From positions 8,877,412-8,941,411 of the forward strand of contig CAJINV010000002.1 of NCBI GenBank assembly GCA_905178155.1: a stretch of DNA of 64,000 nt, in the 5' to 3' direction. Numbering within the stretch: position 1 is the first letter of the stretch; each line of letters opens with the position of its first letter. This stretch comes from Amoebophrya sp. A120 (lineage: Eukaryota > Protista > Dinoflagellata). Made by a program: the position numbers and the translations under genes. Positions 1 to 64,000 of the stretch are shown in pieces. A model generated the notes under the pieces. That model saw only the letters and a program-made list of their open reading frames with translations. It was not told where the DNA came from and ran no database searches.

Positions 1-9
1 CGCCTGAGC

Positions 10-233
10 CGTGATTGTGAGCACGGCCCGGGCCGTGCTAACAAAAATCGTGGATTTCCGCATTTTTTGCGAGCACGGCCCGGGCCGTGCTCACAATCAA
101 GGGTATCAGAGGACGGATGGTCGCGTCTGAGACGCAGACGTGATTGTGAGCACGGCCCGGGCCGTGCTAACAAAAATCCTAGATTTTCGCATTTTTTGCG
201 AGCACGGCCCGGGCCGTGCTCACAATCAAGGGT
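10..233. repeat. Tandem array (period 129 bp) of a 95-bp nested palindromic hairpin unit; probably continues beyond the left window edge
   Basis: Units 10-104 and 139-233 are near-identical. Each has a perfect 28-bp inverted repeat (TGATTGTGAGCACGGCCCGGGCCGTGCT ... AGCACGGCCCGGGCCGTGCTCACAATCA). Each arm contains the perfect 20-bp palindrome AGCACGGCCCGGGCCGTGCT. Confidence 0.9.
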
Positions 234-1193
234 GTCTGTCAGAGAACGGAAGGTCAGCATTGCTTGAACGGCTGGCATGGTCAATTTTGCAGCAGAAGTA
301 ACCCGAATCATATTCCGGCAAAGATCCGGAATATCAGTCCTTGCTGCAAATCCCAAGTCCCACAAAACGCGAGACTCCGCTCCAAAGAATGAACATTGCG
401 GCACATCACTCATGAGTATCGTTCATTGTTCCAAAAGATAGACCACAATCGCATCCTTGCGCAATTCGTGTCATTCAGACCGTGCATCTTTGTTACATCT
501 GCTATCCATACATTTTGCCTATCGTTTTTTTCTTTTTGATACATACTCTTAACCTTAAACTTGCAAAGATGACTAGAGCCATGGGAGATCTGGATCTGCA
601 TCTTCCTGTCATCTTCTATCTAAATTTACCTTCTCCCCTCATCAGTCCATAGGAACGGGGAAGCTCTCGATGCCAAGGCCAGCACACAACGCCTCCAATT
701 CCAGCCGCTGCGCGCACATCGCATTCATCACGGGGATCGGTGCATTCTGCTTCGTCAAGCTCACTGCCGCGCGCGCATCGGCCAAGGCGACATAGTCGTG
801 TCCTCCGAACAGGTATGGTGGAGCCAGCTATCAAGACCGATAAATAACTAATACTAACAAGTTACCGCCACCACCAGGCCTTTCCTAGAATGGATGGCTA
901 TGCGAGTCTTGCTCCATGTACGAGGAAGCAGTCGCCGCCATGTGCTCTTTGCATTCCCGCCCGCCACTTGAAGCCTCTACCGGCCACCAGAGCAGCACTA
1001 CAACGGCCTAGTAGACAACCACACCAAGTTCTCCATGGCAATGAATTTTCCAACGGCCACCAGCTTACCTTTCCCAAAAAGAAAAATCGCCGACCAGTGC
1101 TAATAAATGAACTACACCTAGTTTTGCTTTTGCCTCTACTCCGCGACCTGCGCGAGCTGCACTAACCCGTTCTCAGAAACCTACATACATCAA

Positions 1194-4100
1194 TCATCGG
1201 TCTGTATAGCGAGCCCCCTTCCGTACAATCGGCTTCACCTTCGCAACGATCTTTCCGAAGGTGTCGCGCAATTGGCAGTATCGCATGCCGGTTTCCAGTG
1301 CCCAGCTCGTCGCTGCGTTCCGGCCGTGACCTGCTCCGGACGACATCAAGTCTCGCAGACAGTCTGAGGCAGCGCGGCGCACCAACGCCTTGTCTGCCTC
1401 GGACCGCACGCATTCGATCGGGCCCTCATATCCAACTTCCGCTCCATCGTCCTCCGCCCCGCCGGCTAGCAGCTGCGCGAGGCGGCTTTTCTGCTGGTGT
1501 GGATTTCGTGCTTCAGCGCCCCTCCTATCCAACTCCTCTTGCATGGCCTGCAGGGTGCTCGTCGGGAGTCGTGCCTGCTCTTCGAACGGCACGAGGCCAG
1601 CAGTAGCCTGCGCATCCGCGAGCGCTTTCCGGGTCACCTCCCAGAGCCGCGCAGAAGGGGGATCCTTAAAGCTCGCCAGCGCGCTCTCGTGAAGGTCCTG
1701 CTGGAGCACCGTAGCCAGGCGGTGGAGCTGAAGCACGTCCTCGCGCAGCGTGGAGGTCTCTTCGCAGTAGTCCGAAAAAAATTGCGGACTCACGTTGCGA
1801 GACGTCGTCGTGCTGTCCGGAATTGCAAAAGGAGTTTTGCGCGTGATGCTTCGCTTTTGTTTTTCACCTGGTTTATTTGCTGCTTTTTCGTCGTTGCTGT
1901 TGTTGTGCATAGTCGACGTGCTCGCCCCTCCACGCGGACGCGCGTCGGCGGCGTCTTGTATGGCCTTCACGATATTTTTGTGTTTTTGTTTCAGCTTCTT
2001 CATCGAAATGGGCGTTGTGTCTACCAAGATCCGCCAGAGGATGCGGAACAGGTAGTTGCGCATCGGGTTGAAGTACTGGTCTTTGATAGTTTTTCCGTCC
2101 GTGAGGAAGTCGCGGAATTCTTTCGGCGAGTGCGTTCGCCTCCGCCACAGCAGGTGCGAGTGCCAGTGCTTGTCTTGTTCGTCCAAGTTCATGAAATCGG
2201 TGACCTCCTCCGTCAGCCCCGTCAGCAGTTTTCTGACTTCCCACCACATCACGAAGAGAAACCTGTCCGGCGCAACCGCGCCCAGACTTTCGATCTTGAC
2301 CGACAACTCCTGGCCCGGCGCCACGTCCTCCAGCAGAACCCTCCATCGGTTTGCATCGGCCGGCATCGGTCCCAGCAAGCGCACGAGCGCGCCATTGTAC
2401 TGCGGCTTGCCCTGAAGACCGCGCAGCTGCTTCCGCTCGCCTGCGATCATTTTCGAATCTTCTCCCAGCAGCAGTTGTCGCGGACCGGCCTCTTCGAAAG
2501 CGACGAGCAGCATGCAGAAGATGCCGCTGAAGAACACGAAAATGGTGCGCCCAGACCTTCCCACGTCATAACGGGCGCACACCACGGCGGCCAACCTCAC
2601 GACCCCGCTGTGCATCCCGCACCCGTCGTCCCTCGTCCGATCCGCCTCGGGATCTACTCTTTCCAAAAACAACTTCGCGGACCGCAGGGTCATCTTCACC
2701 ACCTCGAACACTTTCAGGTAAAGGTCTCCAGCGAAAAGCTCTTCGTCGTGGAGGTCGCTGAGGCTGCGGAGCACCATGAAGAGCAGCAAGTTCACGCGCC
2801 GCAGCTGCGCCCCAAATCCACAGCCTCGCCCGCGCCACGCAACCGGGTAAGGGTAGGCAGAAAGCCGGCGGAGCATCTCGTCGCAGAACCGCAGAATAGA
2901 ATCCGTATGCTGCCGCAGCAGCCGCAGCCCGTGCCGGGCACCTAAGCGCCCGCTTATCAATTTCAGGGAGCTGCAAACGTTCGACGCCGCTGCGGCGCTC
3001 TGGTACGTCGAGGACGCTTCATCGTTTCGCCAGATGTCGAGGCGAACGCGAACGTCAGCGACAGGCTGCGGCAGCTGCGCAATTGCGGTTTTGCTCTCAA
3101 CGTCGTGGTCCCCGGTGGTACTATTCGCTGTGCAGCGGAGATGGTGCTTGATAAGGTTCGTCGGGCTTTGCAATAATTGCCCGCGCAGCCTCTCTGCGCG
3201 CGGATCTACCTGTGCCTTGGTCGTGGTTTTATCCCCACCTACCGAGCAGGCGGTCGACTTCGCGACACTGCAAGCGTTTTCCGTTCTTTCGTGCTGCAGA
3301 CTGGAGATCAGTTCGACCCATTCGGCAACGGCACTGTCCTTGTCGATGGCGATTCCGATGGGCAGACCGAGGTCCCGCGTTGGGACCTTGTTAAGCTCCG
3401 CAAGCTCCGTGTGGAGCACGCAATTCTCGATCCAGATCTGCTCCTGGTTCACGGGGGAGTAACGGTACGTGTTCAGAATCGCACGTCCGCGACGGACAGC
3501 TTCTGCGGTTGCGTTTTCGTCATACTCGTCGCTTGTACAGTCGTACCGAGCGGGAAGTGCGGCCCGTTCGTCCCGTTCCAACACGTTTTCTGCCAGGAGG
3601 TGCGAACCCTTGCCCGTGTTCTCCGGCGCGTCCCCGCTGTTTTCTTCTACACCGCATTCCACATCACTGCTATCCTCATCGTCCTGTTCAGCCGCGCTTT
3701 CAGCAGCATCAGAATGTTCATACTCACGCCCCGCTTTTTTCCACGCCGCCAGCGTCTCCAGATGGTCACCCGTAAGGTCGGCGAGGGAGGTCGGCACGCC
3801 CAGCGCTTCCAGTTCCGCGTGCAAATCGGCGCCGACAATCAGAGGCAATTCACGATTGAGTGCGGCAGAGATGAGATCATCTGCTTCCCTCGCATTGGGG
3901 GCCAATGATGCCTTGGACCGCAGAGCTCCTCTGGAGAAACGGACACCACTCCCCCGCCGGCCGTTGACGTGACGCAGTGTCGCAACCGCCGTGTTACCGA
4001 CGATCCACGCACGCTTGGCCCCCGCAAACAGGTCGTGCACGTTCGGCTCCCGTGGGTCCTCCACTCCGACCGCCGTGCGCAGGTTGGCAACCAGTGTGAA

Positions 4101-6089
4101 CGCAAGGTCCCCGACGCGCTTCTTCAGGTGGGGATTCCACACATCCTTCCAAGCGAAAGGCGCCTGCTCCTTGTGCCGCTGACCTGATGCTTGTTCAACC
4201 CGCGTCTGCAGTCGTAGCTGCAGAGTTTCCCGATCTGCCCTGTCGGGTTTGGCGCGTCGACTCAGACACGAAGTGCACTGCAGCATGCGGTCGTGCTCCC
4301 CAGGAGTCGGGAACCGGGTGACCTGGTCCAGGAGGTACATCCACTCGAAGATGGGGTACGCCAGTTGGAACGTGGCGAGGCGGGTGAAGAAACGCGTGAT
4401 CTCGGCACTGTCGAGGAAGCACGGGCCGAAGCGGACGGAGAGGTACTCGCAGGCTTGATTCGCAGCGATAGAAAAGCGCTGCGCGAAGGGCAACCCCATA
4501 AACTCGTAGTACAGCACCGTTTCGGGACAGACGAGCTGCTGCACGAAGGACAAATCGGGCGGCTCCTCGCGTTCCGCTTCCGTCCACAGCTCTTTCTGCG
4601 CAGGAACCGCTGCTTCGACTCGCTGAGAAATAAGTGTGGCCACGTCCGCTACCTGAAGCTGCTCCTTCGCGGCAGCCGCTTCTGCTTCCCTCTGGGCCTG
4701 CCGCTTCTTCTTGTTCTTACTTGCCTTGGCCGGGCGCGCGACCTCAAGTATCTCCGCCTGCGACGCCGTTGCAGCTGCCGTAGTTGCTGTCATCTCCATT
4801 TCATCGCTCGCGTCTTCATCGCGCTCGCAGTTGATTCCTGGCCCCAGCAGCCGCAATCTCGAGTTCCCGCGCACCCCGAATAGATCCAAAAGTAGGTGCA
4901 AGCCTTTCACCATCCCGACGCGACTTTTCTTATACTCTTCTTCGCTCACAACCTTGTTCGGTTTCTTCATCTGCTCCAACTCGGCTCCGGTTGTGTAGCC
5001 TTTCGGCGGCTCTCGCCTGTTGCACTCATAATTAACCACCTTCGTGCACTTGTGCAAGGACTCGAGGTACCTCGCGCACAAAAAATCCGTCAGCGACTGC
5101 TTCCATTCCTGGAGCTTGGTTGCGGTGTCGCAGGTCTTGGAAGATGAGGATGCCGCAGCAGAAGCAATATTCCCCTCGCGTGACGCCGTTGCGACGATTT
5201 TCTTGACGCAAGTGTCCAGTTGCGTGAAACAGGCCCGGATGAGGAGGTCTTGCACCTCCGAGCCGAATTCACACTCCACCACAGCGTACTCGAGACTGCT
5301 GAGGGAGTGGATAAACATCACGTCGCAAAGCAATGAAGTCCGCTCGTCTACGCTCATGCACGTAGCTGCTGCGCGGCAAAGCGTTTCCGCATCGTCTACG
5401 GTGAACGAGCTCGCAGGTGGTGCCGCGTCGCCATCTTGCTCCGCACCGCCCGCGACCCTCCGCGTCCCCGGTGCAAAACCGAACGACTTGCCGATGTCAT
5501 CGAAGCTCCTGAGCAGAATGTCGCGAAGGTTCTCCAAGTTTTCAAGTGCGCACACCAAAGCGGTCGTATCCAGGGCTTCCGCAAGAGCGGCGGCCGCGGC
5601 ATCGCACAGGGATCGAAGCCGCGTTGCCTGCTCTTCCAAGTGCGCGCGCCGTGCCTGGCGCCCTTCCTCTCTCGCTTGCAAGACCGTTTCGTCTTCCTCG
5701 GTTGCCAATACGACAGGCGCGAGCGCCGCAGCATGCCGGGCTGGTCGGAGCTCATTCGGCTCGGCGCGCCCGCCACCCGAGCACGACGCGTCAACGGCAG
5801 AAATCGCCTGCGTGTCCGCCTTTTCAATCACGAGCTCCTCATCTGCACTAACGTGGGGTAAGTAGTCCCCGACATTGAGGCCCGCCTGCTTCAGAACCGC
5901 CCGAGCTACATCACGCCTCACGCATCTGTTATGCACGACCACCGGAATGCAGCACTTCCCCGGCTTGACGTGGATGTGGTGGCTACCGGTAATCCGCACC
6001 AACTTCCATCCGTTCTGACGCATCAGGCGGAGAAACGGGAAAACCCGCCGCTCCTTCTGCGACAAAGTGTTTGGCGTGCTCGTCATCAT
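1194..6089 (-). CDS. 1631-aa single-ORF protein with an N-terminal HicA-like (mRNA interferase fold) domain
   Basis: Residues ~15-71 (FLRLMRQNGWKLVRITGSHHIHVKPGKCCIPVVVHNRCVRRDVARAVLKQAGL) follow the HicA pattern L..nGw..vr..GSH..f..p.....vp.H..dl.......IlkqaGl. A small GLxxxPxxNG beta-domain lies at ~2280-2430. The remainder is unrecognised. Confidence 0.85.
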   Translation of the reverse strand: MMTSTPNTLSQKERRVFPFLRLMRQNGWKLVRITGSHHIHVKPGKCCIPVVVHNRCVRRDVARAVLKQAGLNVGDYLPHVSADEELVIEKADTQAISAVDASCSGGGRAEPNELRPARHAAALAPVVLATEEDETVLQAREEGRQARRAHLEEQATRLRSLCDAAAAALAEALDTTALVCALENLENLRDILLRSFDDIGKSFGFAPGTRRVAGGAEQDGDAAPPASSFTVDDAETLCRAAATCMSVDERTSLLCDVMFIHSLSSLEYAVVECEFGSEVQDLLIRACFTQLDTCVKKIVATASREGNIASAAASSSSKTCDTATKLQEWKQSLTDFLCARYLESLHKCTKVVNYECNRREPPKGYTTGAELEQMKKPNKVVSEEEYKKSRVGMVKGLHLLLDLFGVRGNSRLRLLGPGINCERDEDASDEMEMTATTAAATASQAEILEVARPAKASKNKKKRQAQREAEAAAAKEQLQVADVATLISQRVEAAVPAQKELWTEAEREEPPDLSFVQQLVCPETVLYYEFMGLPFAQRFSIAANQACEYLSVRFGPCFLDSAEITRFFTRLATFQLAYPIFEWMYLLDQVTRFPTPGEHDRMLQCTSCLSRRAKPDRADRETLQLRLQTRVEQASGQRHKEQAPFAWKDVWNPHLKKRVGDLAFTLVANLRTAVGVEDPREPNVHDLFAGAKRAWIVGNTAVATLRHVNGRRGSGVRFSRGALRSKASLAPNAREADDLISAALNRELPLIVGADLHAELEALGVPTSLADLTGDHLETLAAWKKAGREYEHSDAAESAAEQDDEDSSDVECGVEENSGDAPENTGKGSHLLAENVLERDERAALPARYDCTSDEYDENATAEAVRRGRAILNTYRYSPVNQEQIWIENCVLHTELAELNKVPTRDLGLPIGIAIDKDSAVAEWVELISSLQHERTENACSVAKSTACSVGGDKTTTKAQVDPRAERLRGQLLQSPTNLIKHHLRCTANSTTGDHDVESKTAIAQLPQPVADVRVRLDIWRNDEASSTYQSAAAASNVCSSLKLISGRLGARHGLRLLRQHTDSILRFCDEMLRRLSAYPYPVAWRGRGCGFGAQLRRVNLLLFMVLRSLSDLHDEELFAGDLYLKVFEVVKMTLRSAKLFLERVDPEADRTRDDGCGMHSGVVRLAAVVCARYDVGRSGRTIFVFFSGIFCMLLVAFEEAGPRQLLLGEDSKMIAGERKQLRGLQGKPQYNGALVRLLGPMPADANRWRVLLEDVAPGQELSVKIESLGAVAPDRFLFVMWWEVRKLLTGLTEEVTDFMNLDEQDKHWHSHLLWRRRTHSPKEFRDFLTDGKTIKDQYFNPMRNYLFRILWRILVDTTPISMKKLKQKHKNIVKAIQDAADARPRGGASTSTMHNNSNDEKAANKPGEKQKRSITRKTPFAIPDSTTTSRNVSPQFFSDYCEETSTLREDVLQLHRLATVLQQDLHESALASFKDPPSARLWEVTRKALADAQATAGLVPFEEQARLPTSTLQAMQEELDRRGAEARNPHQQKSRLAQLLAGGAEDDGAEVGYEGPIECVRSEADKALVRRAASDCLRDLMSSGAGHGRNAATSWALETGMRYCQLRDTFGKIVAKVKPIVRKGARYTDR

Positions 6090-7662
6090 ATCGATTGCAG
6101 CTTCGTAGCTGGTATCTTTGTGCCTACTAAGTAGAAATTCTATCGCAGAGGGGGAGTAAGTAAGTACTTACAGAATATCATCCGCTGTACGTGTGACTCC
6201 GATTGCAACCAATCGGCAAGTCTCAGAGCACTAACCCGAGGCAGTGGGTGACGAGAACAAAATTCTTACTTCAACTAGCACAAGCAATGAGCTGAATTCA
6301 ATCTGAAGAGAAAAAGATGCCTCAGTACATGGACACCCTTCCTCCTCGGCCAGCTGACCGCAATGCCTCCTCCAATTGAGACATTTTAACGTCAACATCA
6401 CCATGGTCCATGTAGTGGAGCAGGCGTTGCCAATTTATTCACTCTCTCGTCCCTCCTCACGGTCTATTTCGACAGATATCATGGCTTTCAGACGCCCCTA
6501 CGCAATTTGCGTTTTCGAGAGGCTAGCGAAACTGAGTCAGCGTCATAGTAGCTTGGAAGCAAGCTCCCGGCGGCTCCAGCCAGTGCGATCAGGAACAAAA
6601 TAACACGCAGGCAAATTTCTTGCTCTACAAGGAGCGGAATCGCAGCACGCTTGACGATCGGGGCTCGCTACAAACCGGGGCACGAGCGGGGTCCCCCGCC
6701 CCTTCTGCGCGAGGGCGAGAGCCAACTTCTATGCGCATGCGCGCGGACGCCAATTACTGCGCCCGCGTGCGCGCATGTGCGCGCGCGCAGGAAACTAGGC
6801 TCCGCGCAAGCAATTAATCGGCGCGGGCGCACACGCGCAAAGCTTCGCGCGCAAGCCACACCAAGTCGCGCGCAAGACTGCGGGCCATCCACAAATCGGG
6901 CCAAGGCGCGCGCGCACGCGCGCGAGCGTCTTGGACTATTTCCGCCCGCCGTTCCGGCCCTTTCCAGCAATTCGAATTCCGAGACCACCTGCGCCGTGCC
7001 CCTCGCGCTTCGGCCTCGTTGTCGGGCAGGTCCGGAAGAAACTCCTGGAAAGAAGCGGCGTTGTCGGTGAACTCGTAGGCGACCCCCTTTCTAGACCTGC
7101 GCGTGACGATGTGACCGGCGGACCCGACCGGACCCTGGATGGTCTCCGCTGCCTCCTCTTCTACCGCCGGGGCCTTGTTGGCGTGCAGGATCATCAAATC
7201 AACATGCTCGGAGGTGTAGCCGGACCCGTCTTTCCTGTGTAGAAAAGGGGCACAAGGATTAGCGTGGAATCCGAATAGCGCGCGCGCGATTGTGCCGACT
7301 CATCCACGACGTGTTGCATAGGTCGCGTCGTTGTATTTTTTGCCACACCTAGAAAACGCTTCTTAATCCACGACGATGCAGATTGATGCCAATAAAGCAA
7401 GAACAGCTAAAACAAAACATTAATAGCCTGAACCTGATTGCAGAAACCAAAAGCATAACCATCAGCGCTCAGGCAAATTATGACTATCGGGAACGAGATT
7501 GCATTCAATGGTCATCATCATCATCATTTATCCTGCACTAGGGGGGGACGTGCGGAGGGGTTGGGGTTCGAGTTCGTTTCAAGCTGCATCTCGGGGCTTT
7601 GTCACTGCAGCTTCGCACATCGTGGCTCGTCGTGTACTAAGACTACCAATTTATCGAACTCC

Positions 7663-8484
7663 TCAACTCTCCGCAACGTCACTAGTGTCGTTCTCATCTT
7701 CTTCTTCAAGAATCGGATCGCATTTCAAATCGAGCTTTCTTTGCGCGCAGCACTTCTTTTCGTGCGTCTTCATGCGTCGGGACGCACCAACCTTCTTCTG
7801 GAAATCGCGCGGCCAAGATATCGAGTGCGTCGCGCAGTGCGGACAAATCAGCTGTCGGGCGCTAAACTTCGACGCCTCTGCCCCGTTGAGAAACCGCTGC
7901 GGAGGAAGGACAAAGCGCTGCGATGGCTTGTATTTCGACAGAATACACTGGCCCGACCTCCCATACGCGAATTCCTCGGCCGGTGTGTAGGAGCCATCGC
8001 GTTCCGCGACGATGCGGACGAAGTCGTCTTCCTGGTGCAACTTGAGGTGGGCACGCAGGGCCCGCAAAGATCCACCAAGCGCCGCCGCGCACTGGTTGCA
8101 CCACAGGGCGCCTATTCCGTCCTTGCAAGCAGTGTAGATTCCGCCCGAGTTCCGCACAAGCTCGTCCGTCTGCCGCTCCGAAATTTCGCCCTTCAGTTCC
8201 GTCTGTTTCGCACGCAGCTCCGCCAAGCTCGGAGTCACTTTGAGGGTCGTCCGCTTGCTGCCGACCCGTGCCCGATCGCCGTACGCCGCATCAAACTCCT
8301 CACGCGAAATTCCGTTTTTCTTCAAAAGCCGCTCATATGCAACTAAAGCGCGCGGCTGCGAAAGTGCGTCACGCCAGGACGCGAAAAACCAATGCTGCAT
8401 CGTGGCATCGATATACCACGACCTCGTACGCAGGAACCAATCCCTGCGAGTCTCCGAAACTGCAAACCCGGCAAGCTCCCGCAT
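7663..8484 (-). CDS. Hypothetical protein with two putative zinc-finger-like motifs
   Basis: 273-aa ORF with CNQC-x12-HLKLH and CPHC...HEKKC motifs, a short coiled-coil (LAELRAKQTELKGEI) and an acidic tail. Start and exon structure are uncertain. Confidence 0.45.
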   Translation of the reverse strand: MRELAGFAVSETRRDWFLRTRSWYIDATMQHWFFASWRDALSQPRALVAYERLLKKNGISREEFDAAYGDRARVGSKRTTLKVTPSLAELRAKQTELKGEISERQTDELVRNSGGIYTACKDGIGALWCNQCAAALGGSLRALRAHLKLHQEDDFVRIVAERDGSYTPAEEFAYGRSGQCILSKYKPSQRFVLPPQRFLNGAEASKFSARQLICPHCATHSISWPRDFQKKVGASRRMKTHEKKCCAQRKLDLKCDPILEEEDENDTSDVAES

Positions 8485-9325
8485 GGTAATATAAACTTTC
8501 GAAGCTTCAATGGTCTAACACTTGTGCCCTCTCCGTCGACGCCCTTGAACCAGCTGACGGCCCCTCGAAGCCAACGTGCTACGATAACAATACTCAGAAT
8601 TGCTGGCATGTCTCCGAAGAAACAGGCTCATGACAACCGCAGATTGGTCCTGTCGCTCACGTCTCCGGTGTGTTTACGCCTGGACGAAAATCTTTGGCTG
8701 GTTGCACCTCGTTTGACGTACTTTTTCTCTCGGCTTTTGAGCTTGCTTGACTAGGCCTTTGACGAAGACGAACCAGCCGCCGAGTCATCTAAGGGCCGTA
8801 TCGTCTGGGCAAAAAAACCTCCACTTCGGCTTTTTCAGGAGCACGTCGGCCCGAACAGTGTCACTTTAAATGCACCTTGGTGTAGTTCAAGAGACAGAGA
8901 CCATAGGTGTACGGATTCACGGTTAGGACATGCGCTAGTCGTACTTTCAACATCCTTGTACAAAAGCGGGGACAAAAATCATTCCAGGTTGATATGTACA
9001 CTGAATATCCTTTGAAATCCGGAATCGCAGCACTAAGAAGCTGCAAAACTTCACTTCGTTGTGGTCGAGGCAGGGACTTCTCTTCTGATGTCAGGGGAAG
9101 GTTTATTTTAATGATGTGAAACAAAATGTTGGTCATCGTCAGCGTCACGGTTTCTTCTGCCATGGAAAATACAACACCAGGCTGCCCACCAGGCTCTCCT
9201 GCTTTTCGAACAATAAAACATCGTAGGTACATTGGTTTGCTTTCACTTCTACTTGTGAAATTCAGATAGATAAAGACCAGCACCAAACGCGATAGAGACA
9301 ACTCGAAGACAAGCAGCGCACCCTC

Positions 9326-12300
9326 CTAGCAACAGCCTTTTTTCTTGCGCGTCGCGGTTTTCACGGGTTGAAAGTGCGTATACTCCGGTGGGGGATTGAG
9401 CCCGTGAAACAGGAACCCGTCCGGAAAGTCCACGATCTTCTCGGAGACGTAATTCGCCTTCTTGATCAAACTGCTGTCGGGTGCGAGAAAGGGCGTTGGC
9501 AAAATTTTCGAAAGATACTCCTCGTGATCGTCCTCGCGATCCCCCTGAGCGCGGTACTCCCCAGGCTGTGGCGCTGCATCAGCAGCAGCAGGTTTTTTGT
9601 CCGCTCCGCTTGAAGTTTCTTGGGTCGTGTCCCGCCGGAAGGCCGCGAACACGTCAGCGTAGTCCAAACCCAGTAACTGCTCCAGCACGACCGAGGTTCG
9701 CGGAATGCACACGAATTCAAACTTGCGAATGTTCAACTTGTTCTTCGAGCTGCCCGTCGTGGCTCGCTGTTGCTGTTCTTCCGTAGTCCCCTCCGTCTCA
9801 TAATAGAGAAACCGGCGGTCGCTGATCTGCGGTTTACTTGCTGTCTCGCGACAGAGATCTCGTCCCAGTGGTGGCTCTTTAGTGCTCTCGCACAGTATTT
9901 CTTTGCAGCTCAGATTTTCGACTACACGAATTGCTTCGGACGAGCACGTCTTGCTTTTTGCATTGCTCTTGTCGGCCTGGTTGTTGCACAGTGGCGTGTT
10001 CCGCCCTGGAAGCAGTTGCACGGGTCGACTGGGTGGCAGAGCAGACGCTAGTGGCGTGCGGTACGTCGACCTGGTCGTTTTACTGTTCCCCTCGAAAGGA
10101 CCTGAGCCCTGCTCAAGGACTATTTCTTTTGTCTGCAGCATCCCGACGTCCACTTCCACTACTGTTTCAGGTACTGGGACAACGAGCGTGTTTTTGGACG
10201 CTTCCGGTACTGTGGATGCCTCCGCTATCTCGAAAGGCAGCAAATTTTCTTCACTGCTCGCACAGTATTCTACCAATCGCGTGCGCCAGGGACTCTGGTG
10301 GGTGACCTCGTGGAGAAATGGGGACGTGGACGATCTTGTTTGCATTTCGGACGCCGGGGAGCAAATGCTTTCCTCCGAGTTTTCGTCGTCATCGGGAGAT
10401 GATTCCGCGAGCAGAACCGCAGAGACTAGCGGACTCGCGAGGAGGTTTTTGTTGTTGTTACCGCGGCTAGCAAGGACCTTCCTCGTCTGATCCACTGGCA
10501 CTTTGTGCGCAGGCCCAGCCAAGCGTCGTTTCTTGTTGCGGTACGCAGAAAGCACCTTGTAGAATATGGCGCAGTCTTCATCTTCCTCCTCTGCAGTGAG
10601 CTTTTCGTGAAGGTAGGTTGCAAACGGAGAGGAAGCGGCAAGCCGCCCCAGTAGGGCTGCATTGCTATCGTTCATCTCGTCGGGGCTTTTTCTCGAGACG
10701 ACAATGCTCGCCACAATTTGCGTTAGCGACGGCTCCATCATACTGTGTTCGCCTTCAAAGTCGGACGCGCCGGGCACGGCAGGCGCCTCTACTTCCTCAG
10801 CACCACTCGCCTGTGACGCTGCGAGTCCCGCGTCCGATGCACCGTCAGCGGGGTTCTCTTCTATTTCTTCTGCCGCGTCGGCCTGCCCCGGCTGCCCGGG
10901 TTCCTGGCCCTGGTCCGCCAATTCGACGTCGGAAGCGCCCTGCTCTTCGTGATCAGAAACCCCGCCCGTCAACAGATTGTCATCGCCACTTTCATCACCC
11001 GCTACCTGAGGACCAACAACTCCTGGAACTGCTAGTGAAGACTCGGTTGCATTTTGTTCAACTTTTTGACTAGTACTATCGATTCCGATCACAACCTTTG
11101 AGAGATCATTGGTTGAGCGATCTCCAACCGCCGACTGTTCGCCTTCGGCCGCGTTCTTCTTCGTTCCGCGTGAGGCGCTCTTGCGCATGTCCTGAATGGC
11201 ATTCAGGTGGTCTTCCGGAAAGCAAAATTCGTATTTTCGACCCAGCGTGGGCGGCACACTCACTTTTCCGGCGAGTAATTGGGAGGAGACACGGCCCCGC
11301 ATCTCGGTGTGCTCGTCCGGTCGTTTCCGCGCGTAGCGGTCCGCCGACTCGCGGTCTTCGAAAGTCAGAAACTGCAGCTGGTAGTCGGCGGCCCGGAACC
11401 TGGACACGTCCGTTGCAAGTTTCAACACTTCAAACGCGACCCGGCGCTTCGGGACGCAGGTGTGAAACTGCAGCACCACCACCGTGTCAGCGCTCGCCGC
11501 CGGCTTTTTTGTGGAGGTTGCAGCAGTACTAGTAGCCGACGCGGAGAAACGCAGCAGATTCACCTCACACCTCTCGCCTTCCGCCTGCAGCTGCGACAGG
11601 TCCAAGATGGCAAACCGATGCACCTTCTCCGGGACCATGGCGTGCAGGCTGACGAGCTCGATCAACAGGAAGTTTTTGTGCCCGAACCGGTGCAAGTAGT
11701 GTCGGGACAACTCGAAGCACAGCCGGGCCAGGGCCTGCAGGTAGTACCGCCAATACAGGAGGCGGCTCTCCCGGTCTTCCGCCCCGAGGCTGTTCATCAC
11801 GTCGACGGTGTTAAATTCGGACCGCCCCCAGTCGAAGATTTTCACGAGAACGCGGATGCCGGCGTCGTCGCGGCGCGGATTGCTAATCACCGGGTCCTCC
11901 AGAATCGCGCGCTCGGAGACGCCCTCCAGGTCGAACCCCAACCCCACACTACTGCCGATCCACTGCTGCGGAGCGGGCAGACGGCGGACCGCCCGGAGCG
12001 TTTCCATCAGTTGTACGAGCAGCCGGCGCAGGACGCGCTCCACATACAATTCGCGGACGTGGGAAGCACGCCACGCCGTTCCGTCCTGCTCCCCGTCCAG
12101 CGGTTCGTACATGCTTTCCTCGTCCGCGGCCTCCTCGTCCGAGGGCCGGTCGGTGTCGTCGAGCGCGTGTTGCGTGCCCGGCACGCGCCGGCGCTTCGTG
12201 GGAAAGAACCCACTGTGCGGGTGATGCATCTGCTCGTCGGTTTCCTCGATGGCGTCCAGCTCCTCCTCCTCGTCGGTGGACAAGAAGTCCTTTTCGTTCG

Positions 12301-13669
12301 CCCCTTGCACAAGTGTTTTGGTTCCGCCGGTTGCCCCTATTTTTCCAAAATTGCCTGCTGTGCTTCCCGGTGGAATGGCGGTGTGCACGCCCTCCGTGGA
12401 AGAGACTGGAGGTTCGACAGCGGCTCCGGACTCTTCAGCATCACGCGCAGATGTGGGAACAACTACAGCACTCGGCGACGAGAGCACGGGAGGTCCTGCA
12501 TCAGCATTTCCTATGCTCTGCTCCGCTCGCTCCGGAGCCGGACTCTCGTCTACTTTGTTCGTCAACAAATCATTCGCTGCAGCCGCCTGTTCTTCTTCCT
12601 GAACCAGCTCCACGTCGCGCGTCTCGAGCAGCAGGTTGAGGAACCCGGCGGCGTCCAGACTTTGGAACAGCATGCGACGGAGGCGCTTCGGCTTGAGTAA
12701 CGCGGTGGTCACGAAGGAGGAGTGCGCCTGCAGGAGGTGCTCGACCTCCGACTGCGGCTCCTGTTCCATGCCCTCCAGGCGGTAGCCCTCGATCGCCGAA
12801 TTAGTGTGCGCGTCCACCATCTGGTTGCGCCACGCGCGGAAGGCGCTCTTGCCCTTCCAGTCCGCGACGGCGGTCTGCTTACCCAACTTCACGTCCATGA
12901 ACCGCAACTTGTGGAACTGCGAAAACATGTTCTCCAGCATCAGCACTGGGAGTTCGGGGTCGTTATTTCCAGGAGTGGACCGTCCACCCTTCACTGCGGT
13001 CGGAAGCCGCAGCAGGCCGGGACAGGAGAGAAACGCGCGGTGCAAAAACTCCGACGTGCGTAGGTGGTCGCCGGCGGTGCCGCGGCGCTTCTGGGGGTCC
13101 AGGAGGAAACTCCGTAGCGCATCGTAAAAGTCCACCTCATCCATCGCGTGCAAGGCGTTTTTTGCGATCCAGAAGTTGGCGCTTGAAACCGATGTCGGTG
13201 GGTCGCGATACCGAACGAAGTAAAAGGGAGCGGTGCCCCCACTTACCGTCACGGGCTGCAGCGGCAAGGCCAGCTCCTCACCTGTGACGGCGCCAGGCCG
13301 CCACCGCGCAAACAGGTCCGGGCCCTCATCCGTCTCGGCCTCCTCCGAAATTTGCTCCTTCGTCCAGTTTCCGGTGGCAGCGACCAGCAGCGCCTGCCCA
13401 GCCGTGGTGGCCACCTCCATGGATCTCCGACCCACACGCAGCGCCGCATCTGCGGTTTTCCGGGCTGCAGATGCCAACCGCCCATCAATCCGCGTCGAAG
13501 ATGCTTTTCTGTTGTAGGTCCGCGGAGGCTTCGCCGTCTTCTTCTTGGTTGCAGTGCCAGCAGCTGCGCCAGCCGAAACCCCGTCTGCTGATGCGGAGGT
13601 CCCACCAGGCTTTGCTGCACTGCCGTCAGCCGCGGCAGCCTGCCTCGCTGCTCCTACATTCGCGGCCAT
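9326..13669 (-). CDS. Inositol polyphosphate kinase (IPK/IPMK/IP6K family) domain protein with long low-complexity extensions
   Basis: LMLENM...RFMDVKLG (the [LV][LA]DLK.G inositol-binding motif), GYRLEG, WIGSSVGLGFD (SSLL-like) and VKIFDWGRS (IDFA-like). First ATG at 13669. Ends RKKKGCC-stop. Confidence 0.85.
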   Translation of the reverse strand: MAANVGAARQAAAADGSAAKPGGTSASADGVSAGAAAGTATKKKTAKPPRTYNRKASSTRIDGRLASAARKTADAALRVGRRSMEVATTAGQALLVAATGNWTKEQISEEAETDEGPDLFARWRPGAVTGEELALPLQPVTVSGGTAPFYFVRYRDPPTSVSSANFWIAKNALHAMDEVDFYDALRSFLLDPQKRRGTAGDHLRTSEFLHRAFLSCPGLLRLPTAVKGGRSTPGNNDPELPVLMLENMFSQFHKLRFMDVKLGKQTAVADWKGKSAFRAWRNQMVDAHTNSAIEGYRLEGMEQEPQSEVEHLLQAHSSFVTTALLKPKRLRRMLFQSLDAAGFLNLLLETRDVELVQEEEQAAAANDLLTNKVDESPAPERAEQSIGNADAGPPVLSSPSAVVVPTSARDAEESGAAVEPPVSSTEGVHTAIPPGSTAGNFGKIGATGGTKTLVQGANEKDFLSTDEEEELDAIEETDEQMHHPHSGFFPTKRRRVPGTQHALDDTDRPSDEEAADEESMYEPLDGEQDGTAWRASHVRELYVERVLRRLLVQLMETLRAVRRLPAPQQWIGSSVGLGFDLEGVSERAILEDPVISNPRRDDAGIRVLVKIFDWGRSEFNTVDVMNSLGAEDRESRLLYWRYYLQALARLCFELSRHYLHRFGHKNFLLIELVSLHAMVPEKVHRFAILDLSQLQAEGERCEVNLLRFSASATSTAATSTKKPAASADTVVVLQFHTCVPKRRVAFEVLKLATDVSRFRAADYQLQFLTFEDRESADRYARKRPDEHTEMRGRVSSQLLAGKVSVPPTLGRKYEFCFPEDHLNAIQDMRKSASRGTKKNAAEGEQSAVGDRSTNDLSKVVIGIDSTSQKVEQNATESSLAVPGVVGPQVAGDESGDDNLLTGGVSDHEEQGASDVELADQGQEPGQPGQADAAEEIEENPADGASDAGLAASQASGAEEVEAPAVPGASDFEGEHSMMEPSLTQIVASIVVSRKSPDEMNDSNAALLGRLAASSPFATYLHEKLTAEEEDEDCAIFYKVLSAYRNKKRRLAGPAHKVPVDQTRKVLASRGNNNKNLLASPLVSAVLLAESSPDDDENSEESICSPASEMQTRSSTSPFLHEVTHQSPWRTRLVEYCASSEENLLPFEIAEASTVPEASKNTLVVPVPETVVEVDVGMLQTKEIVLEQGSGPFEGNSKTTRSTYRTPLASALPPSRPVQLLPGRNTPLCNNQADKSNAKSKTCSSEAIRVVENLSCKEILCESTKEPPLGRDLCRETASKPQISDRRFLYYETEGTTEEQQQRATTGSSKNKLNIRKFEFVCIPRTSVVLEQLLGLDYADVFAAFRRDTTQETSSGADKKPAAADAAPQPGEYRAQGDREDDHEEYLSKILPTPFLAPDSSLIKKANYVSEKIVDFPDGFLFHGLNPPPEYTHFQPVKTATRKKKGCC

Positions 13670-14365
13670 TGGTCTCTCAGTAAACAACTCATCCGCGAAG
13701 TGGGAGAGGCGATGAAAGAAAAGCCTACTCGATCATCATCATGAATGTTCGTTGCGCTGTCGACAGGAGAAGACAAAGAACAAGAGTAAAGTCGCCTTCA
13801 CGACAATGATGGTGCACTAGCTACTTCAGGGCCTTCAACAAGAAGACCTGCCACGACGAGGACGACGACCCCACCCCCAACATTCTGACGTACTCACAGC
13901 CACGATGACGAAATGGACAAGAGAGTAAGTAAACGACCCTGCACGAACGACAATAGGCCACGTTTCCTTTTTCTTTAGAAGTGACAACACTATCGAAGTC
14001 AACGACGTTGAAAACGGAGCCTCCCTGCTCCTACGGAGTAGTAGAGTACGATCCAATGAAGAAAGACAGACACAATGCGTTTTTGACAGGTGAACAGGCT
14101 CCCGTGGTAGACGGAACCTGCATACTTATTATTGCAGAATAAGGCCAAGTGTACTTGAAGCAGAGTTGCGTGCTGTCATTCACAGACTCGGGAAGTGCTC
14201 TTCGAATTCGGCCTGTGCGCCTCGTCTCCCAACAACGCGCACAGTGCTCGATGGTTGCTACATGCATCGAGCAGCATGCTGAGAAAGACACGGTTAAAGC
14301 ACAACACATGAGTCAGAAAGCCAAAGCATTCTCACTACTTCTCCACAAGGAATAAAAAGTGAATT

Positions 14366-15808
14366 TCAAAAATCCGGCTCCGCAGTGCCCACACCCCGCC
14401 TCGCCCCTGCGTCCGACCCCCGGTTCAAATCTCTTGTCACCTGACCGCGCCGCTTGTTCTCCCCCCTAACCGGCACGAGATGATTCCGCACGTAGCCGTT
14501 TTTGCTGACTGCCAACGCGTCCCGGGTCCGGTTCCGCTTCGACCACTGCCGCACCTGCTTCCCGTCGGAATACACCATGTTGCGGTGCAGCACCGACAAG
14601 AGTTCATCCTCACCCCAGCAGTCATTCCGATACGCCAGTTTCGAGTTCTTGTTCGCCACGCCGGGCCAGAGATTCAGAAACGCCGTCACCCGGTGCACCT
14701 CCACGGCCTCCGGACAGGGTAGATGGGGGCCGAGCCGCGCAATGTCCCGGACCTCCCCGAGGATGCGACGGGCGAGCTCCACCATCAGGGTCCACCCGGC
14801 GTTGGCGAAACTGGCGTCAACCCCCTCTAGTGCAGCGGGATCATTATCGTCGGCATGAAGGCTATTGTTGATATTCGCGTTCGGGTTGTTCATGACGTAT
14901 TTCCGATTCGACACCGCGGCTTTCCGCCGTTCGTACCCCCGGTGTTTTTCCGGGATCGGGTTTGTTTCGTTGGGTTCGCGGTAGCTCCGCTCGTCCGCCG
15001 TGGGCGAGAAGGACAACTGCAGCTGTACTCGGTGCCCTTCGTGCAAGAAGGAACGGACCTGCTTCAGTTTCCGGGCGAAAGGCGGCGGGGCGATCACCGC
15101 GGAAAACCGCATGCCCTTGACTTTCAACGACGGATCGAAACGGAACCCGTCGACCTCCTGGAGTCTGCCCCCCTTCCGCAGCGACTGCGTCTCGTTCTCC
15201 TTCCGCTTCGCCTCCAGGTACTCCGCCAAGTCCTGGAGTTTCGCCAGCGGGGGGTCCGAGTCCGCGTCCAGCAGCACCAAGTCCGTGTTTTGCAGGTTGG
15301 CGAGCTGGATGGCGTGCTCCTTCTCGTAGTCCCCGAGCAGCTCCCCGTCTTTGGACACCACGCGGACCACGTGGTGCCAAATGTCACCGTTGGCGATCCA
15401 ATCTTGATGGTTGTCGAGAGTACCGGGTAGAATGGCGCCCGTTCCGAAGGCGCGCTGCGAAGATAGGTTGGTGAACATCATGTTGATGTGCACCGGTGAT
15501 GCGCCAATTGAGAGGTTTGTCCGCGTTGCACCCCGACGCGGAGGAAGAAAGACGCTTGTTCCTGTTTTCCAGCTGCAAGCCGGCCGGGTTTTGACGGGTA
15601 AACGAGGCCTCTCGGGTAGTTCTTCTTTTCTGAAGATTGGGATCGTGTTTATGAGCTGACCTTGACCGGCTGCATTCTTCGTGCACTCGACGCTCGTTCC
15701 GTTCGGCCAAGTCAACCTGGAGCAAGCGAACGTGCTTGTGGTCGTGGTTCTGGTGCCCTTGTAAATGAAACGCTCCCATTTCAGCGGCGTAGTATTTGAA
15801 GCCCGCAT
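14366..15808 (-). CDS. infC: Bacterial/organellar-type translation initiation factor IF-3
   Basis: IF3-N: NGDIWHHVVRVVSKDGELLG...AIQLANLQNTDLVLLDADSDPPLAKLQD. IF3-C: KVKGMRFSAVI...KLKQVRSFLHEGHRVQL. The true start may be a downstream ATG (15481). Confidence 0.8.
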   Translation of the reverse strand: MRASNTTPLKWERFIYKGTRTTTTSTFACSRLTWPNGTSVECTKNAAGQGQLINTIPIFRKEELPERPRLPVKTRPACSWKTGTSVFLPPRRGATRTNLSIGASPVHINMMFTNLSSQRAFGTGAILPGTLDNHQDWIANGDIWHHVVRVVSKDGELLGDYEKEHAIQLANLQNTDLVLLDADSDPPLAKLQDLAEYLEAKRKENETQSLRKGGRLQEVDGFRFDPSLKVKGMRFSAVIAPPPFARKLKQVRSFLHEGHRVQLQLSFSPTADERSYREPNETNPIPEKHRGYERRKAAVSNRKYVMNNPNANINNSLHADDNDPAALEGVDASFANAGWTLMVELARRILGEVRDIARLGPHLPCPEAVEVHRVTAFLNLWPGVANKNSKLAYRNDCWGEDELLSVLHRNMVYSDGKQVRQWSKRNRTRDALAVSKNGYVRNHLVPVRGENKRRGQVTRDLNRGSDAGARRGVGTAEPDF

Positions 15809-16583
15809 AAGAAGTAAGTACCTCTAGGTCGCGCTGTGTCTGTAAGGAAACGCTCCATTAGTTGATCCTGTAACAGCACGACGACGAGGAATGCATTTTT
15901 CTACACAACTTGTCATGGAATTGTCGAAAGAAGATGATGATACCGAGATCTACACTTTTGCGTTCGCCATTTCCACCGCGTCGTGACGAACCGAGCCACT
16001 GTTTGGGCGGAGGTCGTAATATGAAAAGAGAAACACAATCCGCCACTGACGAACGGATAGTCAGCCGTGCAAGCCGGAGCCGATGCTCCACAAACAGAAG
16101 AAGATGAAGAAGCAGAACGTAGTGCATCTACAATTTCAATTTCGAATGTCTTAGTGCGGGTTCACCCAAAATTTACTCACATTATCCTGTTCTTTTTCTT
16201 CATTGGCCTTCGTTTCTTGACACGTAATTTATTATTATGCTCAGGCTGAAAAGGAGAAGTTAAACGGCGCAAAAGGCCGTGCATCAAAACGAACTTGAAA
16301 CAATGAGTGTCGTGTTGTGTGTGAAAACGGGGATTAGGTGACTGATACGAGTGTTGTACTGACACTGAGCCGATGAAAAATGTTTTTGAAAAAAACTCTC
16401 GAATAATGTACTACTGTAATGTGGCCTTGTACTTCATGTCATGGAAGTTGTTCTATCTTCTTCTCAAATGTTGTAGAACGCTAAAGTTAGGTCTTGGTAG
16501 GATATGTTACCCATCATAAATCAAAAAAAAAAAAACCTACGAAAAAAACGACCACTTTCATCTCAACAGCAACTTCCTAAAAA

Positions 16584-19500
16584 TCATACTCCTCCTCCCT
16601 TCATCCGGGAGGGTGAATCTCGAATGTGCTGCGCGAACTGCGCTGCCACGTTACCATAGGCGCCTCCCTCCCGCTCCATTTGCCCAAAAGCGTCTTTGTC
16701 CTTCCCGCCCCTTCCTCCTGCTTTCCAGTCGGGCATGATCCCCCCCTGGTCCTCGTATCCGCCCCACCCTTCGTGGACCTCCTTCGCCTGGTCGTGAAAG
16801 TCCTGCTCGTCTTGCTCCCACTGGTCACGCTTCCCCTTCTTCTGAATCACCGCAACGCACAGCACGATGGACAGCAGCCCCAGCACCCCCAGCGGTAAGG
16901 CAATGCACACCCACATCGGACACCCGGCGAGGTTGCCCGAGGCCGGCGGCGCAACCGGCCCCGTGCCCGGGGCCGCGTCCGCCACCGCCTGGCCGCCCGG
17001 AACGCTCAACCCCCGGGCCTCGTCCATCAGCCGCCGGTACTCCGTGCTCATCGCTGGCACCGAGGCGATAGTGCTCCGAAATTTCGCCAACCGTGCGCAC
17101 AGTTGCGGGACACTGAGCAGTTTTGAGTGGACAATGATGGTTTATGATTTCAACAGTACTTCGTTCCTTTCTCGCTTAACCTTTTTTAGCAAGATAAACA
17201 TTCCATGAGTACTACCGTCCGAAACACAGCATTTATGAAATCCTAAAACAAACCTATTGGGACAGAAAGTCAAACAATTAGCACCTAGAGCCCGCAGGAT
17301 GTTGCTATTAATTTCCTTTATTCAAAAAAAGACTTTATCAATAAATACACGCTGAATTTCGCCACTGTCGTTTTCAGCAAGTCGGAATTCGACAAGCACT
17401 GCTCGCCCTCGAGTCTGCAGCACGGGATCAGGTCCTGCGTCGGCGACACTGCGGCGGGGATGGTCCGGCGCACCGATCCGTGCGCGTAGTCAAAATTTTG
17501 CACCACGTATCCAAGAAAAAAACACCATCACAATCACATTTGGGAGGTTTTGCATCAGAAATTTGTCTCGCATGACAAATTTTTCTTGTATTGCAAAAAC
17601 ACAAAGGGAAATCGCCCATAGCTCTTGACTGTGATGCATTTTTGCGCATGACAAAAAATTTTGTATTGCAAAATTGTGCAAAAGTGATTGTGATGGTGTT
17701 TTTTTCTTGAATACCACGTCGCGAACGGGCAAACAGTCGTGGGCCCCCTCGTGGGCCTCCAGCTCGCAGATCTGCGACACGATGCCGTCCACGCGGGCGA
17801 ATTCCCCGTCCACAACTTGCGTGTTTTGTGTCGTGGTGGGCACCGCGTGCGTGGCTTCGTCCGATTTCCGGCGCGCCTGTCGCTTTCCCGTCTTCAACAC
17901 TTCGACGGCGGATGAGGAAGAAGCAGAAGGCTCGTCAATCGCAGTCGTGCTGTTTTTTGCCGCACTAGCCGCGCTTTCCAGATTTGTTGACGCGTCTGCT
18001 TTCGAAGAAGTGGCCGCTGCGTTCTTTTCCTTCTTCTTTTTCTTTCTCTCGCCTGTGTCCAAGTGGGTCGCTTTCACAACCTTCTGGACGAAGCTGCTCA
18101 GTGTTTCCTTGCCCTCGCCAAAAAATCGGTCGTACAGATGAGCTCCGGCGTGCTCGAAAAACCGCGTGGCCACCCCTTTCTTGCCGTCCCGCGGTGCCAT
18201 AAACATGGTCTTCTTCTGGTACTCGTGCCGCTCTTTCACCGTGTCAGGATGTTCCTCCGAGTCCGATTCCTCCTCCACCAAGTCACCTTTTGCGTCCAGA
18301 TGCAGGTGCTGCTGCTTCCTCGCGTGGTGGCCGTGTGCCTGTCTGGACTGGTCTAACTCCAAGTAGGACACTTCTGCGGCCGGTGTTTTGGCACTGGCGG
18401 GTCCTGCTGGTTCCGGCTTCGCATTCCCATCCGTGGCTGCCGGCGTGGAACTGAACGTTTCGGTGGTGGGAGCGGGGGTCGACGCAGATGAAGATGATCC
18501 GTCCTGCAATAAGGACTTGTCGTTTCCAGAACCAGCACCACTTGCTCGCGTAGTGGAACTCGCACTTCCGCTTTCTTCTGCCGTCGAGTCTTGCAGAAAG
18601 GAGGGGGAAGGCGACGTGGAAACGGATGGAGTCGTAGTACCGCTTTCCGTAAGCATTTCGGGCTTTTCCTGCAACGAAGGGGACTCCGTGACGGTAGGGG
18701 TGACAGTGCTGACGGGAACACCCGATGCAGCAGCGCCCTCTGAGTTCGAAAATCCTGCTGGGGGGCTTGCAGTAGTGGTCGCAACCGCCTCTGGGTCTTC
18801 TTGCAGGAAGGAAGGCGAGGTAGCCGGCGGGGAGGTTGTAATAGCAGTAGAAGGTGTTGCCGTAGTGCTGACTGGCGCGTCTTGCAGGACCGAAGGTGCG
18901 GTTGTTGTACCTGCCGGCGTTGTGACCGAACTTTCTGTTGTGGTTCCAGGTGCCTCTTGGAGGAAGGAAGGCGGCGTCGTGGTCCCTTTTGTCGAAGATG
19001 TAGTTGCATTGGTTGCATTGGAGTTTTCTGAAGACATCGTCGGAGACGGCACGATCACGGGAGGAGTCGCGGTGCTCTTGCTTCCCTCCACGGATGAACT
19101 TTCCGACGGTGCAGCCGCTTCCAGAAAAGATGGCGCGGTGGTGCTCGCCGAACTTGACGAGGGGCTGGGTGCCGGTGCTTCGGCTTGCAGCTTTTCGTTG
19201 TTTTCAGGAATGGTCTTGCCTCGCTCCTGTTCGGTGAACGCTGCAGACGGTTCACTTCCTTCCTCCTGCGCAGCCTGCGGCCGTCCGGCGTTTTGATCGA
19301 TGCTACCTCCGCTTTCCGGTGGCGTGGCCGATGAGGATGGACCACTTTGCGGTTGTGTTTCTACTGCTGGCGCTGCCGTGCTGGAACCTGTTTCGGCACT
19401 CCAGCCATTTTCCTTCTTGCCCTCGTCCCCTGGTCCGGCAGGGGTGTTGCTCTCAGGCTTACCGGCATCTTTCCCTTGGTTGAACGACGTGGCGCTGGTC

Positions 19501-21938
19501 GCGTCATCCTTTTCCCGAGACTCCGAAGTAGAACTACCGCTTCCGACTCCTTTGGTCGCACCACCGCTGCTCGTTTCCGGCGTCGGAACAGGTGTTGTTG
19601 TCGTGGTCTCTTCCTCTAGTGACATTGAAGCCTCTGAGGAGGATTTCGTGTGCTCTGCACTGCTGTCGCTGCTTGTCGAGTTGTTGTTTTCGTGCTTTGT
19701 TCCTTGTGCAAAACTGGACTTGTGCAAAGAGAGCTGTTCAGGCGCGCTTCCCAAGGGAACTGTCCCGGTCACGCGGGCGCTACTTGCCTGCTGGATCAAT
19801 TCGCCGTTCGAACCCTTCGTTCCCAGGCCACTACCGCCACCGCCAACATGTTCAGTCGCCTTTTGTTCCGCTACAAGCATGACCTCGTGGCGCGCCTCCT
19901 CGCTAAGATTGGACAACACAGTTGCTGCGGTTTCCTTGGCCTGTTTCGTGTCCGAATTCCCGATCAAGACCTCCATCGCGCCGTCCAGCACGTTCTCGGC
20001 CGTCTGCCGCTGCTGTTCCGCAGACATCGGGACCTCGGGTTCGATCAACCGCGACCCCGGGGCGTAAGGGGCCGCAAATGGCGCCGTAGAAGTGGTCGTG
20101 GTCTGGTCATAGCAGTCCAAGCACCCGCCCGCTTTCTCCTGCAACAACGAGGACGCGGGGGGCGGCGGAGGGGCTCCAGCGCCAGCAGCTCCCTGCTGCT
20201 GCGCGTTTCGCAGCTCGCTGTTTGCGCCATAGTCTTGTTCCTCAGGAGGGGGCGGGGGCGGAGAGGCTTCGGATGGAACCGCCTGCGGAATCGCCGCGCT
20301 TTCCAGCGGTGGCGGTTCTTGGTCGGCCGCCTCCGCTGCTGCTTCGGCCTGCGCCGCCGTTGCGGCGGCCTGAGCGGGAGGCATGTCCGCGATGTTTGTG
20401 GGCGCCGGCGGAGGTGCAACGACCTGGGTGGTAGCAGCCTTTTTCTTGTTGCGCCCGTATATGCAGTCCACGCAGTCCTCCAAACGCGAGGGAGACGGGA
20501 CCGGCCTCGCCAGCGCCAGTCCGGCCGGCATCGGGCCGGCCGTGGTCACGACGGTCGGCTGATCACCAACCTTCTCCGCGAAGCTGCCCGACGGCTGCTC
20601 CACGAGTGGCGGCGGTGCGGGCGGCAAGTTGTCAGCTACCGCGGCTTTGTCCGCGGCTACGTGGGCCGCGAGCGCGGCTTTTTCGGCCGCCGATTGCGGC
20701 GGCAGCGCGATTGCGGGTTTTGTGTGGCTTCCTTCTTTTTCAGTCGGGTAGCAGTCCCCCAACCCAAGGCAGCCTCGATCGGGAGAAGCCTCGCCGTTTT
20801 TCAACTGCTCTCCGGACAGCTGCTCCCCCTTGACGACGGCGGGCGAGGCCATAGGGGCGTGCGAGGCCGTCATCATCAGTTCCGGAGGGGAGGCAGGAGG
20901 TGCGCCGCGATTCGCTTGAGGTCGTGGAAAACTACCTGTGCCAATCGGCGGAGGCCCACCTGGCTGCTCTTCGAGCGCGCCCGTGGAACCGTATAATTGG
21001 CCCTCTGTGCTGGCCGTGGGCTTGTCCATCTCCGCTGTTGAGCCAGTGGATTCATGCGTAGGGGCTTGTTGGGTCGTCGTGCTGCTACCCGTCTCTTCAT
21101 GTTGTTCTCCTGCCGGTGATGACGCTATGTGCGGAGACGGAGTAGTGGTGGACATCTTGTGCTCCTCCTCCAAAAAGCTGGTAGCAGTACCACCAGGCTC
21201 TTTATTCTCTTGCTGGGCCTCCTGCTGCTGCTGCTGCTGCGCTTCCGAAGAGGCTGCTCCCCGCCCTTGCGCCTCCGCTAACGCGGCTGGGTTTTGCGTT
21301 GTGGTCGGGGCAGCCGTTGCGTTGGCCGATGCCGGTGGCGCTGGCATGGTTTGTGGAGTGTTGCTGTCGTCCACGACCGGTGGCAATTCCCCGTCCGCAC
21401 CATAATTGTTGTTGTCATTATCTGCGTTTGCACTGTTCCCTGCGGGGCCGGCGGGCGCAAGGTTCTTACTGTTTTCCTGGAATGATGACGATTTTTCTGG
21501 TGAACTTGGGATGCCAACAGTAGGCTCAGCACGATTTTGCCACCCCGCTAGTGAAGCCGGATTCTGTGTCGTCGACGAGCCCGCTGTAGCGTTGGCCTGT
21601 ACGGACGGCGGGGATGGCATGGTCGCTGGAGGTGTGGTGGGGGTACTTTCCTCCATCGGTGGCAATTCACCATCTGCTCCGTAGTCGTTGTTGTCAGTAT
21701 TCACATTTTTTGTTTTCTCTGCGAGCTGATTTTTGTTATTTTCTTGGAACGACGAAGACTCAGACGATGGACTTGCGTCCAAGCTCGGACGTGGTGCCCG
21801 ATGCAGGTCGAAGGCGGTAACGAAGTCCGAGATTGCGATCCCGAGCGCAATGGCTGACAATGAAACTGAAGCTCGGAAGTATGTCATTCTCTTTACATCG
21901 TGAAGATAAGAGGATACCTTTCTTCGGTTCACAGGCAT
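16584..21938 (-). CDS. Large mucin-like type I membrane/secretory precursor, 3 exons (21938-17714, 17502-17349, 17112-16584)
   Basis: Hydrophobic signal (VSLSAIALGIAISDFVTA), then an S/T/P/E-rich ectodomain. Removing element 17508-17713 plus one CCACG joins ...VRDVVQNFDY.... A GT-AG intron (17348-17113) joins FSVVPQLCARL in frame. This is followed by a TM helix (WVCIALPLGVLGLLSIVLCVAVI) and a cytoplasmic tail. Confidence 0.75.
17508..17713. mobile_element. TIR introner-like element, family A (206 bp), non-canonical intron
   Basis: TIRs TATCCAAGAAAAAAACACCATCACAATCAC / GTGATTGTGATGGTGTTTTTTTCTTGAATA. TSD CCACG at 17503-17507 and 17714-17718. Confidence 0.9.
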
Positions 21939-23263
21939 GATAATAGACGTTTACTTGAAATTGCGAAATAAATACTAGGTAAGGATGTATTGTACGAATG
22001 TGTGCTTGATCTTGCTAACAGCTTCTTGTGACGAAGGGGGCTTCTAAAATTTCTTTTTCGAGTTGTAGGGGGGCGGAACGAGTGCAAAATGAGTACGTGT
22101 GAAACTAGGACAAGAAAAGCTGAAAATCACTGGCCATGCATGATCAAGCAACAACAATGAGGTCTACTTGAACGTTCTTCTACTTGGTGTTCTTACGAAA
22201 GCCTGAACGACGAGGACAACTCCGAGAAGCACGACAAGGTTGCACGCAGAGGGAAGGGGAACAAGACGACCGAGGGCACTTACATTTAAATATGTTCAAT
22301 ATGTACTTTCCGCTTCGCCAACTGTGTACGAAACAAATCGAGCCGAGACAGCATGCATCGCACGACACCGACGGAGTCTAAGGTCTTCTTTCACGATGCA
22401 GCACAGAACAGACTCAAAACGAAAATCCAAATCATGATGCAGCGAGAACGCTAGCGTAAGCAACCGAAGTAGGCCGCGCACAGCGGAAAGAAAACCGAGC
22501 TGAAATGCCACTTGGATGCGCGCAAGCATCTTCCGCCTGAACGATGAAAAGAGACGCGAAAAAGACAGATCTTGTATATTGCAATCTTACCGAGGAGTCG
22601 CTTTATGAAATAGCACGCGAGGGGGCATCAAATTTACATTTATCATCCTGCTACGAAATCAAAACCCGAAGAACAAAATTTGACGTAGAGAAAATGATAC
22701 AAAACCTGAGCTCACGTCCACAGCCTGTGTCTGATATAGCCTCATGTAGTGTCGTTTTGTTTTATCGCTACGATCATGTGAATGTGTCGGGTGCTTTCAT
22801 ATCTTCATGCTGCTTTCACATCGTAAATTTTGGCCCTGGGCACTAAACCAAATTCACAATGGAGCACATGCATGTTGTCGCTTTCTCTATGTGAAATCGT
22901 CTATGTATGTGAGCAAAAAAAGAAGTTTGCGGATTGCACAGGGACGAGGTTGGCTTCCTTTGCGTGAAACTAACATCAAGAAGTGCATGCGTCGCGGGGT
23001 GCGTGTGTCGCCTTGTAGTATTCTTGTTGAAAAGAAGAGACAACTCTATTCGTCAGGTCTGTCTCCAAAGTATCGCAAACAGCAAACGCCGAAGGTCTAG
23101 CGCTTGATAGATGAAAAGGCCCTCTGCTAGCACCTAGCAGCGCTGGGATATCCAAGCACCGGCCTTCAAATTCGGAAGCGGAACGCATTTTTCCTCTCCT
23201 CGCAAGATAAAAAGGAAAAGCGAGATCATTTTATACATCGGTACAAATGTCCGACCGTGTCTT

Positions 23264-25611
23264 CTATCTGCTGAGCAGTGCGTTGCAGACGTCTTCGACG
23301 TGCAGTTTCCTCAAATTTGTGTACTTCTGCCCCGTTCCGACGAACACGACGGGCTGCCCGCTGACGTACACCATGGACAGCGCCGCGCCGACCTTGTCGT
23401 CCACGGTGTCGTACTTCGTGAGCAGCAAGCCGTCGATCCCCCGCGGGTTCACCCGGTCCGGGCTGAGGTCGATCAAGGAGCGGTTGAACTGCTTCACCTG
23501 GTCGATGCCGTCGTTCCCCGTGAGCGCCTCGCCGACGAAGAGCACCAGATCCGGTTGGTTCACGGCGACCATCTTGCTGATTTCCCGCATCAGCGGTTCG
23601 TTCCCCTGCATGCGGCCCGCCGTGTCGATCAGCACCACGTCGATGTTTTCCTTGGCCGCGTGTTTCAGGGCGTTCTTCGCAATCTCCGCCGGGTCCTTGC
23701 CGTAGCCGCGCTCGTACAGCTGCGCATCCAGACACCTCGCGTGGGTCTTCAGCTGCTCCACGGCGCCCGCGCGAAAGGTGTCACAGGCGGCGATCAAAAT
23801 CTGATAGGTATGGGTTTTCAGCTTGAAGAAGTAGTTCTTGGGGTATAGAAATGAATACTTAGCAGTGGTCCTGATGATGTTACACAGGGAAAGAACCTGC
23901 TCTGGCAAGTTCTCGTTTGAGACGAAAATTTAAATTTTTCCGAAGCAGACTTGTTCAAAAAAAAAAAATGAATACGCTCAGCCCGCCCTGCTTCTTCAGA
24001 TGATAAGCCACCTTCGCTAGATTTGTGCTTTTCCCGACCCCGTTGACTCCGATGAACGCGATGGAGAAGGGCCGCCCCGCGGCCTTCGCCTGCAGCGCCG
24101 CCCGCATGACGTCGACGCTTTTCTTCGGTGTCAGCAGCTGCGATATCGCCCGAACCATCTCGCGGTAGATGGTTTGCCGTATGGTAGTCCACGCCTCCGT
24201 TGTTTGGCCAACCAATGACTGGCGCACGCTCTCGAGCAAGCGGTCGGCGACCTGTTAAGTCGGATGTCGTGTGACTTCAAGATGATGTTTTGTTCTGCGT
24301 ATCTATGTCATTGCAGAACAGCAAGCAACGATATTCGTTTTCGTATTCACTTCGTAGCACCCCTCAACATCTCAACGAGTACCTCTTTCGCCACGTTTTT
24401 GTTAAGCAATTGGTCTCGTATTGGTGCGAGCAAGGGTGCCAAGTCGTCCTCTGTCAGCTTCTTTCCGCCGGTGAAACCTTTCATTTTACTGCTCAGCTTC
24501 CCCCAAATGCTGTTAGGAGCAGTATCGTCCACAGGCTCGATCAGAACCGGCTGTTGATGTTTTGCATGTGTAATATGGATTGTGTTGATGCTGATGCATT
24601 CTAAGAAAGTCCGTCGATTGCGAAAGCAAAATTGAAACTCGAAAGGCCCATCTACCTCGCCCGAGACATATTCAGAGGCATTAAGCCCCGTCGTGTGTAG
24701 CCCCTGTGAGAAAGCATTCATTTCGCAAGCTTTTATCTATACGTACCTTCTGATTGATCTCCGGCTCCCCGTCGTCATCGTCATCCAGGAACTGCGCGAG
24801 AGCTGCCGCGTTTTGGCTCTCTTCCGAGGCTTCATCCTTGCCGTCGCCGCTCTTCGAGAAGTCCAACTTATCTATGGCCTGCTTGTTCACCTTTCCGGCG
24901 CCGACCCACTCGCGCTTCCCCCGCCGCCCCGAAGCCGCGCCGTCTTCCGACTCCTCGGATTCCTTCTTGTCTGCGCCGTCGCTCACCCCGACGCGTTTGC
25001 CCCGCTCTGTGTCAGCGAAGGACCGCATTTCCGTCTTTTTCGTCAGCCATTCCCGGTCGAACTCCAGTTTTATACGCTCGAATTCGAGCTTGAAGTCGTC
25101 CCTGAACCTCCAATCTAACCGGTCACAGTTCGGGTCCAGCGTATTGGCGAAAGCGGCGGAAACCTGCTGGAGCAACCGGTCCAGGTACGCCATTTGCAAG
25201 ATACCCTGGCGTTTTTTTTAATTGCATGATAGACAAGCGAAAGTCTACTTTCGTCATTTCTAGAGTCTTCCACCGGCTTTCGTGCTACTTATCACAGGAA
25301 GAGATCTTCAACACCGATTGAACAATGCAAATGATCGTGTTGTTGAAAACATAGTTACACAAACAAATCATATGTCGTGCAACGAAAAATCCTGTAAGTA
25401 CCTGGTATATCAGCACAAACACGAGCTCCAGGTCGTTTCGTATTTTGCACTTCAGTTTGTAGTTGTCGACTTGCGTGGACGCACTGTCATCGTTTTGCTC
25501 CTGCAGAAGGACCGTCTTGATGAATTTGTCCACCGGGTCCTTGGCAAGCTTCAGTTCCCACCGGAACAAAACCACACCGGTTTTTGTGAACACAATGAAA
25601 TCGTCGATCAT
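23264..25611 (-). CDS. SRPRA: Signal recognition particle receptor alpha subunit, 5 exons (25611-25402, 25205-24747, 24550-24383, 24251-23976, 23800-23264)
   Basis: Longin N-terminus MIDDFIVFTKTGVVLF and GTPase motifs GVNGVGKSTNLAK, ACDTFRAGAVEQL, DTAGR, TKYDTVDDKVGA, GTGQKY. Four GT-AG introns were checked and are in frame. Confidence 0.95.
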
Positions 25612-26252
25612 TTTTTCGGTAGATGCTTCTTGCAAGTCTATGTGAAGAAAGATTTTCACTACCGTGCAAATGTCATTGTTGAAAAATACTACTAAATGGC
25701 CAGGAATATTAACTAAAAAAGGGCGAAACTAACGAACTCTACTGAAACGGTCAAACCAAAATTTCTCTTTTTACTTCGACTTCGAAAAGAAACTACTTAA
25801 ACTGTGAAATGGCAATATTCCGGCATGCTGACTAAGCTCTCCTCTACCATAACGGGCTGATGCGTTTTCAGAAAAAACTCTCTCGAGGCGAAGGCCCAGT
25901 TTGTTTAGATCTGTAATTGCTCTTCAAGGGCCAGAATGATTAGATCTTATTCCGTCAGAAACCTCGAACTACACGCAATGTATGCGTGAGAACCCGCAGT
26001 TCATTGTCATTCGATCCTGCAATAAGCTCGTCTCTGCGTTGGAACACGATCCAGACGCGACACAGAAATGGCTTCCGCGGCGCCTACTTCTCGGTAGCTA
26101 TTTTTACCACCTCGCTCGCGATCTTTCAATTTGAAAAAAAATCCTGCAAACAAGCGGGAAGCTTCACTTACTTTCTCGTCGCAGCAGTTTATCGTCGATT
26201 AAATTCTACAATAAGTTCAAGTTTACACGGCACTACAAGAACCTTGATTCAA

Positions 26253-26615
26253 TCAGAACTTCCCTCCCAGAAATACGCGCTGCCCGTCCACCCAGCCCCA
26301 CTTGCTACCCACGGCGCTGCGGCCGCAAAGCACCTCTACTGCGCTGAAGGATTTATTCGCGGGTTTACTTGCGGTTGCCCCAGAGGTGGCAGCTGCCGAG
26401 TCGGCGATTCTTCCCTGCTGCTTTTCGCCTTTTTCCTCCCACTTAATAACCTGCGACCAGGTATTGTGCAGAACCTGTGGAGTTATCTTTAGATTTTCCT
26501 GCTCCGCTGCGCTGGGAATGCGAGACGACGTTGCCTTCAGATTCTTGTGCTGGTTGCGATCCCCGTAGGTCATCACCCAACGGGCGTTCTTTTGCGCGCC
26601 GGTGTGTTGAGGCAT
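26253..26615 (-). CDS. Hypothetical protein
   Basis: 120-aa ATG ORF co-oriented with its neighbours and flanked by more AT-rich spacers. No recognised domain. Confidence 0.35.
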   Translation of the reverse strand: MPQHTGAQKNARWVMTYGDRNQHKNLKATSSRIPSAAEQENLKITPQVLHNTWSQVIKWEEKGEKQQGRIADSAAATSGATASKPANKSFSAVEVLCGRSAVGSKWGWVDGQRVFLGGKF

Positions 26616-27017
26616 GTTGGTGATGACTGCGAAATATCTGCAGGCTTCTTTTTGTACAGAATCGAAAGTAGCTGACAACCGCGAGCAAACGTTGGCACCA
26701 CGAACAAGCTAAATCTCAGTTTCTGCATCTGAAGTCGTTTGCGCGGAGATGGAAAGATGTCCGATCCCTAAGTAATCTGCAGGACAAAATATCGCCATTT
26801 TGATCTACCTCTCCTGTTGTGGGCCTGGGCGGCCCTCTTTGACAAAAATAAAAAAAGCGGCACTCATTGCACACTCAAGCGAAGTCTTTCTCTTCCACAT
26901 TCACCTTCGACTCATCTCTTACAAAAAACAAACGAACATCCCGCGCCGTCCCATCTCATCTTCCAAAGACACGGAAGATCGGGAATTCAACTGATCTGTC
27001 GTGTATCTGCATCTTCC

Positions 27018-27356
27018 CTATGCCCGTGTGAGGGTGCACATGCCATCCGTCGTTAAGTGCCGCAGTTCTGTTTCAGTGATGACCTGGAGGGAGATCGTTT
27101 TCCCGCCCAGGCGGCCTTCCCAGTAATTCTCGCCCTTTTTGTCCATTTTGTGTGCGAGGGAGCCAGATTTAGCACAAAGATTCGGACAGCACCCACAACA
27201 CACGCCGGATTGCTCGGAGATCGTGATCTGGTGGTCTGAATTTCGGCTGTCGAAGGAAATCACCCACGTGCCGTTGTACCAACAACTCCCACACGAGTGT
27301 GTCGAATGCCATTCCCCGGCAAGGCTGTGTGAAGAGGAGGACGAAGATCTGCCCAT
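27018..27356 (-). CDS. Small Cys-rich hypothetical protein, possibly N-myristoylated
   Basis: MGRSSSSS start, LAGEW motif, CCGCCP cluster and alternating beta-strand-like segments. Confidence 0.5.
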   Translation of the reverse strand: MGRSSSSSSHSLAGEWHSTHSCGSCWYNGTWVISFDSRNSDHQITISEQSGVCCGCCPNLCAKSGSLAHKMDKKGENYWEGRLGGKTISLQVITETELRHLTTDGMCTLTRA

Positions 27357-28284
27357 AGTACCAAGGATCTCTTTGCTTCGTCGGGAATGAACCAGTGGCT
27401 TATTTTCCTCTTGATGCCGTCGAGGTGTGGAGCAATTATGGTTCGTGGATGAATCGTCTCCTGTCATTGAAGATTACAAGACTTTGTATTTCAGTCATGG
27501 CTCAGTGACAATTTGCTTTGTCTTTGTTTGTGTATGGTACAAAGTGGGCGCTGAGAAACAAGTGAGTGCAAGCAGATCCCCATAATCTTGTCTGGCTGAC
27601 GGACGAAGCAATAAGCACGACTCAGTGTCCATTTTTCTTTTCCGTTCACTCGACGCTCAGAGAAAACAAAAAGCGGCGATCCTGATGCTGCGGTCAACTT
27701 AAAAGCATCCAGTATGAGGATGAACACGAGTGCCTTACCAAAAACAGGCTTCGCTGTGCAAGGTCCCACTAAGACAACATAGTCCGATTGGTTTTCTCAT
27801 GTGATTGAAAGACTGGTGACAAAGGCGGGCGGGCTACTCCTTATAAAAATTCAACCGGCGTTCGATAAGGTGTTAGATGTCAGGCGAATCAGCAGTTGGC
27901 AGGCAGGTGTGGTTGTACTGTAATATTCGCTGCTATGCGAGACGAACAAAAAGATCTTGAGCATGTACAAATGCGAAATAGTCCATGGCGGGGGTCTACC
28001 CTCCGATAGATTCGCCACTCTATTCCGATAATTTTTGCGCGTTTGTAATATTCACGAACTCCCACTGTCTCCAAAGTTTCGTCTGATTTACCTTTGCTGT
28101 AGTTACAGAGATATGGATACTGGTCGTCACTTCAAAAAATCGCGACTGCTTATAAAACATTCTCATGAAAATAAAAGTGTGCTTCTGGGTGGAGAGGACC
28201 TGAAAAGACCGAGTTTCCCAAATAAATGCGACCCCAAAACTGCTCCCCACCAGACCTTGACACGCATCCAATCGTCACGACCAC

Positions 28285-29558
28285 CTAGCACATTTGCACC
28301 TTGATCTTCTGCTGGTTCAAGGTACCGCCATCGTACTTTTGGATCGCCGAGGAAGCGTCTTTCTGGGTCGTGTATGTCAGGACGAATTCGCCGGTCTTTC
28401 CCCGCACGGTGTCGCAGCTCTCGATCCGTCCACATTGCTGGAACGCGTCCCGCAGGTCGCTTCCCGAGATCTGCGCCGGCACGTTGGTGACCCGGATCAT
28501 GCAGTGCGCTCGGTTACCTCCACGGTCCCGGGAAGACCGGTTGTTCCCGCGGCTGTTTAGTATTATTTTTTGTCGCTTCTTAGGCAACCTGGCAAACAAG
28601 TATGACTATGAACCTCCATTTTGTATATGCAAAATAATACAGTTCCAGTTCACGAGTTATCCAAAATACTAGTAATCAATGCGTTACGACTCGTAGGTTC
28701 TATCATGCCGATCAAATCAAAGAAGCCCAAAAAAAATCTGTACCGGGACGGCTTTTCCTGTTCTTCGTCCTTGTAGTACCCCCGGGTATAGTCCGGCTGG
28801 CCCCCACCTCGGCTCTGGCCGGCGTCGTACGGTTGGTAGCGGGGGTTCTGCGGGGGCGGCTGGCCGTACCGTGGGTTGCTGGGGCCGTACCCGTAGTCGT
28901 CGTAGTAGCGATCCTTGCCCCCACCGCGCCGGTCGTCGTAGTAGTCCCGGGGCCCGCCGCCCTTGCCGTAGCCGCCGTACCAGTCCTTCCCGTAGTAGTC
29001 GCTCTCGTACCAGTCGTTCTTCCCCGAGTCCCGGCGCCCGTAGTTCGTGCCGCGGTCGTAGTTCCGCCCGGAATTACTGCCGCCCTTTTTGTCGAACTTC
29101 TTCTTCACGTCGTTCTCACCACCCCCCTTCTTGTCCCCCTTCTTGTTCTTCCCCTTGGACTTGTTGGACTTTTTCGCGTTCTTGTCCGCCTTCATCACGT
29201 CGTCCAAACTCATGGCCAGCTTGTCCTCGGTCTTCTTGCCGGAATCCGCAGCAGGAGCGTCTTCCTTCTTCTCCTTAGGCTCCGCTTTTTCCTTCTTCTC
29301 GGGCTTCTTCTGGTTCTTCTTCCCGTCCTTGATCAAATCTTCGAGGGTTTTTTCCTCCACCACCTTCTTGGAATCCTTCTTCTCCGCGGCCTCCTCGCCA
29401 TCCTCGGTCTTGTGCTCGCCCTCCTTCTGCTCCTTGTCGAGCTTCATCACGGTGGACTCTTCGTTCTTCCCCTCCTCGTTGGAAGATTTGTTGACTTCGT
29501 CAAGCCCACTTTCCTCGGCCAGCACCTTCGGCTCAGACTGCTCCAGGTCCGACGTCAT
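28285..29558 (-). CDS. ALYREF/Yra1-like RNA-binding protein, 2 exons (29558-28744, 28588-28285)
   Basis: DKLAMSLDDVMK (REF-N/UBM-like motif), an R/G/Y/D-rich region and a C-terminal RRM (IRVTNVP...DLRDAFQQCGRI...AIQKYDGGTLN). In-frame GT-AG intron 28743-28589. Confidence 0.75.
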
Positions 29559-30634
29559 TTTTATTTTCACAGTAGTTGTAGTACAAGATCGATCTTTGTG
29601 GATGGAAACAACTGCGGTTCTTTTGTTGAGATCTTCGAAGAAAAACACAGTGGACAGAACTGACCACTTCGTGACTACTTATATCTTCCTAGGAGGGATA
29701 TTAGTAGATACCCGTAGTTTATTTCGGTAAAAACGACCAAGGAAAAATTTTTATTGGTACTCGGTGAACAAAAGATGTCGTTCTGTCGACCTGGACAAAA
29801 GTTTGAAGAGGGGTGCGTGCAATTTGAAAAAAATTATTAATAGTGGGTGGGGGGCGAGACGCGATGCGTCAATGACATCAATGATACGAAATAAACTTTT
29901 GCGGGAATGGAAACGGTTACAGAAAGTTCGAAGATCAGGGTGAATCGGGGAAAATTCTGATCGTGAAATTTGAAACTCGTTGTATTTGAGGAACTTAGGT
30001 TTGCGACGATTTTCTATTGCTTCACGAAACCATCTCACCATTTTCAAATTCTACACGCAAATTTGTTTCGCTTTCTGGACCAATTCTTTGGCTTGATGAA
30101 TTTTGCATAAATTTAGCGTTCCGTACGACGTAGTGCCAACACGATTAATCATGCATATTAAATAGGCGCCTTGTAGAAAGATAGAGGGGCGATGAAACGG
30201 TAAAGACCGGAACACCCAAGGCGGGGAGCCACAAGAGTAGAGGGAGACACAAATCCCGAGGCGGGTTTTTCTTTGTTTTTGTTCCTCACGTGAAATAAAT
30301 TCAACAAAATATTGTACATCTACATTTATGACAAAGCTCCTAAAACAAATCATGTTCAACTCCCGACAAACGTAGACCATATGTGAACAACTGAACGGCG
30401 ATGCAAAGACAGGCTGCCATGCACTTTCAACGTCCGATGAAATCTCGATTTATTTCAGAAAACTGCGCAACAAGTGAAACAAATGTAAAGTACATTACTA
30501 TAGAACCGATAGAAGTAGAACCACTATGACTAAGACTATGCAATAGCACACATTTCAAAAATAAAAACCCAAAACTAGAACCTTGTTGTAAGTATACGAT
30601 ACTGCTACATTGTAATCCTCCGGTCGATTCGATC

Positions 30635-31414
30635 TCAAATCCAGGCGTTTCCCCTGCTGGACAAGTGTTTTTTCTTCGAAAACGCGTCCAGGTTCTTCGG
30701 GTGCATCTCTTCCTCTTCAGTCGAGTACCCCTGGTCCGCTGCGTAGAGGTTGTTCTCGGACTCCTCCCCATCCAAGGTAAAATTGTCGCTCTCTTTGTAC
30801 ACCACGTCTGCCGCGGCGAAAAACTGGTTTGCGTAAAAGTTGCGGCTCGAACTGCTGTGCTGCTTGGCGCGGATCAAGTACAGCCCGTAGAGAACGAAAA
30901 ACAAAAACACCATCCCGAGAAAATGCTCCAACGTGACGCAGGGCGTTTTGGCGACATCCAGTTCCTTTGCGAGGCCGATAAAAATATTCCCGGAAGATGA
31001 ATCGGGAGTAGATGAACTTGGCGTGGTCGTGTAGTCTCTAGTACTCACCTCCAGTTGCTTCTGCACCGTCTGCGACCCGAAGGCCTCCGCCTGCTGCGTT
31101 TCAAGAAAAGACTGGAGCTCGATCTCCGCCTGCATGTCAGAATCCTGCTGGCTTGCTGTCAAAGTGGCATGATTGCCAGCTTTTGGCACCGCTGCAGATC
31201 TGGTGGTCCTACCTGACAACAAATTTGTGTCGGGAATCGTCGCGAAAGCCGCCTTCATGATTTTATCATCAGCGAGATACTGCAAGCTCCTTCCGCTAGT
31301 TCCCCGCATGTTGGTGTGGCTGCTGTGGCCGTAGACGCGGCGCTGCAGCTGTTCCTCACTTCGGTACTCGCGACGGAATTCGAGATAGGTCACGCGACGC
31401 GTCGGCGTCGACAT
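30635..31414 (-). CDS. Hypothetical single-pass membrane protein
   Basis: ORF with one TM segment (HFLGMVFLFFVLYGLYLI) and an acidic tail. The 5' end is uncertain. Confidence 0.55.
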   Translation of the reverse strand: MSTPTRRVTYLEFRREYRSEEQLQRRVYGHSSHTNMRGTSGRSLQYLADDKIMKAAFATIPDTNLLSGRTTRSAAVPKAGNHATLTASQQDSDMQAEIELQSFLETQQAEAFGSQTVQKQLEVSTRDYTTTPSSSTPDSSSGNIFIGLAKELDVAKTPCVTLEHFLGMVFLFFVLYGLYLIRAKQHSSSSRNFYANQFFAAADVVYKESDNFTLDGEESENNLYAADQGYSTEEEEMHPKNLDAFSKKKHLSSRGNAWI

Positions 31415-31901
31415 TTTTTTAGTTAAAGTCAAACTTTTTCAAATTTTCTAGTCCACTTTTCCCGACGAATCAATTGGCCCAGACCCCGTATGATCATCGG
31501 TCATCGAATTGTGAAAAACAAAAAACGTCCCGTCAGAGGCTTGCTGTGTGTTGTGGAGAAAATCCTTTGACTTTCTGTTCTATAGGAATATCAACGTTCT
31601 GGGATGACAACAGCATGTTTTTTCAACGTCCACTGCATGTGGCAATGTTTTGATTCTGCGAAAAGGTCACGAGACGGAGACGAAACACGATAGCATTCTA
31701 CTTCCTCTTAACGGTCTACCTTTACGATGATGCATGACGATTTTAAAGTAACACGGTACTTTGTGCTATTGATTAGCAGCGGTGCGGATCTACGAGAACA
31801 TTAGAGAAACAACGGATATTGATACAACCGCGCGCCTGCGAATTCAGAAAAGACAACGGCTCATCGCGTTGACGGCTGAGATGTCCATCGTTTATGACGA
31901 G

Positions 31902-33661
31902 TCATGTTTCTTTGGTATCTTTTTCGACTGTAAACTGACTGCTGCCATACCCGGCAGTTGTATCTACTTTCGTTTTCTGTTTCAAATCTGGCGCTGTCGC
32001 CTCAACATCCTTTCTCGTTGTACTATTCCTCCGACCTTCTGTCTGCTCTATTTCTGGCTCGATTTGAAAGTCCAGGTAAAAGATGCACTGTGATGAACCT
32101 TTTGTATTTTCAAAAGTCACGATCACGTTTACCTCCCGCTCTGCTTGCGGGTCTCTGGCCGCTCCTGGTTCCCTCGACCCGTCCTCAAAATTCTCCCTGT
32201 TCTTCTCCAGCATCATATCAGAATGAAAAATCCCCCCTCCCCATATCAAAACGAAACTTCTGATGCTGGATTTGAGTACACAAATCAGCTTTGTATTGCA
32301 GGAAAGCATTGCAGTCAGGTCCCCAGGCTAGGTAGGGGCGTATGCGCCTAGTTGTTCAGCATGGCAAGCGGCCCCCCTTTAGGCCCAACAGCATGACAAA
32401 TCGACTCCGCAATGGGGTGGAAGCTTCTGCCCTTGCCTTCTTGCAAAACAAATGTGATCTGTGACCTCAAATCAGCAACACAAATTTTCGGAAACATGCC
32501 TTTTCAATATGGGGAGGGGGGATTTTTCCTCTCAATACATCAGCTCCAGTAATTTCAAATCCGCCTTGCTGTCGCGCAGCGCAAATTCCGCACGCAAAAA
32601 CGTGATCACGCCCTTGAGTATGTCGGCATAGAATACCAACGCGTTCTGCAAATGCTGTTCGTGCGGATTCGCGACAGTTTTTGCCTGCCCTCCCGCCACA
32701 GGCGTGGTGTTTGTTGCAGCAGGTGCCGCCGCGGACGCGGCTACCGTCAAGTGGCATACCAGGTGCCTCACGGGCCGAAAGTCGTTGTCCCACAGCACAT
32801 ATCAAATGTAAAAATGTCTGGGTCTGGAAGAGTCATGCTGTTTCTGCATGACACAGAAGGTCTGTCATGGAAGCTCTGGCATCACAGGTTTCGAGAAGCT
32901 TCCGCAATGCCGAACCCGCATGACAAATCCCCCATTTTGGTGACAGAAAGTGAGCAGCTTTTGCTACCTATGCATGAGAGATTTTTGTGTGTTCTGAAAT
33001 GCGCATCACAAGTTGCATTCTTCCAGACCCAGACATTTTTACACTTCATAGCACAAAGCCTCCCGTATCGCGGTTCACCTGCAGCCGGTCCGAATGTATC
33101 AAATGTAAAAATGTCTGGGTCTGGAAGAATGCAACTTGTAATGCTGTCTGCGGATTCTAAAAATATCTGTGTTGCATGAGCAGCGAGAGGAGTCAGTTCT
33201 TGGCACGCCGAGAGGGCATTTGTCATGCGTAATTAGCATCAAGAAGCTCGCAAAAAATCTGTGATGCTAGCACCAGCATCACAGACCTCACGGGTCATGC
33301 AAAATGTGCATGGCAAGTCCCGACTCTTCCAGACCCAGACACTTTTACAATCCATAGCCTGCTTCCCGAAGCAAAAGCTCCACACCTCGCGGCACAGAAA
33401 TTTCACGGCATCCCGGTGCTCGCTGATCACCTTCTTTCGCAGCAGGTGCTTCCCGATCTTTTGCCCCAGTCGGAACGCCATAAACGTAGCCCCGGATGAG
33501 GTTGGTGGGCGAGTAGAATCCTCCTCTGGGAGGTCTACTGTTGGATGTGCTTTCGGTAACGTACCGATTCTGTGGTCCTTCTCGCTTTTTTTCCGGTTCT
33601 GCAACTGCAGAAACGCATTCTGGAAATGCAGCAAGACCGGGTAAGCAATCTCGCTGGTCAT
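31902..33661 (-). CDS. TRAPPC6: TRAPP complex subunit Trs33/TRAPPC6, 4 exons separated by three TIR elements (33661-33357, 33091-33051, 32794-32538, 32210-31902)
   Basis: The spliced product reads AFRLGQKIG...AVKFLCREVWSFCFGKQADRLQVNRDTGGFVLWDNDFRPV...FYADILKGVI. This matches the Trs33 pattern KF[IL]C[KR]..W...F.KQ.D.L..N..G.[FY]VL.D..F. Confidence 0.85.
32216..32537. mobile_element. TIR introner-like element, family B (322 bp)
   Basis: Ends TATCAGAATGAAAAATCCCCCCTCCCCATAT / ATATGGGGAGGGGGGATTTTTCCTCTCAATA. TSD CATCA at 32211-32215 and 32538-32542. Removal gives LELM-LEKN in frame. Confidence 0.9.
32800..33050. mobile_element. TIR introner-like element, family C (251 bp)
   Basis: Ends TATCAAATGTAAAAATGTCTGGGTCTGGAAGA / TCTTCCAGACCCAGACATTTTTACACTTCATA. 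TSD GCACA at 32795-32799 and 33051-33055. Confidence 0.92.
33097..33356. mobile_element. TIR introner-like element, family C (260 bp), inverted relative to 32800-33050
   Basis: Same TIR core TGTCTGGGTCTGGAAGA. Degenerate TSD GAATG (33092-33096) / GCCTG (33357-33361). The interior aligns by eye to the reverse complement of the neighbouring copy. Confidence 0.88.
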
Positions 33662-34799
33662 GGTCACTTTTTGCTGAGGCACTTACGTTTGTTAACAAAC
33701 TACAGCTGAAAAAAAGTAAGTACCAGAAAAGTGGTGGCAAATCTAAATATTCCACGAATTAACGGTCCCATACTTTCACTTTCCACAAGAGTAGAGGTCC
33801 GGTTTGTTTCTACACCAACATTTGATCCTCCAATGTTTCCTTGCTTCTTCTGTGGAATAAAGCATGTACGAAAAGCAAGAGAAACGAAGAGCCCATGACT
33901 CGAAGCTAGCAGAGGCGCACAAGAGGGAAACGAAGTTGAACAAAAAAATTCTTCCCGACACTGCGAACTCGCATATGCCAGTGTGGCTTTTCTAGACACA
34001 CTATCCCAAATCTTCGTGCGCGATTCGTCCTTCGGTCCTCCTTCATTCATACAGTTTTCTTATTTCCCTGCACCTATCTTCTCTATCATCCACACCTCTA
34101 TTTCTTGATCTGTTCTTTTGTGCTGCGAGTCTGTAATTTCTCTTCTTTTCTAATCGTTCCTGTATATTGATCAGTCGTGCCCAAATTCTATCCTTTCTAT
34201 TGCGTCTTCTTGGTTGCGCTCCAGCACCTGGTGATCTTTTCAGATTGATGATGCTGCGGCAAGAGTGACCTAAGCCTCGACACCGGTTGCTACCTTTTGC
34301 AACGACAATATCTAGGTCCTTTCATGGCGACTGGCGAAACTGAAATCTTCACGACTTACCGCATGACCCTTCTTTGTGCAACCTCGCAATTGTCTGACAT
34401 CATAAGAGGCGGTTTTTCATTTTTCTTGTAGTGATAGTTTTTCCTCACATAATGTTCATCATGATCATCATATGAATGAAAGCAAATCGTGCAAACTGGA
34501 TGGGTGGCGCAAGAAATGAAATATGTGCTGCTGCGACTTGTCGCAAAAAAGGACACTTATTTTGCTCCACCCCTAGAACTTTCTCTGGCAATAACTCTAC
34601 AGAAAGTCAATCGAAAGTGAAGTCTCCGAGAAACTACAACAGTTGTGCCAACGCCGCCTGATCGCTAACGCTAACTTATGAGGATGAAATCTCGGCATCA
34701 CCGCGCCCTTCGCTTGTTTTTCCTGGCAGCGTATAACTTCCCATCTCTGGCATTGGCAACATACTGCTTCTCTCGTCTTCTCCTTGTGCAGCGCACAGT

Positions 34800-37700
34800 C
34801 TATGGTGCCGCATCGACTCCCGCGGCGTACAGTCTGAATGCTCTTTCGATGTCTTGTCTTCCTTGGCCGCTGAGACCTGCTCGCTGTAACATACCTGCGT
34901 GGGCGATAACAACCTGAAGTTTCGTACCGGTCCACCTTCCTTCGTGGTTTCGAGCTGTCGTATGTCGCTCCCGGTACGCTTGCACAAGGTTTTTCACTTG
35001 CCCAATCCTACCCTCGTACTCCTGCATACCTCGGCCCTCCGATTCCGGACGAACCTCCTCCCGCAACTCCTGCCACTTTCCCTCCCCGACCGGGAGAAAG
35101 TGGTTTTGGAGTAGACGCAAGTTTCCGCCGGTGGCTTTCAAATGTCTGGCCGGTTTGGGCATGGGACGCAAAACAGTCCGGGAAGTTGTCTTTCTGCCGT
35201 CCTGTGACCAGTTCATACCCCTGTCGAGCACCGCCCAGAGGACGTCCCGCCCGAGGATTCGGTGCGCCTGCAAGCACCACTGTTCCCCGAGCTGCTGCGC
35301 AAGCGGAAACACGGGGTGTGTGTGCTCCTGCCACACCTTGCAAAAGGCTTTTGCTTCTTCACTTGGCGGTCTAGGCTGGGGGCGCTGTGGTCGTGCTCCA
35401 ATTTGTGTCGCTCCTGCTCCAATTTCTCCCGCTCCTGCTCCTCCTGGCGCAGAAGCAGGACCTGGGGCAGCGGCTGCCGGAGCTGCAGCAGCAACAGGCT
35501 GTGCGCCTGGTGAAATCGGCAGTGCTGTTGTGGCGGAAGACGAGGAACCTGGTGGCAGCGACGAGGACCCAGCGGAGGCTTCACCTGGTGGTGCCCCGGG
35601 GGCATTCACCGTGATCTGAAGGCTCAGCTGGTAAGGATGAACGCCCGGAGATTTCCTGCTGCATCGCCTCATTGGCGCCGGCCCTGCGAAGACCGTACTC
35701 CCTCCCACAGTTCCTGCGCTCTGCTGTGGCCCCGCACTCACACGAGATTCTTCTCCAGACATCGCTTCATCTCCAGCGTTCGTATCTGGCAGTTGCGAGG
35801 ATGCTGCATCAGTAGCAACGGCGTCACAACCTCCATCCGGCTGGGCAGGCGGTGCAGACGCGGGGTCGACATTGACTGCATCTCTGCTCGTTAGTGCTGC
35901 CAACGAAATAGCCTCGTCTCGTTCTAGCACACGACTTTCGATAGGGACACCAGAGGGAACCGTCAGGACACCACCACCCGATGGACCGCCATCGGCTTTC
36001 ACAGTTGCACTGCTCTCTCCTCCTCCAGCTCCAGAACTACTCCCGGCCACTTCCGCCTCTCCTTCAGCGGCAATCGAGCCTGCCTCGTGCTCTTGTTCGA
36101 CCTGATCAGCTTGTTCACGTCGAAGTCGTCCGAGCGTAATCGGAGTTTCATTTTCTCGCGAAGAATCAGTGGCGACATGAACTTCTTGATCTTGTGGGCC
36201 TAGCGCAGTGGGCGCAGCATCCCCTACAGTTCTTACCGCTGCTTCATCCCCAGTGATCGCAGGAACTGAAGCCTCTTCTGGTGCTCCCGGATCAGCCATT
36301 TCGACATTCTCGCCTGCAGCAGGGTGCTGGTCTTCTTCTGCCGATGCGGCCGCAGAAACTGGCGGCTCGGAGCTGGTGCTGGACGCACGTTGTTCGTTGC
36401 CATTTTCATCTTCGTGCGTCACTGAAACGCCTGCGGGAGCAGCCGCCGGAGACTCGCTTATTAACGAAGTAACATCGTGAGGCTCTGCTAAGACCGGCTC
36501 CTCCACGGCTTCCGAGGCCGGTGGTACTGCGTCTACTCCAGCGGTTCCGTCAATAGCAGCACCATCAGTCCCGTGCACACTCGGAGGGGAAACATCCGCA
36601 GGAGTCATCGAGAGTCCACTCCCACTGGCGTCACCACGAGGAGCTTCCTCGGGCAGATCAATCAATCCATCTTCCAGGCGAGCCGAGGGAGATTCAGTAG
36701 CGTCCTGCTGCTCCGGATCCTGTCCACCGGTGGGATCATGATCTTGGCCAGACCTGCCCTGCAGCGTCAGATGAGGCGCATCTCCTTCCTCGGTCAAGAG
36801 ACCCTCGCTACGAGGCGTAGTTGGAATACTCGCGACGACCCCGATCTCGTCCCCGGCGCCATTCGGATGAACTACAACTGCAGCCGGCTCAATTCGAAAC
36901 ACTTCTCCTTCGGGGTTTTCTTGTCCTGCACTGCCCGAATCTCTACCGACTTCTTCCTCGCCGCCCGTGGGCGGAACTGCAGGTTCGTCAGTCGGATTGC
37001 TCTGCCCAGACCCAGCAGCAAGAGCAGGCACACCTGCCGCCGCGTCAGTGCTGCTCGCAGAAAGTGAGGCCTCCACCTCTGGCGCTCCTGCGCTGTGTGC
37101 GAGAATGCCTGTTGTCCCACCGGACTGATCATCTTGTTCTGGTCCGGACGCAACATTTGCAGGGCTGGGCTTGCCGCCGTCCAGCGCTGTGATCTCTTCT
37201 GTCGGTGCAAGCTCAGGCTGCGTGGCCGCTTCCCCCCAAAGCTCTTGACGCTCTTCGTGCGTCGCGTCTCGCGGCATGGGAATGGAGCCTTCCAAGTTTG
37301 TCGGTAGCACGCTACCGAGCCAGCCCAGGATTGTGCTTGCATCTGTGGTGCCGCCAGTAGGAGAGTGCTGTCCACCGTCGCCCGCATCAACCTCGATCTC
37401 CCCAACGTCCGCTGCCCGAGTTTGAACCGGCGCGAGGGGAGACGATGGCGCGGCAGAATTGGTTGGGGCGCCGGCGTGCGGTTCCGGCGTATCAGCAGCG
37501 CCTGCGGCTGTCGCTGCGGTTGCCGCGTGCGTCGCTAAGAAAGTACGACTCTCGGGAAGCGGTGGGCTTTCGACAGCTCCTGTATCCCCCTGGTGGTACA
37601 ACGCTGCAGCGCTAAGGGCTGGGAATGTCAGAGCGGCTGTCTTGCCCGTCGCAAATGCGAGTGGACCAGCTGCAGCTGATGTATGTCCTGTATTCGCCGG

Positions 37701-40628
37701 GGCCTCAGTGTGGTCCGTATGAACAGCTGCTGCTTCGTTCTGCTCCTGAACACCCGAGTGGTCTCCAACTTGCTCAGAGACGGGAGACGGAGATTCCGGG
37801 GGGGGAGGGCAATGAGCATTTCCATCTTGCGCATCACCGGGTGAGGGAACAGTCGCACTCGCAGCGGTGTTCAGGGCATATCCCCCGCTTACGCCGGATG
37901 GCAGAAGCTGCTGCTGCTCGCCAACCGGGTGGCTCTCCTGTGCCGGAAACTGTGGGAGCCCAAGCGGCGGCGTCCCAGGGGCTGCTACCGACAGCGAAGG
38001 CGGTGTGCTCGGAAGGGCCGGCCCTGGAATGATCTGCTCTGCCTGTAGTGCTACTGACGGGCTCTGAGGTATTATCGGCTGTTGCAGCTGTTGCGCCGCT
38101 TCCCCAACGCCAGCAGTGCCTACGACTGCAGTGGGAGCTTCTTGTCGCTGTTCCGCCCCCGGCTGCTGGATTTGCTGCTCAGCCTGCTGCGCATTCTGCT
38201 GCTGTGACCCTTGTTGTGCCGGCTGCTCTGCCTGCTGTTGCTGTGCCTGCTGCTGCTGGCCGAGCTGCTCCTGCCCCGGCTGTTGTGCCTGTTGCAACGC
38301 CTGCTGCGCGGCTGTTCCAACACCTGCCGCGGTTACTGCGTCAGTGGCTGCACCGGCGGTTGTGTCCGCGGTTGCGCCGGGGGCTGACTCGGCGGTTGCG
38401 TCACCGGCTGCTGCGCTGTTTGCGGCACTCGTCGCGGCGGTGTTTGCGTCGACAACGGTTCCCAGGGGGGGAGGTTGCTGTTCCTGATCGCCCGAGTTTC
38501 CAACTTGCCCAGAGACTGGAGAAGGAGATTCCTGGAGGGGAGGGCGATGAACATTTTCATCTTGCACAACAGCGGGCGGCGTCCCAGGCGCTCCTCCCAA
38601 GGGCGAGTCCGGTGTACTCAGGCCGGCCACCGCTCGACTCTGTTCCGCTTGTTCTGGCGGCTGTTGCAGCTGTTCCGCCGTTTCTTCAGTGCGAACAGAA
38701 CCATCTGCGAGTGGTGCAGCGGAAGCTTCATTCTCTCCCTGCGCCTGCATATCTTGTCGCTGCTGGTGCTGCGGCTCTTCCACACTCGGCTGCTGTTGTG
38801 CCGGCTGCTGCTCTTGCTGCTGCTGTAGTGCCTGCTGTGCCGGCTGTTCGTCCGGCTGTTGTTGCTGTGACTGCTGCTGCTGGGCCGGCTGTTCATCTTG
38901 TGCACTGACGTCCGCCTGCTGCTGCGCAGGCTGTTGTTGCCCGTTCTGCGGCTGCCCGTGCTGCTGTTGCTGCGGTTGTTGTGCAGGCTGTTGCGGCTGT
39001 TGTAGCGACTGCTGCGGTTGTTGTAGCGGCTGTTGCGCATTCTCCCCGTCATGCTGCTGCGCTGGCTCCTGTTGCAGTGGCTGTTGCGTTTGTTGCAGTG
39101 CCTCTTGCGGTTGTTGCAGTGGCTGTTGCGGCTGTAGTTGCGGCTGTAGTTGCGGCTGTACTTGTGGCTGTAATTGCGGCTGTTGCGTCGGCAGTTGTTG
39201 CGGCGTCGATGGTTGCGGCATCGGCGGTTGTGGCGTCGGTGGTTGCGGCATCGCCGGTTGTGCCGGCGGTGGTTGTGCCGTCGGCGTTGGTGACGTCGAC
39301 GGTTGTGGCGTCGACGGTTGAGGCGTCGACGGTTGAGGCGTCGGTGGTTGTGCCGTCGACGGTTGAGGCGTCGGTGGTTGTGCCGTCGGTGGTTGTGCCG
39401 TCGGTGGTTGTGCCGTCGGTGGTTGTGCCGTCGGTGGTTGTGCCGTCGGTGGTTGTGCCGTCGGCGGTTGTGCCGTCGGCGGTTGTGCCGTCGGCGGTTG
39501 TGGCGTCGGCGTTTGTGGCGTCGACGGCTCCTGCTGCAGCTTTCCAACCAGGCTTGCTGCGGCTGCTTCCGGCAATCCCTGCGAAACCAGTGCTTTTTTC
39601 ACCGCTTCCCACCGCGCGCGATCTCGCGTGCTCGTGTTCTGGGAAGGGTGCCCGCCACTGCTCCCATCGTTCAGCATGGCGACCAAGTCCTTTCCCTCCT
39701 CTTCCCACGACTTGCAGCAGTTCCGCACCAGAAAAGTGTATCGGTTCTTCGGATCCCCCTGTTCGGACGTGGAGAGGTCGTCCCCCTCCTTCGGGAGCAG
39801 CCGAAACGCAGCCCAATCGAAAATCTTCGTCTCACACGTTTTGGGGCCGAAGTGCGAATGCTTGCAGACCCGGCCGAGCGCGGTCTCAACGTCGTGGGCG
39901 GGAAGATTCGCCAGCGGCAAGTGTTTGCACTTCACGGGAACCCGCTGTTGCTGCGCTGGGTCCACTGGATCGTCTGCAAGAGCAGACAAACCGTCCATCA
40001 TCTGCTGCTGGAGCTCGACAACAGAAGGCTCCTGCGTGGCCAGAAACCCGCTGCTGCCCTTATTCTGTCCCGGGTTGAACACCCCCTTCGCTCCGGCAGC
40101 AACTGTTGTTACGTTTTCATCATGCAAACGAATACATAGTCATAAATGTATCGCTCCAACAACGTCCTCGCCGTCGGCGAGGTGTTCATCAAACGACCTC
40201 CAAGGCAAAAACGAATACAAGTGCGACATCATCAACATCCTGAAAAAGTCAGGCTACACAATGCAATCGAGACACCATAAAAAACGCTTATAAGTACACA
40301 GAAAATATGTTGTACTAATCCACGTGAGGAAGCCCGCTCCGCAAACTGCAGCGACCATGATGAAAAACACCGGCGACAGCAGCACTGCCGCGACGCCTCC
40401 GCCCCCCGCGGCACCTGCACGCGCGCCGCTCGCCTGAAACGAGGGCTTTCTCGATACGAGGAGGGGTTGATCCTGCTCCGGGTTATTGTGCTGAAAGCCC
40501 TGGTTTTCTTCTTCGTCATACGAGTACGACCGGAGGTGCAAACGGGGCCGCCCAGAGTCGGCATTGGACGTTGGATGGTTCATCCCACCCACAGACGCCG
40601 GTGGATGTTGGTCATCTACACCTGCCAT
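34800..40628 (-). CDS. Very large Q/P/A/E-rich mucin-like protein; probable upstream exon with a TM segment (40628-~40315) and main ORF 40127-34800
   Basis: 1775-aa ORF with a Cys-containing N-terminal block, (QPPTA)n repeats and polyQ-rich tracts. The upstream ORF has the hydrophobic stretch VAAVLLSPVFFIMVAAVCGAGFLTWI. The exon junction is not firmly established. Confidence 0.65.
39195..39525. repeat. Coding 15-bp tandem repeat (GGTTGTGCCGTCGGT-like; encodes QPPTA/QPSTP)
   Basis: About 20 consecutive units are visible directly. Confidence 0.9.
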
Positions 40629-41776
40629 TGTACAGAGTGGCGATTTTCGCCTTCGAGATAGGAAAGCCGAGTTTTCGGCGTAGCAGAAAATCAAAATTTA
40701 CAGTGTAATCATTCAAATAAAATGGGTCGTTTGATAGTGAGATAGAAGTTACAATCCGCCCCTCTAATCATCGGGAAAAATATTCGAAAAAGATAGATTC
40801 TACATGAAGATTCTGATTTCACAACTCACGGGAATTTCCACCAATGGATTTTTACGTTTTCTAGATGTGTTGGGGTTTTTCTTATTTCGTTTTTGATATA
40901 CCGCTAGAGTCTGTCAAAGTAAAATGATCTTTGCGAAGCAAACAGCTGCCACGCTACCTACAATAAGTCAGTTGGATGAGAATTATGTTTTGTTGAGCAA
41001 ACAGAATTAGTCCCACGACAGTGGAACGAATAAGTAGACTGCACGTGTGCGTATTAAGCAGGCAAGCGTATAAGTGTGTATATCGTCGAATATGGATTAT
41101 CAAGACACATCCTCAAAACCGACAAAGTCTGATCGTGATTACCTTGTCGATCATGCAAAGCGTGATCACTGAGGAGCCAAGGCGCAGCACTATGCGTTTT
41201 CACGTACTTAACTGCTAGGATCTTTCTTTACGTCCTATTGATGTGCGATCTTCAAATAGACTTCGATGTAGGGGGCTGAGATCTGCTTCGGCAGTTGCAT
41301 GGATGCAACTCACGCTAAGCGCGAAGATTATAAGTATGTCCGTCGGACCTATCATGCATCTTCACTTCTGCTTTGTAGATCATCTTGCTCATGTACTATT
41401 TTCATAGTCCCTCTACCTACTAGTGAAACCAAACCTGAAGATCATCATGTCGGAAATCGAGGTGTTCTCCAACATCATCTACTTAAACAACAACCGACAG
41501 CTACCAACGCGCGATCCCGGAAAAGTCAGCAGTGCGCACATGATATCGTTTGACGTTCTGCTTCAGCATCTTTCCCTTTGTGCGAGAACAAATTCCATCG
41601 GAGTGCAGTTTTGCATGCCTTTGTCAAAAGGCGGGCAACCACAGCTGCCAGAATTTTATCGTTCCTTCGTGTTTTCCTTCGTTCGGACCACTGGAATGGA
41701 CAACAGAAACAGAATCCACCTTCTTCCGGCAAACTCGTGAAGCACAAATCCACGCCATCTTTCCCTTGCTGTTCCA

Positions 41777-44700
41777 TTATGTGGGCAACTTCACTCCTCG
41801 GTCGCAGACCAGGCACAAAGTCACCTGGTTGGACCCGTCCGGCGGGATGAACTCCCCGGGCAGGATGCCCAAGTTCAGTGTGACGTTGACCAATTTCCGC
41901 GCGTTGCACTTCGGACAGGTCGTGCCCGTGGGTTCACAACTTTTCACCGCCCGCGGCAGCCAGACGACCTCCTTGCATTTGGGGAACTGGTCACACGACA
42001 GCCGCCAGTTGGTGTTATCCTTCACTTTCAGCACCATTTGCCCGTTCCGACACTTCCCGCACTTCGCCACCGCCTGCTGCGGCCGGCCGCCGGCCAGCTG
42101 GCAGGTCGCGTGCCGGCACTGGAAACAGCGCATGTTGGCGGGGGTCGGAAGGTTGTCGTTCGGAAAATCCGGCGGATTGTTGAAGCAGTAGGGGCAAAGC
42201 GTGTGCTGCGTGTTGGTCACATTGTTCTTGATCAAGACCGTGCCCGTGTTGCAGATGGGGCACGTGAAGTTCCGGTCGGTGATGGTCTTCTCGCTGGCCG
42301 GGGTTCTGGAGGGCAGCAGGAGCAGCGTGTTGCCGCCCGCGGTGCAGTTTTGCTGCAAATTGCACCGAAACATGTAGTTCTGCACCACCAGCTGTGGCGT
42401 GTTGCTGTTGGAGGCTGAATTTCCCTGTTTTCCCTTGCCTTTTTTCTTCATCGCGGTCTTCTTCTTTCCCTTGCCGCCCTTCGCATTACTAGTGCCAGCA
42501 TTTGCTCCCGCAGCACCACCCCTCGAGGACCCCTCCGCCCCCTCCGCAATCGTGATGGCTGCATTCGAGCCGCCCTTGTTCCCGCGCGGCACGGTCATCT
42601 CTTCCTGCGCGAGGAGGTCCAGCCGGCCTTGGCCGCAGCGGCACGGCACAATCCCGGCCTGGATCAGGCGGACATTGGTGTTAGGATTGTTCGAAGTAGA
42701 TGCATTCGGAGCGGCAGGCTGCCCATGTGGTCCTCCTCCACCTCCACCTCCCGGGCCGCCGAAATTCGTACCCGGACCCCCGCCCCCTCCGGGGAAAGAC
42801 CCACCTCCCGGGCCTCCAGGAGGGGGGAAGTGGGCAGCTCCAGGCCCACCACCCGCTCCCGGAAAACCTCCGCCCGGACCCGGTCCACCTGGCGCACCTC
42901 CAGGTCCCCCCGCACCACCTGGACCTCCAGGACCCGGCCCGCCGCCCGCACCCGGAGGTCCACCAGCGGCGCCCGGCGGTCCGCCTGCTCCCATGTGGAA
43001 GTTGCCCATCACGTCTGCGAAGTACGTGCCCAATTTCCCGTCCAGCGTCCCCGGATTCTGGCTGATGTTCACGAACAGCTGCTGCATGTGCTGCAAGCAG
43101 TTCTGCAAAAACACGTTCTTTTGCTGCTGGTTCAGCGCGATCCGCGTCATCTCCGCCTCCATCGCCGCCCGCAAATCCGGCTTCGAGATGTCGTACCCCA
43201 GCAGAGCCGCGAACTCCTGATACCCCTCGACCAGGGCCAACCCGAGGGTGGTGGGCGCGAACCGGTTTTGGTTGTTCTTCACCGAGTAACTGCGGTCCTG
43301 AATGGTCTGGATGTGCGTGGCCATGGTGGCGTCCGTGCCAATGCCAAACCGATCCATCAACGCGATCAGCTCCGCTTCGGTGAGCAGTTCCGGCGGCTGC
43401 GTCGTCCCGCTGGTCATTTGCAGCTCATCCACCACGCACGGCGTCTGATTCGCGTGGTGAAACACGGGCTCCAACACTCGATTCACCACGCAAAGAGCCG
43501 CGGGTAACAACGTATCCGTTCGCCCCCAACGGTCGTAGGGGTAGACTTCCAAAAACCCCTTGTCCGTCACGCGCAACCCGTTCGCGGTGAACTCCTCCTC
43601 GTTTTCCGGGGGGTTGGTACTCGCTGTCACGGAGGTCTTCTCGCCCGTCGCGTCGGGGGAAAGGCAGGCTAAAAAGTGCCGGGTGATGAACTCGTAAATC
43701 TTCCACTTCCACCCATTGATCCCGTTTTCGTTCTCCTGCAAAGTCTTCACCGGGTGGATCGGCGGGTGGGCCTGGTCGTCCTTCGGCCCGTTGCGCGGGT
43801 TGGTGAACCGATTCAAATTATGCACCTGTCCGTTCACGAACAGCCGGTTCGCCACGTAGTGGCCCCAACTGTTGTGGTTTGCGTGGACAATCGCGAGCTG
43901 TTTCAAATCGATACTAGGGTGGAACTTCTCCGTCTCCGTCCTCGGATAGGAGATATAGCCCGCTTGGTACAGCTCCTCGGCCAGTTTCATAGTTTGCGCG
44001 GAGGGGATTCCGAAATACGTACTACATTTTTTCGTCAGTTCAATGGTGGCCAGCGGGATCGGGCGCCAATGCGTCACGTTGCGGATTTGCACGTCCGTGA
44101 CAATCAGTCTGCGGCTGTTCGCGGACTCCAGTACGTCCTCAAAAAAGTTCAAAACCGCAACCCGATCGAACAAGCGGTTGCGGTGCCAGGTAAACTCAGT
44201 CAAGGACGGGTCTCGGTTTATTGGCTGATTGTTGTTGTTTGCGTTATTTGTCCCTCTATTTCCCCCGCCGCCGCGCCGGGTATTTCCTGTTCCTCCAAAG
44301 TTGTTTTCCGAACTTTTGTTCGCCTCGAAGTTCGTGATTTCGTCCTGCGACAGATTGTGCGTCTTCACGACCAGTTTGATTCCCCAGAACGGCTCGGGCA
44401 GGAAATTTCGGATCAGTTGGTACCGTTCCTATCCCACGAAAAAACTGTTTCACTGTGATGATTTTGCAATATCTGCATCACAAGTTTCTTACACATGACG
44501 CGGAAAACTTGCCATGCGCGCTTCCCAAGGGAAAACACGCTTCAAGATCCGATGTCTTGCAGGTGTAGCAAGACAAACACCTTGCTGCTTCGTTCTGTGC
44601 ATCACAAGTTCACAGTGAAACAGTTTTTTCTTGCGATAGTTCCACGACGAACCCCAATGTCGGAAACTGACAGGGGCCGTACGACTATCCTGAGTAAAAA

Positions 44701-46429
44701 CGTACCCACACCATAGTTGTCATGCAGATTTGCCATGACAGGAACATGTGTGATGCGCAACCCCATGAAAGGCATTTTCAATCGTGTTTGGGAACTTGTA
44801 ATGCTGTAAACAGGATCAGCAGATCGATTTGTGATGCGGCTTTCCTTGCTAAATTGCACTACCTTACAGGCTGAAACTTGTCATGCGTGACTCCCAAAAC
44901 TCCTAGGTTTGTGTTGCAAAATCCCCATCTTGACTCTGGTGTGGGTACGTTTTTAATCGGGCTAACGACAGTAACTGGTTCGCCAAGTCCGGGAACCTTC
45001 GCTGGTACCGGAGACACATAAAGCGCGTGAAAGCTGCGCCGATTCTGAGATCGATCTCCGTCCGCGCCTCTACGGCGTCCGCGAGGGCTTTGTTCGGGAT
45101 TTGCAAATTTTGCACGGCGTTGGTCAAGTCTTGGAAGGTTAAAGCGGAAAAGACCGCCCGCTTTATGACCAGGTTGGGGTTTTTGTTTAGCGCAACCTCC
45201 AGCACTTCGTACCCGATCGCTTCCCCCTCCCGGTCACAATCCAGCCACAGAACGATCCAGTCGGACTCCCGGGCTAACTCCTCGATCATCCTCTTCAGGG
45301 GCAGCATGTCCCGGGGCACGAACCGGTTCACCGGTTGGTTCAGAAGCAATTCCACCGGAGGCGGCCCGTTCTGCCAGGATTTGCACGCCTCCGGGAAGTC
45401 GATCTGCATCAAATGTCCACGAACGGCGGAAACCTTCATCTTTACCTGCGTCCCCTGTATTTGATAATTGAACTCGTCCACGTTCACGCCGTTGAAGCCC
45501 TGGCCCCCGATTCGGCGCCGATTCACGTTTGCATTCCGCGCTAGGTGCTCGGTGATGCCCCGCTGCACGGAGGGTTTTTCCGCGATGTTCATGATTCGGC
45601 AATTCGGAAAGGGGGGCAGATTGGCGTTGTTGTTCTGCCCATTCTGGTTGAAGAACGCATTGTTCTGGTTGTTTGCTCTGCGCCGCGGCGGCATCTTCGC
45701 GATTTGCGCAGCGACTTTGTCGCTGGGGGAGGGACAGGGGGAAAATGAGGTGCAAGTTGATACACTGGTGTTGGTCTCCGAAGGCGAAGTTGTCTGACAA
45801 TCCTCCACGTTGTCAGGAGGCAAAGGATTAGTTGATGCAGGGCCTAAATGGGCTGCTTCAGAGGAAAACAGAGCTCGGAGATGCAGTTCTGTCTCCTCTG
45901 AGCCGATTCTGGAGCCGCAGGACGGAGTTGTCGTATCGTGTTCGTGTGGCGCCTTTCGTGGGGTAGAAAGATCTTCCGCCGCCGCGTCCTCAAGTATTTT
46001 CGATGTGACGGTCCCATTTCCGCCTGCTGGTGTGCCACTGCTAAAATGTCGCTTCAACCGTCGCGGGTCATCATGATTTTCGCCTCTAGAAAGGCGTCGC
46101 TGTTGCTGCTTCACCAAATCAAGTCGCGAGCTTTGTGCGCGGCAGCTACCGAGCGTCAGATGTTCCGCATCCGCCCAGACATTTCGAAATATGCCATTGG
46201 GGCGATGCGCATCTACATATTCAGTAGAAATATCAAACGCAAGTGTGCGAAAAGTGCTGAGATGATGGCGTAAAGTTGTAAAATGCCTCGGCAGGCGCGA
46301 TTGAAATTTGTCCTGTGGACGAAAAAAAGTCAACAAGGTAGTGGAAGAGTAGTGCGTTGGTGGAACAACGGAAACGTAAGGCTTGCTGGCCGTGGATAAA
46401 CTTCTAGTCAGACGTCCTCCTGCACTCAT
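41777..46429 (-). CDS. TOP3A: DNA topoisomerase III alpha, 3 exons (46429-44965, 44680-44639, 44424-41777)
   Basis: TOPRIM motifs IAEKPS and WLDCDREGE; IDLRIGAAFTR; spliced SYGPCQFPTLGFVVERY; catalytic GYISYPRTET; AHPPIHP; GIGTDAT; C-terminal C4 zinc ribbons (CPYCFNNPP, CDQFPKC). Confidence 0.95.
44430..44638. mobile_element. TIR introner-like element, family D (209 bp)
   Basis: Ends TATCCCACGAAAAAACTGTTTCACTGTGA / TCACAGTGAAACAGTTTTTTCTTGCGATA. TSD GTTCC at 44425-44429 and 44639-44643. Confidence 0.92.
44686..44964. mobile_element. TIR introner-like element, family E (279 bp)
   Basis: Ends TATCCTGAGTAAAAACGTACCCACACCA / TGGTGTGGGTACGTTTTTAATCGGGCTA. TSD ACGAC at 44681-44685 and 44965-44969. 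Colinear with 47350-47628. Confidence 0.92.
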
Positions 46430-47091
46430 CTAAGATCAAATTCGGAAATGGTTATCGTTGATGTACGTATAGTCCTGGTGTGCGGCTACTGTCTTTTCTG
46501 ACAAGACCTCTGCACACACGGGACAACGATTCAATGCCAAATCTTTGAGTCTGATGTGACTTCAGCAAGCATTTCGTGGTTGTCCCTTCGCAGAGAGATG
46601 CGCCACGGTAAAAAATCGAGGACAGCCTCCTGGCCACGATTCAATTAAAATTCGCAAAAAGTAGCAATCGGAATGGCGATTTTTCGTTTGCAGACCACGA
46701 TTGGAGAGCTACTACACATGAGTGACGCAGGCGCAGTTGAGAATTTCACGACGCATCAAACAATCCGACGAGACTATGATTTACAGATTTAATTTTCATC
46801 GCTGCAGCAAGACGCAGGTACACGCACGATAAGACAAAGACGCGGAGCTATAGGTTTTTCACCGGTTGATGCCTTCACGACACGGAAAAAACGACTACCA
46901 GACGATAATACACCTTTTCATCCGAACACGGTGGCAAGTATCACAAATGGCCTGTTGCATGGTTGTTGTCGCGAGCGTCGCGATCTAATGCGCTGTACGT
47001 GAAGTTTGCAATGACTTGATCCTGCAAGCATTATTCTAGCGTCAGTTTGGTCGTCCTTAAACGAACTTTTTACGGTGGCGAAAGCTACCTT

Positions 47092-50000
47092 TTACGCTTT
47101 GTTTTTCTTCCTTCTCTTGGCTTCCAGTTTTCCCATTCTGGCTTCCTTATCGGCGTTATTCCCCGTCGGTATGCGCTTTTTCACCGAGATCTTTTGTCCG
47201 AACTGCAACAAAGCGTTTTCCCCCTCTGCCAGCGTCTGTGCCTCCTCCTCGTCGATGGTGGTAACCTGCCCGCCAATGTTGGCGTCAATGTCGACTTTCT
47301 TCACTTCAGCGCTGCTGCCGGAAGCGTTTTTCCTCTTCTCCTCCATCTGTATTAAGAGGAAAAACGTACCCACACCAGAGTTGTAATGCTGATTTGCAAA
47401 GACAGGAAGACTTGTAATGCGCATCTCCATGAGCGGAATTTCTAGTCGTGATTTGGCATTTGTAATGCTGTAACCAGGATAAGCAGATGGATTTGTGATG
47501 CGTTAGCCCTTGCTAACCTGCACTACAGTACGGGCTTGAACTTGTGATGCATGAGTCCCAAAACTCCTAGGTTTGTGTTGCAAAATCCCCATCCTGACTC
47601 TGGTGTGGGTACGTTTTTACTCAGGATAATCTGTCGTTTGACCTCATCAGACAGCATCGGCTCGAGCGCCTCCGACCACACACGGATTAGGATATGAACT
47701 GCAAAAATGTCTGGGTCTGGGAGATTGCGAGATTTGTCATGCTTGTCTGGCATGACTCTGAACTCTGTGTTGCATGGCCGCGAAGAGCTCCTCCTCGGTG
47801 TCATGCAAAAACGCAGTTTCTCATGCGGAGTACGCAACTCAGAACCATGGAAAAAACTTGTCATGCTTGGCAGCGCATTATAGTGAGTTCACTACTCCCT
47901 TTCCTGCATCACAAGTTTCCAGACCCAGACATTTTTACATTTGATATAGGAGCTTCGTAAACAACGCGTGGGTTTGCGACACAGGAAGCTGTAACTCCTT
48001 CGACACCTGCTCGAACGTCTTCTGCTGGCAGCCGACGGCGAGAAGGATGGCGGCGTGCACCGCGGAGAGTTGTAAGTTGCAGGGCGCACCTTTATTTGTC
48101 GCTGGTGCGCCACTGTTGACAGCGGCATTGCTGCTACTCGGTGCGACAAATTTCCCGTCGAAATACAGACTCGCCAGCACCGGGAGCAAATCCTGAATCA
48201 GCGCCACCTCGGCCCGCTTGTTCGCGAAGAGCTCGATGCGGTGCAGGTCGTGTCTCGTGACTTGCTGCAAAACGCAGTTCAGCAATTGCTCAGAGTGGGA
48301 AACACGATTTTCATCTGCATCCGTCAGAATTCCAGGTGCTACCGAGCTCGAGCTCGGCTGCCCGGCGACGGAAAGTGCGAGATTCAGTGGCAGTTTTTGG
48401 AACTGTTGCGTTTTCAGCAGTCGCAGGAACCTACACCGGAAATCTTTGTGGAACTCGGCCAGCCAAGTCGCGGTCGTCGCTGAATGTCGCTTGTTGGAAC
48501 TTGTAGAAGCTTTACCACCACTTCCCGTGGCCACCATGGACGATGAGCCCATTCTTCTCAACAGAATTCCGCTGTGTTCACCAGTCACGTCGTTCGCCGT
48601 CTGCCGGATGTAGATCGGGTCAAACTTCAGCTTGTTGTGCCAAAATTCGAACAGCGGCAGAGTAACGCCAAAGCTGGTTCCGAGCCAGTCGAGCTCGAAT
48701 ACGGGTTTCGTGTCTTGGACGGACGAAAGCAAGGCCGGAATCTCCTCTTTTACGGTCAAAGCTTGGGAGTCGGCGGCCGTGGAACTTTTACTATTTCCCT
48801 TTCCTGTTTTTGACTCCTTTTCCTCCTCATCTCCGTACCCTCCCGCCGGCACCATTTCCAGATTGCACCACTTGATGAACTGGGAAACCGCCTCTTGACC
48901 GTAGCCCTGCCGCATCATCTGCGGGTGCGTCGCGATGCGGACAATCCTGGCGCCCTTCAGAGAACCGAAATTAGCGTCGGAAAACTGCTGCGAGATCGTC
49001 CAGGAGATCATGTCCCCGCTTGGACGAAGGCCGCGGGCGAGCGAGTTCGCCACCGCCTCCTTGTTCAGCGCCCCCTCGGTCGCGACGTGCATCGCGACCA
49101 GGATCTCTGGAATCGTATCGGACTCACCGGAGTCGTTCTGTATTGTAGACAAGCACTTTCGTAGAATTTGAAAGTATTCGAGGCATAGAATGAGCAAATA
49201 TGCTACTCTAGCTAGAAACGCCGCGGTGGTACAACCTCTAATGGATGCATAAAAACCAAGTCACCAATAGTAAACACAGCGAAGTTATTTTCTATACCGT
49301 TGAATCCTCCCCGTCGGACTGGTCCGAATCTTCCCGACTCGGCGCCAGCAAGACGAATAGGTAATGCCCCGGCGCGTCGGACAACAAGATCAGATCGTTT
49401 GGACTGTTCTTGTAGTGGCTCGCGACAAACAAACCCGTTAACTTCTTTAAGAACTTCTCCGAGGCCCCGTGGTAGCTGAACAACGCCGTTCGGTCGACTA
49501 GGAACAGCTCGCACTGGTCCGGCATGGGGCACCCTACCTTCTTCATTTTTTCCAGTGCTTTTTTGCTGGAAACCGATTCCGACGCGTCCAGGAGGCACAA
49601 CTCGTTCAGCCACGCCTCCACCGCGTCGTTCAGGCAGTATCGAATCGGCTCTTTCAATTCGATCTCCGCAGAGAGTTTCTTCTGGTGTTTCAGATCCTGT
49701 AACAGTTTCAAGGACAAAGACCGACCGGTCCCCTCGTACCCGTTCACGGTGGAGGACATTAACGTCAGGTATGGCCCGAGCATCTGCTTGATGATGGGGA
49801 GCGGAATGGCCGCCGCCTCGTCGATGATCAGCATCTCGGCCTGGGAGAGCGCGGTCCCGTGCTGCGAAACGATCTCCGGCGGGATGTACTGGATCGTTTG
49901 GCGGTGGTTTTTGAACACGTTGACCCGGACGATGTTGCCGCGTTTGCTGTCCCCGTGTTTCAAATTCAGATTCTGGTTGGTGTTTGATTTCTCCAGATCC

Positions 50001-51708
50001 GCGCGGTTTTTCAGGGACGATTGGTCTAAGTTTTGGTTTGCACTGTTAGTAGTGTTGTTCAATGCGACCAGCACGTCGTAGTCCTTGTGTTCCGTGTATC
50101 CGAGTGCGTCGAAACCCTTCAGGAGAAACTCGAAGACCGTTGTCAAATTCTCTGGACTCGGCGCGGACACGAAAATGTTGCTGTAGCCGTAGGCAAGAGC
50201 CGCAGCCAGCGCCAACCCTAAGGAAGCAGACTTACCTCGCCCACGACCGGCAGTGAGGGAAACGGTCTGGGACAGGGTTTTCTCGGAAATGACGTCGACA
50301 AACTGCATGAGAGCTTGCGCCTGGTCCAGGGTTTTGGCGAGGTTCAGGAGGGAACCGAGCGGCTCGGCGTCTTTCAGGTCCTCTTTCAATGCGAGGAGCT
50401 CCTGCTCACGTTTGGACTGCAACTGTTGCACCTCCAGCGAGCCAGATTGCTTCGTGGGGGCTGCTGCGAGACCTGGGTGTGGTTTTGATCATTTTGTTGC
50501 ATGTTGACGTGGATGAAGTTCGTTTTTTTCAAGGTAGAAAGTGATGAAATACCAACAGAAAGTTACGATGCAAAAGCGAATGCAAAAAATGCAAATGCAT
50601 GAAAAAACGCATTAATTTCCAGTATTATACCTTCCACGCCCTCGATTGCGTTGTTCTCCATTCCCATGAACGCGCGGTTTTTGCAGATCGGCAGCAAATT
50701 CATCTCGTCGTCCAGTACCAAGCAAGTGTCGCACCGGACTAAAGACAGCAAGAATCGCTCGTTCCAACGGGGTTCAAAGTCCGTCTGCTTCTGCTCCTTG
50801 AGCTCAGAGGAGAACTTTTTGTGAATATCCATAGAACAGTTGTAGAGCTGTCGGAGCGAAGACATGTTGTTCAGCAACAGAATGACCGCGCCGCCGCCGG
50901 AGACGGTTTCGACGGTGCGACAGAGGATATTCGGCGTCAATGCCTCGAAGTCCTGCAGAATCAGCATCTGGTGCGTCTTACCCAGAACCTGTGAGAAGAT
51001 GGTTGTATCGTGGTAGGAGTTTTGTGGTTTTTGCTTCGGAAAATGCAAAAGAGCATACAGATGAGATGGCAAAAAAGTTGGTCGATGTCTGAAAAGACGA
51101 TACAAACTACCAAGAGGCCCTATGAAATTTCGAAGAGCTTTGGGACATCCGCTTTTCAGTTTTTTTCTGCGATTTGCATGTCGTGGTACTCGATCAGATG
51201 GAACGCAAATTGGTGCTACGAACCAGATCTGAGTACGCAAATCGGGGTTGTCTTGTCCAACCACGCATGACAACCTCAATGTTACTCTTTGCAATTATGT
51301 ATCAGATCCAGATGAAGATGAAACCTCGGTCAACAAGTACAACTTAGGTACCTGTTCACTGTCCTTGTAGTAGCAGTAACGGATATCGTGTGCGGAGGTG
51401 AACAGCTCAAACGGATCCTCGATATTCGCGTCATAATCCCCCCTCGCGACTTTTTTCTTCAGCTCCTTTGCCCTCGTTTTTCTGTTACTTGAGAACCCAA
51501 GTTCCTTCTTGTAGCACCACAAAATTTGCTGTTGCTTCTTCGTGGATAGTTTGTTCAGCATGAACTGCAAATTTACGATCTGGTCGCGGCCCCGGTCGCC
51601 GAGGATCACGAAAAAAGACCTCTCATTGTTCTTTACACAGTGCTCCAGCAGCTGTCGGACCCGAGCGTCCACCTTCTTCTTACTGCTGGAAGAGCTGGAC
51701 GTCGTCAT
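47092..51708 (-). CDS. NAT10: RNA cytidine acetyltransferase NAT10/Kre33, 6 exons (51708-51352, 50988-50631, 50472-49298, 49137-47947, 47687-47629, 47344-47092)
   Basis: KKVDARV, LWCYKKELGFSS, LQDFEALTPNILCRTVETV, TAGRGRGKSASLG, IDEAAAIPLP, STVNGYEGTGRSLSLKL, SHYKNSPNDL, RIVRIATHP...GYG, TGEHS. Three GT-AG introns and two TIR-element introns. Confidence 0.96.
47350..47628. mobile_element. TIR introner-like element, family E (279 bp)
   Basis: Ends TATTAAGAGGAAAAACGTACCCACACCAGAG / CTCTGGTGTGGGTACGTTTTTACTCAGGATA. TSD ATCTG at 47345-47349 and 47629-47633. Confidence 0.92.
47693..47946. mobile_element. TIR introner-like element, family C (254 bp)
   Basis: Ends TATGAACTGCAAAAATGTCTGGGTCTGG / CCAGACCCAGACATTTTTACATTTGATA. 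TSD TAGGA at 47688-47692 and 47947-47951. Confidence 0.92.
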
Positions 51709-52842
51709 TGTGGAGGAAAAGGGTGGGTGCTTTCTCCTGAAAACAACAGGGTGCTGCTTTATGCTGTTGCAATGGACTGTCTAGTATGTGAAGATGAAGA
51801 TTATCACTACGTAAATAAATTGCCGCCTGCTCAATAACTTCTGAATCTAGGAGAAGTAAAATGTAAGTACGTATGAGGTTGACGTTGAGGTCCTGCGATT
51901 TTTTAGCGAAACAAAAAGTCGACGGGTGATCACGAATTTCCGCACGATGCTGAGCTCGTCCAGTCCAGATCCAGATCCTTTTGTGCAAAGTAATTTCTTC
52001 CTTCCGATCTTAGCAGATGCGGCCATTATCTTCGATCGAGGTTCTCGTGCATTTGATCCCACATTCATCGTCGAGATCTGTTTTCAAAACTTTTAAAACA
52101 TCGATCGTCAACAAAATCGTTCTTGCACTGTGATATTACTACTGGATAACTTTTCATTTCTTCCATTTTCTCACGACACTGGATGCAGATCCTGGACATT
52201 ACCGATCGCAACTTTGACCTGGAAACCGAGATGCTGTTCCTGTGCAAGACAAATTCATGATGCACAGGCACGGCCAAAATCAGCAGTGCCCACGGTGCAA
52301 AGGAAAAGGTAAAGGTTGGTAATTGCTTGAAGTCCAAATAACAAGTCAAACCGGCGTATTGTACTTTCATCCATTGTGGCTCCAAATTCGGTATTTTCTC
52401 GAATATTTTCTTAGTCTGCTCAGAGGTACGTTTTGATGCAACACCTGTAGCTCCAACGTGTGAATAACACGAAGAGTCAGGGAGAAGAGAAGTAGAAAAA
52501 GGAAAGTTCTAAGTCCATTTGAATCAATTTGAAGGCAAGCATGCACTTCTACTACGGTCCTGAGTCAGGAACGCGGCGCCCCCTTGAAACGTAAGAGGAA
52601 ACAAAAAGCTCAACTATATCAACATTTATTTCGTCAAGGGATCTTCCGTAAAAGCATTTCAAGACACTGAGAGCGAGGCTTAAGCTGGTTCATTAAGTTA
52701 AATTTTGTCTATACGCTGGTCCTAGGAGCCTTTCTAGGTCTAGCTGCAAGGGTTCATTTTGACATGATTTTGTTTCGGTATTCATACGTTATTTCATACA
52801 GAGTAAGAACTTAAAAATCGCGTACTGACACAATACATCACT

Positions 52843-54889
52843 TTACGCCAAGATCGGCACGTCTGCATTCCCTCCGATAATCTGCGGTGGCTCCAACGGT
52901 GAGGTTTCTGACGCTGAACTGGCGGACTTCAGCAGTGGATCGACATTGGTGCTCAGCGACGAGTCCGACGGGGAGTCCTTTTTCAGCACTTTTTCTGTCG
53001 GTTGCGCGGAAATCCGTCCGAAGGCCACCGGGTCGAGTTTCGCCGTGTCTTTGAAAATCGCTAGGCCCTGCATCGTTTGCAAATGCCGCCCGTCAAGGAA
53101 GAGCTCGGTGGAAACGAACTCTTTCATTTCGATCGCACCCGAGAGATCCGGGTCTAGCGCCTGCCAAATCTCCTGCAATTTATCCTCGGAAACCGGCTCG
53201 CCGAGGGCCTGGAGAGGGGTTTGGTTGATTTCACACGAAATATGTTTGCTGTGACGCACAAATCGAACAAGAGAAATGAAACGTAAAGAAAAATAAAAAT
53301 TGCGCGGTTCAAACTACTGCATGACAAACAGCCAATCCCTTTTTGATACCGTTGGCAAGTATTGCTTGAACTCTCCAAAATCGATGACCCCGTCGCCATC
53401 AATGTCGAAGTGGCGAAACGCGTTTAGGATACTGCCGTGCTTCTTGTAGATTTTCGCCCGAATTTGGTCGATGTTCATCTCCTCCACTGGCAGAGACATC
53501 TGCGCGCCGTCGCGGGAAATGCCCTGGATCGAAGATGGCGCGGAGGTCGTCTGCTTGCTCGATGACCGGGAGCTACTGGAACTGGTTCCCTGTGCCGACG
53601 TTTGTTCCTCTTGACTTTCACCCCCTTCCACGCCCCACACGAGCGGCTCGCCGTCCTCCTTCCGGATGCTGGCCCGCTTGGCGACCCGGGTGGCAGCATC
53701 GCTGCCGTGCAGCTGCTGGATCAGGGCCTGCTGACCTTCCTTCTTGAAGTCGGCGTGGCGGTGTAACGAATGGCTGGCTTTGTAGCTCGCAAACTTCCGG
53801 GCAAATTCCTGGTACTGCAGATTACCTCCACCATCGTCGTCCGCGATACCTGGGATGAGAATGAGATGAATTGCTACATGAATTCGTGACAGAACTTCGA
53901 ATCACAACATCGTGAATAGCACAACGTACAAATTTAAATTTTTGAAGTTGCAATAAAATAATTAGTTCTACTCCAGAGCTGCTCGACTTGGTTCTTGGGC
54001 AAATCGATTCCCGCGGACTTGAGCCCTTTCGAAAACTCCGCCTTGGAAATGCAGCCGTCGCCGTTTTTGTCGAACGCGCGGAAGGCGCCAATGACGGTGG
54101 AAAACTTCTTTTTGATCATGTTTCTCAGCTCGTCATCCGTCATCTTCGCGGAATGCCTGTTGTAGTGCGTGATAATGTCCAAAAGCAAAATTCATTATAT
54201 TGATTTCTAAGCCTGAACGTAATGGCTCGACCAAAAATCCTGATACCTCGTCGACTCCACCGAAGTCTTCGCACTGTCGTCCAGGAACGCCAAGGGTTCC
54301 CAGCCCCCGAGCTTGGTCTCCACGGTTTCGATCACCTTTTTCGTGAGCGCCTCGACGTGCGGCCACTTCCGTAAAGTGAGCTTGGAAAACACGGGGATGC
54401 GTTTTGTACCCTTGACGACGGAGACCTCGAAGGACCCGACCCGGGGGTAGCAGAACGTGACATCCTGGTACCACTTCTGCGTCTTGTCGTTCTTAATCAT
54501 CGAGTGCCACAGCTTGCTGTTGTACGGCGATCTTCGGCAGTGCATACCGTACGCCTGAGGTTTGATTTGTTCTTCGAAGATCTCTTCGTGCGACATTGGG
54601 AACTTAGTTCATTGAAAATCAATGTGATTTGTGAACTTCTTCGGCCAGAAACATCAGCAAAAAACATCTCAATGCTTACCTTAGGTCCCGGATTGCAGAG
54701 GTACACGTAATCTTTCCCGGCGCAGGCGTTTGTAAGACACTCCACAAAGCTCTGTTCATAGCGGTCGTACTTCTCCTCACTGTGCCGTGTGTGCCATTGC
54801 GAGTCTGAGCACTCAGTGGACCGTTCCAACTCGATCTGCACGCGCAGCTCCTGGGACGCTGTGGCCTCAAAGGACCCGGCGGCAGCCAT
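52843..54889 (-). CDS. Rdx/SelW-like thioredoxin-fold domain fused to four EF-hands, 5 exons with GT-AG introns
   Basis: YPRVGSFEVSV...VFSKLTLRKWP (Rdx-like C-terminal motif). EF loops DKNGDGCISKAEF, DDDGGGNLQYQEF, DIDGDGVIDFGEF and DPDLSGAIEMKEF. Junctions read in frame. Confidence 0.75.
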
Positions 54890-55447
54890 TTTTGCGATTT
54901 GAAGGCTTTTGCTGCGACAATGAGCTTGGTATCGCGTCAAGCAAGGATAGCGGAAAGCTATTCCGCTAAGTTGGATTTTGAGAGATAGCAGCAGAAACGA
55001 GTTGGAAGTAATTCAGTACAGTCAACATTTTTTTCACCGCTAAAACTTCTTCATGCGCTCTAGTGCGAAGATATTCTCTCAGAACGAAACTTTTCGCAAA
55101 TTTGCACTCCTCGGTCGACCACCACCACGCATCAGTATCTATTTGCAAAATAGAAAACTCACACACACGACCAGCTCTGGGCGGACGCGGGGGGCGCTGC
55201 GCTACAGATGGCCAGCTTCAAAACCTGCCAAAAGTGGATAAATCTTCGAAATGTTGCCTCTCTTCTAAACAAAAGAACCATATTCCTGTGCGCAGTCTCG
55301 CAAGCGAGATGTTGTCCGTTATCTGCTTAAGTTGTTTACTGCGCTGTAGTAACGTCGAGTGACCAGTGACATAGCTAAAACTGAGAGCAAGAGCAAGTCG
55401 TAGTATGTTGAAAACAGGTACCCCTTATTTCAATAAAAACCCACTCC

Positions 55448-58400
55448 CTACCCCAGCCCCTCGTCCGCACTGAGCAGACCCATGGCCCGCAGCTTTTCCT
55501 CCAAAAATTCCTCCTTGGAGGACTGCGAGATCGCCACTTTCCCGGTGGGCACCGCCTCCTGCGCCGCCGACTGGGCCAGCAACCCCCGCACCCGCGCGAT
55601 CTCGTCCTCAATGTCTTCGATGTGGTCCACTTTCTGGCTCGCGCGCTTCCTCGGTTTCGACGGGCTGGTGTTCGGCGAGGAAGCGGTGGCGGAAGAGCCG
55701 GATGGGGCAGCCCCGTACGCCGAATCTTTCTCGTAATTGCTGCCGTGGTGTTGGGACATGTGATCGCCGTGCAGATCTACTTCCCGTCGGGAGCTCGGGT
55801 AGCGGTCGGAAGAGGTGGCAAAAACATCCTGGTCGACGTCGAAGTCTTCCTCCACGGGCGGCATGCGCATCGTCACATCGCGCGAATCTTCTTCCAGAAG
55901 ATGGTGCTGTTGTTGATCACCTAGTGAAGACCCAAGACCCGCTCTGGGTAACGGCGCACCAGAAATAGAACCACTTCTCTTACTGGTGAACAACTCGTCT
56001 TCGCTCTCGTTCCACGAGGCCGTCCTGGAGCGCCGCCGGGCGAAGAGCTGCGATATCGGAACAGACGAGATGTCTTCTTCGAACGAATCCTTCCGCGGTC
56101 TGGACTTGCTACCGATCCTGGTAGTGCTGCTGCTGCTGCTGCTCAATACATCTGTGTTGCTGTAACTCTCGTCGGCGGCACCGTCATCGTCGTCAAACTG
56201 TGGAAGCCTTGCTGCAAATTTGTCGATGTCTCGGAGTTGCGCTACCTGCTGCAGCAACTCGTCGGCCCGACCGGCGAAGTTGTCTGTTTTAGGTTGCAGC
56301 ATTGATATGCTTGACGGTGATATTCAATTTTTCAAATGTCCTATCAGAGCATCACCAAGTTTCAAACACAGTAGCACCACACAGCATGGTGTCGCAACTT
56401 CTACTACATCAAGTAGAAAATAAATCATCAATACCATCTGCAAACGCCGACGACTTCCCCCCTCCCTCCGTAATCGCCTTCATGGCCCCAGAAGTTTCGC
56501 CTCCTACCACCCCGAGTTCGTTTGCACCACTGTGACTTCCCTCGCTTGCGATTGACAGCTGTTGCAGTCTCGCGTCGATGTCGGCAAGCGCTGCAAGATC
56601 CTCCTTGGCATAAAGCTGCGCCGGCTCCTTGCGGCGGATGGGCGAGACGCTCCCGTCTGCTTCTTCTGGTGCGGTCGAGTCTGGTGCTTCACTTGCTCTG
56701 GCGTCTTCTCCGTTTGTCACCATTGGCTTGCCTTGCAGAACGCTTTCCAGCAAGTCCTCCTGGTCAGCGGTGTAAAGTGCAAGCTGGTTACTTTCTGCAT
56801 TCGATGTTGCGCTTCGACCACTTCCCTTTCCGCCTTTATTGGACGGCTTTTGCGCCGCATTCGTTGACCCGCTCGAAGATCTATCCCGTTGGCCCTTACC
56901 TTTGTTTCCATCCTTGTTCATCTGCTTACCTGCTGCCACTTTGCTAAACGCGGTTGCCTGCGGCTGCTTCTGCTGTGACTGCGCGCTCGCCGCCGCATTC
57001 CGTCTCTGTGCGCCGTGTGCAGACGAACGGTTACTGGACGACGCGGTGGCGCTCGCCGATGCGCTCGAGGCGCTGTCCTTGGACGGTTGCCGCGTGCTGA
57101 TGGAGCTACTGCTGGGCAACCCGGTCGACGGAGCGGAAGAGGCAGACGCGCTGGACCGGTTCAGGTAGTCCTCGTCGTGGTCAACATTCGCATGATCTTC
57201 TTCTTTTTTCTTCACCAAGTTTCCCGATCGGACGAGCTGCACTTGATGTTTCAACGCATTTTTCTCCTGCTCGCCCCCGCCTCGATCTCCAATGACCGGC
57301 GGAGTCTCGAACCCGTCCGCATGTTGTTCCAAACTGACCGAGGACATTATGCTCACGCTCATCTGGCTATAATTACCGCTGTTGTTGTACGCCGGGATCA
57401 GACTAGATGTGCTGTTCCACCGGTCCCAGTTCACATTGGTCCCTTGCTCGAGCGGGAAGTCGATCTCTGAGGTGTTGCTGTTTTGCTCCGATTGGGCCGA
57501 GGAGCTTGACATCCAGTCGTTTCTCTTCGCTAGGGAGGTACTACTATGCGACCCTGCGGTAGAGGACTTCAACGCCTTCTGCTGTCCAGCCGTGTTTGCA
57601 GTTCCGAGATCCGCGTGGTCGGCAGCAAGAAGACCTTTTTCAACCAAAGCGTGCAGCTGCTCCTTGCGAGCCTGCGACGCGTTCTTCTCCACCGAACGGT
57701 CCTCCCTGTGAGGATGCGTGTGATCGAACAAAAAATTGCGGAGAAATTGGAATTATCCCGCGTTTCAAAAGCAACGCATGAGGTGGGTCACAACTACATG
57801 GACAATTGATGCAAGCAAGAGAGCGCTATGTAATCTTGAGAACAACACTTCTTGTTACCACTGCTTCCTAGTCGCTTCCAATTCGGACTTCACCTTCTGT
57901 TCCTTCTGTTCCATGTTTTTCAGAATGTCGTCTAGCCGCGCGATTTGGTTCAAGCCTTCCTCGATCAGAATGCACTCTTCCGGCGTGTAATTCCCCGAGA
58001 CGAAAGTGATCCTTGGGCGAGGCTTCGATTTCCCAGACTTTGACGGGGACTGTCCAGCTTGGGAGACGAGCTGCAAGTTGTTTGATTGCATCCCTCAAAC
58101 TGCACGGAATGGTGAACTTCCTCTGGTGCTTGTCGCCTAGAATCCAAATGCAAAGTCGTGATGAAAAAAGAACTCAATAGATACCTGTCCATCCTTCCCA
58201 TCCCATTCTTCGTCCTCTTCTTCCAGACAGCGGGTGAGAAACGTGGGTAAGACGCTCTCCTTGCCGTGTCCTGAATCCGCAGCAACGTCTGCAACATCCT
58301 CAAAGGCGGACGGTAGGGTATGCCTGAAACGGGATTTTTCATTCTTGTATTGCTGCACAGCTGCAGTGGGACTGGGAGTGCTTCTCATGATATCATCTCA

Positions 58401-59604
58401 TGCAATATTTGCATTTTCCTAGATGGCAAGACGACCATCAAAAACAAAAACCCCCAAGTATACTGCTGCATCAGGTCGTGCATGTAGTTCTGCAGTTCCG
58501 CGATCCGGTCCCGCTGGGATTTTTCATGCTTATGCAGCAAGCTCGACACCAGCTCCATGCTCGATTGCGCCTCGGGCAAGGTGGCTTCGTACGGACCATC
58601 TGGATCCTCGGGATTACTAGTCCACTGCAGTTGCAACGACATTCTCTCCAGCTCGCGGTCGTCAATCCTGTTGCGCATGATTTTAAGTAGCATCGTGTCA
58701 CAGAGCACATGCCCCCATAAAATCAAAAGCGACCTTCGAACTCGATGCAAAAAGTTGGACAGAATCTCAAAAAAAAATTGTTGATCTTTTCGTCTTACTC
58801 ATCTTTGCCCTCGCCGTTCCACAGAGCCAGTGCCAGGCTCCCCTTGTCCTCTTCTCCCCCACCTCCCGGGTCGTATTTTCCGCTCAGCAGTCCCTCGATC
58901 AGCGCGTTGGCTGCTTGAGTGCTCGTCGGGGATGGCAGTTTTGCCGTACCACCAGCTACCTTGTCCGATTGCATTGCATTTTTAGCTGCGTTTTGCGGAG
59001 CCGTGATCTTCCCTTTGCTTTTCATTCCGTCGGGTTGCAAGCGACCGCTGGCGTTGGACCCTCCAGGCGTAGCCCCTGCCAACATCGAGACATTTTTATT
59101 CGAGGGCGGCCTTGAGGAAGTAGAGTTCGTGGTGCTTCCTTTCCTATTTCCGCTGGTTCTACCCCCGGATGCAATATCAGGCGGGGTTTTTTGTGCTCCT
59201 CGGGTGCTCGTACCTTTTCCTCCGGACGGGGTGTATTTCATCGCGGCGGCGGCACCATTCCCCGCCCCTTTGATGCCCTGTTTTGCCGTGCTCGAGGACG
59301 ACGGACTTGTCCCAGTTTTCAGGGGTATAATCGGGTTGTGTTGCGAGGTAGAAGCAGTACTCTGCTTCGATATTCCACTGCTCGCATTGAAACTGCCGCT
59401 CACAACTCCGTTTTTTCCACTTGCGGCGGGCGAAGACAGCTTGACAATCTTCGTCGGCTTGTTTCGATTGCCGTTAGAACCAGTCGAATCCGGGCGGCCG
59501 GACAGAGGCAATGAGTCCTTGAGCGGCACCGGAACTTCGCCCTCCGCAAGCACCTGCATGCGCGGTGCCGAGGTGGGCCGACGACTGATGATCCCGGGGA
59601 ACAT
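55448..59604 (-). CDS. Multi-exon low-complexity/coiled-coil protein, FSIP1-like
   Basis: A chain of co-oriented ORFs joinable by GT-AG introns. The motifs GLNQIARLDDILKNMEQKEQKVK and EDLAALADIDARLQQL resemble FSIP1-family blocks. Some junctions are uncertain. Confidence 0.55.
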
Positions 59605-60549
59605 GTTTTTCTTCCTTTGCGCTTTTGTGTTGAAATTGAAAAAATCTCAGGCTCAGAATACCAAATGCGCTTTTTGGCTCGCTCAGTGCTCTACCACGTT
59701 CGCACGTGGAGCCATTTTTTCGAAAATAAACGAAAAACGATCAATGCGCCGTGGTACTTTCAAAAGCTCAAGGGGCAGCCACGGTGTCCTCAGGGTAACC
59801 TCTCACAAAAAAAGCTCTCACGCTCACCAGCTTGCGACCGCTCTCGACACAGGGTCTCAGCCTCGCAATTTGCAACGCACGATGCAACTCAGACCAGACA
59901 CTTTGCCTCTTCAAACGCGGCTCGAGAGTGCCTTCGCGAAAGGCGGCTCAATTACTTACGCGACTTGGGGGCCTAATCAGCAACGAGAAAAAGAACCAGC
60001 GCAAACTTCGAGTTGATTCGATACTGCAGTTCTTCCAGCGGCAGAAACTAGAAGTGGCACCTTTGCCTTGGTAATGGACAACTTCTTTTTCGTGTATGGC
60101 ATTACGTGTGACATCCAAATCTTCGCGTTCTATGAGTTTCGTACGTAAAAAACGTCGTATCCATGTCAAAAAGCCGCTGCTTCATTGTGATTGTCTCCAT
60201 GTCGTGCTTCTTTGCATTTTCTAAACGACGAAACGATGTTATTGTATCCGATCATCAAGATGCTTTCCTATTTTGTCTTCCAAAATCCTTTTCTCGATGT
60301 CGGTGCGATTTATGTACACAAAATGTATCAGATGGGTATGTGATTCATCAGAATTACCTGTGTTCTCGAAACGGTGTAAAGACAGCCTTAGAAACGACAA
60401 ACGAATCAGCAACAAGGCTGGCGAAACTAGAAATTTTTTGACTTTGGTGCTTTAATATTGAGTTTCTGCTTTTCAGATTCTGACCAATGAAAAAATGTAA
60501 AGATCCTTACGGTTAGAGATATTCCCAAAAATTCGGCAGCCCTCTTATA

Positions 60550-63500
60550 CTAGTAGGCCGCTGCAGCTGCTGTCGATACCGTTCTTGCATCGTTCGAATA
60601 GTATTTCTGCTCGCAGTCGTACAGCTGCCGGATTAGCGGCAGGTACTCCTGAACGGTGTTGACGAAGTTGAAGGTAAATTCCCCATCACGCTTCTCCGCA
60701 AGCGTTGCAAAGACCTGCTTTAACTTTACCACTCCGACCTGGTTCTCCAGGTACGCCTTAACGCACTCCAAGCGGTACGCCACCGTATCCACGGACTTCA
60801 AATGCTTCAACACGTGCAGGGTGCGGTTCGCATCAGTAAGCGACTTAAATTTCAGGTTCAAAAAGTGGTCCGTTTCTCCTCCTGGCTCTTGTTCGGCTTG
60901 AAAATCGCAGGAAGAAGAGGAAGGTTCGACTGTATTTACAACAATCGGGGCTGTGTGTTCCTGTTTTCTCCCTCCTGCAGCGCCAGCAGCTCCGTCTGTT
61001 TCTCGTTTGGAACCCGCCGTAGCAGCTTGGATGTTTTTCATTCGATTCTTGATCTCATCACTGGACAACCCGCCGAACAAGCCCTTCGAGCTCCACAGCA
61101 AGGAGGACACGTCGCCCGGGCTCTTCACCAAGGCTAGCGGCTTTTTCTCCGCGAGCATTTCGTTCTCGAAAGAGTTGAGGAGGTTGACGGTCTGGGCGTA
61201 GAACCGCTCCGCGCCGGTGTGGTTGTTCAAGTTCACCTCCAATGCCGTGAAATACTCCGTGTTGTTGTTTTCTTGTGCGTCGAAAAAGTTGTGGACGACA
61301 GGTTGCTGCTTTTCGTTCATCAATTTCGTGGGAGATTTCATGTCCGCGGCATCGTGTTCCTCGATGAAGAGCGAGTTCGATTTCACGTTTGGATGGATCT
61401 GCGCAGAAACAAGTGGTTGTTTGATGTGACTGCCTTCGCCAAGCAGCTTGTCCTGCTTCTCTGCGTTTGACTTTTGGTGACTCGAAACTTTTCCTGGGCT
61501 ACTTTCTGGTCGTACAAACTCTGCTTTTCCCTTGTGATCTGCAGCTACTCGCCTCTCACGTGTTGCTTCGGTAGAAACACCGCTAGCAAGCGCTTTCAGT
61601 TCGCTCTTCGCAAACGACTTGGTTGAGTTTGGAGAGTGGTGCTGGTACAGAAAAGAGCGGTAATTCTTTTTTGCCTTCAAACCAACCTGACCAGAGGCAG
61701 CGGCGTCGGAAGTAGCCAGGTTGTTCGCGTCTTTCCTACTGGTCTTCGACGTGCAACTCACTTGTACAGCTGGCGTCGGAGCAATTTTTTGGTTACTGTT
61801 GTTATCTCTCTCCACAATTTCAGTTCCTGCCGACGACCGCACCTCCGCGAAGATAGCGCTTGCGGTCTCGGACAATTTTTCAGAGCTGCGTTCTGCTTGT
61901 CCTTCTTTGCCCGTCTCCGTCTCACGACGCATCAGCAGCTTCATTTTGGCGCTTTTCACGTCGAAGTCGAGTACTCGTTCCGCTTCTTCGGTCGTTTTGC
62001 TCTTGCCGTCGCGAGCCCAGAGGTTTTTGTTTTCTTTATCGACCTCTTGAGACGTTTTCATGTCAGCCAAGACATTTACTCTAGCTTTGGTTTTAGAAAT
62101 TTTTTCCGGCGACGCACCGTACTGCTTCGACAACTCGTCAACTTTGGCCAGTAACCGCGATACCCGCGCCGCGGACTCGTCCGCGCGGGTGGGCGGTCGA
62201 TGAGCTGATTTTTCCGATGAGATTTTCATGCTCAGATGTCATTCTACATCACTCTGCACGTACTTAGGAATCTTCACAAACACCCGTCATTAAGAAAAAA
62301 ACAGCTAGTACTTACCCTCTCCGCGTGAAGACGCCAATTCCTGCTTTTTTTCTACGCAGCCGTGAAGAGCGTTTCTTTCCGTTTCTCGCCCTCCTGCACC
62401 CGCAACATACTGGTCCCGCAAATCGAACACTGAATACTTTTTCGCCGGTTTCAAAGTTTCCGCATCGTCCTCGTAGAAATTCTTGTTTACGTCAGACTTA
62501 CTTGATGTCTTATTTTCAACGTTTGATGCAGTTGGTCTTGCTTTCTCGCCGACTGCCTTCCTCGCATCTACTTGTTCTTTAAACGCATGCAGCTCCTGCT
62601 TCCGCTGCAAGTACTCGTTTCTGGCCTTGTCGAGGGGGGAAGTCGTTGTATGATCCTTGTCATTGTACACGTTCTGCGCGAAGGCGTCTTGGAAAACACG
62701 GTCACTCACATGGTTCCTGTTTAATACGTGGCTCTCCTTGCTGGCATGTAATTCTCTCTTGCGAGCATCCTTTTCCGCATCTACAGCTCTGCCCGGCTGC
62801 ATCACAACCTCCAGTGGTGATCGTTTTGGGAGTTCTTTCCGCTTGTTGTTCTCAAACCCTTCGACTTCCCGCGCGGCCTTTTTGTCCTCCTCCCGCAAAC
62901 GCAAGGCGATGGCGTCGATTCGCGAGGAAATCGCGACCCCCTGGTCGTCTTTTCTGCTTTGCGGCGGGGGAACTGACTTCGAGGTGGTCTTCGACGATGA
63001 AGAGGAGTCGACAACAACCCGCTCCCGTTGAGAATTAAGAGCTTTCTTGTCGGAATCCGGAGCACCATTTTCATCCCGTATTTGCAACCCTGGTGATCTT
63101 TGTTGTTGCGCTGTAGGTAGAATCTGCTGGTGCTTCTTCTTTTCCACGATCTTCTTGGAAGCGGGAGAAGCTGGGTACTGGGCCTGCTTTCGGTACATTG
63201 CCATCTTGGCGCGAACTTCATTTTCCTTCTCACTGCTCTTCTTCCTCATCTGAAGGTCTGCGTACCGACCAGGCTCGCGGCGGCGCGGCGGGTCTTGCAC
63301 CTGCTCCAGAGCGACGTTGTAATCCCGAGCTAAGAGTAAATTTCTTCGACCGTGGTCGCGATTCAACATTTGGTTCCTTTGTTCCTTCTGATTTGGCTTC
63401 CTCTCGTCCGCTGCGTTGTTCTGCTCCTGCTTCGCGTCTGTACCGGGTAGATCTGTCTTCTCTGGAGGTCCTTTCCGGTGGTCGAATATTTCTTCACTAG

Positions 63501-64000
63501 TCTTTTTCACCGGTGTAGATTTGCTGGAACGCACGACGACCCTCTTCACCACACCCGCACGGTCATTCGGATAATGCTCAATCCGTTTGGACGACGCAGG
63601 CCGCTGCTGAGGACGGTGCAAAACCTTTCGCGGAGTGGACCTGCCAGCAGGGTAGTGGTTGCTCTTGACGTTATTGCTTGGCGGTTGTGGCTTGTGGTCG
63701 TGCTGTATTTTTCTTTGCTGTCCGGCGACCGTGGGCTTTTTCTCTACTCGCCCTTGCTCAACCGCATTCATCGCATTCGGAGCGGTCCTCGGATCACTCA
63801 CGTTTTCCTTGTCCAGAACCACAAGCGACGCAGCAGGTGCGGGGGCAGCAGCAGCAGCTACTGCTGCTGCAACTCTGTCCAACTGCTCTCGCCGATGATC
63901 TTCAGCAATCTGCCCGTCCCCGTGCCGCTTCATCTGCTTTTTTGGGTTTAGTATTTCGTCCTGCTGTTCTGGAACCCTTTCTTCAGCGGGAACCACCACC
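60550..64000 (-). CDS. 5'-truncated long charged protein with a NEK1-like C-terminal block (exons >64000-62316 and 62204-60550)
   Basis: The C-terminal TVAYRLECVKAYLENQVGVVKLKQVF...YLPLIRQLYDCE resembles the tail of NIMA-related kinases. Any kinase domain would lie outside the window. In-frame GT-AG intron 62315-62205. Confidence 0.55.

Follow-up and report, generated by a model that had tools for sequence, protein, structure and literature searches.

The closest described counterparts of the inserts reported here are the introners of Amoebophrya. In A120 their inverted repeats (IRs) consist of TAT, seven variable nucleotides and at least three A, with direct repeats (DRs) of 3-5 nt; an example with a 5-bp direct repeat and RNA-seq support for the A120 introners are likewise in print, and in the 2021 text the position of the exon/intron border is left unknown (Farhat et al. 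2021, PMC7789003). The A120 motifs in Table S4 of that paper are symmetric (NT-AN), which may stem from placement by the aligner. For A25, IRs starting with TTA and two purines are described, and nine of the nine predominant non-canonical motifs listed in Table S4 start with TT; according to the same paper, A25 and A120 possess almost the full set of spliceosomal proteins, but U1 snRNA was not detected (PMC7789003). The A120 introners have mostly been assigned to the terminal inverted repeat (TIR) DNA transposons, with the superfamily left unnamed (Gozashti et al. 2025, PMC12130899).

In the window, that is, the whole 64,000-nucleotide stretch of DNA analysed, eight inserts were present, each of 206-322 bp. 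An earlier note on this DNA had described them as TIR elements with 5-bp target-site duplications (TSDs), which holds for all eight elements and for seven perfect TSDs; the two copies at E4 agree at 3/5 positions.

E1: element 17508-17713, 206 bp; with TSD 17503..17718; minus strand; perfect 5-bp TSD; predicted membrane-protein gene
E2: element 32216-32537, 322 bp; with TSD 32211..32542; minus strand; perfect TSD; TRAPPC6
E3: element 32800-33050, 251 bp; with TSD 32795..33055; minus strand; perfect TSD; TRAPPC6
E4: element 33097-33356, 260 bp; with TSD 33092..33361; minus strand; imperfect TSD, 3/5; TRAPPC6
E5: element 44430-44638, 209 bp; with TSD 44425..44643; minus strand; perfect TSD; TOP3A
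E6: element 44686-44964, 279 bp; with TSD 44681..44969; minus strand; perfect TSD; TOP3A
E7: element 47350-47628, 279 bp; with TSD 47345..47633; minus strand; perfect TSD; NAT10
E8: element 47693-47946, 254 bp; with TSD 47688..47951; minus strand; perfect TSD; NAT10

The terminal 26-mers agree at 21-25 of 26 positions. TAT begins the TIR at 15 of the 16 ends of the eight elements and TAG at one; every one of the eight left ends has A throughout TIR positions 11-14, with T at the mirror positions. E3, E4 and E8 form one TIR family, E6 and E7 share 84% identity, and a subterminal motif, GCAWSACA, is common to the elements. Hairpins are predicted with z of -8.25 (E1), -7.57 (E4) and -2.97 (E6). 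The elements thus show the traits of MITEs: short and non-coding, with TIRs, a fixed-length TSD and high copy. A Pfam scan of 22 ORFs of the window found no transposase family, in agreement with the note's statement that none is encoded there, and Rfam gave no matches within the window. Scanning the window for a 5-bp repeat plus a TIR of at least 18/26 returned eight matches, comprising seven elements and one 18/26 match at 2514-3704, and the same scan on five block-shuffled windows returned 0, 1, 1, 0 and 0. The match at 2514-3704 was treated as chance, and a further candidate at 54605-55042, with a TIR of 10/26 only, was dropped. In a viral collection the E3 family had no matches; two matches of the E6 family, with no partner TIR with TSD and no similarity to the window, were attributed to chance.

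The genes in which the elements lie, together with introns used for comparison, are as follows; the scored genes of the window are all on one strand.

16587..21950, minus strand: E1 host gene, large and low-complexity, predicted membrane protein
23801..28743, minus strand: comparison set of canonical GT-AG introns with RNA support, five in all: 28553-28743 and four within the SRP54-domain gene
31900..33682, minus strand: TRAPPC6/Trs33-like gene hosting E2, E3 and E4; extends at its 3' end at least to 31900
41780..46429, minus strand: TOP3A, with Pfam Toprim, Topoisom_bac and Zn ribbon; start codon uncertain
47095..51780, minus strand: NAT10, from Pfam and an RNA-like contig; hosts E7 and E8 and is also interrupted by three GT-AG introns
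49138-49297, 50473-50630 and 50989-51351, minus strand: GT-AG introns of NAT10, intron ends read

If retained, seven of the eight elements would shift the frame, and E2 carries stops in all three frames. Deletion in silico of each element plus 5 nt, said earlier to restore the frame throughout, gave continuous frames in TOP3A, NAT10 and TRAPPC6. At E1 that deletion alone misses a hydrophobic C-terminal exon, which is joined by a further GT-AG intron, 17113-17348, predicted in silico only; with E1 retained, the frame passes through the element to a stop just beyond, and its host gene had no match in Pfam. The best match of TOP3A is Amoebophrya A25 (58%, E 3.7e-173), with all others among the matches listed at 48% or below, and the flanks of its elements are 58-75% identical to A25. 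The conserved motif proposed to be rebuilt at the TOP3A junction was recovered as S[YWF]GPCQ in 83/120 homologues, and the 8-residue spacing from it to the next conserved pair is identical in 77 of 120. TRAPPC6 matched Pfam TRAPP at E 1.1e-4, under the curated cut-off, and TRAPPC6A in PDB at E 4.9e-5. No GT-AG pair was found at any of 48 possible cut registers (eight elements by six), as had been claimed; nor do the elements end as U2-type introns do, with GT (or GC) at the donor and AG at the acceptor.

Removal was followed in assembled contigs of four RNA-like runs from one sample (X1-X4), which the tool only guesses to be RNA. None of the records that contain the stretch is registered as RNA, and X1-X4 were taken as mRNA solely because their contigs skip eight GT-AG introns. 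Joints skip 327 nt at E2 (X2, X3, X4), 256 nt at E3 (X1, X2, X3) and 265 nt at E4, from 33091 to 33357 with 1 nt of ambiguity (X1, X2, X3). In an X1 contig, the pieces ending at 44965 and 44424 are separated by 42 letters, the count expected without E5 and E6 and 5 nt for each. A piece of an X1 contig starts exactly at 47947 (record position 394), the border of E8; its partner side is outside the rows listed. For E7 the frame is restored in silico, its RNA junction not being among the matches listed, and X1-X4 give no cover of E1 and hence have no bearing on it either way. Junctions lacking the element plus 5 nt, as anticipated in the earlier note, are thus seen for five of the eight elements (E2-E6) and in part for E8, with none for E1 and E7 in the contigs listed.

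The only DNA-like run, X5, is possibly what the window was assembled from, in which case it would not be independent; its listed contigs enter E5, E6, E7 and E8 by 26-36 nt at about 25x, and none of the best 15 of 169 joints was element-free, the outcome of the check for element-free alleles suggested earlier. X5 contig depth summed over element bins was 18,892-168,350, compared with about 27 on the flanks, a sum that is not copy number. Two raw-read runs, X9 and X10, contributed 91 and 2 reads, nearly all partial matches to element ends; because the reads are few and mostly of this kind, these runs appear to be of another strain.

A second genome supplied 188 elements found with a pattern that itself makes TIR positions 1-2 and 11-12 invariant; one family is overrepresented among them. 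Perfect 5-bp repeats flank 154/188 and 6-bp repeats none; in 26/188 the two target copies differ by one or two of the 5 bases. After removal of eight (fewer than three TSD matches, duplicates or short flanks), 180 remained, of which 91 passed a filter for frame clarity and 89 could be oriented. A +5 frame is needed by 84/91 elements with clear coding flanks, and by 105/133 when the coding threshold is dropped. No base bias was evident in 72 oriented perfect TSDs, with no preference for AG or G. E3 relatives lie in the same orientation in 16 cases and the opposite in 20, and no gene locus is common to the window and the 157 loci compared with it. The transcript joints and these TSDs together uphold the proposal that transposon-like insertions are removed as non-GT-AG introns at arbitrary targets.

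We are confident that the inserts belong to the A120 type of introner and that their removal takes place in RNA. They share with A120 introners the TAT-N7-AAA IRs, 5-bp direct repeats at exon borders, a length near 250 nt, ends other than GT-AG, membership in repeated families, lack of an internal transposase, RNA-supported removal and accompanying GT-AG introns, and there is no difference in kind. The end motif published for A120 and the A25 match of TOP3A likewise bear out the earlier note's assignment to an invasive Amoebophrya intron class, the start with TAT and not TTA pointing to the A120 type of host. Since this class, its motif, its 5-bp repeats and its RNA-seq support were published in 2021, the window is an example of it; relative to that text (DRs of 3-5 nt), the present data add a TSD of 5 bp, a register from one locus and a shared subterminal motif, part of which the paper's figures may show. 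A25 introners resemble the elements in IR/DR anatomy, non-canonical ends and T at +2, and differ in their IR (TTA and two purines), a mean of 120 nt for non-canonical introns and donors that are mostly TT.

Other systems share part of this anatomy. Introners of Micromonas and Aureococcus (Huff et al. 2016) are MITE-like, with TIR and TSD, and lose one TSD copy, restoring the exon; because their splice sites are canonical, whether carried or co-opted, they depend on a suitable target, whereas the window's elements do not. One site carried and the other co-opted from the TSD, as in Micromonas, is not the arrangement here, GT-AG being possible at 3/89 oriented elements of the second genome, at chance level (3.7%). 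Euglenid nonconventional introns likewise have an end-pairing hairpin, TSD-like repeats, non-canonical ends and a removal route that is not known, but are distinguished by a CAG/CTG pairing motif, a junction between pyrimidine and purine, and circles; the CAG/CTG motif was not found at the eight elements, whose ends are TAT...ATA. The tunicate Fritillaria has non-canonical (non-GT/AG) introns genome-wide with a proposed MITE origin, but these show AG-AC and AG-AT motifs and a route by modified U1/U6/U2AF, whereas here both ends are arbitrary (PMC13326754).

The present analysis adds the register of removal at E4, which can be read because its two target copies differ. E4 transcripts retain the upstream copy, which agrees with KQ of human TRAPPC6A, and from the mismatch between the copies the donor cut falls 0-1 nt ahead of the hairpin and the acceptor cut 4-5 nt beyond it, a reading that comes from a single locus and a single sample; the junction does not separate a 1-nt from a 0-nt register (TA...TC ends). 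At the 1-nt register the donors would read N-TAT (N-TAG in E6), resembling the GTAY found at all eight RNA-supported canonical donors of the window minus its G, a likeness observed post hoc. Across 17 imperfect TSDs, a summed codon log-likelihood peaks weakly at the middle registers and is minimal at the 0-nt donor register, with differences of a few units. A synonymous excess among TSD mismatches (10/17; p 0.003 against 25%, p 0.09 against a fairer 40%) is not claimed. Stem wobble pairs gave no RNA-level signal (G-U 75 vs A-C 61, p 0.26), and neither the TIR nor the subterminal motif differed between the 5' and 3' sides. GCAWSACA was provisionally rejected as a branch point: it is perfect in 51 and 50 of 89 elements at the two ends relative to transcription, and has at least two mismatches in 9/9 canonical introns.

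With a probability of about 0.58, we favor the reading that these A120-type introners, likely non-autonomous DNA transposons, are removed by the host spliceosome, with a predicted end-to-end hairpin replacing GT/AG. A transposase encoded elsewhere would insert the element, in either orientation, into arbitrary exon sequence, duplicating 5 bp. In the pre-mRNA the inverted ends are predicted to pair and to draw the exon ends together; the cuts would fall as they do at E4, the one locus that shows their position (to within 1 nt), with the donor 0-1 nt short of the hairpin and the acceptor 4-5 nt past it, so that one duplication's worth would leave with the element and the exon be restored. N-TAT or N-TAG may then serve as GTAY without its first G, the acceptor being set by distance from the hairpin. 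We found no literature in print on lariats, branch points or spliceosome dependence for these introns.

A spliceosome-independent route, in which an endonuclease and RNA ligase, or a transposon-derived protein, recognises the TAT-N7-AAA hairpin and cuts at fixed distances, as has been proposed for euglenids, is rather unlikely. The dispensability of both the first G and the terminal AG, the strong predicted hairpins, the occurrence of both orientations and the undetected U1 snRNA of A25/A120 (PMC7789003) would all suit it, as would the reported exit of euglenid introns as full-length circles; no candidate enzyme was identified in this analysis, and tunicate non-GT/AG introns are reportedly spliced by a modified spliceosome (PMC13326754). 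T at +2, in A120-type and A25-type elements alike, matches the host donor and argues against such a system. Because of the E4 register and the resemblance of element starts to canonical donors, the balance at this one locus lies somewhat more with a relaxed spliceosome than with the dedicated excision or splicing system proposed earlier. Also doubtful is a ruler that reads the TAT-N7-AAA hairpin without the spliceosome, cuts 1 base before and 4 after, and ligates the exons whatever the sequence or orientation, perhaps with a factor binding GCAWSACA; if true, any insertion of the family would be scarless in either orientation.

Excision from DNA, as for IESs, in an unsampled life stage or nucleus, with transcripts made from element-free templates, would fit the TIR and TSD anatomy of a transposase substrate, and X5 is a single DNA-like run whose contigs drop rare variants; we nevertheless consider it improbable, as those contigs, at single-copy depth, continue across the junctions into E5-E8, and the best 15 of 169 joints include none that is element-free. 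A hairpin with a direct repeat is a textbook substrate for template switching, and the junction evidence is presumably cDNA-derived, so that reverse-transcriptase artefacts across the hairpin could mimic removal from genes that are in fact broken or retain their elements. This is very improbable, given that E4 removal is exact although its repeat is 3/5, that 84/91 second-genome elements sit in flanks still coding and in register for +5, that seven of eight elements would shift the frame and E2 stops all frames, and that TOP3A flanks still resemble A25 at 58-75%.

The window bears on how tens of thousands of arbitrary-ended introns are precisely removed where U1 snRNA is undetected; either outcome matters, implying a spliceosome able to dispense with both the first G and the final AG, or else a further splicing machinery beside it. 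E4 provides a first register value, which predicts an N-TA donor and an acceptor 4 nt past the hairpin, and elements with differing target copies (such as the 26/188) reveal the register directly from existing RNA-seq. A 1-nt register would put introns of the second genome in phase 0, 1 and 2 at 43, 20 and 26 elements, a non-uniform distribution (p 0.008) for which target choice could be an alternative source.

Eight transposon-like elements with terminal inverted repeats (TIRs), 206-322 bp in length and 34-48% in G+C, interrupt the following genes of the window:

E1 (17508-17713): low-complexity predicted membrane protein, minus strand
E2 (32216-32537), E3 (32800-33050) and E4 (33097-33356): TRAPPC6/Trs33 homologue, minus strand
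E5 (44430-44638) and E6 (44686-44964): TOP3A, minus strand
E7 (47350-47628) and E8 (47693-47946): NAT10, minus strand

They are grouped in these four genes, with none detected in 1-17000 and 48000-64000; nearly all well-scoring coding frames of the whole window lie on the minus strand. A scan of the window for inverted ends with flanking 5-bp direct repeats recovered seven of the eight plus one weak chance match, against 0-1 matches in five shuffled windows. E4 has ends as in the other seven, but its target copies are identical at only 3 of 5 positions, so that the earlier note's description of eight elements with TIRs and 5-bp target duplications stands for all but the E4 duplication. TAT-N7-AAA occurs at both ends of all eight, except for one end with TAG, and end-to-end hairpins are predicted for the three elements folded (z -7.57, -8.25 and -2.97). 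As that note had stated, GT-AG is absent at every junction position (0 of six registers relative to the target duplication, for each element). Its claim that deleting the element plus 5 nt restores the frame held in silico for TOP3A, where the rebuilt junction agrees with homologues in both motif and spacing, and for NAT10 and TRAPPC6; in the E1 gene, the hydrophobic last exon is joined only with an additional predicted GT-AG intron.

The earlier note had proposed a check for transcript junctions that lose the element plus 5 nt. Seven of eleven listed sequencing runs, no run being recorded as RNA, were aligned to the window. Contigs of runs X1-X4, which come from one sample whose RNA nature is a guess, skip five GT-AG introns within 16000-34500 and jump over 327 nt at E2, 256 nt at E3 and 265 nt at E4, each in three of the four runs and each equal to the element plus 5. 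In one X1 contig, 42 letters stand between the piece that ends at 44965 and the one that ends at 44424, as many as removal of both E5+5 and E6+5 would leave. Another X1 contig skips three NAT10 GT-AG introns and departs from the genome exactly at the end of E8, its partner side being absent from the matches listed; no E7 joint was found among the matches listed for these contigs, and E1 has no cover in X1-X4. Loss of the element plus 5 nt is seen in these contigs by joint length for E2-E4 and by letter count for E5 with E6; for E8 one side of the joint is seen. Hardly any raw reads of X9 and X10 map to the window; at 47917-47951, about 75-80 X9 reads match the E8-family end with other flanks, and the RNA of that run holds one related element at another locus.

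According to the text of Farhat et al. 2021 (PMC7789003), more than 60% of introns are non-canonical, with RNA-seq support; repeated introns number 29,850; and A120 inverted repeats carry TAT followed by seven variable nt and then three or more A, with direct repeats of 3-5 nt, the exact position of the intron borders being left undetermined by the authors. In Gozashti et al. 2025 (PMC12130899), which reports many A120 non-canonical sites, most A120 families among the rows listed (21 of 58) are TIR DNA transposons of unassigned superfamily. The features of E1-E8 match these published A120 introns; the window is therefore an example of a class already known. The best protein match of TOP3A is from a second strain, Amoebophrya A25 (58%, E 3.7e-173), the remaining matches listed being at 48% or less. 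No autonomous copy of the elements was found in the window or in a viral collection, in agreement with the earlier report of no transposase in the window.

The reading we favour, at a probability of about 0.58, is that the elements are non-autonomous transposons of the TIR type and that the host spliceosome removes them; it would tolerate altered first and last intron bases, with the hairpin serving as a ruler for the cut positions. The text of PMC7789003 records nearly all spliceosomal proteins as present and U1 snRNA as undetected; another Amoebophrya genome is described with canonical introns and U1 (10.1101/2024.09.05.611473). A spliceosome-independent system is the less likely, second-ranked alternative, and of the dedicated excision or splicing system proposed earlier, removal at arbitrary targets is retained while the host spliceosome is ranked higher. 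Excision at the DNA level is improbable. Depth of the DNA-like run X5 is 23-31x in this region, with summed depths of 18,892-168,350 over element bins, and its contigs among the matches listed enter E5-E8 instead of branching at the junctions; the element-free genomic alleles that had been proposed as a check did not appear among the 15 of 169 X5 joints listed. X5 may itself be the source of the window assembly. Least probable is a cDNA artefact. No mechanistic study of Amoebophrya or introner removal (lariat, U1, hairpin, direct RNA) was found in the largely open-access literature searched. The E1-E8 case is of value for the cut register, for the motif GCAWSACA and for the low-cost way it offers to examine an open splicing question across the genome.

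Perfect repeats leave the cut position indeterminate. The E4 transcript retains the upstream target copy, with 1 nt of ambiguity, and the retained copy agrees with KQ of human TRAPPC6A; the donor cut therefore falls 0 or 1 nt ahead of the hairpin, and the acceptor cut 5 or 4 nt past it, giving ends TA...TC or CT...TT, a register value taken from one locus in one sample. At the 1-nt register donors read N-TAT (N-TAG in E6), a post-hoc likeness to the GTAY of canonical donors with RNA support in the window (8 of 8). The A25 elements would resemble the A120 type at this register in having T at +2: in PMC7789003, the predominant non-canonical A25 motifs listed in Table S4 all start with TT, and A25 inverted repeats open with TTA followed by two purines. 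The A120 motifs of the same table are symmetric, which may be the work of the aligner.

Searching with the end pattern of the E3 family gave 157 loci, of an estimated 530 stretches, and a single metagenome assembly is the source of all 157. Element families are common to these loci and the window, at up to 95% identity, and no gene locus common to both was found; the A120-type invasion thus reaches a further genome. A perfect 5-bp repeat flanks 154 of 188 elements, and a 6-bp repeat none (0/188). Each flank was scored on its own with a coding model for which genes of the window served as training set; 5 mod 3 bases were needed between the flanks in 84 of 91 clear cases (105 of 133 without the coding threshold). 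Among 89 oriented elements no target base preference was evident and a GT-AG reading was possible in 3 (chance, 3.7%); families occupy both orientations. Precise removal therefore requires neither a particular target sequence nor a particular insertion direction. The 1-nt register would favour phase 0 in these elements (43/89; non-uniformity p 0.008); a likelihood test of cut position on 17 imperfect targets gave no clear preference, and the stems showed neither G-U excess nor 5'/3' asymmetry. Their TIRs run from a short terminal stem through a loose zone to a long stem: the TAT and AAA blocks pair well, and between them pairing dips at positions 4, 5, 7 and 10 (49-73 of 89), with positions 1-2 and 11-12 fixed by the search pattern.

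The elements, 2,060 nt in total, hold 30 copies of GCAWSACA, versus 7 in the remaining 61,940 nt of the window; the motif spans families with unrelated repeat cores and lies mostly 40-59 nt from an end. Since it is equally kept at both element ends relative to transcription, and nine canonical introns showed no copy near their 3' ends, a role at the DNA level, e.g. transposase binding, appears likelier. No mention of it was found in the sections of PMC7789003 consulted; the figures of that paper may show the motif.

Other features of the window were as follows:

1-230: four copies of the GC-rich palindrome GCACGGCCCGGGCCGTGC in a repeat unit of ~130 bp, inverted arms flanking each copy
1197-6167, minus strand: frame of 1,657 codons; a HicA-like domain lies close to its N-terminus (PF07927 of Pfam, E 3.9e-9, exceeding the cut-off)
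14369-15823, minus strand: translation initiation factor IF-3, N domain and weak C domain (Pfam)
34803-40139, minus strand: 1,779-codon frame with no Pfam match, with a 15-bp tandem array at ~39090-39570 and with Gln/Pro-rich repeats

A HicA-like domain is unusual in a eukaryotic protein. The IF-3 is presumably organellar, and gains interest from the debate over the mitochondrial genome of Amoebophrya.

Follow-up and report, generated by a model that had tools for sequence, protein, structure and literature searches.

Spliced inverted-repeat elements with TAT-N7-A-tract ends in an Amoebophrya sequence and their likeness to A120 introners

The eight short terminal inverted repeat (TIR) elements in the window, the stretch of 64,000 nucleotides analysed here, are introns, a point absent from the original prediction. 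They are almost certainly Amoebophrya A120-type introners, and it is highly probable that they are both introners and of transposase-driven origin. Their end pattern, TAT-N7-A-tract, was already published in 2021 and is not a discovery. Possibly new are the splicing of elements in either orientation, a cut register that one site places to within a base of TAT, an internal motif array with three-turn spacing, and ends like those of IS3EU/GingerRoot.

Elements and host genes in the window

All eight elements were found where the original prediction had placed them (no strand is assigned to the elements):

E1, 17508..17713: core CACCATCACAATCAC, 206 bp, 5-bp duplication exact
E2, 32216..32537: core TCCCCCCTCCCCATAT, 322 bp, 5-bp duplication exact
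E3, 32800..33050: core TGTCTGGGTCTGG, 251 bp, 5-bp duplication exact
E4, 33097..33356: core TGTCTGGGTCTGG, 260 bp, duplication copies differing at 2 of 5 positions
E5, 44430..44638: core CTGTTTCACTGTGA, 209 bp, 5-bp duplication exact
E6, 44686..44964: core CGTACCCACACCA, 279 bp, 5-bp duplication exact, sense 5′ end TAG
E7, 47350..47628: E6 family (84% identical), 279 bp, 5-bp duplication exact
E8, 47693..47946: core TGTCTGGGTCTGG, 254 bp, 5-bp duplication exact

Exact TAT-N7-AAAAA was present at 14 of the 16 ends, and the two deviant ends were those already named, AAAAG at 33356 and TAG at 44964. The looser form, TAT, then seven nucleotides that are less conserved and three or more As, described 15 of the 16. 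The window held 18 matches to TAT-N7-AAAAA against an expectation of 1.22 ± 1.00 (100 shuffles, largest 4), 14 of them element ends. The other four (541, 17196, 22906 and 60158), which had neither a partner end nor the internal motif, were rejected as chance matches. The predicted 5-bp target duplication was also confirmed: a flush direct repeat was exact at 7/8 elements, the exception being 33097-33356.

Seven of the elements interrupt three genes:

41777..46429, minus strand: TOP3 (DNA topoisomerase III; Pfam Toprim and Topoisom_bac), interrupted by E5 and E6, which leave a mini-exon of 42 nt between them
31902..33661, minus strand: TRAPP subunit (weak Pfam TRAPP match under the cut-off, E 1e-4), interrupted by E2, E3 and E4
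47092..51780, minus strand: NAT10/TmcA acetyltransferase (Pfam), interrupted by E7, E8 and canonical GT-AG introns

E1 lies close to the 3′ end of a long minus-strand ORF. The TRAPP subunit at 31902..33661 is presumably Trs33/TRAPPC6-like. The best match of TOP3 was to Amoebophrya sp. A25 (57% identity, E 2e-153; next match 44%). By sequence comparison, the host is assigned to Amoebophrya, a marine parasite, at genus level, and is not A25 itself.

Constant parts of the ends and the internal motif array

The ends were also compared in a wider sample of 153 loci (627 kb, ~482 kb distinct) from one metagenome scan, covering 157 of about 530 stretches. This sample was biased toward one family by the search pattern and may come from species other than that of the window. 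The largest family had 143 copies within the 0.48 Mb or so of distinct sequence chosen for that family. A finder presupposing neither motif gave TAT at both ends of 106/119 elements, in a sample skewed to one family. Position 2 was A in 0.97-1.00 of ends. AAAAA, which had been called universal, was exact in only 309/512 ends of the wider sample; one family was fixed for AAAAG (51/56 ends) and another had mostly AAAAC. The constant part is TAT and AAA.

N7 is not a free spacer, having C at position 4 in 0.76 and G at position 9 in 0.66 of ends (family-weighted). As predicted from the window, it was the least self-complementary part of the ends in the wider sample as well: left/right identity was 0.69 at positions 4-10, compared with 0.98 at positions 1-3, 0.91 at 11-15 and 0.91 at 16-27 (n=256, from a finder that selects on TAT/AAA and excluded 29/285 pairs with more than five core mismatches). 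One family carried 44 N7 haplotypes, two of them dominant, among 140 elements.

Across the 153 loci and the window, a finder without a duplication assumption revealed an exact flush 5-bp repeat at 188/242 elements. Other lengths were rare (2 bp in five elements, 3 bp in one, 8 bp in one, none in 47), and an exact 6-bp duplication at the flush register was found in 0/242.

The families had been regarded as unrelated; this view was not borne out, as all of them carry an internal array of the motif GCA(A/T)NACA. Its density was 19.7/kb within elements vs 2.4/kb outside, the array was present in 12/12 families and in 8/8 window elements, and 41% of family-weighted spacings were 31-33 bp, about three helical turns. 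One example lies in E7:

47389..47581, minus strand: GCA(A/T)NACA array of six sites, with spacings of 31, 49, 33, 48 and 31

Removal of the elements from transcripts

RNA-type contigs dropped the element and one 5-nt copy at 5/8 sites; a joint was displayed for no other element. These contigs came from one sample and their RNA status is a tool-based guess; the same runs skip canonical GT-AG introns (49138-49297 in NAT10, skipped in X1) and therefore behave as RNA. The E2 joint skipped 327 nt (322+5; X2, X3 and X4) and the E3 joint 256 nt (251+5; X1-X4). At E4, the joint 33091/33357 skipped 265 nt (260+5; X1-X4) with an ambiguity of only 1 base. Because the duplication copies of E4 have diverged, its splice register is fixed: the intron begins with TAT or with the base just before it, and its end lies 5 or 4 nt past ATA. 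For E5 and E6, X1 record 4 retained 42 nt between 44424 and 44965, the 498 nt removed being 209+5+279+5.

Reading frames agreed with these joints. Those in the TRAPP-subunit gene yielded a single open frame, and removal of E5 and E6 restored the TOP3 frame. The NAT10 frame was restored by excision of E7 plus 5 nt and by excision of E8, where one piece of X1 record 5 is bounded at 47947. For E1, in a gene outside the RNA-type contig cover, excision of the element plus 5 nt carried the 1410-codon frame on for 63 codons, further than the alternatives (26 or 5). Retention of exactly one 5-nt copy was needed in 23/24 elements with independently called flanking frames (24 callable of 159 scored). 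No run catalogued as RNA contained the stretch. From the raw RNA runs X9 and X10, just 126 reads and 4 reads were placed here; almost all matched element sequence at 90-95% and were uninformative.

E3 and E4, which lie in one gene and are both spliced, are in opposite orientation (score 167, vs 78 for the same orientation). Orientation relative to the gene was 44 vs 62 (p=0.10).

One reading, possible but somewhat unlikely, is that TAT-N7-AAA is mainly an RNA splice code, read by a modified spliceosome that lacks U1, or by some new splicing factor, and conserved across families since only its carriers are removed from transcripts. It is favoured by the precise excision of all tested elements without GT-AG and by the E4 register within one base of TAT. 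Of the canonical introns examined, 4/4 begin GTAT or GTAC, and U1 snRNA was undetected in A25 or A120 (PMC7789003). Lineages passing through both orientations would likewise be expected to show symmetric ends. Several results stand against it. Departures were equally frequent at sense 5′ and 3′ ends (TAT 8 vs 6, A-tract 40 vs 43, of 125), so that motif decay has no 5′/3′ asymmetry. E6 is spliced despite its 5′ TAG, which indicates that TAT is not strictly required for splicing. TA...TA is a transposon-end signature in non-intronic elements. E3 has no internal motif on its sense strand and E6 none on its antisense strand, and both are spliced; that tier, at least, is therefore not an RNA-strand signal. 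Nor did any region of the stem show an excess of G-U over A-C mismatches in sense RNA (33 vs 26 in the core, p=0.44), and RNA-level selection on the stem thus has no support from that test. The terminal stem is predicted to pair in the core with a probability of 0.94-1.0 at positions 16-28.

Neither GT nor AG was favoured at the junctions (the duplication ended in G in 43/125, and 8/125 had a GT-AG register of any kind), and neither G before TAT nor AG in the duplication was enriched in oriented elements; with 125/256 elements orientable, these tests had modest power. The splice-code reading and the transposon-based explanation given below are compatible and can both hold.

Relation to described elements and proposed origin

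In the description by Farhat et al. (2021), the ends of A120 introners open with TAT, continue with seven nucleotides of lower conservation and then have three or more As; the direct repeats measure 3-5 nt, with their border given as unknown and a 5-bp example in the legend of Fig. S19 (PMC7789003). The window elements share with these introners the TAT/N7/A ends, direct repeats at the junctions, a length of about 240 nt, the non-coding nature, the many families, the non-canonical splicing and the hairpin. Family lengths in the 2025 dataset (208-209, 252-261, 278-279 and 319-322 bp) also match (PMC12130899). There was no defining difference; here the repeats are 5 bp as measured from the element ends, and one site fixes the register. 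The published A120 introner text consulted mentions neither the internal motif array nor orientation independence.

The original prediction recognised no named signature in TAT...ATA with a 5-bp target site duplication (TSD). This does not stand, as the ends fit A120 introners (PMC7789003) and IS3EU/GingerRoot has TA...TA termini as its named signature (PMC10045372, PMC6839031). IS3EU/GingerRoot elements are also alike in their TIRs and little target-sequence preference (PMC10045372, PMC6839031), whereas their duplication is usually 6 bp and GingerRoot has TIRs of 100-150 bp in elements of 4-13 kb, unlike the short window elements. No report of IS3EU/GingerRoot as introners was found in a literature search. 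Ginger2/TDD has a duplication of 4 or 5 bp (PMC10045372) or 6 bp (PMC6839031), compared with 5 bp here; Ginger1 and Ginger2 end in TG...CA, in contrast to the TA...TA of the window. The introns derived from MITEs in Fritillaria and euglenids are likewise transposon-like, with TIR and TSD, and are removed without GT-AG, a stem bringing the ends together in euglenids; their motifs and hosts are different, and Fritillaria prefers AG-AC/AG-AT whereas no dinucleotide is preferred here (PMC11282704).

A protein lead comes from Gozashti et al. (2025), who reported homology to an integrase-like ORF and "5-bp TSD, TA/TA Termini" for A120 family 38; their dataset places this family under Ginger, whereas the main text denies it Ginger homology, termini and TSDs (PMC12130899). 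The integrase-related DDE transposase of IS3EU/GingerRoot is compatible with this lead. Farhat et al. found no transposase in A120 and took this to rule out general transposase-mediated mobilisation (PMC7789003). Our own searches revealed none either. A Pfam scan of 34 window ORFs showed no transposase, a viral contig search gave 0 matches, and for 0 of 19 unpaired ends could a partner with matching duplication be located farther away. Six elements of 481-972 bp with unique inserts contained no DDE domain and no coding copy among 30/54 peptides of at least 45 aa scanned, the only match being one weak low-complexity DUF3807.

Spread without a DDE transposase through an RNA intermediate, by reverse splicing or retrotransposition of the excised hairpin, was left open by Farhat et al. 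and would accord with a transposase being neither reported in A120 nor found here; it is improbable, because the strict 5-bp flush duplication, fixed terminal bases, random gene orientation and three-turn internal array are traits of DNA transposon ends and family 38 has integrase-like homology. RAG signals and Transib have a terminal CAC, a heptamer-12/23-nonamer arrangement and a 5-bp duplication. It is very hard to credit that these ends belong to a new eukaryotic superfamily without ties to described elements and act as RAG/Transib-like recombination signals: the 5-bp duplication (not diagnostic alone) and a terminal motif with an inner A-tract at fixed spacing are shared, but the ends have TAT without CAC, heptamer or nonamer, the A-tract begins at position 11, both spacers are 7 nt with no 12/23 asymmetry, the motif was already described and the only published protein lead is integrase-like. 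With N7 not a free spacer, the likeness drawn in the original prediction is an analogy only.

The preferred reading is introners moved by a transposase. The elements are short non-coding TIR elements that lie in exons, flanked by a 5-bp target duplication, and are spliced out with one duplication copy; one putative DDE transposase, supplied in trans, likely spreads them. This transposase probably reads a layered DNA code consisting of TAT as the cleavage site, AAA one turn inward and GCA(A/T)NACA sites arrayed at intervals of about three turns; the family core need only match the opposite end. The earlier suggestion that a protein reads two end motifs fits the symmetric decay, the lack of a G-U excess and the third motif at about three turns; because no protein was found, its reading of DNA is something we infer. 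The transposase could be integrase-like and related to IS3EU/GingerRoot, an assignment we make tentatively. In RNA, we lean slightly toward the ends pairing into a stem that joins the junctions, with a modified spliceosome cutting at a fixed distance from the ends and not at GT-AG. Canonical introns of this genome begin with GTAY, a start that a 5′ cut one base ahead of TAT would imitate.

A more speculative and rather doubtful extension would derive A120-type introners, as non-autonomous copies, from a single integrase-like transposon lineage not yet described, which makes 5-bp duplications and is sister to IS3EU/GingerRoot. The transposase of this lineage would read TAT, AAA and the three-turn array and ignore the core, and U1-less splicing machinery would read the same ends as an RNA stem and cut by distance, N-UAU replacing G-UAY. 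If this is true, insertion at any sequence and in any orientation would give a scarless intron.

These findings narrow two questions, namely how some 30,000 introners are mobilised where no transposase has been reported for the genome, and how splicing proceeds with neither GT-AG nor U1. A search image for the autonomous element can now combine the fixed 5-bp duplication, the TA termini and the phased internal motif. Scarless excision that is independent of orientation and sequence, with a register within one base, provides a concrete basis for minigene tests.

Element ends and their duplication

All eight elements with terminal inverted repeats (E1-E8) lie within coding genes on the minus strand:

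17508-17713 (E1): in a long low-complexity ORF, minus strand
32216-32537 (E2), 32800-33050 (E3), 33097-33356 (E4): in a TRAPP subunit gene, minus strand
44430-44638 (E5), 44686-44964 (E6): in TOP3, minus strand
47350-47628 (E7), 47693-47946 (E8): in NAT10, minus strand

A pattern scan of the 64-kb window revealed 18 matches to TAT-N7-AAAAA (read inward; N7, positions 4-10 of the end) vs. 1.22 expected. Fourteen of these are ends of the elements, which are 206-322 bp long. The original prediction had given the coordinates of all eight elements, 14 exact ends and two exceptions (AAAAG at 33356, TAG at 44964); all were confirmed. A flush 5-bp direct repeat (duplication) is exact in 7/8 elements; the two copies of E4 mismatch at 2/5 positions. 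Neither a relaxed finder nor a motif-cluster scan revealed a ninth element in the window. A repeat of a different type from these intron-forming elements (introners) occupies 7-243: a tandem pair (129-bp spacing, 95% identical) of a ~100-bp inverted-repeat unit, with a GC-rich palindrome and A/T tracts and without TAT ends.

A metagenome scan with the commonest end gave at least 157 stretches; the 80 listed are from a single assembly. We analysed 153 loci (627 kb, ~482 kb distinct) together with the window; these exclude the window's own region and may be from another species. In the 15 longest matches, their elements were 74-88% identical to window elements. The end code had been predicted to be universal, with a positional logo as the check. 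The weighted logo from the loci and window was near-invariant at positions 1-3 and 11-13 over 12 families; N7 was partly conserved, and A frequency at positions 14-15 (0.82, 0.75) was below that at 11-13. A finder without TAT/A assumption showed TAT on both ends in 106/119 elements of this sample, a proportion subject to search-pattern bias. A finder without duplication assumption showed an exact 5-bp repeat in 188/242 elements and an exact 6-bp duplication in 0/242. Without core filter (256 of 285 elements retained), exact TAT-N7-AAAAA was present at 309/512 ends and TAT-N7-AAA at 468/512, the latter figure being inflated by the filter. These findings demonstrated the element anatomy and its 5-bp duplication.

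Excision from transcripts

Joints were taken from contig runs of RNA type (X1-X4; one sample), whose RNA nature is presumed; canonical GT-AG introns are skipped in them. The contigs omit 327 nt at E2, 256 nt at E3 and 265 nt at E4; every one of these gaps equals the element plus 5 nt. Record 4 of X1 retains a 42-nt mini-exon and lacks 498 nt, corresponding to E5 and E6 plus 5 nt each; E6 was excised despite TAG as its 5′ end. At E8, a contig piece boundary falls at 47947 (X1). Splicing was shown for five of the eight elements, with frame support for two more; E1 had no contig cover and E7 no displayed joint. The TOP3 and NAT10 frames were joined by excising the element plus 5 nt, and not plus 0, 3, 4 or 6. 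The spliced TOP3 stretch has 1385 codons with one stop only; its closest database match is from Amoebophrya sp. A25 (57%; second match, 44%), which makes a different Amoebophrya the probable host. In the wider sample (159 elements scored), one 5-nt copy must stay in 23 of the 24 elements whose flank frames were both independently callable.

E4 is informative on splice register because its duplication copies have diverged. Its joint is ambiguous by one base only; the intron therefore starts at TAT or 1 base earlier and ends 5 or 4 nt past ATA. GT-AG was absent from the E4 junctions in both registers. E3 and E4, members of one family in opposite orientations within a single gene, were both excised. 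Among 125 oriented elements, the duplication showed no splice-like base preference, and orientation relative to the gene was not significantly skewed (44 vs. 62, 19 ties). Motif decay did not differ between 5′ and 3′ ends, and G-U was not in excess. Excision is precise, involves one duplication copy, occurs in either orientation and has no junction sequence requirement.

Raw RNA reads from another sample (X9) matched an E4-family end (33097-33145) at 90-95% identity and had other flanking sequence; they come from a copy elsewhere that is either unspliced or not an intron. Three of the seven inter-element gaps (33051-33096, 44639-44685, 47629-47692) are just 46-64 bp and leave mini-exons of 42-59 nt. 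The E7 and E8 families again lie ~60 bp apart, with unrelated spacer, at metagenome locus L135:146-698. The short gaps and this pairing suggest that new elements insert beside existing ones.

Pfam-supported genes of the window are all on the minus strand; co-oriented gene blocks have been described for Amoebophrya. In ORF 1194-6167 (minus; 1657 aa), the N-terminal part is a HicA-like domain (E 4e-9 to Pfam HicA_toxin), here in a eukaryote; the remainder is unannotated. Two long low-complexity proteins (17490-21950 and 34800-40139, both minus) have no Pfam match; an RNA-type contig covers the gene of the latter, in which a 15-bp unit is arrayed at 39089-39568.

An internal motif common to all families

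GCA(A/T)NACA was found in 8/8 window elements and 12/12 families, averaging 2-5 per element, at 19.7 per kb within elements vs. 2.4 outside. The families, called unrelated in the original prediction, are therefore kin or served by a common binding protein. Successive same-strand sites were 31-33 bp apart in 41% of cases (family-weighted), and 93 bp also recurred; three helical turns equal 31.5 bp. The motif is missing from the sense strand of E3 and the antisense strand of E6. Because both elements are spliced, the motif looks like a putative DNA-binding array rather than a branch point.

Proposed mechanism and relation to published systems

A trans-acting DDE transposase would recognise the internal array together with TAT and AAA, and would cut with a 5-bp stagger. 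In the transcript, the paired ends would form an RNA stem, allowing the host splicing machinery to cut by position; predicted pairing was 0.94-1.0 for the core and 0.54-0.90 for N7. All four canonical introns examined (minus strand; 23801-23975, 28553-28743, 40103-40315, 49138-49297) start with GTAT or GTAC and have an A/C-rich ...CAG end without polypyrimidine tract. Because of these starts, a cut 1 base 5′ of TAT would mimic a normal donor with its first base free; the E4 joint allows such a cut, short of proof.

No transposase was found among window ORFs (Pfam), by an unpaired-end partner search or in the long-element peptides scanned, and Farhat et al. 2021 (PMC7789003) reported none for A120. 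Longer copies in the TGTCTGGGTCTGG family (L025:632-1465, L048:571-1051, L049:3862-4492, L071:4317-4820, L073:7024-7995, L074:10903-11398) carry inserts of 200-690 bp that are unique, unlike the short elements and one another. No DDE domain was found in the peptides scanned from these long copies; their inserts are possibly captured host DNA.

The end code is real and previously published: these are Amoebophrya A120-type introner ends. Farhat et al. (PMC7789003) describe inverted repeats with a TAT start, seven less-conserved nucleotides and at least three As; a total of 29,850 repeated introns, grouped into 1,954 families; direct repeats of 3-5 nt, hairpins and an unknown border position; and no U1 snRNA. 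Comparable non-canonical introns are reviewed in PMC11282704.

The termini resemble those of IS3EU (TA..TA ends, TSDs usually 6-bp, grouped with GingerRoot; PMC10045372) and GingerRoot (TA...TA in 72/77 elements, 6-bp TSDs; PMC6839031); however, the elements have a 5-bp rather than a 6-bp duplication. Ginger membership was rejected. Family 38 of Gozashti et al. 2025 (PMC12130899) is TIR-flanked with Copia/Gypsy-like ORF homology; its dataset entry reads 'Ginger; 5-bp TSD, TA/TA Termini', and the paper's text describes it as without Ginger termini. Membership of Transib/RAG, to which the ends had been likened, was rejected on generally known features of those systems.

No link between introners and IS3EU/GingerRoot was found in the searched literature; nor were the internal array and orientation independence found in the main text of Farhat et al. 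or the searched Amoebophrya literature. All three may be new, although figures, supplements or other papers could describe them. Functionally, the elements resemble non-autonomous TIR transposons that also serve as introns.

Follow-up and report, generated by a model that had tools for sequence, protein, structure and literature searches.

Background

Introner elements have been described among the non-canonical introns of the dinoflagellate Amoebophrya sp. A120 (Farhat et al. 2021, PMC7789003). In the passages of that paper considered here, they carry a motif of TAT, seven variable bases and AAA, a direct repeat of 3-5 nt, non-canonical ends and inverted repeats of 8-20 nt, and are about 240 nt long. 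The same passages report that A120 has no U1 and that no cognate transposase was found in it, propose that a hairpin joins the exons, and call the position of the intron border variable or unknown. Its text and supplement text, so far as considered (supplement figures S19-S25 aside), treat the orientation of genes, not that of elements relative to the gene.

Introners in either orientation are known from Polarella glacialis, as passages of Roy et al. (bioRxiv 10.1101/2020.10.14.339549) describe, and the same is cited there for Aureococcus anophagefferens. For A120, passages of Gozashti et al. (2025, PMC12130899) report introners with terminal inverted repeats (TIRs) and homology to Copia/Gypsy open reading frames. 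The pipeline described there demanded similarity of 5' with 5' ends, so that the two orientations of the family studied here would be split, and we found no orientation result for A120 in the main-text passages. The method of Gozashti 2022 (PMC9860276), as outlined in the passages considered, does allow for insertion in opposite orientation, and passages of PMC8469720 describe symmetric introns of fungi that function on just one strand. In the open literature, subscription papers aside, no report of orientation independence of Amoebophrya introners was found, nor one of unbiased orientation in introners that lack canonical sites.

Here we analyse two elements, E1 and E2, that lie in one gene within the window, i.e. 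the whole 64-kb stretch of A120 DNA under study. Both resemble the described A120 introners in that they sit in an A120 gene, bear TAT-N7-AAA ends on all four arms and a direct repeat, are repeated in the genome, and are removed with non-GT-AG ends in probable RNA. The description in the passages of PMC7789003 differs from what we see in four respects: the arms here are about 30 nt and not 8-20 nt, the cut of E2 is fixed to one base, no orientation bias is found, and neighbouring copies pose a problem of cross-pairing. The TIR introners in the passages of PMC12130899 share with E1 and E2 the genome and the inverted ends and suggest a candidate kind of mobiliser, whereas E1/E2 copies are 250-260 nt long and non-coding. 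Being short and non-coding, with inverted ends and a duplication of fixed length, E1 and E2 have the properties of MITEs.

The introners of Polarella and Aureococcus, as portrayed in the passages of 10.1101/2020.10.14.339549, are likewise transposon-derived introns with a target duplication, found in either orientation. However, their G(T/C/A)-AG sites are built from the element end and a constrained duplication, whereas here the duplication is free and canonical pairs occur at chance; their simple classes are biased to one orientation, whereas the E1/E2 family is unbiased among the matches listed. The nonconventional introns of euglenids, in the passages of PMC11282704 and PMC12501133 considered, are also MITE-like, with inverted ends predicted to bring the junctions together and with non-canonical borders, and their two cuts lie at constant but different distances from the stem, 3 nt on one side and 5-6 nt on the other; the E2 cut is unequal too. 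However, E1 and E2 do not follow the euglenid code of an N3-CDG start and a CHG-N5-6 end, for they start with TATG and have no CDG at +4 to +6 with either E2 cut. The defining CAG at +4 to +6 and CTG near the 3' end are absent here, and the lineage is unrelated. For Euglena, these passages cite a circular excision product and proof by mutation, whereas E1 and E2 are known from sequence and contig joints.

Two inverted copies in a TRAPP-family gene

Scanning the window for TA-N8-AAA ends whose inner arms match identified eight introner elements (Table 1), all of them interrupting minus-strand reading frames. A relaxed scan of the window yielded no further elements, shuffled windows giving 0, 0 and 2 matches. 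The elements at 44686-44964 and 47350-47628 are 84% identical and have their end variants swapped. Long reading frames run on the minus strand across the window, similar to the co-oriented gene blocks reported for Amoebophrya A120, and at positions 1-243 a palindromic unit of about 30-45 nt recurs in an array.

Table 1. Positions of introner elements and of the exons of the E1/E2 host gene in the window
Feature	Position	Strand	Remarks
Introner element, one of three other families	17508-17713		perfect 5-nt repeat
Exon 4 to stop codon	31902-32210	-	X4 contig piece 31903-32210
E0, introner element of another family, 322 nt, third intron	32216-32537		perfect 5-nt repeat; skip 32210>32538 (327 nt) in X3/X4 contigs
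Exon 3	32538-32794	-	joints; annotated protein
E1, introner element, 251 nt	32800-33050		arms 32800-32831 and 33019-33050; perfect 5-nt direct repeat (5/5), 32795-32799 and 33051-33055; skip 32793>33050 (256 nt) in X3/X4 contigs
Exon 2, 41 nt, between the inverted copies	33051-33091	-	both flanking joints with 42-nt short side in X3 and X4
Diverged second copy of the E2 5-nt repeat	33092-33096	-	3/5 match; leaves with the intron
E2, introner element, 260 nt, first intron of the coding region	33097-33356		arms 33097-33128 and 33325-33356; skip 33091>33357 (265 nt), one base of ambiguity, in both X3 and X4
Exon 1, TRAPP-family (Trs33-like) gene	33357-33661	-	Pfam PF04051; joint at 33357; ends with repeat copy 33357-33361
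Introner element, one of three other families	44430-44638		perfect 5-nt repeat; skipped in X3 and X4
Introner element, one of three other families	44686-44964		perfect 5-nt repeat; skipped in X3 and X4
Introner element, one of three other families	47350-47628		perfect 5-nt repeat; skipped in X3 and X4
E6, a third E1/E2-family member, located in a different gene on the minus strand	47693-47946		removed; skip 47687>47947 in X3/X4 contigs

The original prediction held that 32800-33050 and 33097-33356 are two copies of one element in opposite orientations, and at these coordinates they do form one family with opposite interiors; all motifs quoted in its support were found. In a colinear global alignment, the reverse complement of E1 matched E2 in 181 of 262 columns (69%; score 197), versus a score of 105 for the same strand. 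The similarity is not confined to the TIRs. With 35 nt taken off each end, the interiors scored 81 on opposite strands (117 of 192 columns) and -15 on the same strand, and 2000 shuffles of the interiors gave a mean of -33.5 (sd 11.1) and a maximum of 17. The inverted arms measure about 30-32 nt in each element. The opposite orientation nevertheless applies to the interiors only; read along the transcript, the outermost 10 nt of the arms have one orientation in E1 and E2 alike. Taken alone, the pair thus leaves room for a polar signal in the outermost bases. Such a signal is excluded by the third family member, E6, together with the family-wide orientation count given below: on the transcript, the outer ends of E6 are the opposite way round to those of E1 and E2, and E6 is still removed. 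Another element, E5, has the same end arrangement as E6, the reverse of E1/E2, and is removed too.

The translation of exon 1 is 100% identical to P0001, a 303-aa protein of Amoebophrya sp. A120. Searches place the gene in the TRAPP family only; from the motif around the junctions, we take it to be Trs33. Removal of E2 alone would give a product of 116 aa, of E1 alone 140 aa, of E1 and E2 together 202 aa, and of E1, E2 and E0 303 aa, and this last product is identical to the annotated A120 TRAPP protein P0001. The claim that both copies must go to make Trs33 was thus correct in that both are removed, but it had missed E0, which must leave as well to bring 202 aa to 303. All three introns are already part of the public gene model (P0001). 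At the junctions, the peptide sequence is conserved in both P0003 and the A25 orthologue; retaining the repeat copy at 33092-33096 instead would alter the conserved KQAD of A25 and P0003.

Removal in probable RNA and the position of the cut

Removal was examined for the stretch 30500-48500 in contigs of runs X3 and X4, both from one sample and RNA by inference. All seven elements in this stretch, representing four families, were skipped precisely, at lengths of element plus 5 nt. Both E1 and E2 were absent from these probable-RNA contigs, so neither copy is left unspliced there.

We take X3 and X4 as RNA because of differences in depth between the runs, uncovered bins, the identity of exon pieces and a higher word share in other runs. 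In one gene, the depth differed between the two runs as 129.6 versus 8.9, and in the neighbouring gene as 7.2 versus 16.2; two bins had no depth in either run; long exon pieces showed 0 other letters; and the share of the region's words was 0.88 in X1 and X2 compared with 0.57-0.61 in X3-X6. The assignment being a guess, the skipped forms might instead be DNA, either from an allele or strain free of the insertions or from precise excision at the DNA level. We regard this as barely credible: seven elements from four families would all have to be missing from DNA that is otherwise letter-perfect over long pieces, and the uneven depths, the empty bins and the contrasting word shares do not fit DNA. 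Moreover, passages of PMC7789003 report 66,565 RNA-supported introns in A120, over 60% of them non-canonical.

Raw RNA reads from X10 and X12 belong to another strain, no read fitting the present one wholly. They contain unspliced family-like ends with foreign flanks at 33097-33145, 44686-44717 and 47586-47628. Related families thus exist in a relative and are sometimes retained in its transcripts.

None of the eight window elements has GT-AG or GC-AG ends at any equivalent boundary, and GA-AG ends are possible in one of them (44430-44638). E1 has seven equivalent boundaries, none with an AG end, and the boundaries of E2 are limited to CT..TT or TA..TC; neither is a canonical U2 spliceosomal intron with a GT/GC donor and an AG acceptor. 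A GC donor at the end of exon 1 was considered and is ruled out by the observed joint.

The two repeat copies of E2 are not identical, which leaves two possible positions for its cut. The exon keeps the upstream copy and the downstream one leaves with the intron; the 5' cut falls at the foot of the arm or 1 nt ahead of it, and the 3' cut 4-5 nt past the other arm. Removal therefore remains directional, the cut being asymmetric where it is resolved, namely at E2 only. Ten copies with diverged repeats in the related assembly (see below) did not fix the cut, and a protein search for one of them found nothing among 19 candidates.

Orientation across the family

A 19-base arm motif was searched against a metagenome collection and matched at least 154 loci, 152 of them on contigs of the closely related public assembly JACKZZ. 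The one JACKZZ protein piece tested is 96% identical to an A120 protein. These loci include at least 124 whole copies of the E1/E2 family, compared with three in the window itself. After exclusion of 6 copies that had no recognisable repeat, 1 whose orientation was ambiguous and 23 whose strand was weakly called, 94 copies were scored. Their host strands were predicted by a Markov model trained on the reading frames of the window, which at the threshold used was right in 94 of 96 leave-one-out cases.

On these predicted strands, 49 copies were oriented with host transcription and 45 against it (p=0.76; 94 scored among the matches listed). The balance was 63 to 54 without the strand filter (n=117) and 36 to 40 with a stricter one (n=76), again among the matches listed. 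A strict orientation bias, which would have spoken against the original prediction, was thus not present in the copies of the related assembly, a genome other than that of the window. In 7 of 12 listed pairs with interiors at least 95% identical, pairs that share members, the two copies had opposite orientations. As to whether close opposite pairs are avoided, 3 of 7 neighbouring pairs among the matches listed, a small number, were opposite. A second opposite pair, L076, reads colinearly with the A120 protein P0004 across both junctions.

Among the 94 scored copies of the matches listed, 92 would break the frame if kept, 87 contain stops in all three frames and 84 have a perfect direct repeat. 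When the element plus 5 nt is removed, the flanking phases agree in 60 of 75 listed cases (27 of 37 and 33 of 38 by orientation). Removal of +3, +4, +6 or +7 gives agreement in 6 to 10 of 75-76, while +8 gives 61, as it should in a test that depends on the length modulo three alone. Pfam domains were recognised in 10 of 90 exon pieces, which belong to 8 of 45 copies (3 versus 5 by orientation, one weak); only the predicted strand had been submitted, so this check can confirm strands and cannot measure their error.

Where the signal can lie

Among the scored copies of the matches listed, no base preference was found at any of the five repeat positions. Nor were GT/GC..AG pairs enriched (8 of 84 sense and 6 of 84 antisense, against 6% of random insertions). 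The family consensus is the same in both orientations within about position 30 and differs beyond it, and no interior motif common to both orientations was found near either end in the matches listed. From the missing base preference, the missing site enrichment and the differing consensus, it follows that a signal in the repeat or the interior is unlikely, and the arms remain. Likewise, with no orientation bias and no enrichment of canonical sites, the interior carries no one-way signal that is needed.

Arm positions 1-3 and 11-13 hardly vary in any of the families seen. The two arms of a copy differ at positions 4, 5, 7, 10, 14 and 15 in 49, 46, 76, 49, 22 and 43 of 123 listed copies, respectively, which makes the base of the stem their most mismatched part. 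A single TATG-type arm was found at the 3' end in 28 listed copies and at the 5' end in 11 (p=0.009, post hoc after 30 positions); by orientation, the 5' versus 3' counts were 9 versus 7 and 2 versus 21 (Fisher p=0.019). This bias is at most a preference, because E1 and E2 carry the TATG arm at the 5' end and both are removed.

Polarity might still be hidden, in the form of a polar signal present on both interior strands or of interiors that flip between strictly polar ends after insertion. The outer ends of E1 and E2, which face the same way on the transcript, agree with this, as do the weak 5'/3' bias of one end variant and the occurrence of end variants on either side of the interior (32 versus 12 among the matches listed), which flipping or end exchange would produce. 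However, E5 and E6 are removed with the opposite end arrangement, 52 of the 94 listed copies have a TATC-type base at both arms with every combination occurring, and the interiors offer no shared motif, so that we consider hidden polarity very improbable.

Two simpler ideas about the arms were rejected. A transcript whose 3' arm is always TATC-type fits five of eight window elements with unlike fourth or third bases and is reversed in E5 and E6; the family-wide bias also runs the other way. The notion of one constant and one decayed arm fails because the same variants turn up in different copies and on either side, which marks them as alleles and not as decay.

Arm positions 4, 5, 7, 10, 14 and 15 are unlike between the two arms in 18-62% of copies, also among copies whose interiors match at 95-97%, and reshuffling of the ends seems to outpace divergence of the interiors. 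An unrelated family, about 150-160 nt long (flanks of L009, L018, L020, L107, L110, L115, L122 and L132) has outer 10-base end variants in common with the E1/E2 family. Its inner arms differ, as if end modules were exchanged between families.

Cross-pairing of neighbouring copies

In predicted folds, each of the 5' arms can pair with either of the 3' arms (-45.8 or -48.6 kcal/mol). The best predicted fold of the whole region is cross-paired with exon 2 in the loop (-299.4 kcal/mol, versus -260.8 kcal/mol without cross-pairs). For transcript prefixes, the own stem of E2 is the best predicted fold until the 5' arm of E1 appears, within about 75 nt. An Rfam match of the cross-paired hairpin to mir-1 (29.2 bits versus a gathering threshold of 45.6) was taken as chance.

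The suggestion that the four similar TIRs could mispair and skip the 41-nt exon is borne out by equilibrium folding, which favours cross-pairing, but not by the joints: no 32793>33357 joint occurs among the 15 of 21 listed. The exon-included form is the sole form among these joints, in contigs, which drop rare forms. Skipping the exon would shift the frame. If the stem guides the cut while cross-pairs are more stable, then early commitment or a kinetically trapped first stem is needed for the exon to be kept; if the sequence of the ends is read instead of the stem, no kinetic step is needed.

Proposed mechanism

The original prediction attributed removal to the symmetric ends or a hairpin and not to polar signals. 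The observed removal, the missing orientation bias and the missing canonical sites do point to the ends, but a polar way of reading them is compatible with the same data. With symmetric arms, an element presents the same 5' end and the same 3' end whichever way it faces, so that a polar reader of ends would be blind to orientation as well. It is likely that the cell reads only the symmetric ends here and not the usual one-way splice signals. Our overall reading is that E1, E2 and their relatives are copies of one introner family in either orientation which probably arrived as non-autonomous DNA transposons and are cut out by a reader of symmetric, pairable ends.

In a first step, a transposase would insert the element without strand preference and duplicate 5 nt of the target, as suggested by the 30-nt inverted arms and the 5-nt repeat of free sequence. 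In either orientation, as the sequence shows, the element in the transcript then starts with TAT-N7-AAA and ends with TTT-N7-ATA, and its arms can pair at a predicted -46 to -49 kcal/mol. Third, the 5' cut would be made at the arm base or one base ahead of it and the 3' cut 4-5 nt downstream of the other arm, whereby the element leaves with the downstream repeat and the sequence present before insertion returns, as seen at E2 and presumed for the rest. Finally, the intron might be committed during transcription, its own stem forming before the arm of the next copy is made, and the 41-nt exon would thereby be kept. As catalyst, a U1-less spliceosome in which the stem substitutes for splice-site pairing would be a likelier candidate than the alternative, an endonuclease-ligase.

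These ends may act by pairing or by their sequence. Matched arms are equally explained by the needs of the transposase together with young age, and so do not separate the two. An altered spliceosome or helper proteins might read TAT-N7-AAA as the 5' and TTT-N7-ATA as the 3' signal, pairing being incidental and the A of ATA perhaps serving as a branch point at a fixed distance from the 3' cut. This would agree with the near-invariant positions 1-3 and 11-13 and the mismatches between them, and would explain exon inclusion by itself. The commonest 3' arm ends in TTGAT-A, which resembles the branch-point consensus (39 of 94 exact among the matches listed). However, many copies lack this form, and the variant without it occurs more often at the 3' end than at the 5' end (28 versus 11 among the matches listed). 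Precedent exists in Polarella and Aureococcus, whose either-orientation introners use ordinary polar sites in the passages of 10.1101/2020.10.14.339549 considered, and U2, U4, U5 and U6 are reported in A120 in those of Farhat et al. (2021, PMC7789003). On the other hand, about six fixed bases per end would seem little for locating ends that lie unpaired 200-330 nt apart. On this evidence, we see sequence reading with incidental pairing as rather unlikely.

Returning to pairing as the guide, we tentatively put forward, as a possibility short of an expectation, a splicing route that is blind to both the sequence and the direction of the intron and measures from the hairpin during transcription, cutting at its 5' foot and five bases past its 3' foot.

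Significance

The element class is already known and annotated, and either-orientation introners with canonical sites are known too. What is added here is unbiased orientation without canonical sites, a single resolved cut that is asymmetric and offset by the duplication length, and a naturally occurring test of pairing. Neighbouring inverted copies set equilibrium pairing against co-transcriptional commitment. Introner pipelines that align 5' ends to 5' ends only would split or halve such families.

These results bear on the way in which A120, lacking U1, rids its transcripts of tens of thousands of non-canonical introns, and narrow the information needed to about 30 symmetric bases at each end, as opposed to the interior, the duplication or GT/AG. 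If the route measuring from the hairpin proves true, it would undo insertions in any orientation and at any site, and would explain how tens of thousands of elements could invade coding sequence after the loss of U1.

Follow-up and report, generated by a model that had tools for sequence, protein, structure and literature searches.

A conserved, regularly spaced 13-bp site common to introner families of Amoebophrya sp. A120 is a likely DNA-binding array

According to the available part of the genome paper (Farhat et al. 2021, PMC7789003), the introners of Amoebophrya sp. A120 number about 30,000 and fall into 1,954 families, for which direct repeats of 3-5 nt at the boundaries served as a criterion. 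The elements analyzed here agree with these introners in organism, TAT-N7-AAA inverted repeats and short direct repeats, are of similar size, and are probably likewise non-canonical introns, located in unidirectional gene blocks. In that part of the paper, families are defined by their terminal repeats, and the text describes no internal motif common to families. No putative transposase was reported and U1 snRNA was not detected in A120; how the introners move and how they are removed were left as questions. A motif array such as the one described below was not found in the literature searched, some of which was available in part.

One A120 introner family, family 38, has been listed as Ginger-like (Gozashti et al. 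2025, PMC12130899). It has the same 5-bp TSD, TA/TA termini and TIRs as our elements, but is approximately 810 bp long with ORFs resembling a Copia-type putative transposase, whereas the elements here are 109-322 bp long and non-coding. IS3EU and GingerRoot elements (PMC10045372, PMC6839031) also have TA..TA termini, TIRs and no strong target sequence preference, but their TSD is usually 6 bp and not 5 bp, and no transposase was found in the loci that we examined. Ginger1 and Ginger2 differ in their TG..CA termini (PMC6839031), our elements ending TA..TA. Arrays of binding sites at element ends have been described in Tn7-like elements (PMC8649781) and, in the accessible part of the report, in the Emigrant MITE (PMC1636448). 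As in Tn7-like elements and Emigrant/Lemi1, several copies of a short site lie inside the ends of the introners; there the sites are bound by the transposase, which for the introners would be, by analogy, our working model. In contrast to these systems, as far as they are described in those sources, the introner sites fill a whole short element, in both orientations and with a 31-33 bp spacing, and are common to families with different TIR interiors; no sequence relationship is claimed.

The window, i.e., the whole 64-kb stretch of DNA analyzed, was assigned to the plankton parasite A120 on the basis of a NAT10 exon with 100% identity to protein P0121 of A120. Eight TIR elements belonging to five TIR families were detected in it without use of the motif: E1 (F09, 206 bp, 17508..17713, 5 motif sites), E2 (F03, 322 bp, 32216..32537, 3 sites), E3 (F00, 251 bp, 32800..33050, 4 sites), E4 (F00-type TIR, 260 bp, 33097..33356, 5 sites, in opposite orientation to E3 and with a TSD matching at 3 of 5 positions), E5 (F02, 209 bp, 44430..44638), E6 and E7 (both F01 and 279 bp, 44686..44964 and 47350..47628), and E8 (F00, 254 bp, 47693..47946). 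Both 279-bp copies belong to the published kind of introner element, with TA..TA ends and a 5-bp target duplication, present on both flanks of E6. Seven of the eight elements have a 5-bp TSD, and 15 of the 16 ends start with TAT, the other with TAG, all of them with an A run. In conspecific metagenome contigs, the TSD was exactly 5 bp in 332 of 441 TIR pairs and 6 bp in none (0/441), and TA..TA termini were present in 284 of the 303 TIR pairs having a 5-bp TSD; the A run was absent from some metagenome families (F06-F08 and F10). The elements are TIR insertions without coding capacity, bounded by TA..TA ends and flanked by 5-bp target duplications.

An initial annotation had pointed to an internal repeat, TTGTVWTGC, in the two F01 copies. 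The extended motif is a 13-bp site, RRAWYTGTVWTGC. Its starts in E7 (47381, 47412, 47460, 47493, 47542 and 47573, all on the + strand), with spacings of 31, 48, 33, 49 and 31 bp, were exactly as annotated. The equivalent sites in E6 (44717, 44748, 44796, 44829, 44878 and 44909, also all on the + strand) matched TTGTVWTGC in five of six cases, 44748 having G as its first base, and TGTVWTGC in all six. The sequence between the motifs has indeed diverged: the two copies, 83% identical overall, differ at 0 of 36 core bases and at 36 of 171 other interior bases. All eight elements of the window carry the motif, with 28 sites in 2,060 bp of elements versus 6 in the other 61,940 bp, and the 34 sites of the whole window, against 4.27 expected by chance, were reached in 0 of 100 shuffles. 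A single site was found in 12,750 bp of non-coding, non-element tiles, and another single one in the three GT-AG introns of NAT10 (681 bp), in agreement with the annotation, in which the motif was not noticed at element density in such introns.

The wider sample consisted of elements from the conspecific metagenome contigs, with 14 family consensuses, "non-bait" elements being those that were not selected by motif. All seven calls longer than 500 bp, including a real-looking 1,104-bp element, were excluded from the element counts. Two duplicate element pairs from overlapping contigs were kept in the enrichment, conservation, TSD, orientation and terminal-branch counts and dropped from the TGC-mismatch, covariation and open-frame tests. 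The motif was carried by 257 of 260 non-bait elements and by 87 of 88 elements of never-baited families, with 0 to 7 sites per element. As had been proposed, it is common to the element families, being present in all five TIR families of the window and in 14/14 metagenome consensuses. It is enriched in elements relative to both the rest of the window and unmasked metagenome DNA (13.6 sites/kb in non-bait elements versus 0.52/kb in unmasked DNA).

Among family copies, conservation of the motif core exceeded that of its flanks 2- to 10-fold in 9/9 families, which supports the proposal that the array is under selection. Neither of the two outcomes that the annotation had named as refuting it, a lack of enrichment and a core no better conserved than its surroundings, was thus observed. 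Cross-validated mismatch was 2-14% in the core versus 18-34% in the interior, again in 9/9 families and also at non-CpG sites, and 46 of 47 sites fell below the median background window. On terminal branches the core was also less variable (core/interior 0.32-0.59). The substitution spectrum was filtered as well: C->T accounted for 19 of 230 changes at position 4, versus 45% in the background, and A->T for 75 of 116 changes at position 5, versus 23%.

These data bear on the possibility that the motif has no function and is the remnant of one ancestor in which a ~32-bp unit was internally duplicated. Such a duplication could produce the 31-33 bp repeat, and the families had been annotated as unrelated, which is only partly the case: TAT..ATA ends and 5-bp TSDs are common to all of them, and F03 and F07 are homologous inside (z=10.2), as are three weaker pairs. 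However, with motifs masked, only these 4 of 91 family pairs scored above every one of the 100 shuffles, the other 87 failing to do so, and neither the 2-10 times lower within-family divergence nor the filtered substitution spectrum is explained by ancestry. This explanation is largely refuted, and we consider it highly improbable. Alternatively, the site could be the target of a base modification or of a chromatin protein, and would then be a mutational cold spot or an accessibility mark. V-A-T-G fits the VATB context preferred by 6mA methyltransferases (PMC12695648, accessible part), and T is avoided before ApT (of the 1,246 sites that have A at position 5, 13 have T at position 4). The motif is also mildly enriched outside elements, metagenome non-element DNA lying 2-3 times above shuffles (73 sites versus 21.7 in non-coding tiles). 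However, T occupies position 5 in about a fifth of the sites, ApT is missing in many, and VATB has far less specificity than a 13-bp consensus whose spacing is fixed; the sources consulted, some available in part, gave no evidence of a 6mA mark in dinoflagellates. A modification or chromatin site appears very unlikely.

Pairs of sites spaced by 31-33 bp were found 21 times, in 13/14 consensuses, compared with a null mean of 2.06 and a maximum of 8 over 5,000 permutations; essentially unbaited families contributed 12 such pairs, in 8/9. The annotated ~80-bp paired period is clear in F01 and roughly present (83-85 bp) in two other families, but the general rule is the 31-33 bp pair. Counted from the element end, the first inward sites group at 33-34, 41-45 and 53-56 bp, 9 of 28 ends having no inward site first. 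They are phased relative to the end (R=0.85 at 10.5 bp; one site per family, n=11, P=0.0004), the helical period having a broad peak (R between 0.77 and 0.85 over 9.5-11.5 bp) and the families not being independent. Site orientation is asymmetric about the ends in F01, F04, F11 and F13. Transposase end-binding arrays likewise consist of conserved sites that recur at a defined position within the element ends. The favored reading, to which we give a probability of about 0.57, is that this 13-bp DNA site, conserved and regularly spaced across A120 introner families, forms an array to which one mobilising protein binds. We predict that this protein is an integrase-type transposase or a partner of one.

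The initial annotation had also listed a splicing factor among the candidate readers, and the motif could in principle be read on RNA, by such a factor or as small hairpins of facing half-sites. Facing pairs, described as frequent in the annotation, occur in some families, with seven pairs separated by 7-8 nt in the consensuses and a perfect one with a 7-bp gap in E5, whose sites are mainly on the - strand, but none is present in the F01 consensus. Sites are in slight excess on the RNA strand (607 versus 528), and one of eight covariation tests showed excess pairing (F02 64/79, 0.91 versus 0.49), but the other seven were at or near independence. Insertion orientation relative to the transcript was near random (165 sense and 140 antisense, P=0.17, for 305 of 401 elements). 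The polar family F01, with 233 sites on one strand versus 4 on the other, nevertheless inserts in a 17:20 ratio, and the RNA of E6 and E7 holds only the complement of the motif, yet the reading frame still skips both. The occurrence of both insertion orientations, together with facing halves that mostly lack covariation, argues for DNA, not RNA, recognition, and we consider a reading on RNA, including the splicing factor option, extremely improbable. Transcript orientation does not matter to this site, which is, in addition, enriched, conserved and regularly spaced.

In the window, the DNA topoisomerase 3-alpha gene TOP3A (41777..45695, - strand; start codon approximate, read from the sequence) is interrupted by E5 and E6, and NAT10 (47092..51708, - strand) contains E7 and E8 besides its three GT-AG introns (363, 158 and 160 bp). 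Deletion of E5 and E6 with one TSD each yields a 1,141-aa frame that aligns with the A25 orthologue gap-free over both junctions. The annotated protein P0121 fits the removal of 284 nt at E7, that is, the element plus one TSD, and of 259 nt at E8, an element of 254 bp; splicing of the element plus 2 nt, which would add one codon, was rejected, P0121 fitting element plus 5 at both NAT10 introners. In the metagenome, the frame stayed open for 108 of 119 elements when the element plus one TSD was removed, compared with 74 and 77 in the two alternative frames. Judging from these frames and annotated proteins, the introners are probably removed from the mRNA as non-canonical introns.

This exact removal would also suit another explanation, unlikely but conceivable, in which the array is recognised on the chromosome by a DNA-binding factor of the host that tags the element for precise removal during transcription. 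It would account for recognition without fixed splice dinucleotides and in either orientation, orientation independence being expected of any DNA-level reader, and is consistent with the lack of detected U1 snRNA noted above (PMC7789003, available part). Moreover, the constraint on the core in terminal branches, together with a TGC mismatch that at many strong sites (0.8-3%) lies below the TSD mismatch (4.5%), makes it possible that a constraint acts after insertion, at the host level, for example through a role in splicing. However, pooled over 29 sites the TGC mismatch is approximately 4.4%, the same as the TSD rate, the number of sites varies from 0 to 7 between elements, and end phasing and end-binding arrays have precedents in transposition, not in splicing. 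TSD mismatch was also tried as an age clock and had no power, TSD-mismatched copies showing no difference from TSD-perfect ones in any site class.

The loci examined yielded neither a transposase nor an autonomous element. One 6,197-bp candidate for an autonomous element proved to be a finder artefact, in which two 149-bp elements had been joined by chance. The 1,104-bp element gave no Pfam hit in the five ORFs scanned, and its five perfect sites are confined to the first 220 bp, the other end having none. No transposase domain was detected in 64 scanned of 72 long ORFs in the loci, and one long ORF, from locus L077, had no homolog at E<=1e-10. A three-motif probe of viral contigs returned 13 loci, mostly tandem or coding repeats and none with TIR and TSD, and a tighter probe returned 0 loci in these contigs. 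Two loci in prokaryote genomes were also matched by the tighter probe.

If the array serves mobilisation, several copies of one protein, whose existence we infer, would bind sites approximately three helical turns apart (31-33 bp) and in a fixed helical phase relative to the end, and would build the complex for cleavage and strand transfer on the TAT termini that the elements have in common. Copies with enough sites would be re-copied more often, and this preferential re-copying would preserve the sites, whereas the spacers and the interiors of the TIRs would drift apart into many families. Excision from the RNA would happen separately and would depend on the element ends and the target duplication.

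A single conserved, spaced site across families turns the diversity of A120 introners into one system with one probable trans-acting factor. The array may serve as bait for catching this factor, as a simple signature for such introns, and as a direct way of separating selection on mobility from selection on splicing. We regard it as quite unlikely that a single DNA-binding factor both mobilises the elements and marks inserted copies on the DNA for exact excision from the transcript; if true, this would represent a DNA-encoded intron-definition code that needs neither U1 nor fixed splice dinucleotides and can be read in both orientations.

Eight elements of 206-322 bp (E1 to E8), falling into five terminal inverted repeat (TIR) families, were recovered in the window by an inverted-repeat search that made no use of the motif TTGTVWTGC. 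All eight carry TA at both ends and seven are flanked by an exact 5-bp target duplication (TSD), in agreement with the introner elements described in the accessible sections of Farhat et al. (PMC7789003); the introner elements themselves are already known. The minus strand of the window carries long reading frames. The best match of TOP3A, which contains E5 and E6, was its A25 orthologue, and an annotated Amoebophrya sp. A120 protein was 100% identical to an exon of NAT10, which contains E7 and E8. Removal of E5 and E6 together with one TSD each gave a TOP3A frame of 1,141 aa (934-987 aa otherwise) that aligned without gaps to A25 at both junctions, and the annotated NAT10 protein is consistent with the excision of 259 and 284 nt, i.e., the element plus 5. 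These reading frames and the annotation suggest that the introners of both genes are spliced.

The initial annotation had described the motif as a position-conserved array in the two 279-bp copies of family F01, E6 (44686..44964) and E7 (47350..47628). The six motif positions and spacings in E7 proved exact, the sites of E6 lie at the same offsets, and none of the 36 motif-core bases differed between the copies, compared with 36 of the 171 other interior bases. TTGTVWTGC was found 28 times in the 2,060 bp of elements versus six times in the 61,940 bp outside, with about 4.3 occurrences expected by chance in the whole window, and the top-ranked words in an unguided k-mer count were words of the motif. 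In canonical introns, one site was counted across three GT-AG introns (681 bp in total, a small control). This site (51265) is located in a 363-bp NAT10 intron (50989-51351), which is more than twice as long as either of the others and possibly a decayed element.

The terminal signature and two spaced motif sites were joined in one probe. This probe, which matches three families in the window, had no match in viral contigs, two loci in prokaryote genomes, and at least 157 matching stretches in metagenome contigs, designated loci L014-L164. Among the matches listed, one accession prefix accounts for all metagenome loci but one, L157 (contig Ga0068627_1003063), the sole match from another assembly. 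The listed loci merged into 132 segments (620,968 bp). One L056 protein differs from its A120 counterpart by two residues up to where the frame enters an element; the metagenome source is therefore the same species or nearly so, rather than a lineage of independent standing. Calling of elements by TIR plus TSD in the window and the listed matches yielded 408, seven of them from the window, and the omission of seven elements over 500 bp left 401 in the counts.

Among the matches listed, TGTVWTGC was present in 257 of the 260 metagenome elements without a probe match (874 sites at 13.6/kb, compared with 10.1 sites in shuffled sequence and a density of 0.52/kb in unmasked DNA) and in 87 of 88 elements from families without any probe-matching member. 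The motif was indeed common to the families, with 2-7 sites in all 14 consensuses (F00-F13, families of four or more copies) and the extended consensus RRAWYTGTVWTGC. Counting against the enrichment reading, DNA outside recognised elements in the metagenome contigs contained the motif 2-3 times above shuffles, and 189 of these 238 sites were separated from masked DNA by more than 100 bp; the sites outside elements may represent decayed elements or belong to the host.

One half of the copies served to define the sites, and the non-probe copies of the other half were used for scoring; mismatch was 2-14% in the core versus 18-34% at other interior bases, in nine of nine families. The lower core mismatch persisted without CpG sites and was usually also below that of the TIR. 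At motif position 4, C changed to G, A, and T 133, 78, and 19 times, respectively, against 45% C to T in the background, and at position 5, A changed to T in 75 of 116 changes versus 23%, both counts including related copies. This substitution pattern is as from a degenerate binding consensus, unlike neutral ancestry. The core/interior change ratio was 0.32-0.59 on terminal branches, which also cover unsampled active lineages, versus 0.09-0.49 on internal branches. TSD copies differed at 4.5% per site, mismatch of the TGC over 29 listed sites was 0.8-26% (about 4.4% when the sites are pooled), and that of the terminal TAT was 0.9-2.4%. The array is a real, selected feature, as initially proposed.

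In the window and in L014-L164, TIR bases 4-10 are unequal at the opposite ends of a given element, with a few recurring variants, and under 3% of non-probe copies deviate from the consensus at bases 1-3 and 11-13. This pattern could indicate which portion of the end is recognised in splicing or cleavage.

Recognition at the RNA level, as a strand-specific signal or a hairpin, was also considered. A window-trained coding model gave a strand for 305 of the 401 elements (within-segment agreement, 246 of 250), with 165 sense and 140 antisense (P = 0.17). In F01, sites are distributed 233 to 4 in favour of one strand, and the elements are oriented 17:20. Covariation of facing pairs was at or near independence in seven of eight tests. 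Such near-random orientation and near-independent pairs make an RNA-level reading unlikely.

Same-strand pairs at 31-33 bp occurred 21 times, in 13 of the 14 consensuses (5,000 permutations gave a mean of 2.06 and at most 8), including 12 pairs in eight of nine essentially unbaited families. In 19 of 28 ends, the first site to point inward is found at 33-34, 41-45, or 53-56. These sites are phased at 10.5 bp (R = 0.85; P = 0.0004 when each family counts once) with a broad helical peak, and TIR length may drive this phasing. Facing sites show recurrent gaps of 7-8 and 36-41 bp. The proposed 80-bp period was clear in F01 but held only roughly in F00 and F03. After the motifs had been masked, only four of 91 family pairs exceeded all 100 shuffles, F03/F07 strongly; the families, presented as unrelated, are therefore mostly unalignable inside but probably derive from one old lineage.

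Elsewhere in the window, a 30-bp near-perfect palindrome occurs four times (9-243), forming two inverted pairs at a distance of 129 bp, without TAT ends or the introner motif. A 1,657-aa open frame (1194-6167, minus strand) encodes a HicA-like domain (residues 46-97, Pfam E 3.9e-9), unusual for a eukaryote. Another of 1,779 aa (34800-40139, minus strand), which includes Q/P-rich repeats and, at 39089-39568, a long 15-bp tandem array, had no Pfam match.

No mention of a shared internal array was found in the accessible portions of the literature, including the reviews PMC11453091 and PMC11282704, or in the supplement texts searched (parts of PMC7789003; 12 of 14 files of PMC12130899); an earlier mention, for instance in supplement figures, Roy et al. 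2023, or Henriet et al. 2019, is possible.

No transposase was found in the ORFs of a 1,104-bp element or in 64 of 72 long ORFs of the metagenome loci. This element (L026:505-1608) has an F07-like TIR, a 5-bp TSD, a GC-rich repetitive interior, perfect motif sites all within its first 220 bp, and no Pfam match. In the available parts of Gozashti et al. (PMC12130899), the best candidate source among 50 of the 58 A120 table rows is family 38, whose TSD is 5 bp long, whose termini are TA/TA, and whose ORFs are integrase-like. According to excerpts of PMC10045372 and PMC6839031, IS3EU/GingerRoot elements have the same termini as A120 introners but 6-bp instead of 5-bp TSDs, and we therefore claim no membership. 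Portions of published work offer array precedents in Tn7-like ends (PMC8649781) and Emigrant (PMC1636448); the VATB context comes from PMC12695648. Among the readings considered, a splicing mark bound on DNA is the main rival, at a considerably lower probability than the favoured one. The most likely reading, with a probability somewhat below 60%, is that the motifs form a putative end-binding array for one mobilising protein.
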